Shown one piece after another: positions 1-64,000 of a DNA stretch of 64,000 nt (the first letter of the stretch is position 1; each line of letters begins with the position of its first letter). The notes below the pieces were generated by a model. The model searched no databases. It was not told where the DNA came from and saw only the letters and a list, made by a program, of their open reading frames with translations. Source of the stretch: Paragordius varius (lineage: Eukaryota; Animalia; Nematomorpha); assembly GCA_964247055.1 (NCBI GenBank), contig OZ176056.1, positions 2,418,001 to 2,482,000 on the forward strand. Reading direction: 5' to 3'. Position numbers and translations under genes: made by a program.

Positions 1-878
1 CTTATAGCTGTGTATTACAAGTAAAATATTATAGCAAAATCACATAAATTGGGCACATATGTTAAATATATAATTGTGGTATATGGTTCAAATTATTTTG
101 ATATATATATATATATTATAATGCCGAAAAATGTTTGTCAGATATATTATAAAAGTATTACAAAAAACCGTTTTGATGGGCTAGATTTTTATTAAAAAAG
201 TCGGGATTGCCAGATGAGGACAATATATTTCAAATAAAATTTATTAGATATATATTCATTTTAAAATGTTTTTTAGCGTTTTTCCAAGTATATCAGAAAT
301 ACAAAAACACTAAATTATCCAAAACATTTATGTACCAAATTCTATGACGCAGAATTTTATATTTATAGGTGTTAAAATATTCATTTTTAATTCAAATGTT
401 AGAAAAATATTTAAAAAGGATAAATTTAAATGTGGTCAGATAGATTTTAAAATAAAATTTTTGTGTGATAGAAATCATCAGCGAAATTGAATTATATAAC
501 AGGAGAATGTTTTTGCGAATTTTCCATTTTTTTTGCCATCTTAAATTTTTTTTGAGAATAACATTCTTAATCGGCAATCTGGCTGTTTTGTGTTAAAAAT
601 ATGAGTTTATAAAGTTTAAATAGTATAAAACAAATTAGTAACATTTTAAATATTGCCCAAATCTGGTTTAACATATATAAATAAAATAATAAACAACATA
701 GCGCTAAATTTAACTTTCGATTATGAGATTCCTTTTCATACCATAAACCCCAAAATTAATCCGATTATAATCTCAGTATTACTATCGATCTATATTTATT
801 ATCGGGAAATTTTATTGAGTATTTTATCGTTTAAATACCATTCTTTTAGCCATTTTAAAATATATTTCAAAACCGTAG

Positions 879-1115
879 GGCTTTAAAGAATTGGAACAAT
901 TGAATGAGGTAGGGATTCTGACAAAAATTTTAGCAAAATACAAAATGGGCATCCTGAAACCCAAATGCCCAAAGTGTGGAGACTTTAAATACCTGATGTG
1001 TGTTCGATGCCATGGGGGGAAACGGTCATCCCTCGTGAATACATTTAGTCACATCCCGCTTAAATGCACTTACTGTGAACAGACTGGACTCTCAAAGTGT
1101 GATCAATGCAAATAA
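879..1115 (+). CDS. Terminal exon of a glutaredoxin domain-containing cysteine-rich protein (GRXCR-like); upstream exons not found in the window
   Basis: AG acceptor at 877-878, then GFKELEQLNEVGILTKIL...CPKCGDFKYLMCVRCHGGKRS...LKCTYCEQTGLSKCDQCK*. Four CxxC pairs in the spacing typical of the GRXCR C-terminus. Confidence 0.8.
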   Translation, partial: GFKELEQLNEVGILTKILAKYKMGILKPKCPKCGDFKYLMCVRCHGGKRSSLVNTFSHIPLKCTYCEQTGLSKCDQCK

Positions 1116-2921
1116 AATGAAATGATTGATTGTTGAAAAATAAAAAAGATTTATTTTTAAAGATTTTATCTTTTATGTTGTTAAAATAAATAAATTTGAA
1201 AGTTGTTTAATAGTATAGTTTTATAAAAACGACAAAATGGTTAGCAGAGTATTAGACGAAAAATGTTGAGGGAGACAATATAATTTTAAATTACTACTGA
1301 ATTTATAGCATAAAATTATTAATTAATAGAAACTTTTGATCATACTACAAAAAAAATTATGTAAAATGGAAAATTGTTATGCTAAGTTTAATTTTGCCAA
1401 CAAATACATAGGTTTTTTGTAAAATAGCCAATTACCTGCTAATTTTAAGAAAAATATATAATACTTGTTTTTTAAAGTTGTTTACTTCATTAGGACTTTG
1501 AAAGCGATATGCTTATTTTCGCCTGTCCATAAGTTAACCGTGAAATAAAGCTTTTCCAATATATTAATGGGTATTGATATATTTTATTAATGATGATTTA
1601 TATGTTTATAATTTAAGTTTAAAACTCTGAGAAAGCACACAATATTTACAGGTCAAAGTTATGGAACTCTAGTAATATAATAAATATTAGGCCTTTAAAT
1701 TTTAAATGACGAAAATCGAATTATTATTAAATTGAAGAATAATGTTTTTTGGGTTATATAATCCCTCAGATTTATTTTAAAGGATTTTTTTGACTCAAAT
1801 TTATTATAATAATCAATCTCCAAACCTATAAGTAGATAAAGTCACTGAAATAAACTAAAAGTCAAGTTAGACATTGATGACTTATAATTTAACATATTCA
1901 AGCAGATACTTTTTTATCAAAAATGGGCTTTATTGAAACTCATTGCATTTTTTCATAACACATATATTTATAATATAACGGAAAAAATGTAAAACCATAT
2001 ATCTATAAAATTATTATATTGGGCCAAATGCAATCATAGGGGAGAACTAAATTTCCGAAAACGCCTTTTTTCTGAAATACATATTAAGTAGAACTTCTAA
2101 TTAGTTCAAAAAAGTGGCATTGGAACCGGTGCGTGGACGGTTGAACCGAAACCGGGTTTATTCCAACCCCACAAAACCGGTTCCTTTGGAAATTCCCAGA
2201 ACAGAGTTGAGGTTCCATGGAGTAGCGAATCCAGTTTGAAGCCCCATTAATGGTTTTTTAGGTATTAGTAACTAGTATATTTTATTCTCTGGGTAGAGTT
2301 ATATCATAAATATGCATAATTCATATTACTTTGAAAAACAAACATTGTGAAAAGAGTATGGCCCAAAACAAAATAATTCTCTTAAAAAATTGCACTTTAA
2401 ATAGATTAGACCATTTTTAATTAGTGATACATAGAAAAATCCTAGCTTTGCTTTAATTGGATGGACTTATGGTTCTATTATTCATATATGCTCCCAAAAA
2501 GGACATGTTTGCAGTTTTACATAAAGCTTTTCAACTACAATTTCTAATATATATATTTTACTAGACATTCAGTGATAGTATGAGCAAATAAAATAATATA
2601 TGATTCTAGCATTGACACTTATCAGCTATATAATACCTGTCCATAACTATTTTATTTTTTTTATTTCATTGAATCCGAGCAAGGGTTTTTAGCAGCTTAA
2701 TAATTGCAAACGGGTTTCTCTTAGATAAAATAATTACTTATCCAAAATTAATATAATAAAAGGCTAATAAAAATATATTGCATTAAAGCGGTTTGGATTA
2801 GATCTTTATCAATGAAATGTAAGTAAAATATGGTAATAGAATAAAAATAATAATAAAATTAAGGTCAACATGTGCATGCACATTTTTATAAAATATTATT
2901 AATACTTTTCAGATTTAAACA

Positions 2922-11511
<8,590 letters not shown>

Positions 11512-12101
11512 ATTAATCCTAAAAATTTTGTAATAATGCATGCAATTCAATTTTGTTTTTAATAAATAAATGATCTATTGGGGAAATCATCAAAACTTCG
11601 ATAATTTGTTGTTTGAAACTTATAAAAGGTATAATACAGGGCCAATTCAACTTTTTTTGGTTTTTAGTAAAGTTTAGTTACTAGTATGGGTTAACGATTT
11701 AAAAACGCATCAAGCAATGTGTCAGCTAAGATAGTTTAGGTATATTTTGATTAAATAAATAAGAACTTTTTAAATAAATTGCTAATTACAAGCATGCCCA
11801 ACAAACAAGGCTTCGCGGGCCGCTTTAGACAAGCATTAGTATTAATAAATTTCAAATATCAAACTAACAAATTTGGGATCACCATATAGATATTTAAGGT
11901 ATTTAATATATGGAACCAAATATTCAAATCATCAGAGCTATTACGCAATCTTTTTATTGCTTTAAAAAAACTTTTGCCGCTCAGAATTCTCCATTGCCAA
12001 AATCTACCAATTATTTACAACAAAAAATTAAGTTTGCTTATGCATTAATTAATTGACCATTTCTAATTTTGTAAACAGCTGCCTTTGTGATAATCGGTAT
12101 A

Positions 12102-12800
12102 TTAACCCTCCATTACCACTTTTTTGTCCTAGTTTACCTTCTGGTATGCTTTAGATCCTATAGATGTTGCAAAATTATAGTATAAAAGTTACTGAGTTTA
12201 AATTTAATTATCAAACATTGTTCTCATGTATTGAATAAAAAGCTTTTTTTCAGTTTTAGAGTCTGAAATCGGTACAGCACTAAAAAACCTTTCGAAACCA
12301 ACAACATTTATTAAAGTCAAAATATATCAAGTGTCACTAAATGTAGCCTGAAAGCCTATTAAGGTTAATAATTTACAATTTCTAACCATAATATATTTTA
12401 TTTCTTGTTGCATTAGCGATTAATAAAAATGTAGAAAAAAATGGTGGCAAAAAAGTTTGAGATCAGGATTTTTTAATTTTAAAAATTTTCTTTTTCCAAA
12501 ATGCATTTAAAAGGCTACAGAAAAATATTTTAATATTCACTCTAATACCTGGAATTCTTTTTAAGATATTCAAATTTTAATCGCTCTGGAATATCATACT
12601 AAAAGATTATGGAGTGTTAATTTGCGACTGTAAAAGAGCTTTTTAAAATCTTTAATTAATAATAATATTTAAAAGCCATTATATTTTAATAAATTTACAT
12701 AGAAAGTTCTCAAAATACAAATCTTAAACATTTAAAAAAAAGTTTTAAACCCTATCCCAAACCAAACCTTGTTCTTTTTAAAATTAAATGGAATATTATA
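12102..12800. repeat. Dispersed repeat family (probable non-autonomous DNA transposon, TTAA-CCCT end)
   Basis: Motif CACTTTTTTGTCCTAGTTTACCTT recurs near 12118, 55428, 56584 and 62383, and reversed near 35330. A long internal block is shared with 34800-35350 and 56580-57070. Confidence 0.6.
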
Positions 12801-13277
12801 TTCATCGATCATAAAATTGTTAAGTTAAAAACTGATAGAAAATAGAATACTCATAAAAAATTTTTGTACATATGGTAGCTTATACTACTTGAAAAAATTT
12901 ACAAAATTTATGCATGTATATGTAAAAAATAGATGAATAATTCGATGTATAGGCTTCTATAAATATAAAATAAAAGATAAATCAAACTTAATTCCGTTAA
13001 TAAAATATCTTAAAAATATTAATTTGTCCTCACTATATTATACGTTTAAGCTTGAAATGTTTAAAACCTACCTACTTACCAAATCAAACCTTCTTAACAA
13101 AAAATATAATCATTGATCATAAATTGTTAAGTTTTTAAATTATCAGTATCAGATAGATTATAGAATACTGATAGAAATTTTTTGTAGATATGTAGCCTAT
13201 ACTAGAAACTTGAAAAAACGACAAAACCTAGTGTGAATAGATGGAAGTCGATGTATAGAATTTAAATATATAATCAA

Positions 13278-13810
13278 CACTTCGATTCGAATTAAGATAT
13301 CTAAATACCCCAGACAAAATTTAAATTTTTTATTTTGAAAAACTACTGAAGGAAACGGTTCTAATTTAAATTTTGCTTCTATCCTAATAAAAATTATATA
13401 AATATGCCAAAATATCTAAATTAAATTTTGTTTTGAAAAAAAAGTTTCATGTCAAACTACTTCGACACCATTTACGAAATTTTTGAATAATAGTGTCTTT
13501 ATTTAATTTTAAAAGTAAAACTAAAGCTAATTTTTCATTTAAATTACATCTAACATTGATAGAAATAAAAAAAGCGGTTTGTTTGTAGTTTTTTTATTTT
13601 ACCATTTCACCCATGTCAAGTTGACGAGATTTTTACCTTTCGGTTTTAGCTTAAAATAAGCAATATCAAGTATTTTTGAATAATTTTTTTTATATATTTC
13701 GGCTTATTAATGTTATATAAGTGCAAATTTTGTCATAGTTTCTCCATACTTTTTTAAGTATTTTATTTTAAATAGGCCTTATCCAACTACCCCAATTAAA
13801 ATCGAAGGAC
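13278..13810. mobile_element. TTAA-type MITE; inverted copy of the element at 53650-54210
   Basis: Ends CACTTCGATTCGAATT and ATCGAAGGAC-TTAA. Internal blocks (TACTGAAGGAAACGG, CCTTTCGGTTTTAGCTTAAAA) are reverse complements of 53820-54180. Confidence 0.7.
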
Positions 13811-14101
13811 TTAAATGAGTGTGTTGAATCCAAGTTTAAGCAGCGTTAAAATTAATAAAAATAATTTAAATGCTATATGTAAAAAATTAAATATATCTGT
13901 TAAATTTATTCATTTGCATTGCTTTGATTAGATTAATGGTAAAAAATTGCTTTGATTATATTAATGGTAAAAAAAATTTTTTTGTTTAATAAAAATAATT
14001 CAAATTTACATTTAATTGTTTTTTTAATATTTGTACTTTCGGATTTTTTTAAAAATAACATATGAATATAACCTTTAAATATTTGTACCACCGATTCTCA
14101 C

Positions 14102-17100
14102 ATGAGCAGGAATAGGATTGTCTACAAATCGGGCTATTTATTTACGCCTTCCTCGACTTTGTTGCGAGTAACCTTTTTATTCTATAAATTTTTAGAAAAC
14201 ATGGCAAAGAAAATGGTTTGTACTGCTAAAAGATTCTGCCAACGATGCCTTTAAATTGGAATGTTATGACAGCGAACGCCATTACGCTTTGGAACAGTTA
14301 ACCGCAAAAGGAAATCCTATTAAAACAAAAAAATCTCTTATTATTCGAGAAATCATATCTGTTAAAGATAGAAAAACGAAATCACGACCAATGGCGTTTG
14401 AACTTTTATCCAAAGAACATAAAAATATAAATAGCATTGTTGCATCTGCTGAAAACGAATTAGAGCACCATTCTTGGATAGAAACCCTAAAAAAATTACA
14501 AAATGAATTAATATTACCGTTAGGTGTTATTCCAAACGAATTTAAACCAAGCGATAATTTGAATATGGAAACGAATAATCCAAATCATTTAAATGGTAAT
14601 AAAGAAAATTATATTACACCATCCACGAATTTACGCTTCACAGGTAAATTTTTTATGATTAAATATTTTATAAGTCATTGGTTTTTACTTTTTATATTCA
14701 AACATATCTTATATTGCAGAAATACCATTTTTGGAACCTAAACCGTTAAATCTTGAGATTGGAAATAATGTCAATTCAAACAATAATGATAAAAATCACA
14801 GTGATAGCCTAAAAAATAAGTTAAATCCAACAGTTAATTCCAAATTATTAAACACTAACGTCAATTGTAACAATACCAATGGATTTTCCACACCAACACA
14901 TGATTTTATGGGTGAGCGGATAGACAGTAAGAGCCCATCTTTACAAGGCTTATCGTCTGCACCCCAAAATAATAACACCAATAATACGACATTTGAAGAA
15001 AATGAAAATTTAGTGTACAGTTCTGCCGAATTACGTAAGATTTGCAGATACATTAAATTTTTAATTTCTTTAAATTTAACGTATCAAATATCCTTATATA
15101 TTTGTAAATGGGTAATATATTCGAACCTAGGAAAGGGCGCAAAATTAGATGGTTGAACAGAAAAATTGAGTAATCCATGTGCAGTTACTTCCCTCTTTCA
15201 GGAGTCCGATTGTGGGCAAAATTTTTATGCGCATGCATCATGACGCTTTTTAAGAAAAATTGGAATTTTTAACTAAAACAGCACAAAATTTAATTTTATT
15301 GCTTTTGACTCTTTATTAATCCTTAAAATGCCTCATAGTTTGCGGGAAAGTAAACTTAAAACGATTAATAACTATATACTAGAACCTATTCAATAATCAG
15401 AAAACTGCATGGAGATTATCATGACCTCATTAGTTTATAGGCACTGTATATGTGAAAAAATCCCAATGGGGGCTTGGGTTTATTAGGGGATCCGCGCTGC
15501 ATTATAAATAATTTTCTCAATGAAAAAATTTTATAGTTAACAAACTTTACATTACATTACATATTTATATAGCTACTGGATATCGTGTATATGTTATACC
15601 AACTGATGCTTCTAAACGCTGTAATTTAATTTCATCCATGCCTAACAGTTCAAATAATTTGCATTATACCGAAAGCTTTTCTGGCATGAAAATGGATAAT
15701 TTCTCACCTGCTCAAAGTTTGCTATAAAATTTTATAAATAATTTTTTTCCAAAAAAATAAAAATTTGGATGTTTTTTAAAAAAAAATTTTTAGCTCTAAA
15801 TAAAGGACAACAACAGCCGATTGAAGATAAAAATGCTCCCTATTTCCTACTCGTTTCATCTCAAAGTTTATCCTTAAATCCGGTTCTTGAGAATGGAAAA
15901 CCTTCGAATCACACACTATACATTTGGCCTTATAGGTTAGATTTTTTGTAAATATTTTTATTTTTTCAAAAAATATTATTAATTTTAATTGATATTATGT
16001 AATTAATGACATTTATTTTATTTCGATTTGATATGATTTATATTTGATTGTAAATATTTTGATTGATTTTTTCTTTTATTCATGGAACAAAGAAGAAACC
16101 ACACAATTACAATTAATACAATAATAAAAATAGTACAGAGTTTAGTTTTAATTTTGTTAATTTATTGCACAATAAAACCGTTTTATTTTATAACATCAAA
16201 CTTTTTAACGTATAAATAGTAGGTTAATTAAAAACATTGTATATAACTTTTATTTTTATATCATATATTGATTAAAGATTGTAAATTTTTGTTTGATAAT
16301 ATTATGGAATTTCCGTTTTTTATTTATCGAACATTTAACTACTATATATAATTTATGTCTAACTTATTTTCTAGTTTTTCCGCTATTTTTTATTTTTAAT
16401 ATTCTAATAAAAATATTTTTGAATTATTATTAGCAAATTTGAGTTGAGTTAATATATAATATGTATTTGAGAATTAATATTATTGATTTGTAAAACAAAG
16501 AGAAAAGTATCAAATTGTTTTTGCTTTATATAAATAGCTATAACTTTGAATGTTTTCTAAATTTTTATAGATGCAACATAAATATATATAACTAATCAAT
16601 TTCCATGTTATTAGGTCAACATTTATACGTAAAACTAAACAGTTAAAACATATTATTTCAGTTGATTCTTTTTTGTTTTGTATTCTGGTTCAAATTTTTG
16701 CAAACTAATATATTTTTGATATTGAATTGAAATTAATAAAAAATTTTATGTAATAAGAATATTTTTTTAAAATGTGATTGAAAAATTGTATTGTGTTTGT
16801 TTATTATATGTGCTATTAAATACGGCATCGTTTTATAAATTCTCGTTTAACGTTTTTTTTATAAATATGGGCTGTTCTATACTAAACGAATGATTTAGGT
16901 CCAAAGAAACGGTTGTTTTGTTTTGGTCATTAAATATGAATTAATTTATGAGTTTTATTAATATTATTCTGAATAAATGATAAACGGAATTATATTTTAC
17001 ATAAAAATAGATTCAATTATATATTTAAAAATTTGTAAGGAAAATGCCTGAAGAATTTATTAAATTTTTTGGGTTTTTCTACATTTAGTCCTTATAAACT

Positions 17101-17580
17101 TTGATGAATCTATTTGCTCTATAATCTCATTTTCATGCAGACTTCTAGAAGTTTACTATTTGACCAGTTATTTTTTCAAATTTTTATGTTCTTATAAAAC
17201 TCTAACACCAGCATTCAATTGATTTCTTCAATCATGTGATAATAACGGTCTCTTGTTTAAAAATCTTAAATTTTTTTTAGGTAATGCAATAAGTATAATA
17301 TTAGCTGGTTTAAAAATTAAATAACTTTTTGGGATTTTTTGTGGGTCGCGTTTGTGTTTTTGAATATACGATTTTTCAGTCAAAATCAATTTTTTTAACC
17401 AAAAACCGCATTTTTAAATATATATCATTTTCAAGCCAACGCAACATTTTTTCTGTTGTCTTTGATTAAAAAATGTTGCGTTTGTATGAAAAAATGTTGC
17501 GTTTGCTTGAAAAATGGTATATAACATGAATAGAGACTGGATATGCCAAATTTATTAAAATAAGTAATTATGTATAAAAA

Positions 17581-17647
<67 letters not shown>

Positions 17648-20600
17648 GTTGATAACATCTCTAATTTTTTAAAAATGTAATATAGCATAAGTATGTTTGC
17701 CAAAGAACAAATGTTTAAAAGCAGAATTTACTTTATATAATGTCAAATAAAACCCTTAATTACATTAATTGCAAAAATATTTTATATTTTAGTCGTCGTT
17801 GATATAAACTGTGATTCAATAGAAATTTGTACAAAAAATGATAAAAATAAGTTTGTGGTGTTATTATTGATTTTAACTAAATAATAATTACTCGATTAAA
17901 ATATATATTTTTGAATCTAAATACAATTATGCTCCTTAAAATTTATCCATCAGAATTTTTATGTTTATGCGGGCATTGATTTTACCAAAGGCAATGATTT
18001 TCTTAGTGTGCTCTATACAAACTATACCTTTGACAAATCATTAAAAAATACGCCTCCTTACACTTTCTATAATCCCTGCTAAATGATAAAAAAATTGGTT
18101 TTTTTACGCCAATATATTCAAACTAATTTCAAATTCACCCTTAAACAATTCAAATTCACCCTCAAATAAAATATATGTTTTTAAATTAAATATTACCCAA
18201 TATTTTTATATATTTTTAAAAAAATAAAATTGTTTTTTTACATTTAAATAATACTGAAATAAATAATAAACTATGCCATAAAGATATATTTCTCATTAAT
18301 AATGAGTTATATTAGTTCGAAAACACATAATTTATTTTTAAGGGTGTTGAATTTGAATTGTTCAAGGGTGAATTTGAATTGTTTAAGGGTGAATTTGAAT
18401 TGTTCAAGGGTGAATTTGAATTGTGTAAGGGTGAATTTGAGCTGTAAATGGTATATATAAAACTAATTTTGAATTTATTTTAAATTAGATATATCCGTCG
18501 GTATGGCCGGAGTCGAAATGGTAAAGCTTTTACGTTTGAAGCTGGGCGGAAGTGTGAATCGGGTGAGGGTCTTTTCACCTTTAAAACCCCGCTAAATCTA
18601 GAGTTATTCCTCCAAGTTGCAGGCAACATGAAAGCACTTAAAGAAAAATTGGGTTTGGGTTTAAGTTCTGACCTTAATAGTCTTCAAAATATTGAACAAC
18701 TTGAAATTTTAACACAAGTCAAAACAAATGCTAATGAGGATAGTAACACGTTAAAAAGTAATCCTCAACAAGGAATATCTAATGGACAAACTGGGGTAGA
18801 AAATATAATTGGTGCAAAACCTCCTACTAATGTTTTTCCAAATGCGGGGAAGGAAATTGAAAATTGTAATATTAACACCGATGCAATGCAAATTAATGAA
18901 GGTTTGAATATTTAGTATTTTTTATTTTAAGTTTTTTGGAATTTCAATTTTTACTTTTAGGGTATGAAAATGTAAATATATAATTTTTTTTGGTGGGTGT
19001 AGATTAGAATTGAAAATATTTTTTTTTGAGTTAATAAAGATAATTCCAAGTTTTTTCGCAGTTTTCGATAAAATATATTTTTTTTGTTTTTTGTTAAAAT
19101 GTGCTTATAATACGCGATGCAAAAAATTGTTGATAATTGATAAAATATTTATTTTTCTTGTTTTTGTTAAAATTTGCTTATAATACGCGATGCAAAAATT
19201 GTTGGTAATAAAATCTTTAAACTTTAAATTTTTTATATAAATTAAAATTACTTTTTAATAATATAAAAAATATAAATTATATTTGTAGGACAATTAATAA
19301 TATCAGAGGCGTCTTCAACGTTTCACGATGATTTAGTTCAAGCCCTCAATAATTGTCAAATTACATGTTCCTCGCCTCCAAGTAAAATATTTTTTATAAT
19401 ATTTTTTTAATAAATTATAGTTTAATTTATAAAATATTAATAATTATTTTATGAAAATATTATAATTATCAATTTATAATTTTCTTAGCATTCTTAAAAA
19501 AGTTACTTTTTAAAAAGAGCATTCTTAAAAAAGTTGCTAACTTGAATGATATTTTGAAATTAAACGGAATTATAAATAAGATTTTATTATGATTAATTTT
19601 ATATATAAATGCGAAATTTTGTTCTATACTAACGTTAAAAAATAAACTTTAATATCGTTTTTTCCATTTTAACCCTGTTAGATAAAATTTTTGTTGATAA
19701 AACCTATTTTTGGGTAGTGTATGTTAGTTTTTGATGTAATTAAATATCTCCAATTTTATGGCATATTGCAAAAAAAATATTTTTGCTCTTATTTTAGCAA
19801 AACAACCTTTAGAAAATATAAAATTAGCCCTTAAAAAAGGCAACTAATATAAACTTATTGTTCTATAGCTTTTTCTAAAAAAACCAACTTTCTATATATC
19901 CATTTTAAGGGATAATATATAAATATTCATATATATTTTTACCTGTATTTTTTTACTCGTGTTTTTAGGGAAACAACAAACCTTAGTAGAAAATACTAAA
20001 TTATTAGCTTCTTCTCAAAACAACTCTGAAAAAACTACTTTGGAAATTATTAATATGAATGAAAATTCCAAAAACCTTCGAAATAATCATCAACATTTTT
20101 ACGATGAAATTAACTTGAATAATGGCGGGACTGAAGCGAAATCATCTCTAAACAATATTTCCCCTTCAAATAATTCAAATTTTTTAAACAACAACTTTAA
20201 TACTAATACATCGACGACTACGTATTCACAAGACCAAAATATTTACAGTGAATTGAATGATGTACAAAGTTTAAATTCGATTTCTCTTAATGAAACTAAA
20301 TCCGGTAATAAAATGCCTAAATTGAACAATAATTTATGCCAGGATATTACTACGAAAAACACTCTTAATACATCTTTAAATACACAACTGAGTGCTCAAA
20401 TATCACCCTCTAAAATACCGACCGTGGTTAAGAAAGGTTTTTTTAAAAGTTTTTTTTTTATATATCATTTACAGTTCAAATTCACCCTTTCGAACAATTC
20501 AAATTCACCCTGAAATTAATTATTTGTTTTTCAAGATTAAAAATTACATATGTTTTATAATATTTTTAAAAAATAAATTTTTTTCTAAAATTTGATATAA

Positions 20601-23600
20601 TACTGAAAAAAAAATAAATTATGCCATAAGAATATATTTTATACTAATGATGAGGTCATATCGCCCGAAAACACTTAATTTATTTTTAGGGTGAATTTGA
20701 ATTGTAAATGATATAGTTGATTATTTTATACATTAAAGAGTTTGTTTAATTTGGATTTTTTATTAATATCGTAACAAAATTTATTGATATTATATGGTTA
20801 ATAGGAAAATCATTTTAATTAAAGAGTTGATATTGTCAACATAAATAGTAAAAAAACTAATCTTTTTTTCAAATTGTAAACCCTTTGTTTGTTTTTTTTG
20901 AATTTTTTATATGTGGAATATTTAACCCTGAATTATATATTTACATGGGTATTATTTAAGAAAAATCAAGTATTAAATTTGTTTTTTTATTAATATTTCT
21001 CTTTATTAAAATACGATTTTTACTAAAAGAAACACAATTTTATAGTTTTCTTAGCAAGCCAAAATTATATAGTATATATATATATATATATATATATAAA
21101 TATATATTGAATAAAAATGAATATTCATTCTATTAGTTAATAAATAACTTTTTTTCATATATTTTTTTCATAAATTTTATAAGTGTTTCATCAACGGTAT
21201 AGAATTAAAAATTACGAAATAAATAAATCCATTTATATACCATTTACCGTTCAAATTCACCCTAAAAATAAATTGTGTTTTCGAACTAATATAACTCATT
21301 ATTAATACGAAATATATCTATATGGCATAATTTATTATTTTTTTAATATTTTAATTTAAATTTTAATTGAGGGTGAATTTGAAATGTTCAAGGGTGAATT
21401 TGAATTGTAAATGGTATATATATGGTTTTTTCTTTTTATAAAATATAAATTTAAATGCACTGTTGATAAAAATTATTAGTTTCTCCAACGGCAAGAAAAT
21501 CTTGTCCCATATCAGCTATAACGCCACGTATATCTATAAGAATACCTTCCCCTACACCACCCTTAAGCCCTAAAAACAATGTCATATTATTACAACAAAA
21601 AAATAACCCAAACTCAAATTTAACCCTAAATAATGGGGGGGCTTTTTCACAAAATTCCAATAATGGAAATAATTGTTTTTCAAATACTTCACCCTTGATT
21701 AGTATAAACGAAAATTCAAAACGTAAAAATCAATTGAATGGTAGTTTAGTTGATGAATACACTATACCTTATTATGAGGAATCGAAAAGCTGCAGTAAAA
21801 AATTTATATTTATTAAAAAATTCTAGTTTTTTTCATAAAATAATTTAAGTAAATGTAAATTGAGAAAAAAATACAAGTTTTTTTTGAATCATTTTTTTAG
21901 AATCAGAACGGTGGTTTTAAACACTTTTTATGTAAAATGTGATTGATCTTTATTTTATAGGTATATTATTTTATAAAACCTTTATTATATTTTTATATAT
22001 TTGTTTTTCGATTTTTAAAAGTAGTATATTTTTTATATATTTGTTTTTCGATTTAATTTAAAAGTAGTTTTCTTATAATAATACCCTTTAAAGTTTGTTG
22101 ATTATACTTTAAGGCTCTAAATTTACCTTATTCTAATTATCAATTGGGTTTTCTAAAATTATTCAACCAGCACGTTTTTTCAAGAAATATCCTTTAATAA
22201 TTTTATTTTAATGTTTTATAAATTTTTATCTTTTTTTTGGCTAAAAAAATAGATGATAATCCATTTAATTATACCGAACATGGCCAACAAGGAATGCAAG
22301 ATTTGACAGAAAACACAGTAGTGAATGAAGTTTTGGGTGAACTTAATAAAGTCTTAAACACTTATGCCACTGTCGGTAATTATTTTTGATTCTTTAAAAT
22401 TATATTTTTTCTTTTGAGAACGCATTTTTGTTTTGTTTTTCCATTGAAATTATTAATATACAGTGAATTTTCCTAAAATTACAGTCATGTGTCCTTTATT
22501 TTATTAAAAATTTATTTTTTCTTACGTTAAAAGGGTATAAATATTTGCTGGTAAAGAATGGAAAAAACAAGAGTTCCATGGTAATTTTTATAATTTTTTG
22601 ATGAATATGATATTGTTAATACCACAGTGCTCTTGTTTTTCCATTCTGTCAACAAAAATTTATACCCATTTAACGAAAGAAAATAAATTTTTGATAAAAT
22701 AAAGGATACATGACTGTACCCCCTTTATAATGAAAATCATTTCATATTTTGCTAGTTTTTGTTTAAAAATCATCGAAATCACAAAATAATATATGATATA
22801 CATCAATTTTAAACGATTATTGAAATTTTGGACTTGACTTTAAAATGCAAAAAGGGCTTCATAGTCAACATGCGAATAATTTAAACGTGTTTGTAATTTT
22901 AATAAATTTGTGTAAAATATAATTAAGGTTATATTTTATTGGAAAAAGGAGATATTATTCTAAATAATAAAATAAATTATATTTTGATTTGTCAAAAAGG
23001 GAAATTATTGTTCTCAAAAAAACAAGGTTTCCCAAAATTGGCTTATTATGACGAGTAAAGGGTTCCATTTTACTTTATATTTTGGATATTATTGCAACAT
23101 CAAATTTTATATAAGTTTTTAAAATTTTTTGAAATTAAATATTTTTTTAGATACTAACGGGCCAAAATCATTGGCTTTTAAAGAGTTTAGAAGAAAATCA
23201 AATTCTGTCGAACACCGTAAAAGCATTTTAAATGGGAACGGTGCAACTATTTTGGATAATTTAGCGAGTATTTTTTTTCAATACAGATTTTTAATTTTGC
23301 TGATATCGATTTTTAAATTATAGTTTTTGGGATAATATTTCAGTAAAAATTCCAAATACTTTTCAAAAGCAAATCATACTTTTTTAAATCCTAGTTTTTA
23401 CCATATAAATTAATTACGATTGTGAGATACATAATTGATAGTATCAATATAAAATCAATTAAAGCAATGATCTTTTTTATATATTTGTCTCTATATTTAT
23501 AAGTTTTGTCCGTATAATTTCAATTTTTACTGTAAATTAAATTTTATAAAGACAAAATAAGTAAAAAAATTATAAAGAAAACGATATTTATAAACCTTAT

Positions 23601-24417
23601 TTATTTTTTATATCATTTTGAGCTTACTAAATAAGGAATAAGTTATATAAATTGATGATGACTTAATTTTATAGGTATAATGCAAGGAAATATGTTGTAT
23701 TGTAAAAATAATTATGATTGATAAATATGTTTTTTTGAAACATTTACCCCGTAAAAATTAAATTGTAACTTTTTTATTTCTTTTCATTTTTTTGACTTAG
23801 AACATCCCTCTTTCAAAAATAATTTTCCGCCTTCTACCTGTTCTGATTCCATTAATGAAGTAAAAAATTTACCACCCTTTGTTAATTGCTCGTCTACGAT
23901 AACGCTTAAAAAGGGTTGCGAATCAGTACAAAAATACCCCAATAATACTTGTATGTATATAGATTTGGAGAATGTTTCGAATTCAAATTCACTCAATGAT
24001 TTTGAAAGCGTTAATGAACAGCAAAGGTATCACAAATTTGAATCCTTAAAACAAATGTATGAAAATCAACAACAAACTTTTTCAAATTCAAATACATCTC
24101 CTGTAACGTTAAAATCTCCAGGACCCAATAAAAATGGCATAAAAAACAGTTTTAACAACGCAAACCATGTCACTTATAATAATAATAGAAATTCTATGGT
24201 TATTTTACAATCAGATTCATTACGAAATCAAGAAAATTTGCAAGCAATTATTAATGACAACAAAAATATTAATGCAAATTCAAATGCGACTAATTCTTTG
24301 AACCGTCGAAATCCAACATTTAATAATAATTCTAATAATAATTCTGATATAAATTCAATGTCCACCCCATTGTATAGCCAAGTGGTTAAAAAACCACCCT
24401 TACCAGCCCAACATTAA
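14102..24417 (+). CDS. Dok: Dok-family docking protein: N-terminal PH domain, IRS-type PTB domain, long Asn/Ser-rich Tyr-motif tail, about 1038 aa
   Basis: Exons 14102-14167, 14196-14643, 14720-15034, 15794-15935, 18489-18901, 19289-19381, 19969-20436, 21480-21794, 22253-22375, 23151-23267, 23801-24417 (3117 nt, phases all consistent). PH: VYKSGYL...KTWQRKWFVL...[44 protein letters not shown]. Confidence 0.85.
17585..17644. repeat. (TA)n microsatellite, about 60 bp
   Basis: Uninterrupted TA run. Shorter runs occur near 10885, 21075, 24600, 47110 and 63055. Confidence 0.95.
18125..18454. mobile_element. MITE family A copy just upstream of Dok exon 5
   Basis: AATTCACCC left arm; right arm of GGGTGAATTTGAATTGTT units ending GTAAATGGTATA. 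Confidence 0.75.
20463..20714. mobile_element. MITE family A copy just downstream of Dok exon 7
   Basis: CATTTACAGTTCAAATTCACCC ... GGGTGAATTTGAATTGTAAATG. Confidence 0.75.
21237..21416. mobile_element. MITE family A copy upstream of Dok exon 8
   Basis: TA-flanked inverted termini TACCATTTAC / GTAAATGGTA. Confidence 0.75.
22480..22718. repeat. Long fold-back (MITE-like hairpin) in Dok intron 9
   Basis: TACAGTCATG(T)GTCCTTTATTTT... pairs with ...AAAATAAAGGATACATGACTGTA over about 100-nt arms. Confidence 0.7.
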
Positions 24418-26282
24418 ATTCAATGAATTTTCAAAGGAAAATATGCTAAAATCGCCAAATTTGAATTTTTGCATCTGAAAAAATCTTGAACTAAATTTTC
24501 ATTAGGTATTTTATTGGAAATTTATGTGTAATTTATTATTTGGCGCTATAACAACTCTATAAGTATTTACTTGATATTCTCTGTATCTATCCGCATTTAT
24601 ATATATATATATATATATATAACAAAGGCAATCTCATTTTGATATGATATATGTTTAAATTTTTAGATTACTCTACCTATAACTTATTGATATTTTTACG
24701 AATTTTAGAAAATTTATATTTTATATTCCACCATTTATGCCAAATATATCTATGCATTATTTATTAATCATGGAATTTGAATTTGCGTATTACACTCAAA
24801 TATATTTTGATTTATTTAATTAAATAATAAATAAATTTTTATTATTTCTTGAGCTTTGGGTATTTGGTGAATAACAGGTGACACGGCTTTATAAAGGCTA
24901 GAATTACAACAAATGTTAATATTTGGTTCTAGAAGCGGTTCTATTTTTAAAAATCTTTCAATTTTCTACATAAATCATCGTAGGTACAATGTGGGATATT
25001 GGTTTATTTTTATATGAATTTTAACTAAAATTTAAAGTTTTTTATTGATTTTTTGTTTTATTGATAAAATAATAATTATTTTTTTTATGTACAGGCAGTG
25101 TATTATATAATAATTGCTGGATACTTTATTCCAAAAATAATGCCATAAACTACTAAAAAGGAAAATTTAAGTTATTATGAATTTTAATTTTAAGGTAGAA
25201 TCCAAAATTTTCTCCTCTAAAATAGGCTGTTCTCTTTAAGCAAACGCATTAATGCTGAGATGCGCGAAAAAATTCTGATATATACTAGACTAGATTATCA
25301 TATCAAAATATATAATTTTTTATAAAAAAGTATGTTTTGTAAAATTATTTTTTTTAATTTTGTTTTGGCCTATTATTTATATTTGGCCATTACTATGAAA
25401 ATTTCGATGATGCTGAACATTTCTATCACATATTGCGAAAAAAGATTTTTCAGTCTTTGCATTCTAGTATTTGCGGAAAACAAATTTATTTATTTACAAT
25501 TTATTAGGGCTTCAAACCCTAAAGACCTTCTGAGGACAAATCCTTGTGATTAAAAAAACCATTTACAATTGATCTGATATACATTTATCAAATACAGAAA
25601 AAACTAAAATATACGGACAAACGAAAAAATAAGGATAAATAATCCTTTAAAAAAGACGACTGTACTTAATTAAACTTGGTTTTTTTAATATAATTCATTC
25701 TTTAAATGCAAATTATGAAAAGAGATATAATTGGTACACAATCAATTATTATATATTTTACGATTGTGATTCAATCATTTATACAGGAAAAAATAAGTTA
25801 GAAATATGTTGTCTTTTGAAAAAAAAAAGAATTGTCTTTTACTCTGTATGTCTTTTATGTATAATTTCATAGCAATAATGAAGATGCCAATATCAAAAAG
25901 ACTTATCCAAAATTTACCAAATTTATTATATACCTTTACCAACATTATGAAACTATTTGAGTCATTCTATGTTAATAAATATAACATTTATTTTATATAA
26001 ATAATTATCATAAAAAATAATTGAATACATAAATGAATGTTAGAATGTTTGGGCAATTTTAAATATTACAAATAAATATTGTGTTTTGCAAAGCATCAGT
26101 AAAATAAAAAGTTGCATATATGATCTATATATTTATAAAAATAAATAATCAATTGATTCTAATTTTCTGTATTTGGTTTTAGTAATCATGAAATTTTAGC
26201 CCATAACCCTAAATCAATAAATTTTGACAGTTACTGTTTGCGGTCATATTTTTTATAAGTTATTCCATTTCTCACCATAATA

Positions 26283-26576
26283 TACCATTTACAATTCAAA
26301 TTCACCATTGAAAATTCAAATTCACCCAACGATTCAAAATCACCCTGAACAATTCGAATTCACCCTAAAAAATTATGTATTTTCGGGCTAATATAACTCA
26401 TCATTAATAAAAAATATATTCTTATGGCATAAATTATTATTTTTTTAGTATTATGTTAGTTTTAAACGAAATTCTATTTTTTACAAATATAAAAAAAGAC
26501 ATAATTCATTTTAGGGTGAATTCAAATTGTTCGAGGGATTCGAATTGTTCAACAGTGAATTTGATCTGTAATGGTA
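26283..26576. mobile_element. MITE family A copy about 75 nt 3' of the CBR-like stop codon (probable 3' UTR)
   Basis: TACCATTTACAATTCAAATTCACC ... GTAATGGTA, with 21-nt subrepeats. Confidence 0.8.
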
Positions 26577-26652
26577 TATATGTTGCGATGTTTAAATGCA
26601 CAATGTATTGCAGTTTAAAGTTTGGGGTGCCGAAACATTTTACTAGCCGTTT

Positions 26653-29600
26653 TTATATAATCCATTTTTTGATACGTTTTTGGAACAAAAACCTACCTGC
26701 TGGTATATCAGCAAGTGAATTGGATGCGTGGTCTTTTGTGTTTAGCAGCAACCAACTTTTAGGGGGTAAAAGTGCCAAGTATACAGCTGTTTCAGCTCCA
26801 TCTTTGGGCTCAACCCAACCCTTAAAACCGGATAATTCACTTCGTAGGTAACCGGGGCAACAACTGTTTGCAACGATACCTTTGGTAGCAAATTCACGAT
26901 CAATAATGTGGGTTTGAATTAAAGCCGTTAGCACGGTTACACCCATTTTACTTACACTGTAATGCGTTCCGTTCCAACCCAGTTTAGTTTTGGTCCCAGT
27001 CTCTATGGCCTCAACATATTCCTTCATAAGTCGAGCAATATCATCGGGATGAGATAACGCGTTTGTAGTTTTATTAAAGGTGTCGTCTGCATTGATAGGA
27101 ACTTGCGATTTTTGTTGTTCACCATTCTCTTTGCCCCCAAAGAAATCAAGATTAAAGTATGTGGAAGAAAACCACGTTGATTTCGGAGCTGACTGTGATT
27201 GATCGGATTCAGATATCTCTAAAGAATGGCCATTAGATAAAACATCTTCATTAGTTTGAGATTTGGAATAAGGGGGTGGTGTCTCGTTATTAACTATGTC
27301 ACAAAGAATTTTCTGGAGTTCAGGGTCGCGTGTATTCCTATGACTACCGGCCGAACAAGTTACGTTAACTATGCGACCATCCTGTTTTAGCAATGGAATA
27401 AGGGAACAGCTAAGGTAATACGTACCCCAAAAATTAATTTTCATGGTTTGTTCGGCGATTTCTGGTTCGGTTACATGTGGAAGTAAGACATCATCTCTTA
27501 TACTGCTCCCATTTGATGACATGATTTCATCCGCATTACTTTGTCTATCTAGCTCATCAGCTGTTTCGGATATTTGACCCAGGTAGCTTAAAGGCGTGAC
27601 TCTATAATTGTCAGCATTGTTGGTTGCGTTGTTAAAATAAGGGTAGTCTGCTGTTGTTGGTGAGCTATGATGACCATTGATTGAATCTCTCCGATAACTC
27701 CGCCGTCCACTAATTCTCCTATTTAAGGTAAGGCTGTAATTACGGTTCCCATCATTGGATAAATCATTGTTGACATATGAAAAACTGGAAGAATGACTTA
27801 AGTTGCCATTCGCCCTAGTGCCAAACAAATTGTTTTGAGATGCGGCGGCGGCGTGAGATGAATGTCTACGCATATTGTTACCCATGTTCTCCAAACACAC
27901 GGCCGCATTATTGATTAGAATATCAAGACCACCAAACTTTTTTAGGATAAAGTATTCAAGTTGTCGGATTGATTCCCTTTCCTCCAACCGGAGTTGTCGA
28001 TGATGTAAATTGATTTGTGGTAAAAAACTTATGGATGTTTTGGATCGACCACGTCCCATTGAAGCTATTCGCATCATATCTTTAATTTCTGTCAATATTT
28101 CAGGTATAAAGCTATCATCTTCACTCGTGGATGTTAGAATTAAATCTAGGGTTATTGGTGAAGCTTTAACCCTTTTCTCCTTTTGCTGTTCTTCTGTATT
28201 GTCGTTTGTAATATCGAGTGGTGTTATACTTTCATTAACTAACGCAGAATAATTTTCCTGGCTAAGATCCGCCTCTATAAAGCATTGGCATAATCTGAGA
28301 GCTATAGCGTGTCCCAGACCCCGGCTTGCCCCAGTGATTAGTGCTATGAACTGTGTCCTTCCGTAAGGAATTAATTTTGGCGTATCCTTACTGTAAGCTG
28401 TGCCCTTTCTGAGCCCATACGATAAGGAATTAGGGTCAGTAACGGAACTTTTGAAATTTCCTTCTTCATCCCTTTTCCCCATCATGATTTCACGGTAAAG
28501 GGCATGTGGTTTTCCAGTTTCAACTAACCGTTTAATGCGTTCGATTTCAGCATTTTCCTGCTCAAACAATTGGTTCATGGCTGATATAGCCTTAGGGGAA
28601 ATGTAAGAATTTTGTTCCTTGTGATGTTCCAGCTCTGGAGATTTTCGTAATTGAGCTTTACTTGTAGAATACGATGATGACGTATTAAAACTTTTGTCAG
28701 GTGATTTTAGCGCCTCAAACGTAGGGTTAGTTTTAATGGTAGGACTAGAGAATGTTTCAATTTCTGAATTAATAATTTGATCATTACCCTTTTGGTAACC
28801 GTTTTTGACAATCGATTCCCTGTTCAAAGATTCGTTACCGTTATCCTCGTTAACTGGGTCTAACGTTAAATTTTTCATCTTTAATATATTACCATTGCTA
28901 TTATGATTTAAACTATTTTCGGATAAATGTGTTTTTCTTACCAAGAGACCTCCTTGTGGCGCATTACTATTCGAATTAAAAAATCTTTTATTGTTAACAA
29001 TATTGTTGCCCGAATTCGTTTTATATACATAATTTTCGTTATTTTCCCTCTCAAGCTCATGATATCGTGTTAAAAGTTCATTTCTATCATTATTTTCTTT
29101 AAGTACTTTTATGTCCGTAGAAACTATGGAGGAAACATTATTGGTGTTTGATGGTGATTCTTGGGTACTTTTAACTTTTGACCATAGGGTAACCGCATCA
29201 GGCCCATTGTGTTTTTCATTGCCGTTTTGAGATCTTTCAGTTTGTTGTTGAGCGTTACTGCTTTTGTTCGAATTGGTTGAGGGTAATTTTTCTAAAAGTA
29301 GTGTAGAAAAACTTTTTTTCTTGACTGGGCTTATATTGCTTAAAATTTGTGGATTTTCCAAGGCTTCATCTATGTTAACTTCCTTACCAAAATTATTTTG
29401 GGGGTCAAAGGAATTCTCAATTTTAGTATCAAATACCATTGTTACATTATTCTCAGTCGTTTTTGAGTGTTGGGGTGCAGACGAATTTTTTTTAGCAAAC
29501 ATGGCGGCATTATTACGTTTAAAGGGCATAGCTAATGTTTGAATTTTATTGTTATTAGTTTGTTCAATATTATCAGGTAATTGATTATTATTATTAGTTA

Positions 29601-31024
29601 AATTTTTATTTTTGATGCTAACAAAATTAACAAAAGATTGTTTGGCATTGAATGATTCTCTCAAAGCTTTAACTCTACTACCATCCGTAGTACAATTTAT
29701 TTTTTCAACGTTTTTTGTGGCTACAATTTCAGAATTCGCTCCAGGAATATTATTAACCGTTTTTTCATTAACAGAGTTTATGTCGTTATTTTTCGAATCA
29801 GTTAAAACTGCATTGCTAGATATGGAATTTGCAATAGTAGGTGTTTTAAATTGTTCACCAAAATGATTCTGACGTGTTGATTTAAATAAAAATGGATTTG
29901 TTTCGATTTTCTTTGCTTTTATAGTGTCGTCGTTTTTGTCACATAATGTTGCATTTTTTTCATCATTTTGATAATCATTAGTTATGCGAATATTTTTATT
30001 ATTCTTTTTTTCTAAGGCAAAATCATTTATATCATCCTCCTTGTTTTGACGTGCTTCCTTATTTATATTTTTACTTTTTATAATATTAGTTGTCACCACA
30101 TTATTATTAATAAGCTTTGCTCCATTTTCATATTGATTTTTATCGCTATCAACATTGCCATTGCCATTTATAATAATAATATTTTCATTCTGCATATTAA
30201 TATTATCATTTTGCATATTGAAATTTTTTAATGGGCTGGAATTACTACATTTTTCTTGCATAATTTTTTGTGTGTGATTCGCTATAAGTTGCGAAACTTT
30301 ATTTATATTTTTATTATTTTTGTTTGCAACATTGTTAACTTCTAAAGTCGCAGTACCATTATTAATTTTAGCGATTGGTTCATTTTGATAAATTTCAGCA
30401 ATAATACTTTTTGACGGCGGCTCAAAAGACGTGGTTGCTATTGAGTGATTATTGTTTTGATTTATTTTTTTGCGGTTAAAAAAATTAGTTTCAGAATGGC
30501 CATTTACTGAATTTGGGGTAGTATGCCCATTTTCCGGGTGAAATTTTTCATTATTTTGTTCAGCAACTAAGTAATTTTGTGGTGAAAATTTTTTCATAGT
30601 ATAGTAATGATTATTTTTAGTTGATTCCATTATGCTTTCGGGTTTTTGCCCGTTAACACTAAGTTGATTAGATGAGTTACTTAGAATATCTTTACTTTTT
30701 ACGGATTGTTCAAATTTTGGAAAATTTAAGGTAACCGAATTTTGATGTGAATTTGGATAATTTTTGTTTTTTGCAACGTTTTTATGATCACAAAAATTGG
30801 GATTGGCGTTATTGAATGAAAACGTATGATGTAGTTTACTATTGTTATTAGTAATTTTATCGATAGGATTATATAAAAGTGATATTGAGTCCCCAACTTT
30901 TTCGTTTGACTTGATCTCAGAAATATCTTGTTTTTTAGATTCTTTCTTTAGATCTAGTAAATTCCCATTTTCGTTAGTTTTGGATTCTTCTGACTGCCGA
31001 TCTTTGTTTGAATTCAGAACGTTT
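26653..31024 (-). CDS. Giant 4372-nt terminal exon: about 890 aa Asn/Ser/Lys-rich low-complexity region followed by a carbonyl reductase (CBR1-like, classical SDR) domain with large insertions
   Basis: The frame stays open 5' of the listed ATG (30630) up to an AG acceptor at 31025-31026. SDR motifs: ALITGASRGLGHAI (about 28313-28350), FGGLDILINNAA, TMKINFWGT, GRIVNV, YSVSKMGVTVL, NSCCPG, GAETAVYLALLP. Confidence 0.9.
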
Positions 31025-31932
31025 CTATTTTTGTAAAATAATTTAGAATTACAAGGGAAACATATAAAGAAGTTAGACAGACAAAACGTAAAAATAAAAA
31101 GACAATTTTTTCAAAAGACCGCTATATTGTTTAAACTTGAAATTATTGTTTTTATACTGTAAACTATGAATTAGAGATGTAAATTAGAACCAAAATCAAT
31201 TATATTTTTTACATTTGTTAAGCTTATATAGGAAAAATTATAGTTTAAAAAAGTATGGTGTTGTCTTTTCATTTTCATGTTTAGTCTGTATAATTTCAAT
31301 ACTTACTGTAATTAATCATTTTTTAGGGAACAATATCTAAAATTTAAAATTTAAATTTTTTCTTTTATTAATTTTAATTAACCAAATTTTTTGGGCAAAA
31401 TATCTACCTTTTTCCAAGCCAAAACATAAGAAGAATATTAGATAAATACAAAAATATGTATTGGTTTTTGATAAAAAAACCACTTGTAACAAATAAATAT
31501 TTACAAAAAAAGTTCATTCAAATAATATGTTTTTTATTTTAGAAAATATTATTTTTCATGTTTTTGGTTAAAAATATTAATATATTAATTTTTGTAAACA
31601 AAATTTTTTTGCATAATAATTATTTATTTATAGGTATGTCCTTTAAAATATATTTTTCCATTAACTTATTTGGTTAATGCAAATTCCTCCCATTTATATA
31701 TGAATAATAATTATATAATTTACTATTGTTTTTATGGCTAAAAATAAATTTTTTTACTTTTTTTTGTTTATTATCAGCTGTGTAAATAAAATATTAAACT
31801 GAAAAAAGCTTTCTATTTTCAAAAAGTTTTCCAATTAATTAATTTGGAAAATTTTTATATATTTTTAGCTTTTTTTATAATTATAAAATTATTTTTAAAA
31901 TTTTTTTTTAAATAATTTGTTTTAAAACTTAC

Positions 31933-31994
31933 TCTTCTATCCGATCAAAGAGATTGGCATAATAGTTGAGAAACGATTTCGCAAAATGACTTAC
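31933..31994 (-). CDS. 62-nt internal coding exon of the CBR-like gene (VSHFAKSFLNYYANLFDRIEE)
   Basis: Acceptor TTTGCATCGCAG and donor GA|GTAAGT. Open frame; its phase 2 end matches the giant exon. Confidence 0.6.
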
Positions 31995-32869
31995 CTGCGA
32001 TGCAAATAAATAAATATAATTGTTTTTTAATTTAGAAAATTATTTTGATTAAATAAACTTATATATATATATATATATTAAAAATATTTATAAAAAATTA
32101 TTAAAAATATTGCTTGCAAAAAATATGAAAATTACAAATAAGTTTTGTCCTTCATATTTTGCGCAAAACTAAATGAGTGGTGGTGTGGTATGATAAAATA
32201 AATGTTTTTGGTATTGTTTATAAATATTTTTTTAATCTATTTGGTCATTATATACTTTTTTTTCGTAAAAATATTGAAAAAAATGTAAAATGTTGGTTTA
32301 GGTTAAAGAGGTTGTTTGATATTAATTTTGTAATATATGTTTGCGCAAAGCATAAGCAATATTATATTTGCACCTGAATAAAATTTCTAGAAAATGGGTA
32401 GAGGCTAATTTAAATTAAATTTTTATTTTTTACATTTTTAAATTTAACTTATGGTGCTATAAATTGGTATGAATTTAACGACGCTTAAAAGGATGGAATT
32501 GTTGAAATAATGTTAATATTAAAAAGATTTTCCATTGTACTAATTAACCCCCAAGAAATCGCGATTTGGGGCTCGCAAGACCCTTTGATTACTCGATATT
32601 GTAAATGAGTCATGAATAATTCGGTTTTTCTATTTTTTTGAGATTTTTGAAATTTTTGTAAGCCATAAAATTGTAGGCTCAAAATATTTCCAACTCATAT
32701 CAAATTTTTAGTACGACGTTTCAGATATTTAAACCATAGAGTCGGCTTATCACAGAAATAATTGGAAATGTCATTCATATGACCCTTAATTTTATTGGCG
32801 CCCCTGCAAGGGAAGTATTTACTCTAGCTTTACCATTGTAAAAGAATAAAAGATTATGAATTGATCTTA

Positions 32870-33800
32870 AGTCCCATTGTAGGTTCTCTACCGTTTTTTG
32901 ATAAAAAAATGTGATTTTGAAAGAAAATTAATTTTTTAAAATATTGTCCATCGACTTCTACACTTCGCCACCTCATGAATGCCAGAAAACTGATGTCTTT
33001 AGCGGTAAGCCACTGGTAAAGCCCTTAATGCCTTCCAAATCATTAAACTGCTGCTCTGCTAAGGTGTCTTCTATTAATGCGAGGATGAATTAGATTGACG
33101 GCAGGTAAGGCGATTTCAGCGGATGGGAAAGAATTTCCCATCTAAGACAAGGTTTTACTGTAAAGTGTGAAGCTGAGTGTCATTTAGAATAACTTTGTAT
33201 CATTTTTCTAGGCCATTCCGGTATTTGTTGGGGATTGCCTTGTGTATTAACAGTTTCACCGGGTTTTAAAAGTTATTATTATACAATACCGCCCTGGGTC
33301 CAACAGACACAGAGTGTGTTCTTGCGGAAGCGATTTCGTTTTGGTTTTGACTGATCAGCTAAGGTAAGATTGACCATTTTTCCGTTTTGATTACAACCAC
33401 TTATCACCACCCGCCGAAATTCGCTAAATTTCCTTTCGCGATGATGAAGTGGCATCTCACAATTTACTTTGCGATTTTCGATCAGACGTTCATTAAAATT
33501 GTCGGAATCATTTACTGATTCGTATTTTTATTGCTCTTAGACATATAATAATTGCTTTCGGCCTTTTTTAGATGAATTCAGAAAAGCTCTTCGTGCCCAT
33601 ATGTTCTTTCGATTATTAAATAATGAAAATGAGACAGTACCATAGACCAAATTGTGTGCATTTGTAGTTTAAAGTCAGGTGAACAAAATGGAGACTATCG
33701 AAAAATCGTCTGCATAATATTCGCTGACGTCTTCTCTTAGATAAACCGGTAATAACTTATAAGCCCAAAATTTTTTAGTACCATTTCAACCAAAAATATT
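32870..33800 (-). mobile_element. Decayed mariner (Tc1/mariner, DD34D-type) transposase in an intron of the CBR-like gene
   Basis: Minus-strand remnants CVCWTQGGIVY...KPGETVNT (about 33260-33312), WEILSHPLKSP (WEVLPHPPYSP-like, about 33110-33141), LAEQQF and terminal DGQYF (about 32940), with stops and frameshifts. Confidence 0.8.
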
Positions 33801-33902
33801 CATCGTTCAAAACTACTTTACAATTTCAATTTATAAAGACATTGCCTTAAAAATAAAATTTGTTCCAAAAATAATTTATAGTTTACAATAATTATTATTA
33901 AC

Positions 33903-34160
33903 CTTTGGCATAGCTGGAATAGAAGTTGGAAATTTAAAATAGGTTGATGACACCCAAAACCAACGCGAAAACAATCGATAAGGTATAAGTAAAAGGGCAA
34001 AAAATATATTATTGACAATTTTTTTCTTCTTATTATCATATTCATAATTATTTTTGTCGATATTGATTGGTTGGTAGTATACCCACAAACCATTTTGTTT
34101 TATAATTTTTTGGAGTTTGTTTTCTCGTTTAAAATTATTATTGCTTTTATTTTTAGTCAT
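33903..34160 (-). CDS. Putative first coding exon of the CBR-like gene (MTKNK...IFFALLLIPYRLFSRWFWV...AMPK), with a hydrophobic segment
   Basis: ATG at 34160, 86 open codons, donor AAG|GTTAAT in phase 0 matching the 62-nt exon. Start assignment is uncertain; an 11-nt microexon from the CAG acceptor just before 33913 is an alternative. Confidence 0.35.
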
Positions 34161-36014
34161 TATACCATTATAGTGTGGTTGCCATATCCTTTGTTTGTTC
34201 AATTTGTTTTGTTTTTATTTGTTCATTTTTGGATATGTTGAAACTTAAATTAACAGAGTTCAAATTTAAGGGTATAATTAAACTATTTACCACTCAAATA
34301 ATTTGTTTTGATATCTTTATAATTTTGGAGTTTATTGATAAATAGCCGTGAATTCGTATGATATAAGAATCGTAATAAAAATATTTTAAAAATATTTAAA
34401 ATTTTAGATATAATTTTTTTAAAGAACATTTTTATATAATGTGTTAATTGTTTTTATTTATCTATCAATAATTTTTGTTATCAATCAATTTTCGGTTTTG
34501 TTTTACCAAATTATGTTTAGATAAAATTTGATATGTGAAATTGCTTACAGCCATATATTGAAAACAAGCTAATCTTTTTAATATATTTTATAATTTATAT
34601 AAATTAATATATCATTTTATACTTTTATCTATAATCAAAATTGTTTTAATAATTACTGTAATTTCGGACAGATTTCATTTACATTCAATGGAAAAATTTA
34701 TTTCAAAATTTTATATACATAGTGTGTCATATATTGATGCCTTTCTTAAGACTTAAATTTGGAAATTGTTAATGATAAACTTTATTAAGAAATCAAAAAT
34801 AAACAAACAAATGATTGAATATAGTTTTGGATAACCTTAACATTCCATAATCTTTTGGGGTAGTTTCATATTTAAGAGTATTTAAAATTTGAGTATCGCA
34901 AAAAGTTTTTAAAGTATTTAGCCGAATTCAAAATATGCTTTAGCTTTTTCGGCGTATTATACAAAAAAATTTCTACAAAAATGTAAAATTTTAAAAAGTT
35001 CCGCATCTCAAACTTTTTTGCCACCATTTTATTATAAAAATCGCTGTAACCGTCAAATAATTGTATTTTTTGGTTAGAAAAAATATAAACAAGAAATTTT
35101 AACACCTTTTAGGCTATATTTTACCAAATAAACTTTTATGTTTTGGTTTTAATATCAGCAGCTACCAATAGCGTTTTGGACCTGTCCTAATTTTAGTCTC
35201 TAGAAGTCATAAAACCGAAAAAATATAAGCTTTTTATCTATAGAACAATTGATGATTAAATTTTACAAAATAACTTTCAAAATGTAGTTTATTTATGAAA
35301 TGCTTTGGGTTTTTTAACTACCCCAAAAGGTAAACTAGGTCAAAAAAGTTAAAAGGTTATAAAGTTAAAAACATATAATATTATATTATAAAAATAAATG
35401 CTAGTCATCAGTTTATAACGGTCAGATGGTGTAAACAAAGGTTAATTATTATCATATCTGAAGCCACCAAAATTATCCGCAAACTGCTTAGCTCCTGTAA
35501 TTAATATATGAAAAATTTATTTAGAAGGTTGAAATAAAGTTTTTGTTACACCATATCTAAAAATCTCATGAGCGATCCCAACTGCAAACAGAAGTCGTAG
35601 ATCGATTTTTAAGTTTCTTAAACTGATTCTGATAAGATATTTCCTAGTGATCCCAGGATTGCACCCCTATATAGTGTCCCTTCTTTTTACAAATTAAAAA
35701 ATACATTGCCTTACATTAAATATCACTCTCACATTACAGCGGACATATTTCCTATGTCCATAAAGTGATTAAATAATTATTTAAATTATACGCATTAAAT
35801 GTAAGTATTTTGAAGAGGATTATTCCATGCAAACGAAAAAATAAAATGGGTTTTTTGATCAAAAAACCATAAATCTGATTTCCAATGAAGGCAGTAAAAC
35901 ATATTGATGATATTTGAACACAAAAAAATTAAAAAAAAACAAATTATTTTCTAACCTCCCATTCAAGTAATATCACACCAGTAAATATTGGCCATAGAAA
36001 ATAATATTTTGTTT

Positions 36015-36201
36015 TACAGTATGAGTAAGTATACATTGCTAGAAAGTTATTAATTATTGCCAAATAGTAAATACAACAAAGGGCAGCATTATTGGCTTCT
36101 AGTTTTATACACTTTTTACTATAATTAGCCAATAATGCTGCCCTTTGTTGTATATAATTGGCAATTATTAATAACTTTCTAGTATACATACTCACACTGT
36201 A
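36015..36201. repeat. Hairpin MITE (TACAGT...ACTGTA termini)
   Basis: Arms include GCTAGAAAGTTATTAA/TTAATAACTTTCTAG and CAACAAAGGGCAGCATTATTGGCT/AGCCAATAATGCTGCCCTTTGTTG. Confidence 0.75.
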
Positions 36202-38460
36202 ATTGGCCATAGAAAATAATATTTTGCTTATATATATATATGCTATAAAAATATTTCAAACAGATTATAACTTTGTTGTTAAATATGTGTAACTAAATAA
36301 ATATTGTCGAAAAATTAAAAACAAGGCTTTTGAAATTTATACATGTAGGGAGTTTTTAAGCTGGCAATTTTGAAGACATGAATAAATTAGCATTATCGGC
36401 AAAAATATAAGTATATAGGTATTGTTGGAAACCTCATTTTTTATTCGGGAATATGTAAAATCTTAAATATCGTAAATTTTAAGCAAAAAAGAGTGTCTTT
36501 TCATTCACTTATTTGAAAAATTTGGAATATTTTTCAGGAAACCAAATTAACATATTGACGCCCCAGTTTCTTATCACTCCTATCATATCCGCATTTTTTA
36601 AATTGCATGGTTTTTCGCTCGCCCTAAAATGTGATTTGTTGATGGATTTAAAACATTGAGTTATATTCAAATTCAATATAATCGTAATTATATTTTTTCA
36701 ATATTATAAAACCTAATAATTCGTAACATTTTGGGAATGAGTAAATTTCAATACGGAAATCAGATAATATTTTGAAAGCATGCATTACAATTTTCGAAAA
36801 CCCATGTTGAAATTTTAAATAACTAATTATACATTCACACAAAGATGGCTCATAAAATTTCAAAATGTCGTCAGATTCTAAATTCTTTAAGTTTACAAAA
36901 AAAATATATAATAATTTGGAATAAAAGATTAAATATTATATATTTAAATTTATAAAAATATAAATGCTAACTTTTCAGTTCTCCAAAATTTTGGAATTTG
37001 TTATGTATGTATAAAAATATTTTCAAAAAAAGCAAATATAAACGCATAAAAAGCTCTCTCTCTCTCTATTTATGTTCATTGCTATTATATTTTTTATGTT
37101 TTATACTATTTTTTACCTGCATACTTTTATAATTTATACCTTAAATTTGTTTTTTCTGTATTTTTTAAATTGAATATAATACAGATCTTTCTGGCTAATA
37201 TCATTTTTTATATCATTTACACACTATAAATAATTCTGTAAAAATATTTATAAAATTAGAGTAAACCAATCCAAATTGAAAAACAAACATATGGCTTACC
37301 ATCCGCATCATGACCCTTTTAAACCACATAAAGAAACAATTCAACTCTTCAATTTATATAATTTTTTAATAATACTAACAAATTTTATAAAAATATAAAA
37401 GTGGCGCAAAAATATAAAGTTATAAACAATTTAATATGATTATATTAAACTGCAACGCATGGAAGCCTTTTTCAAAATTCTTAGGCATGGAAAACGACTA
37501 GGGATAAATCATTCATTAAAAAAATTGAACAAAACAGTTTATAATCGAGTATATTAGTAAAAAGCGATGGATGGTACTTTTTTATCTGGGTACATTTGGG
37601 GGCAAAGAATTAGTTTATAAAACGTATTCTGATTTTTAAGCTAGATTTAGAGATGCTTTTATATTCCCAAATACATGTTTATAAATAAGTTACAATAATT
37701 ATCAAAATTTTACGATATATTTCATGTAATTTTGTTGATAAAATAGGTAACCTATATAAATTTACAATGTGTAACGAAGCACAATGACAAAAATTATTGG
37801 CTAAAATGATATAAAGATAAATATAAAAGTGTTTAAGTAAGTTCAAGGTTTACATAAAAAATCTTATTTTTATTATCTTAAATAAAAATGAGTATTATAA
37901 AAATATTATTACGGGCTTTGAATTTGTAATTAAAATGATATCTTTAAAAGCAAGTAATCAATCACATTTGTATTTTATAAAAATAAATTTATACAATAAT
38001 CACCAAAGATTTTCGTTTGCGCCAAATTTAAATTCAGTTTTTTAAACCAAGCGGTTCCGGTTTTCCAAAAAAGCTTATACAAAATATTTTTACGGTAAAA
38101 AAACCTAGCAAAGAAACTCATTTCTTCATGAAGTCAAAACTGCAATTATGATTAAAAAATAGGGATATATTTTTTAACAAGTACCATTTCATATTTTTTT
38201 CAAATAAGGTATGAAAATTAATTATATCATTTACAATATTAATAAACCATTTGATTTTGAAAGATTATTTGTAGTTTTTGGCTTTATATGTATATATATA
38301 TATAATTAACATTGTATTAAATCATGTACAAATGTAAAAAAACTTTTTAGCCTTTGTAAAGCAATATAAATTCGCTGTAAAATATCTAATATTTAATCCT
38401 CAAAAATTTCACTCTACAAAAACAATTCATATACAAATCTTTGGAATAGAATTAATTAAT

Positions 38461-41400
38461 TTATTTATTAAGATTGGGTGAAATGCTAAATTTTGGTATC
38501 CCCAACAGGTCATGGACCCTTTCTTTATATTCTTGCAGAAGTTCGGGCGTTTCAACAGGACTTTCATGAATTTTATTTAGGGCTTTAGCGAAATTCTGAA
38601 TCTGTGGGATATGTAACAATTGCTCCTTTTGCGTTTCTAAAGTTTTGTTGCCATCGTCGACTTCAATATTTTCAAGGTTTGATTTAAGATATTGGGGCAC
38701 ATTTTCATCCTTACATATAAAAAAAGGTTATTTTTATATAAAATTAAATTATTGGCTAATATTTTTGATAAAAAAACCATACTTTTTATACCTTATTGTT
38801 TATTATATCGGTTTTCGAAATAATGAATAGAAATGTTTAGTAACCTATTAAATGTTATATTTGCCAATCGTAATTACATATTCATAGTAAAAATCAATTA
38901 TCATTAGATATTATTTTATAGCTAAAAATAAATCCGTAACTTTTTATAAAGATAATTTAAATTTTTACTGTAAAAAATTTAAAATTAAAAATAAATGCAA
39001 ACCTTATTAAAGCGTTTAATACGTTCCAGAATTTTGAAAACTTGTGTACTGCTAGGTCTTCGATGCCAGAAATATGCTTCGAAATCTTGTAAAGTTTTCC
39101 CATTACTTTCAAGTTCCCAATCTTCGACTTTCTACATACATGATGGAAATAGAATCAATGAGGAAAAAAAATGTTACGGAAAAACCCAAAAATTTACAGA
39201 CAATTATTTTTATAAAAAAAATTCGCTGTAATTTTTTAAACTTTAATTTTTTGTGTGTGATTTATGTTTTATAGTGCCAAGTATGATTATATTAAACTAA
39301 ATAATTTATATAGGTTTAAAAAAAGTAAAAAAGTATGGTTGTATTTGTTGAAAATATATTATTATAATGTTTTGTCCGTATAATTTCAATTTTTACTGTA
39401 TATTACAAACAAAAAAAGCATTTTAGCAAAAAAACAATTAAACATTTTCTAAGAATTTAAACGTCCAAAAACCGTTAATAACGTGTAATATAAACGCTAA
39501 AATATAATGTATGGTATTTTTTACCAAAAAAATACCAAAAATTTTCTTTTTTCTTAAAAAATAGAAAATATAAAAAAAGATTAGCAGATAATAAAAAAAG
39601 TTAGATTCTTCAAATGTGTGATTTACGCTGAACACAAAGGGTTAAAATTTGTTTTTATTAATTTATTTCGTTTTGCAGTAAGAAAAAATATATAGACACA
39701 TAACTTTAAAAGACTAGCACCATTTTTTATAGTGAAAATATTGTCTAAACCTTAAAAATATAAAAATCTCCTCGTTTTGCGTTTCTAATAGAAAAAAAAT
39801 GTTAAATAATATAACGGGCTCAATTTAACATTTATCGTTTAAAATATGTTTAAAAATATATTAAGGTTTAAAAATATCCTCTTTATATGGGATTAAAAAG
39901 TTTGTAATTCAGTTTTAAAATGTTTAAATTTCAATTCCAAAAGTTTGATATCTTTTAAATATAATAAGAAAAAAAGAGAGAAATATAATTATTTGATCTA
40001 TGTGTAAATAAAAAAATAAAGCTTAGAATAAAAAAATCCATCTGTTCTTTCAACAAATATATTCCAAAAATTATAACTAAAAAAGTCGAAAATCGATATC
40101 CAAAAATTATAACCAAAAAAGTTAAAAATCAATCAACATTTTTTGAAAAGATTCTTTCTCACAGCTACTAAAAATTAAGTTTTACCTTAGATTCAAAATA
40201 AAGGGCGGTGAGCAAATAGTAGGCATAATCTATGTTTTGTTGTCGGGTTGGACAAACTTCACTTTGAAGTGTTAAGTAATGATGCTTGCTTAAATTTTTA
40301 CGTCCCCCAATAAGCCTTAACAATTTATCATACCCATGATAATTGAAACCTAGTTGAGTAACTTTAATCTATAAAACAAGTAAAAATTTATAGTTTTAAG
40401 ATAATAGAAAATATTATAATTACATTTACTTTTTTAAAAAGCTTATGTATAAAAATATATTTTTTTATTTGAGTATTGTTTAAGAGTAGAATGGCGTTTA
40501 AATATTTTTTTTGAAACGTTCAAATATAAGTATATCCTTAAATGTACCATTTACAGTTCAAATTCATCCCTAAACAATTCAAATTCGCCCTTGAACGATT
40601 CAAATTCTCCCCTAAACAATTCAAATTCATCTCAAAATAAATTATGTGCTTAAGATTAAAAAATAATTATATTTTTAAAAAATAAAATATTGATTAAAAT
40701 TAAAATAATACTGAAAAAATAATAAACTATGCCATTAAGATATATATCATAATGATGAGTTATATTAGATCGAAAACATAAAATTTATTTTTAGGGTGAA
40801 TTTGAATTGTTCGAGAATGAATTTAAATTGTTTATAGGTGCAATTGTTTAAGGGTATATTTAAATTGTTTAAGGGTGAGTTTGACTTGTTCGAGGGTAAA
40901 TTTAAATTGTAAATGGTATGGTATATATCTTTAATTACACAAAGATCCAAAATATTAAATTTTAATATCTAGAAAAACAAACCATTACACACATGTTAAA
41001 CTTTTCCACTACATTTTTGATTTTTATTCCAACTTTTTTTGATTCTTTTACAAAATAAATATGCAATTTCGCCTTAAAAAGTAATTCTTAAATCTTATTG
41101 AAAATCACAAAAAAAAATTTTTTTTGCAAAAAAACACCTTCATAGTAACAAATTTTGAGCGTTCATCTCGTATATCTGGCCCAGAAAAACAAAAGTCATT
41201 CGTGGTAATTTCAATGGGAAAATATTGACTTATATGTTGATTCAAATGCAATTCTTCATCTTTATAAGCCATAAGCCATTTAGCAAGCCTCCTATCGTAA
41301 GAACTATTTTTATCACTATTCTCATTATTTAATGATTGATTTTCATTTGCTGTTTCAAAGGTATCTAGCGTTTTAATGGATTAATGTAATGTTGAAACAT

Positions 41401-44400
41401 AAGATTTTCCAAAGAAATTTAAATAATCTAAAATAGGAATAAAAATTCATATATTTGTATAAAACTTGTTATTAAATTAATCTTTAAAGTTGAGACAAAA
41501 GTAGCCTTAACTATTCTCCATAAGATAGTCAAATAATTATATATGGTTAAAAAATTTAAACTTTCGATTTAGTAATATAAATATTTCAGTTTTAAAAAGC
41601 GTTTTCCACTCAATAAAAATAAACGTTCTCCAATAACAATTCAAGGTAAAAAAATTTACCAATCCGGAAAATGTTTAAATTGACTTAAATGTTTCGTTCG
41701 ATTATTGATTTTCTTTTATTTGACTAAAAAAACGCTTTTTTGGGGTTTGAAAAAAAAGATATATAAAAACTGAATCAACTCTTTAATAAATTCTACCATT
41801 TTTATCATTCCTGTCATTATTACGATTGCGTTCAAAGTTAGGATTTTGTTTTTCATCAAACACATTTGGTAGGGGTGGAGGAAATGGGTTGTCCTTAACC
41901 ATTGTGGGGATATCATAAACCCCAGTTTTGGCCCAAATGCCTTGTTGACTGATGGGTATAAAACCTTTAAATCGATACATGGATTCTAAGCCCTTTGGCC
42001 AGGGTGTACAAAATTCTATAATAAAAAAGTATCGTGAAATTAAATATTGTTTTAGGATAAGTGTGAGATTTATATATATTTATATATATGTACATAAAAG
42101 AAAATTATTAAATTATTGATAACGATCTATAAAGAAAGATAGTATATCTATAAGATGCGTAATAAATTAATTAAACCCAGTATACCATTTATAGTTCAAA
42201 TTCACCCTTGAACAATTCAAATTCTCCCTAAAATAAATTAGGTGTTTTTTAAGATTAAAAATTACCTTTATTTTATTATATTTTTAAAATATAAAATTCT
42301 GTTTGAAATTAATATAATGCTGAAAAAATAAACTATGCCATAAAGATATATTTCATATTAATGATGAGTTATATTCTCCCGAAAATACATAATTTATTTT
42401 TAGGGTGAATTTGAATTGTTCAGGGGTGAATTTAAACTGTTAATGGTATATTAATGATTATACACAATGTAAATTGCAAATAAATAAATCATTTAAAATT
42501 ACAAAATCAAAACAATCATTTCGGTAATATTAATGTATAACTACATATTTGTATTATGTGTTATCATAATTTTTATTTATGCAAAAAAATCGCAAAATAG
42601 CAAATGAATTTAATGATAAAAAATTCAACCAGAAGAATCATACCTTATTAAGATTTCTTAACTACAATAATAATAGAATATTTAAGCCATGTTTAAGTGA
42701 ACAACCTTTGATTCCGATAGTTTTTTTTTTACTTAATCCTAATTTTTCAGAGCAACGCTTAGGTAAAATTAGTTATGACAAATTGATACAATAATATTTT
42801 ATTTTATATAAATGGATAGTCAGTTCGTAAACTAACTTTGAGGTTTAAATCAGATTCATATAATATTAATTAAGGTTAAACAGAGGTTCTTTACTTTTAG
42901 CGCAGCGCATTTTTTTAAAATCGTAGGAGTAATGTGGAAAATATTGGTTTCAAAATGCCATATAGTTAAAAGAAAATCCCAGAATTAGGATAATTTTAAA
43001 ACTATTCCACAACTTATTTTAATAAAACAGTCTCATATACTTTTTAAGGCAGCCCATTTCGCTTTATGTTTGGAATGGATGATAGAAAAAATTGGGTATT
43101 TTACATAAAATGACATAAAAATTTTATGTTAGCTTGAAAAATTCTGAAATTTACGTTTTATAATGCCATAAAAGTATAAAATTAATCTTTAACTCCAGTT
43201 TATATATTTTTAAGTTCAACACATTGCTTTTTTATGACACTAGGAATAGGATGGGAAACATTGGGTAAATTTTTTTAAAAAATATTAAAATATATCTAGC
43301 AAGATGATCTAGTTGATATAAATTTTTATGCTTTATTTTAAACCCTAAATGCACAGAATTTAACTTATTAAAACCAACATTGCTTTAAGGAGTATAAATA
43401 TAGCAAGATTTTGATAATAAAAGTTAGCATAAAAATTTCATATACTGACACTAAAACAAAAATTATATAGTTAACTGTAATTGATATACTCTCACTTTTT
43501 AACACAGCGCATTGTTCGTTGATCACGGTTGGGGTAGGATGGAAAAAATTTGGCAAATTTTTATAAAAAATATTAAAATATATAGCAAGATTTTGATATT
43601 TAAAAGTTAACATAAACTGACTAAAGCATACATTATAATTTAACTGTATTTTACTTTTTAGCGCAGCGCATTGTTCTTTGATCACTCTTGGGGTGAGATG
43701 GAAAAAATATTTTAGCATAAAAATTTTACGTTAGCTAGAAAATCCTGGAATCATTTAATGTCTAAGTATAAAATAATTCTTTAACTCCTCTTTATATTGC
43801 AGCACATTGCTTCTCGGTATATTTTTTAAAAAAAATATTAATATAGTATATCTAGCAACATTTTGATACATATAAAAGTTAACATAAAATTTTCATATAC
43901 CAACACTATATCATAAATTATATAGTTTGTAATTAATATAATCTCACTTTTTAGGGCAGCGCATTGTTCTTTGATCACGGTTGGGGTGAGATGGAAAAAA
44001 TTGGGTATTTTAGCATAAAAATTTTACGTTAGCTGGAAAATTCTGGAATCATTTAATGTTTAAGTAAAAAATTAATCTTTAACTCTTCTCTATATATTTT
44101 TTAATGCAGCACATTGATTCTTTAGCACACTAGGAAGATGGAAAAAATTTATATTTTTTTAAATATTAAAATATATATCTAGCAAGATGATCTTTAAAGT
44201 TGACATATTGCCTTAAAAATCTTTAACCCTAAATGCACAGCATTCTACTTTTAAAAGCAGTTCTTGCTTTAAGGAGTAAAAATAAAATTTTGACATTACA
44301 CTAACATAAATATATAGTTAACTGTAATTAATATAATCTCACTTTTTAACGCAGAGCATTGTTCTTTGATCACGGTTGGGGTGAGATGGAAAAAATTGGG

Positions 44401-45991
44401 TATTTTAGCAAGTTCCAAATTGCCAAACGCCACAGGTGAGGATTTAGACCGGGTCGCAGGCAAACCCTGTCTCACGGGTAACGGAATGACTGAAGCGTTA
44501 TAACTGTGAGCCATGGGCCAAACAGAACCCCAATCTTGATCGATAGGGGCACGTCGATTACGTGGCGGCATAATGTTTTGTTTCTATAGTTAATATAAAA
44601 AAAATTGAATTGGTTAGGCATATAAAAAATATATGACAGTAGTTTTAACTAGAACTTCGTTTATAAATTAAATTAAAGTAAATTAAACGTCAGAATTTGC
44701 TAAAATCAGCTTTTCGAGGAAATATGATATATTCAATATATCATCAAAGCTAATGATTTAAAAATTTAAAGTAACGAAATTGAGATTTTTTTGTTTTCCA
44801 ATTGCTTCTATTTTCCGTATCTTCTATTTTTAGTTTGATCCCAGTAAGGTCACCATATATATTACTGAGCCAGCTTTTAAAGGGCGTCCCAAGTTTTCAG
44901 CTCGGTTTAGAGTAAGACATCATTTTATGGATATAATTTTTTGGAGGTCAAGATGGATGTGAACAGCCCATTTAAGTCGTTTGGCTCTTTGAAAGGGTTA
45001 AGAGCAGAGATTTTAAGGATTGTAACGGGATCGAATCGATAATTAAAATTATAGAATTTAGGATTATGTCCAAAAAGAATTGTTTTGAGTATTTTGGATT
45101 CAGAGTTTTGAAATGTGCCAAGGTTAGACTTTGTCATAGGCCAGCATTCCGTGTCTTAGGTCATCTCCGCATGGATAAAAGAATATAGCTGCGATTACGT
45201 TTCAAGTTTGATGAATTTATTATTAATTATGTGTTTTAGTCGATGGTATTTTCCCATACAGATGACCTGTGTTTGAGGCCATAATTGATACCTACGTTGG
45301 CAATTAATTCATCGCCAAAACATTTGAAGTGGGTATCAGTTTTGTAATTTTAGTTATTAGAGAATGGGTTTATATTTGGTTCTGGAAGAGGTAAGTTATC
45401 GATGCAATTTGAGCAAGCGAAGTTATCTATCCCAAGTGATTTTAGATTGGTGCATTTTTAATGGATTCAGAAATTACATTGCAAACAATATAAAATTTGC
45501 CTTAACAGCTAGAGCGCAAATTCTACATGGGTACTTAATCGGCATTCTATTATCATACATTAATTTTGTTATGGTTGGATTAATTTTGGGAAAATATCTT
45601 TTTCAAGCATATCTCCATTTGTCAATAGATAGAAGGAGGTTGTCTTCAGATAAATTTTTTATCAAGATCATCTGCAAAGAGCTCCCAAAGTAAACTGCGA
45701 ATATTCTTTGTAATCCCATCAATTATAATAAGGTGTAAAAAATTATATAATTTCATCGAAAATAAAAATAATATAATATACAAGTATAAGAAAGTTATTT
45801 AAATTCATACCGTTTGTGACCGTCTTTTTGTTCTAACTTCATCACGTTGAACTCTTTTAAATTCTTCCACATCTTATATGATATTACTAACAATAAAATT
45901 TACTTATATCTTCTGGTTTATTATCATATCCTGTTAGTATTGAACGCTTAATATGTTTAAAATGATAGATTTTGATTTTTCTCTCAAACAT
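38461..45991 (-). CDS. MRPS35: Mitochondrial small-subunit ribosomal protein mS35, about 465 aa, with an approximately 100-aa insertion
   Basis: Exons 45904-45991, 45811-45872, 44343-44583, 41797-42015, 41138-41364, 40186-40368, 39003-39131, 38461-38709 (1398 nt, in frame). Motifs PPR...DQDWGSVWP, VIPLPVRQG, GNLELAKIPNFFHLTP, FCTPWP, YFPIEI...SGPDIR, CPTRQQNIDYAYYLLTALYFES, EYKERVHDLL. Confidence 0.92.
40545..40918. mobile_element. MITE family A copy in an MRPS35 intron
   Basis: TACCATTTAC / GTAAATGGTA termini, 21-nt subrepeats. Confidence 0.75.
42183..42448. mobile_element. MITE family A copy in MRPS35 intron 3
   Basis: TACCATTTATAGTTCAAATTCACCC ... GGGTGAATTTAAACTGTTAATGGTA. Confidence 0.75.
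42890..44410 (-). repeat. Complex tandem duplication of the 3' end of MRPS35 exon 3 plus donor and flanking intron
   Basis: Copies of the HLTPxVIKEQCAALK|GT block at about 43945-44014, 43652-43715 and 43492-43556, and a stub at 42891-42915. Intervening blocks also repeat (43300-43400 vs 44180-44280). Confidence 0.85.
44780..45720 (-). mobile_element. Decayed RTE-type LINE (3' part of RT) in MRPS35 intron 2
   Basis: Fragments WELFADDL, KYPCRIC, FKCFGD, TECWPMTK...ESKILKTI, GRPFKSW...EDTENRSNW, with multiple stops and frameshifts. Confidence 0.7.
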
Positions 45992-46027
45992 TTGGCTTAA
46001 AAGCTCGGTGAAAATATTTCAAAAACC

Positions 46028-47107
46028 ATGTGCATAACACAGCATTCAAAAGTTAAACAGATGTCTGAAGAAAACTCGTTGAAATATTTACCAGTAGATT
46101 CTCCTTTATTTTGTCAATTCTTGTTGACAATTTTTTCTATCGTTTCATTAATTTTGCAATACATTCAAATTTATAAAACTATTTGGTGGTTACCCTTTTC
46201 ACATACCCCTTATGCATTGGTAAACTTGGCCATTAATGTTGTACTTTAGAATTTTTATTTAATGAACCCTTACGTTATAATATATTTGCTCTCTATATTA
46301 ATGGCTCCCTTTGTTATGGAATTTGCACGAAAAGTTGATCATTTTTGATATATAATATTTAGTTTATAAAAGATTATAAGAATTCACAGGCGTATTTTAT
46401 GGTTTGGTCACTTGCCCTAATACCCATTTTAAATTATTACTTCATAAGTTTCCAATTTGATGTAGTTCGGACCTTATTTATTCTATATCCGTATAAATTT
46501 TTTAAAGTTATAGGTGGATCCTTTTTGCATTATATAAATTGCTAAAAATATTGCTTCAGATGAAAAATATGGCAAAGTCTTTACACAGCACTACAAATTT
46601 CTTTAATCAAATCAAAATGATTATATTTTTATCGAATCAATCAAAAGTATAATCCATATAATTTTAGGTACCTTTTAATTTGAGTTCCGACATGTCGAAA
46701 ATTCAAGACTTTAAAGAATTTTTCAATAGCAACATTTCAAAAATGGTGTTTACTACATTGTATTACTCCTATCACGCTTGTTTTTTGCCATGTATCTTAA
46801 CGCCGGTATATATTATAAGATCTTTTTGTATAAAATATTATTTTGGAGATTTATATAAAAAAGTAAAAAGGGAGACTAATTTAATTAAGTTTGGCTTATT
46901 ATATCATAAAAATAAAATTAATAATTCGGTTTTATTCCAAAAAGCGAGATATTTAAACAATTCAATTTAATATTCCAGAAATCTTAATATTATGCTAATA
47001 TATTTATCACTTTAAATTAATATCAAAATTCTAAAAGTATGTTTTAGTATAAAATAAATTTCGTTTATACCATATTATATATAGTTATAAAAAATTTTAA
47101 CCAAATA

Positions 47108-47147
<40 letters not shown>

Positions 47148-50100
47148 ACATAAATATTTTAGCAGTATGAAAATAACCCAATTTATCATTTTTTATTGAC
47201 ACTAAAAAAATTATTTTTTTTCTAGAGTACCGTCAATTACTTTATCAGTGATGCCATATTAATTTTTACGGCTAGCACATTAACTATTACATCGATAGTT
47301 TTATTTGAAACTTTTTCCTACAATGGACCTCTGACTTCCACAGGCTATAAAATTTGTCAAAATATTCAGGCTTTGGATGGAACAAAGTATTATTAATTTT
47401 AGTAAATTATATATATTTAAAGTTATAAGGATAAGTTTTTTATTGTAATTTTAAACCATGTATTTCTTGAGAATATTTAAGTCCCTATTTATAAATTATA
47501 TAAATTATAGGATTAGATTATTAAAATGTGGATTATAAAACCCAAAACGGTTTATTTTATCTTATATACCACTTTTATTTCAAGTTGGTCCTTAAACACT
47601 TTAAGTTTGTCCTTCGACACTTCAAGTTGGTGCTTAGACTTTTTAAGTTTGAATTTGACCATTTGCATGTATTTTTTTCATTTTTTACCCAATTTTTTTA
47701 TTTTATTATATATATTTATTTATTAATATTTTTTAATTAAAAAAGTTTTGTTTCCAACTAATTTTTTCCAATTCAACAATATTATGCAACCATAAATGTT
47801 TTCGACAAAAAATTATAACTATTATAATCTAGAAAACTAATATTTTTTTTATTTACATGCTAAAATTATAAAATTAATATATTTTTTTAAGATCTAAATC
47901 AGCTATACGGTTAATTAAAAGTTGATATTGATTAAAAATGGTTAGAGCAAGAGAATTGGTTAAAAATTATAAAATATATGAATGATGCATGGTTTGATTG
48001 ATAATTAAAAATAAATTCAAAACGTTGAACAAACAACTTGAAGTGTTTAAGGACCAATTTGAAATCTTAATTGACCATGAATTGTTCAAGAACCAATTTG
48101 AAATGTTAAAGGACCAACTTGAATTGTTTAAGGACATCAAGTGTAAATACTACTATAAGCAATTTTTCCATCATCCTGTCAGCCGGTGAGTGTTATAACC
48201 TTCGCAAGTCTACAATTTAAGTCTTTACCCTTTAATAAAAAAAATGTAAAAAAGAACCCTAAACTGTATATTATACTATTCATATTAAACAAATTTATTA
48301 TAAAAAAAGATAAGCTTTGTTTTTCTATTTTTATGTCTTATCTTTTCAAATTTATTTTAATGTAGATTAAATATAGTTGATTCTTAGATGCCATATTTAA
48401 GAAAAATTTTAAAATATAAAATATTTATGCATTTTACCTTGGTTCGGAACTAATAAAGTTGTTTATTTGATTTAAATGATATATGATAAAAATTGGTTAA
48501 TAATTAATATTTGTTTTGATGACATTTGAAACAATAACCATCCTGAAAAAGGTCACGTATTTTTCTGCATTTTAATACCAGTATATATTGTTAATTTAGA
48601 TAAATAAAATATAAATTTTTGATTAATTTATACGGTAATCTTATATCTTAGTTTTAAAGCGTTCAAATATTTTTTAAAAAAAATATAATTGATATATTTT
48701 TAAAATCTAGAGAAAATAATACTTTCAATGATGCAAATATGGCTGAAATCGAGCTATTCAAACAAAGTTGGATATATGTAAGTATATTTAAAATTATATT
48801 CATTTTTTTCAAAGAGTTTTTAATTCGCTATAGAAAAAAATATTTTTATATGAAGGTATTTTTCTGTATTTTACACCTTTATTGATTTTTTGAAATATCG
48901 CTTCTGTAACGAATAAATTTTAGCTATAATCTTAATCCAAAAACAAATTAACAAATATATATATGATTGTATATTAAATGGAATTAATAAAGAGTAGTAT
49001 TATCTCACAATCTTATAAACTTGGTTAAAACATTTTTTTACTTTAATAACGTATGGTATGTAAGAAATTGTTTAACTATGACAATGGGTAATCTGTATTA
49101 TGTTAAAATTGGGATTTTTTTCCAGTTTTATGCTAGATATATGTCACCACTTATAAAATTCTCGCTTTTTATTAACCAACTAATTATATCATTAATAATA
49201 TATAATAAAAGTATGAATTATTAAAGTTGTTGAGATCTTAAAATCTAATTATATATCTAAATATTATAAACATATGAGCCAAGTTATATTGAAAGCGGTC
49301 ACATCCAGGAATGCATTCTAAGATAATTAAATCAACCTGTACATATAAAAGTTATGTCTTTTGGTGTGAAGAACGGTATCCCACAAAGGAGTAGTTAGAT
49401 TTATATATTTAGATTTTGTACGGCATGCAAATTTTAAAACATATAAAATGAGTAATTAGGCTAAAAACGTGCCTGTAACCATTTTAAAAAAATTATACTT
49501 TTTCATATCAGCAGTTCTATTTTTTAAAACAATTCTCGTTGTGTATAATAAAATTATTATATAATTAAACCATAAGTTTCTGCAAACATTTCTCTCCTTA
49601 TGGATGGATGATATTAGGCTCCATAATCGGAGTTTTGTATCCACCAAGTAATTTCCTACATAAATTACGATCTTTTCTGTAAAATACGTTGATTCAAGCC
49701 CATTTTTATATATCATTATAAGAAAAGAGTGGTCGTCCCTTTCTTTTATTGCCATCAACATTAATGTTTTCAACAGTTTTTATAGGATGGGTGGCGTCTC
49801 TTCTCTAAATATGACCGTAGAGAAGCAATCTATTAGTTTGAATGATATAATCGATTTTGTCGGTTTTTTTAATGAAAGTTGTATTTCTGGTGTACGAAAG
49901 CAGCTTTTGAGTATTCGGTTCTCACTGGTTAGGAGTTTTTGATTAGTTTTGTTTAACGCCCAGGTTTCAGAACCATAGGTAAGAGCAGGTCTTATTCCTG
50001 CCTTGTATAGATACCATTTATTACGATTGTTAACATTTTTGTTTTGGAAAACATATTTTAACTGATTGTATTTATCCAATCTTGTTGTATTCTTCTTTTG

Positions 50101-53055
50101 ATAGCCTTTTGTGGGCTTCCCTGGGATATAATGACATCACCTAGGTAAACAAAAGAGTCTACCAATTCGATGTAATATCCATCAATGTTAAGTAGCTTTG
50201 GTCGATTAAAATTATTATTACTTGGGTCTAAGCAATTTAAACATTTAAAACTTATTACATTTGTTAGTTTGTCTTTTATTTTAAAGCATTTGTGTATCCA
50301 CATTTGACATATATGCCTTACTGCAAACAGAACAGGGGTATCTGGGTGTTTCACTTTCGCTCGTTATCATTATTTTTGTTTTTGTGGCGTTTTTAATCAT
50401 TCCATATTGTTCAAGGCATTTCTTCCACTTGGTATAGTTGTTTATCAGTTGATCCCATGATCGTGTCGTTATCACGAGGTCGTCGGCGAATAACATTTCC
50501 CAAGGGCATTCAGTTCTTATGTCTTGCGTTGCCGCATCCATTATAGTTATAAAAAGGAGTGGACTTAGGACTGAACCCTGATGTAGTCCAGCGTTGGTTG
50601 GGAAATTGTTTGTATTGCCGATATTGGTTTTAGCGTTGGTTGTTGTATTTTTATAGAGTAATAATAAGATTTACGTAGTGCACATTGAATTGTGGAGCGT
50701 GGTATTTGCTCAAACGCACTTTCAGATCTACAAAGACATGGTATAGCTTTTGTTTCTTTTCCAGATATCTTTCTTGTAAGCGTCTTAGGACAAACAAGGG
50801 ATCTATTGTGCTACTGTTTGGACGGAATGTCTGATTCGAATCTATGTTTATATGTTTTCTCAGCCTGTTTTCTAATATATTTTCGAAAATTTTCAGTGTG
50901 TGTTCTAGTAGTTTTAAAGGTCTGTACGACGATGTTTTTAGTCGATCGCCTTTATTTTTATAAATGGAGATTATTATGCTGTTCTTCCAATCGCTGGGAG
51001 TTTGGTTTGTAATTATTATTTAGTTAAAGAGTTTTGTCAGATACTCTGCAGTGTTTTTGATGGGTCGAATGAAGTCGACTGAAAGGCTGCTTGGGCCTGG
51101 AGCTTTGTTACTTTTTAATTTATTGATTGCAGTTGTGACTTCATCCATGGTGATTTCTTGTATGGGACCATCTACTGGTGAAACCGTGCTAAATTGTTTG
51201 GTCGGGTTTACTTGGTTGAGTTGTTTTTCTGAATTCGTTTTCCAAATTTCTTTGACTTTCGAGGGATTCGTTATTATATTATAATTATCTTTATTACATT
51301 TTATGGTTGTAACATCTTTATTACTATTGTTAAGGTTTTTGAGTCTTTTAAAAATCGTTTGGTTTTAAAAGTCTTTTCCTAAACTTTCAGCGATTTTAAC
51401 GGATTTTTCATTCATAGCGTGTCGAATGGCCTTTTGGACCTCTTTTTAAGAAAAAAACCAACCGCATATAACATATAATTCTGGTGACCACTCATCTATG
51501 ATAGACTTAATATTAATTCCAAAAAACATTAGGAAACATCTAAAAAACATCAAAACTTACTATATCTCTTACCAACACAAGCTAATAACAGCATTTCTAA
51601 TCATTAAGAAAAGCCGTAAGACTGCATTCCAACCTCAAAAAATAAATATAACAAAGTTAAAGGATCCAAAATTATTAACCGAATATACCAAAAAAACAGA
51701 GTTACATATACACGAACAAAACAATGTTGAAACTCTATGGAAAAATTTTAAAAGCACAATTCCAACATCTGCCAAAAAACACTGCGGCTTTACTAAACCA
51801 ATGAGACAACGGAAAAGCTGGTGGTGGAAAAATGAAATAAAACCATTGTTGCGTGAAAAATAAGCATACAAAAAATGGAAAAGTTCCAAAAATAATGATG
51901 ATAAAAAAGTTTATGATGATAAAAAACGAGAGGTCCAAAAGGCCATTCGACACGCTATGAATAAAAAATCCGTTAAAATTGCTGAAAATTTAGAAAAAGA
52001 CTTTAAAAACCAAACGATTTTTAAAAGACTTAAAAACCTTAACAATAGTAATAAAGATGTTAAAACCATAAAATGTATTAAAGATGCGAATGATAATATA
52101 ATAACGAATCCCTCGAAAGTCAAAGAAATTTGGAAAATTCCTTATCCATGTAGAATTGTAATTAAAGAAATCGGTTTTAATAAAATATTTCTCATAAAGG
52201 CTATTTTGCACAAATATAAAGGTAAAAAGAATTGACTCATTCTATTAAAGTTGATCTGAATTTTAATGTAATAAAAAATATGTCTAATAAGAATATAGTT
52301 ATTTAAATGCCAATTATAACGGTCAGAAAACAATAAAAAAAAGATACGGAAAAAATGTAAAATATAAAAGGCATATATTTTTTTCTATACCTGTATAAAC
52401 TTTGTTTCAACATATATTATACAATCAAGATTATGATGAGGATGTTACCGTATTTCTATTTTTGATTTAAAAAATACGGTTGTTTAATACTATGCTTGGT
52501 TTTTAGGAGCGTGTGGTCCGTATAACATTTTTTACTAGTTATTAATATTAAAAAATCCACAAAGATAGGTTATAAAAAAATAGTTTTAAAACTATAGTTG
52601 ACTTATGCTTGTCTTTTAATATATTTAGTTTTAATCCGCATAATACCAATTTTAACTAACCGGTATAATTTATAGAAAATATTCACATCTAATGCCATAA
52701 AAAGACGAATTACATAAAAAAACACAAGATTTTAAAACTATGTATAGTTGTTTTTGTTCGTAAAATTTTATTTTAAATCAAAAAATATTTTTCTTTTTTT
52801 TGTATATAGAAAACATTCAACCGACCCAATCTGTGCCTAGGATATGTTTTAATATTTCATTACACCTGCATGGTTTTTATGATTGGTGCCATTATCTTTA
52901 ATCGACATTGGAATCGTGTGCTATCCCTGGGATTAATCCTATTTTGCAATTATTACCTAAACTTTAAAATGGTTAGAGAATTTATTGCTTTACAAAAGCT
53001 GTCCACATATTTGGATTCGAAACCATGTTGTTATACGGATAAAAAAATTGATTGA
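46028..53055 (+). CDS. TMEM39: TMEM39 family ER membrane protein, about 382 aa (start at 46028 or 46061)
   Basis: Exons 46028-46219, 46250-46333, 46363-46490, 46514-46646, 46668-46805, 47226-47386, 48711-48777, 52810-53055 (1149 nt, in frame). Motifs [58 protein letters not shown]. Exons 6-7 are less certain. Confidence 0.8.
47560..48150. repeat. Degenerate 21-nt-period inverted arms related to MITE family A in a TMEM39 intron
   Basis: TTCAAGTTGGTCCTTAAACAC-type units at about 47575-47665 and their reverse complements at about 48005-48145. Confidence 0.5.
49600..52136 (-). mobile_element. RTE-type LINE in the last TMEM39 intron: RT part on the minus strand (49600-51443) plus an inverted 5' segment on the plus strand (51444-52136)
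   Basis: Minus strand: FVDLKVRLS (FVDLEKAFD-like), [25 protein letters not shown]...WIHKC...[21 protein letters not shown]. Plus strand: [17 protein letters not shown] (APE C-terminus) and WWWKNEIK. Confidence 0.88.
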
Positions 53056-53143
53056 ATAGTGTAAATATGGTGTATTGCAAATAAATTTAATTTATTAACT
53101 ATTTTATGAATAATGTGGTGATAAATCGGCCGTTTCATACACG

Positions 53144-53537
53144 TTAAAATTGGATCATTTGTCCCTGAAATAATTAACAAAACAAATTTAACTTTTTTCT
53201 TTTTATCTCCACCAATTTCAAAATGTTTACAACGCTTAATTTTAAGTTGCTTCTTGACTTTACATTTAGTGCATTCCATTCTTAACACAATTTTTTTCGT
53301 TGTTTTTGCCTTAAAAATTTAAAAAATGCCAAACCTTTTTCCTGAAAATAGGTTTGGTTTGTCCACCATAACCTTTTTGTTTGCGATCATACCTCCTCCT
53401 ACCTTATCAGATTAAATAAAAAAATAACCTTGAGAATGGACATTTTCTTTCCCTTTTTTGTATTGGGTTATTTTCTGAACTGTATGGCATTTGCACTTTT
53501 GACAATAGGTCCTACGAGCTTTCGGCACATTAACCAT
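53144..53537 (-). CDS. RPL36A: 60S ribosomal protein eL42 (L36a/L44), 104 aa
   Basis: Exons 53429-53537, 53335-53402, 53193-53309, 53144-53164 give [12 protein letters not shown]...[35 protein letters not shown]...[21 protein letters not shown]. Introns are 26, 25 and 28 nt. Confidence 0.97.
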
Positions 53538-53649
53538 ATTTCTACAAGAAGTGAGAATAACCAAAAAATGTGTGAATGTGATTATATAAATTTTATTTAT
53601 TTTTTGATTCACAATTCGGTGATATTTAACACTTGGATACAACACATTC

Positions 53650-54210
53650 ATTTTAGTCCTTCGATTCAAATTGGGGTAGTTAAATACCCCAGGCCTGTTT
53701 AAAATTAAATTCTTTAAAAAATATGGAAGGAATCGAAACTATGGCAAAATTTTGCACGCATATAACATTAATAAACCGAAATATATAAAAAATTTTATTC
53801 AAAAATACGTGATATTACTTTTTTTAAGCTAAAACCGAAAGGTTAAATAGTCAACGTGACATGTGTGCAATGGTAAAATTAAAAAATAATGCAAAATAAA
53901 CCGTTTTTTTATTTTTATTAATGTTAGATGTAATTTAAATAAAAAAATTAGCTTTAATTCTACCCTTAAAATTGAATAAAGACGATATTTAAAAATTTTG
54001 TAAAATAAAAATGGCGGCCAAGTAGTTTGACATGGAACTTTTTTTTCAAAACAAAATTTTATTTAGATATTTTGGCATATTTATATAATTTTTATTAGAA
54101 TACAAGCATAAATTTAAATTGGGACCGTTTCCTTCAGTAGTTTTTTTAAAAATCCTGAATCAAATTTAGTCTGGGGTATTTTAATACCCCAATTTGAATC
54201 GAAGTGTTAA
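53650..54210. mobile_element. TTAA-type MITE immediately upstream of RPL36A
   Basis: Terminal inverted repeats CTTCGATTCAAATTGGGGTA(G)TTAAATACCCCAG / CTGGGGTATTTTAATACCCCAATTTGAATCGAAG. Second copy at 13278-13810. Confidence 0.75.
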
Positions 54211-55558
54211 AATATAATATGTAAAAAACATATATTTTAATCCCTAATTATTAAATTTACTGACGTGAAGATAATCTTTTAATTTGGTATATTAAAATTT
54301 TGTCTATAATTTTTAATTTGTATATTATGAACAACTTAATCGAGTACAGCAATTTTGCACATTGTCCATATAAATAGCCTAAAAAATGTATATTTTGATA
54401 GGAAAATGCATCAAGATTATCATGGTGATTTTGGTTATGGCCTTTACGAATCATAAAAAGTTATTGCATATTTAAAAGTCTTCCATATCAGTAAATAGAA
54501 TTTGCGAAAACTTTTTAATAAAAGTCTGATGAGAGCCAAATGCTTCCTTACAAATTTTCAAAACTATATTATTAACTGCATATTAAAAGGAAAACTATAT
54601 TACAAAATTAACCTATAGAAGAGTGCTCCGTAAAGTCTCATAATTTTTTGATCTTCTAAAAATTTTTTTTAAATAATAGCAAAAATATTGGGATTACTTG
54701 AAAATTTTTAATAAACGCCAAATGCATCTTTCCAAAAATCTAATTTTTCTCAATATTTTTCTGAATCGCAATTCATCTATTTTGATTTTTCATGGAAACA
54801 ATATAAAATCGTTTTATATTTTAAAGGGTTTTTCTATGATATTTGATGAATTTTTCCATAGAGTTTTGATTAGAATTATTGTTAGTCTTCAAATATTTGA
54901 TAAAAATAAATGTTTTTATGAAAATTCACCAAAACTTAAATCTTTAAAAATCTGAAGCGATCGTTCATCGTTGAATTATACTGAAAAGTGTTTTTATTTT
55001 GTCCTAAAGCCTTTTTTATGCCGTTTCCATCATGCTTCAAAATAGTATCAAGTACCCTACAGCATAATTTTGATAAAAATTAAAACTAATTCTAGTTAGA
55101 TATTTCGGCTAATTCATATTATTTTTATTTGGCTAGACTAAAGACATAAATTTAAATTGAACCGTTCTTCCCAGATTTTAAAAATATCCACTTTAGTTTG
55201 GGGAATTTAGAGAGTTCAATTTGATTTAAAGTTTTAATATCATTTATAGCAAATTTTTGGTGAAAGATTTAATAGAGAAACAGTAATAAATTATTAAAAA
55301 TTACAAAATATAAATAAAACTTTAATTTGCAATTTACAAGCCGGTTGAATTATTTTTTCCCAAATTCAGAGGAATCATATATCATTGGTATTTTAAGAAC
55401 ACCATTCTTAAAACTTAATTACCTTTTCACTTTTTTGTCCTAGTTTACCTTTTGGTGTATTATCCTAGAGCCTAATTTTGCAAATCAATTATAGTATTAT
55501 AACTTATTATATATTAATTATCAACAATAAAACGCGATTGAAACGAACAGCTCAAATA

Positions 55559-55867
55559 TACCATTTACAATTCAATTCAACAATTAAAATTCACCCTTAA
55601 ACAATTTAAATTCACCCTATAAATAAATTATGTGTTTTCGAAGTAATATAACTCATCATTAAAAAGAATATTTTTATGGCATAGTTTATTATTTTTTCAG
55701 TATTATATAAATTTTATACGTAATTTTATTTTTTAAAATATAAAAACGTTTTTAATCTAAAAAAAAGACATAAATTATTTTAGGGAGAATTTGAATTGTT
55801 TATGGGTGGATTTGTATTGTTTAAGGGTGTTTAATTGCTAAGGGTAAATTTGAACTGGTAAATGGTA
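55559..55867. mobile_element. MITE family A copy
   Basis: TACCATTTACAATTC ... GTAAATGGTA. Confidence 0.75.
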
Positions 55868-57113
55868 TATATCAAGTTTTGGCTGGTAAAATTTAATGTG
55901 AAAACCTCTCTAAGTTAATTATTTATATTTAACCTGCCTGTTGCATTAGCGATTTAAAAAATTTATAGAAAAAATGGCAGCAAAATAGATCAGGTTTATT
56001 TCAATTTTACATTTTTTTAAAATAGATTCTATCATGCGCCAAATGGCTCGGCTTAATACCTCTACTTTTTAATCGAATTTTAAATCGCTCCATGCTATAA
56101 AACTAGCCCAAAGATAATGGAATGTTATTTCTATAAATTATTATTTTGTTGGCATCACACATGATTTATTCTCTAAATTTTATAGATATTGTTTTATAAA
56201 TAAAATTTAGCATTTCTGCTTTAAAATCACCTCCAAAAAATCGGACGAACACCATATTTTTATAGAAAATAGTAAACTTATTCGCTAGATTGGTGAAAAT
56301 GCGTCGGTAAGTATAACCACCAAATAGTTATAAACACAGTAAAATAAATCTTAGTAGTAAGCGTGGAAAAAATACAGTTTTTCCGATTTTAATAATTTTT
56401 TATTAATTCATGCATTATTTTTTTTTTATCGGTCTGCACGATTATTTGAAACGAATATTTGTCCCGTAAAGTTATTTGTGTGTTATGACATCTGGTCTAC
56501 AATATGATAAAAAATTTTGTGTATTTGATTTGCGTTTAAGACGTTATATTCTGGTAAATTACCCAATTTAGTATTTCTTCTTTCACTTTTTTGTCCTAGT
56601 TCACATTTTGGGGTAGTTTTATATCCTAGAGTTCAATTTTGTAATAAACTTTAATTTTATGTGTTACTTTAGTTTATTAAACATTGTTCTCTGCAATAAA
56701 AAAGCTTGTATTTTTTACAGTTTTGCGACTTCTAGATTCCTAAAATTCCGATATCCCCAAGATTAAAACGAACAGCTGATATTAAATCAAATATCAGGTT
56801 TTTCCGGTAAAATGTAGAGTGAAAACTTTTTGAGGTAATAATTTACATTTTCTAATCATATAATTTATTTTCCTGTGTATTAGCGATTTAAAAAAAATAA
56901 TGACTACAAAAAAGTTTAAAATGAAATTACAATTTTACATCTTAAAAAAATTATATTATGCGCCTAAAAGGCTAATGAAGGCATATTTTTGAATTCGGCT
57001 TAATATCTTAAATAATTTTTAAGATACTCAAATTTCAAATCGCTCTGGGATATAAAACTACCCCAAATGGTTATGGAGTATTAATACGCTCTAAAATTTA
57101 TTTTATATGAAAT

Positions 57114-60100
57114 TTATAGGGGAAAATATAAAAAAACAGATAATAATAAGGATATAATAAATATGAGATTCGGGGTTATTTGTTGTAAGTTTATTGCATT
57201 ATTGATTATCGGTTCATAGCGCTTCCATACCTCAGCGTGATTGCCTATTCGCCTTGGATCAAAACATGAGGTCTCATTTTCATCTACATACACGTATCTA
57301 ATTTTTTTTTAAAAAAAATTATGACAATCGATAAATTTTATTTAACTGTTAAATTGAAAAAGTATACGGACAAAACGTGATTTTAACCTTGTTTTTTTAA
57401 AAAAAATTAAAATTACAATTGAAATTATAAAATTAATTGTGTTACCATAAATTATTGTATACTTTGCTTAAGTTTTGTTTTAAAAATCATGTATAAACGG
57501 TGGTTGTCTTTTAAAATAAAATTGCCAAAAAATTATGACAATCGATAAATTTAATTGTTTAACTGTAAAATTGAAAAAGTATAACGGACAAAACGTAATT
57601 TAAACCTTGATTTTTTTAAAATTAAAATTACAATAGAATTTATATATGATTGTGTTACCAATATAAAATTATGTTACATACTTTGCTTTTCATAACAATA
57701 AGTTTTAACTTAAAAAATCATTTTGGTGGTTGACTTTTAAATAAACTTGTCCTTTTTACTTTTTATCCGTATTTTTTTATATACAAATCATTTCTCTTTT
57801 AAATAGTCAAATTAAGTTATTTTTAAAATTTTTTTATATCATATAGTTTTGGTTCTTCAAGAACAGATTCGGTCACAATCCCTAATGAAGTGATGTTACC
57901 TGTTACGATTTAAGGCTCAAAAAATGGTAAAATATCTATTGATGAGTTTTTGTTACAAATGCTAATATATTTTAATATGGCTACACTTATTTTATAAGGA
58001 AAAAAATCTGTTTGGCATCAAACCATTATAGAACAGGCTTGTTTCCCAATATTCTTTTAAACTCATATCTTTACATATTATTGTGCTTATCTATTGGATT
58101 TATTTCTTTTAATCATGTGTTTTTGTGGAGTAAAAACTTGTTTAGTAGATATTGATCAACAGCTCGTATCATATAATTCTTTGCCTAATTCGGAGTTAAT
58201 ACATATTTTCCCTAAAAAATATATTTTAAATTTTGTAAAACAAAGTTTTACAGCTATAACCATAAAAAATATCTGTATTTTAAATATAAGGTTAGGAAAC
58301 GCTAAAAAATGGAGGAATCGTCATGTCATATGCTATCAAACAATGTTTTAATATTAAAAATAAGAAATTGAATTTTAATAGCAAAAAAAACCTAGAACCC
58401 CAAAGCGTATTGCACAAATGTTGAGCGTCCCTGTAGATTTCACCAAATTTTCGGCATTTATGATTGGAACACATTTGTCTATCGGTTAAAGCAAACATTT
58501 TCCGAAAGGCGAAATCGCCCAACCAATTCCCAGACTGAGTGCAGGATCGTTCAAAGAAACAAGAGGTATACCATTCCTCACAAAAGGATGAACAGAGCGG
58601 GACCTCTAAATATATACGTGGACAAATAAAATTGTACCCGAATTATACCAAATAATTTTTTTAGGAATAATATCAATGACATTAGGGTTAAAAAGTTGTA
58701 CTATCACCGTTTTTAAACTACATTTATCCATTTAAGTTTTATTTATTGAGCCCTAAATTTACTGTAATAATGTTTTGAATCTAGGGGTGTCCAATATGCC
58801 ACCCGCCGATAGATTATGTGCGGCCCGCAAAAAATCGGAGATCCATAATTTGTGAAAATATGCCGACGAAATCTTAGCAAAATTGAATATTTCATGACCA
58901 AATTTTTTGAAAAAGTCGTCGATGGCAACGTATTCGAAAAAATGTAAAATTGTGTTTGCATTTTACAGTCTTTGAATTCAATTAAAAATTTCTTACGGCC
59001 CATGCATATAGTAAAAATTAAAATTATACGGGTAAAACCAACAAATATACAGACAAAATAATTTTTTAAAAAACAACCATCTTTTTAAATCTTGATTATT
59101 TTCAATATAACTGATTATATCAATAGAAAATATATCAATTACAGATGTAAATAAGAGATGCCATCAATTTTATATATTACAGTGATAGGTAAACATTTTA
59201 TATAAGTAATATTAAGGTTTGAAAAAAGTATAATTGTCTTTTAAAAAAAAATATTTGTCTTTAAATTTTTACCTTTTGTCCGTATAATTTTAATTTTTAC
59301 TATATTTCAAATGCGGCCCACTTACCCTTTTGTGTTGGATTCCCCTGATTTAAACAATTAAAATTACTTTTTACATCCCCTTCTAGTGTACCAATCTTCC
59401 GCGGGTTTGAAACAACAAAGAATAGAGAAATATGGGGGGAACATTCATAAAAACATTCGAGATCAGCCATGATTGCATTACACCGAGGGCGCATATCTCC
59501 ACACAAATTCCAACGAATATAATTGTGAGATCGTATCTATTTTATTTGTCAAAATAAATTTTTATTTTCCCATCTTTTTACTTAATTTATTGTCCAAATT
59601 TATTATCAAGAATATAAAGTGCTCTTTTTTTATAATATTTAATTTATAATCCTATTTCATTTAAATGATGTGAATAGAACGAAAGTATTGCGATAAGGTT
59701 AAAATTTTTTATAACGAAACCGCATTCATAAAAATTATGCAGTAAAAAATTAAACGTATATTTAAAATACAATAAAAAGGTAAAAATAAAAGCTTTATAT
59801 ATTGAAATTATAAGAGCTATCTCATCTACCATCACATACGATAATATGTATATATAGATTCAGATCCAAGTCGATTTATAATTTCTTAAGCGGTTATGCC
59901 GGTTATATATTTTTTATCAGTGCAAAATAAAACCTTACTTACAACAATTAAAATGACAATTAAATATAATTAAAGTTTTTTGTCGCTCAACTAATTAAGT
60001 ACACAAAATATATGAACATTTCATTAATTTATCACAATCCTAACCCTAAAGATATAAAAAAGGGTAAAAAAGTGAATTTTTCATAAAAATACCAAGTCTT

Positions 60101-61044
60101 TTTCTACGTTTTGACTTTATGACTACAAATTTTACTGTATTTTTACTGTATGTATATTATTGGCTTACCGGTAACATAAGTTCATCTGATTGTTGTACCG
60201 AGCAACAAGATTGATTTGCGTATAAATTACAAGCTTCCATACCGTATACCCTTCGGGGGCTCATAAAAATTGGGTATGGGTTTGTCACCGTCGGATTGCT
60301 AAATGCAACTTTAGGTTGAAACAGTACAGATCTTTCATCCTTTAAAGAGTTTTTTCTTTGCAATAAAGTTGAATGTTCATATCCTTGAGTTTGTTGTTTT
60401 GCACGTTGATGAGCTAATGATTGAAGGTAGAGAGATTTTTTCATACCTAGGCTACTATACCAGCCTGTGTATTGATTTTGATAATTATTATCTCTATTTA
60501 GTAAGCCGTCAACCGGATTTATATGGTTTATTAAGGCGGGGTTATAACGTACCTCTAACGGATTCATTTGATAATTGGCTTGACTCCTTATAATTTGATT
60601 GTAATATGGATGAATTAGGCATTTTAAATCATTACCATCGTTTTCCACACTCTGTACTGGAGTGCGTAGATCTGAAGTTCCAAAATAATTAGAATAAGCT
60701 TTAGGTAAACCAATATACGTAGCATCGAATTTAGGGCGAGTCACAAAAAGTTTATCGTATTCAAGAGCTTTCCTATCATGATAAGATACCGGATATATAT
60801 TATCATTTACACTTAAGTTGATATTATTTTGATATAGAGGAATGAAGCTTTTGGTAAAAAATGGCCTCTCTGCAACGTTATTTTGAGGGAAGGGTTTAAT
60901 ATTGTTAAAATTTTGAGATGTCTGAACATTTTGTTTAGCAAAATATTTTCCTGTTAAAACTAGAAAAACTATAATCCTGATTGGATAAAATTTAATCCAT
61001 GGAATTGCAAAGGTAATGGATTCATAAAAATTTGTAGCACACAT
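57114..61044 (-). CDS. Folate-receptor/riboflavin-binding-protein family protein with N-terminal signal-like segment, long polar insert and C-terminal GPI-type hydrophobic tail, about 484-494 aa
   Basis: Exons 60169-61044, 59326-59536 (probably split by a 30-nt intron at 59345-59374), 58392-58605, 57114-57297. Motifs ACNLYANQSCC, RWNLCG, ECFYECSPH, VPLCSSFCEEWYTSC, GNWLGD, LCNTLWGS; ends LIFIISLLLSVFLYFPL*. Confidence 0.88.
57315..57760. repeat. About 213-bp direct tandem duplication of a MITE-B-related sequence
   Basis: AAAAATTATGACAATCGATAAATT...GAAAAAGTAT(A)ACGGACAAAACGT occurs at about 57315 and 57528. Confidence 0.75.
59008..59303. mobile_element. MITE family B (TA-flanked, (T/C)AGTAAAAAT termini; Tc1/mariner-like)
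   Basis: TATAGTAAAAATTAAAATTATACGG ... CCGTATAATTTTAATTTTTACTATA. Half-copies near 4080, 5490, 7900-7985, 11220, 23500, 31240-31310 and 39330-39400. Confidence 0.75.
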
Positions 61045-63051
61045 ATATACTTAAACGATTATATAAATCTTATGGATTGCAATTTTTAATTTAGATTCAT
61101 TTTTAATTAATGGTATTGGTAGATTTAGGTTAGATTAAGTGGAAATTTTTTATTGATTGGAAATAAATTATTAAATTATATATATATAGATATTAAGATA
61201 AAATATACATTTTGTTGAAGAGAGAGAATGGAATGGTATTGACAGATATTATTATCATCTCGTATTTAATTAATAATTATTTCATATTAATAATTTTATT
61301 GCATTTTCCCTCGAGATATTACGACACATATATTCATTAATTAAAGCTTTCAAAAGCGACTTTCAAAATATAAACCCCAAATAATTAATCGCATTATAAA
61401 GCTAAAAAATCAATTTAACATATAAGAATAATAATAATTATATTAAAATTAATCTTTCAGCATTATTTTTAAATAAAAATAAATGCAAAAAAAGGAATAA
61501 AATAAATTATATGACTACATATTTTATACAAAACAAAGTAAGTACTACCAGAGACCCCTACCCTCAAAAATCAATATTTTTGATGACGATAGGCAAAATA
61601 TATATTAAGGGAGAAGTAAAGAGTAAAATAGTTGCTTAAAAACGATATTTTATTTGTAAAAAGTAAGCGCTTTTCCTTTTATTTTAGTTTATGGAATAAT
61701 TTATAGACTCTAATTACCAATATTTTGGCCATTTTACTATAGGTATAAAATAATAAAATGTTTATTGGGTAGCAAATTAAACAATAAAACAACACTAGTG
61801 ACTAATTTCGAATTCTCAAAAATGAATTTATTATTGAACTGATAATCTGAGTAAGCAGAATCTTTGGATTTTGATCATGAGATTGATTAAACAATTTAAC
61901 TTGTATTGATATTAGTAATTAAAAAGATCAAAAGGAATAGGAAGGCTTAGAGCTTTTGGGCTATGGATATATCCTAAATCCATTGTGGAAAATTTTATTA
62001 ATAAATGGCCCTATTATATTTTAACTATTATAATTAAATTTGTATCTTAGCAAATCAGTGTAAGCTCTGTTATGTAATAATAATTTTTAACAATATTTTA
62101 AATATTATAGTATGTTTATCAGATTAATTGTATACACTCATATTATCAGTGCGAAACACTAGACAATAAATTTTGACTTAAGTCCGATTTGCCGGGTGCC
62201 AAGCGCCTATTTATCTTTATATAAATTTTTTTATTTTTAGGCAATTTATGGAATAATCCGTAAAATATATAAAATATTTAAATGAGATCAAGATCAAACA
62301 TTGTGTAAAAAACAACTTTTATGTAGGTTTTCCCTTCAAAAACATATGCATTATTTTTTTGCTTAACATTTTATTACCTTTTCACTTTTTTGTCCTAATT
62401 TATCTTTTGGAGCTTGTCAGATTTTTAGGGTCAAAAAAAGATGCCTTGAAATTTCTAGCTTAACTAAGTAATAACACTTGTCCCTATTTAAAAATAATAT
62501 TTATAACATACGGATTTCTAACCGGTTAGAGTGTAACCGGGGGTGGTTCCTAGAACACTAAAACCACAACCAGCCTGGTTTCTAATTCAAAAATAAACGG
62601 GGTGGCTTCTAAAACTTTGGAATCGGAAGGGCTTGGTTTCTCAAAAATTAACGGTTCTGAAACCGGTTCCGTATATATAGAACAAAGTGGTTCCTTATTT
62701 TTATTAATAATTTTTATACAACATTTATTATAAAAATATAAGTATTTATCCTGCTTTTCACATGACTAAGTTGCTTTTATCATCATTATGATAATAAAAA
62801 ATTTTTCAGGCTTTACCTATCCTCTGAATATCAATCATATACCCTTTTTTGATGCCATTTCCTTGATCCTTTACAAATTACTTACATTTTAGTTCTAACA
62901 CCCTTGCTCAGAGTTTATTATCTGACTTAAGGTCGTCACTTGTATGCATTATTACACATAATTTTTTGGAGCTCCTCTGTGTTAAAAGTTCAGAGAGTTT
63001 CGTAACTAATGTAATACCAAGCGCTTAGATTTAGGTTTAAAGATCATTTAA

Positions 63052-63092
<41 letters not shown>

Positions 63093-64000
63093 CAGTGGTA
63101 CTCACCAAAAAATTCGCCGCCTCTATAAAATATTTTAAGTCAAGCCAAAAGCTATATTAATACCGATTTGGTGTTGAACATAAAATCTGTTAATTTTAAT
63201 ATCCCATTTTATAAAATGTAAATATCCTAATTTTTACATTCATAATGACAGTAAATTCATGCATAATATTGTGTTGTAAGTCGCAATATGTACGGTGAAT
63301 GTAACCCTAGATAAAATGTAAATTTTTTGTCATATCTGTTGCCGAAAATTACTTTGAAAGTCTCATGAGGCCCCTGTGCTTCGGTTTGAGACCTGTGGTT
63401 CCTTTTTTTTCATTGTGGGTAATTAATTTGGATGGTATAGTTTATGATTTCGTTGATTTAGGGATTGTAAAATAATATAAAGTAGATTCAATAATTAAAA
63501 GTAAAACATATAAAAGGTTAACCTGGATAAGGTATTTTCCTTTTTAAATTATGACTCTTGTCTTAAGTTTTAATAGTAAATGTCAGAATAAAATTGTCAA
63601 CAAGAATTTATTTCAATCAGATACGAGGAAAAAAATGTTATTAAAATATTTAATTAACAGAATTATGATAGGGACTTTTGGAAAACCCAAAAAATATTAT
63701 TATAGAATTAAATTTAAAATTTAAACAATAAGTATTTTTAAAATAAATATTCATATGAAAACCGGTTTTTTAGGTCTGAAATCTAATTGGTTCCTAGACA
63801 TAGTTAAAAACGGCGGACTGGTTCCTAAGAATCTGAAAATGGAAACAGTAGTACTTAAATTTTAGAACTGAATTCAAGCAAGTAAAGCTAGAAACGGGTA
63901 GGTTTCTATCTAAAGATGTCGGTTTCTGCTAAAATCTCTGGAATCGGGTTTCAATTTCATGTGTCCAGGTGTCGAATTGATAGATATTATAATTGATATT

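Follow-up and report, generated by a model that had tools for sequence, protein, structure and literature searches.

Nine putative spliceosomal introns of 21–31 nt near the start codons of four genes in a repeat-rich nematomorph locus

How short an animal intron can be, and why, is still unsettled. In a 64 000-nt stretch of the Paragordius varius genome (contig OZ176056.1, referred to below as the window), ten GT-AG introns of 21–31 nt were originally predicted. Nine of them, in four genes, held with coordinates and lengths unchanged (Table 1), while the tenth, a 30-nt segment in an RfBP-like gene, turned out to be a transposon end. All nine tiny introns had GT...AG termini without the U12 donor consensus and were AT-rich (13–33% GC); retention of any one of them would cause a frameshift or an in-frame stop. 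Seven of the nine, spread over three genes, are shorter than 30 nt, in agreement with the expectation that they fall below the usual animal size (a limit of ∼30 nt is quoted in PMC13644364). With the tiny introns removed, the reading frames were open and of plausible length: 104 aa in RPL36A, 371 in TMEM39, 1086 in Dok and 465 in MRPS35.

Table 1. Genes, introns and repeat element of the window discussed in the text
Feature	Coordinates	Strand	Length (nt)	Phase	Remarks
OAT intron 6	7656..10482	+	2827		LINE RT remnant
Dok gene	14102..24417	+			11 introns: 28, 76, 538, 77, then 387–2553 nt
Dok intron 1	14168..14195	+	28	0	inside PH domain
Dok intron 2	14644..14719	+	76		
MRPS35 gene	38461..45991	-			7 introns: 31, then 293–2327 nt
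MRPS35 intron 1	45873..45903	-	31	1	retention gives stops; acceptor not fixed by homology
TMEM39 gene	46061..53055	+			7 introns: 30, 29, 23, 21, 420, 1324, 4032 nt
TMEM39 intron 1	46220..46249	+	30	0	in-frame stop; fish TMEM39A has 2844-nt intron at identical codon and phase
TMEM39 intron 2	46334..46362	+	29	0	upstream exon 28 codons here and in fish; phase shared
TMEM39 intron 3	46491..46513	+	23	2	fish has 1161-nt intron at identical codon (Y-P) and phase
TMEM39 intron 4	46647..46667	+	21	0	three stops in frame; fish lacks this intron
TMEM39 intron 7	48778..52809	+	4032		LINE reverse-transcriptase remnants; fish intron matches phase and position
RPL36A (eL42) gene	53144..53537	-			three tiny introns
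RPL36A intron	53403..53428	-	26	1	Gordionus: 136 nt, identical codon and phase
RPL36A intron	53310..53334	-	25	0	Gordionus: 41 nt there; exons abut at Pfam L44 43/44
RPL36A intron	53165..53192	-	28	0	Gordionus: 43 nt, matching site
hAT-like MITE	58782..59347	.			terminal repeat misread as 19-nt exon

For six of the nine introns both codon and phase matched those of an orthologous intron, either in RPL36A of Gordionus sp. m RMFG-2023 (GCA_954871325.2), the nearest annotated relative found, or in fish TMEM39A. The chance of meeting GT and AG at such fixed ends is 0.0016 per intron, and about 2e-17 for the six introns at orthologous sites. The predicted RPL36A protein is equal in length to that of Gordionus, and each of its exons ranked Gordionus first or joint first among 120 eL42 proteins. 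Over 102 codons the two genes showed 35 synonymous and 7 amino-acid differences, which places RPL36A under purifying selection. In TMEM39, the protein alignment has a gap at intron 1, with no alternative GT-AG pair nearby; at intron 3 the alternative from the same donor would be even shorter (17 nt).

The other three introns were supported by restoration of frame. Exon 2 of Dok begins at position 17 of the Pfam PH profile, and exon 1 (22 aa) could cover positions 1–16; the sole nearby alternative, a 49-nt intron, would remove the conserved KTW motif. TMEM39 intron 4 and MRPS35 intron 1 were placed by frame only. For the former, every other frame-keeping GT-AG pair would delete at least 29 codons. 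For the latter, in-frame alternative acceptors would give introns of 40 or 52 nt, and the N-terminal length obtained with the 31-nt intron matches that of mammalian mS35 (residue 53 versus 51–53). The MRPS35 intron is probably genuine, and is the least firmly fixed of the nine.

Could such segments be something other than introns, i.e. assembly errors, insertions in pseudogenes or read-through coding sequence? For one segment of the ten, the RfBP-like one, this is the case, and the absence of a fish counterpart for the 21-nt TMEM39 intron would also agree with it. As a general explanation it is very improbable in the face of GT-AG pairs located exactly at ancestral sites in six introns, purifying selection on RPL36A, and the low GC content and stops within the segments. 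We conclude from the sequence comparisons that the nine tiny introns are almost certainly genuine spliceosomal introns.

The rejected RfBP-like segment (59345-59374, minus strand) is in frame and stop-free, and sits within a 786-nt intron (58606-59391). A donor at 59391 yields this single intron with a spacing typical for the family, 11 residues versus 12 in chicken RfBP, whereas the original model leaves 23 residues there. The hAT-like MITE inside the intron has termini matching the element end at 7105, and a degenerate 8-bp flanking duplication (5/8). Also not counted was a 20-nt GT-AG stretch immediately upstream of the RPL36A ATG (53542-53561), as visual alignment pairs it with the pyrimidine start motif of Gordionus.

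The whole intron set is a small sample, 38 introns from six genes, with the long introns modelled by hand. It contained nine introns of 21–31 nt, two of 76–77 nt (both in Dok, the second at 15717-15793) and 27 of 293–4032 nt; the 29 introns longer than the tiny class had a median of 726 nt. The median over the window is not below 30 nt, with only 9 of the 38 introns in the tiny class. The interval of 32–75 nt, predicted to be devoid of introns, was indeed empty in this set, and so was that of 78–292 nt. Two length components fitted better than one (BIC 132 versus 155, in models predating the RfBP-like correction); it is possible that the 76-nt and 77-nt introns form a middle size class. The co-occurrence of tiny and kilobase introns within one gene was confirmed, as in TMEM39 (21–30 nt alongside 4032 nt). 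The description of the long introns as filled with transposable elements proved right in part: 15 of the 27 hold repeats found elsewhere in the window. Repeats made up at least 21% of long-intron bases, or at least 34% with reverse-transcriptase remnants added (RVT_1 was matched by intron 6 of OAT and intron 7 of TMEM39).

The original prediction did not mention the strict 5′ placement of the tiny introns. All nine lead the intron order of their genes and lie no farther than 586 nt from the ATG; within 600 nt of the ATG tiny introns were 9 of 12, versus 0 of 26 farther downstream (P 1.3e-6 by Fisher's test; P about 4e-4 by a post hoc permutation of ranks within genes). The donors differed as well: either -1G or +5G was present in 3 of 9 tiny versus 24 of 29 longer introns (P 0.009, post hoc), and +5G itself in 1 of 9 versus 9 of 29, a reduced consensus in the tiny class. 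T at -4 was seen in 8 of 9 tiny and 14 of 29 longer introns (P 0.05). A branch-point-like TRAY motif was found in 7 of the 10 originally claimed segments, which does not exceed the shuffled expectation (P 0.15).

We favor, with moderate confidence, an explanation in which mostly ancestral U2-type introns are removed by one ordinary spliceosome, the short size mode having been lowered and the tiny class being linked to position. The short mode would have fallen to about 21–31 nt from roughly 40 nt, as in Gordionus, and a single major (U2) spliceosome, able to accept shorter introns than usual, would, we infer, process the tiny and long classes alike. Tiny introns may be recognized across the intron, with U1/U6 bound to the donor and U2 to an A located ∼7–14 nt from the end, leaving a lariat loop of only ∼14–19 nt; a short T-run would lie ahead of the AG. 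Weak donors could be tolerated owing to the short distance between the sites and their position near the cap or promoter, where U1 loading would be helped; weak cap-proximal donors, with the cap-binding complex aiding U1, have been described in Drosophila, human and yeast (PMC4889658). As retention always leads to a frameshift or a stop, splicing errors would go to nonsense-mediated decay. Downstream introns would have been swollen by MITE and LINE insertions and would carry stronger donors, as long introns of other invertebrates do.

The published cap effect is limited to the first intron, whereas TMEM39 has four consecutive tiny introns reaching out to 586 nt, which counts against this explanation. 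It is also opposed by long introns near promoters (OAT intron 1 of 1422 nt, in a coding region with no tiny intron, and MRPS35 intron 2 of 1227 nt), by the stronger sites of Opisthorchis microintrons and by a TRAY frequency not above that of shuffled sequence. A more radical proposal, unlikely in our judgment, is that splicing of introns below about 30 nt is restricted to roughly the first 600 nt of the transcript, a zone coupled to the promoter or cap, and uses a modified state of the spliceosome, with recognition being ordinary farther downstream. If this were true, the lower limit on intron size would vary along the gene, and Gordionus (∼40-nt mode) would, by comparison, indicate which changes set the animal size floor.

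Alternatively, the introns could be real and their 5′ position unrelated to splicing: deletion bias would compact the DNA around promoters, which would also stay clear of transposons, ancestral introns would remain at the floor near promoters while nearly all distal ones were hit by insertions, and a 25-nt intron would splice equally well anywhere in the transcript. Intergenic DNA is tight in matching places (the start codons of MRPS35 and TMEM39 are 69 nt apart, the stops of TMEM39 and RPL36A 88 nt), the repeat share of long introns agrees with the insertion part, and 5′ clustering of short introns recurs in flukes, Gyrodactylus and Oxytricha. However, an intron of 25 nt offers very little room for insertions to hit, and still not one of the 26 distal introns has stayed tiny; in addition, donor strength differs between the classes. 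We regard compaction as a serious candidate, albeit one that is rather less than probable.

The position-linked explanation, with its single ordinary spliceosome, has also to be weighed against a dedicated tiny-intron pathway working beside the conventional one, by variant U1/U6, by altered CWC25/ISY1/YJU2 or independently of U2AF; this is the strong form of the two recognition modes originally proposed. The sharp size gap speaks for it, as do the 15–16-nt introns of Stentor, where the ends of CWC25 and ISY1 are altered near the active site (PMC9505925). Still, no motif peculiar to the tiny class was seen in the segments compared, and in myxobolids the signals are equally reduced in long and short introns, with U2/U2AF being canonical (PMC13644364); we find such a pathway quite improbable. 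An Rfam search of the whole window gave no match, thus no snRNA, and the window holds no splicing-factor gene.

Within Nematomorpha, the window shares with Gordionus the positions of RPL36A introns, the synteny of Dok with an SDR gene, and an AT-rich, repeat-rich genome. In both, Dok lies tail-to-tail with the SDR gene, whose only match was the Gordionus protein (32% identical); the Dok IRS exon is 92% identical to its Gordionus counterpart. The Gordionus short introns seen here, three of the four in RPL36A, are 39–43 nt, unlike the 21–31 nt of the window, and Gordionus retains an intron behind the ATG of RPL36A, where the window has none. Introns of ∼40 nt at shared sites would make a natural before-and-after pair for finding changes in snRNAs or proteins. 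In the nematomorph genome preprints searched, the word ‘intron’ was absent. A practical consequence is that default minimum intron sizes in gene finders and read aligners will break essential genes here, e.g. RPL36A.

Animal genes commonly combine a short and a long class of introns. In Schistosoma mansoni, small introns at 5′ ends and kilobase introns at 3′ ends are reportedly described in the genome paper. In Opisthorchis felineus, with a large genome, intron lengths peak at 37 nt, ∼90 nt and 3 kb, and, as in the window, adjacent runs of short introns cluster at 5′ ends with kilobase introns downstream; its microintron sites are, however, nearer to consensus, while the tiny donors of the window are weaker than its long-intron donors (PMC6530080). 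Two short modes are known in Gyrodactylus (32 and 58 nt, PMC4040987) and Taenia (36 and 73 nt, the short mode reported as 3′-biased, PMC5036155). The short mode of trematodes and other neodermatans, an unrelated lineage, is thus 32–37 nt versus about 28 nt in the window. Ciliate introns are of similar size, about 25 nt in Paramecium (PMC5014332) and shorter still in Stentor, and their retention likewise leads to a frameshift or stop; these genomes have tiny introns only, whereas genes of the window add kilobase introns.

The original prediction placed introns this short mainly in compact genomes (ciliates, dicyemids, nucleomorphs), which omits a second animal precedent, the myxobolid myxozoans; these splice introns of 20–27 nt with conserved U2 and U2AF (PMC13644364). 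Of 51 animal genomes surveyed in 2026, those of myxobolids and Dicyema were the only ones with <30-nt introns, and further cases were predicted (PMC13644364). Already published, then, are the 5′ short mode with kilobase introns (flukes) and sub-30-nt introns (myxobolids, dicyemids); what is new is the ecdysozoan lineage, which would be the third independent animal lineage with <30-nt introns and the first in Ecdysozoa found in the literature. The host genome is not compact; therefore, the short mode can shrink without the genome being reduced. Myxobolids and Dicyema (PMC13644364; PMC6543705) are likewise parasitic animals, and they share with the window GT-AG introns of 21–31 nt at conserved positions, donors with little beyond GT plus A/T, and the presence of longer introns. 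In their compact genomes, however, most introns are tiny (median 22–27 nt), while in the window it accounts for about one-quarter of introns (9 of 38), located only at the 5′ ends of genes of a repeat-rich ecdysozoan and retaining a short T-run at the acceptor.

Six genes (OAT, Dok, MRPS35, TMEM39, RPL36A and an RfBP/folate-receptor-like gene) were modelled by hand from the sequence, with boundaries fixed by script; homology searches of the spliced models were run one exon at a time only. Upon removal of GT-AG introns all six models became open frames. Ten GT-AG segments of 21-31 nt had been named as introns in the original prediction, and all ten were present with correct coordinates and lengths. 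Nine of them stood as predicted 'tiny introns' (one in Dok, one in MRPS35, four in TMEM39, three in RPL36A): retention would shift the frame in seven and bring in-frame stops in two. The 21-nt TMEM39 intron carries three in-frame stops, and all alternative frame-keeping pairs of sites delete at least 29 codons. The Dok tiny intron interrupts the PH domain ahead of profile position 17. The MRPS35 leader agrees in length with that of mammals once its tiny intron is removed; in-frame alternatives of 40 and 52 nt are also present, and this intron is probably genuine.

The tenth segment, of 30 nt in the RfBP-like gene (59345-59374, reverse strand), did not stand: it is in frame and stop-free, and an upstream donor fits better. 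This donor, at 59391 (17 nt upstream), connects in frame to the next real exon and places two conserved blocks (Pfam positions 83 to 93) 11 residues apart, as compared with 12 in chicken RfBP and 23 in the predicted structure. The 19-nt exon required by that structure was rejected; it belongs to a hAT-like MITE (58782-59347), of which it forms the terminal repeat, and matches the element end at 7105.

Considering Gordionus sp. m RMFG-2023, the nearest annotated relative found, we saw that the RPL36A introns (26/25/28 nt in the window versus 136/41/43 nt in Gordionus) occupy identical codons and phases. The exons have 35 synonymous and 7 amino-acid codon differences among 102 codons; therefore the window gene is under purifying selection. 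Introns of fish TMEM39A match in position and phase both the window TMEM39 introns 1, 2 and 3 (30, 29 and 23 nt) and introns 5, 6 and 7 (420, 1324 and 4032 nt); the 21-nt intron has no counterpart in fish TMEM39A. Six coincidences of GT and AG with orthologous sites would arise by chance with probability ∼2e-17 (GT and AG frequencies 0.042 and 0.039).

Each RPL36A exon placed Gordionus first or joint first among 120 eL42 proteins. A search of 5.8 billion proteins with the C-terminal half of the long SDR frame gave a single match, from this same nematomorph (32% identity). The SDR gene (26653-31027, reverse strand) is carbonyl-reductase-like, fused to a long N-rich region in one exon of ∼4.4 kb; its Gordionus ortholog is also one exon (886 codons), likewise tail-to-tail with the Dok gene, the neighbour common to both, whose IRS exon is 92% identical. 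By these matches and this gene order, the window very probably comes from a second horsehair worm. The RPL36A start (53535-53561, reverse strand) has no intron right after the ATG, where Gordionus has one of 39 nt. A stretch of 20 nt with GT-AG ends lies upstream, stopping 4 nt short of this ATG; it may be a micro-intron of the 5′-UTR, a trans-splice acceptor or the pyrimidine-rich motif of the start. An acceptor-like AG lies no more than ∼10 nt 5′ of the start codon in four of five genes (OAT, at 2912, MRPS35, TMEM39 and RPL36A), possibly reflecting 5′-UTR introns or trans-splicing.

After correction the introns number 38: nine tiny ones (21-31 nt), a pair at 76-77 nt and 27 longer ones (293-4032 nt). 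This bears out the earlier observation that the remaining introns span 76 nt to 4 kb, with none at 32-75 nt; a two-component fit to the lengths, computed on the set before correction, beats a one-component fit. Repeats occurring elsewhere in the window were found in 15 of the 27 long introns, LINE reverse-transcriptase remnants in two. Two Dok introns, 14644-14719 (76 nt) and 15717-15793 (77 nt), are the only ones with lengths between 31 and 293 nt; by analogy with flatworms (36/73 and 37/90 nt), they may represent a second short mode.

The nine tiny introns all precede any longer intron in their genes and lie no farther than 586 nt from the ATG. Within 600 nt, 9 of 12 introns are tiny versus 0 of 26 beyond (within-gene permutation P 4e-4, post hoc, six genes). 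The main rival explanation is mutational: promoter-near DNA would be compact and transposon-free, with distal introns bloated. The start codons of head-to-head MRPS35 and TMEM39 are separated by 69 nt (45991-46061), less with an in-frame upstream ATG near 46028; this gap is a putative minimal bidirectional promoter in a repeat-rich genome. The stop codons of tail-to-tail TMEM39 and RPL36A are 88 nt apart (53055-53144), and their UTRs probably overlap.

The simplest account has one U2 spliceosome whose size floor is lowered; the window lends no support to a dedicated machinery for tiny introns, though such a machinery is possible. Donors with neither -1G nor +5G are commoner among the tiny introns (P 0.009, post hoc), whose acceptors tend to carry a short run of T; there was no excess of branch-point motifs over chance. 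Cross-intron recognition, with the cap-binding complex aiding U1, would account for weak donors near the 5′-end; such aid has been published for first introns only (PMC4889658). The 21-nt intron has a candidate branch A positioned 7 nt before its end, which would leave a loop of ∼14 nt, between Stentor (10 nt, PMC9505925) and ordinary introns.

An Rfam search of the whole window gave no family at or above its gathering score.

Coordinates of further features in the window
Feature	Position	Strand	Basis
Putative terminal exon of a gene starting before the window, cysteine-rich and glutaredoxin-domain-like	876-1115	+	by eye
OAT, candidate 5′-UTR intron, 94 nt	2819-2912
OAT intron 6, long fold-back insertion within LINE remnant	about 9190-9840
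Palindromic MITE-like family, abundant, short internal tandem units; introns and intergenic DNA	about 18120-18460, 20460-20710, 21240-21410, 26280-26580, 40545-40920, 42200-42450, 55555-55870		by eye
Putative decayed mariner-like transposase remnant, upstream of SDR exons	about 32550-33800		by eye
MRPS35 intron 3, decayed tandem repeats of the exon 3 3′-end with its donor, three copies or more (near 43994, 43701, 43542)	43300-44342	-

A literature search, with subscription journals mostly outside it, found no report of tiny and kilobase introns combined in an ecdysozoan with a relative whose short introns are ∼40 nt. Animal introns below 30 nt have been published only for myxobolids and Dicyema (PMC13644364; PMC6543705). 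Opisthorchis has a 37-nt mode clustered at 5′-ends and a second mode at 90 nt, beside 3-kb introns (PMC6530080); Gyrodactylus has modes at 32 and 58 nt, the shorter one at intron positions 1-2. Thus, size and bimodality each have precedents when taken singly.
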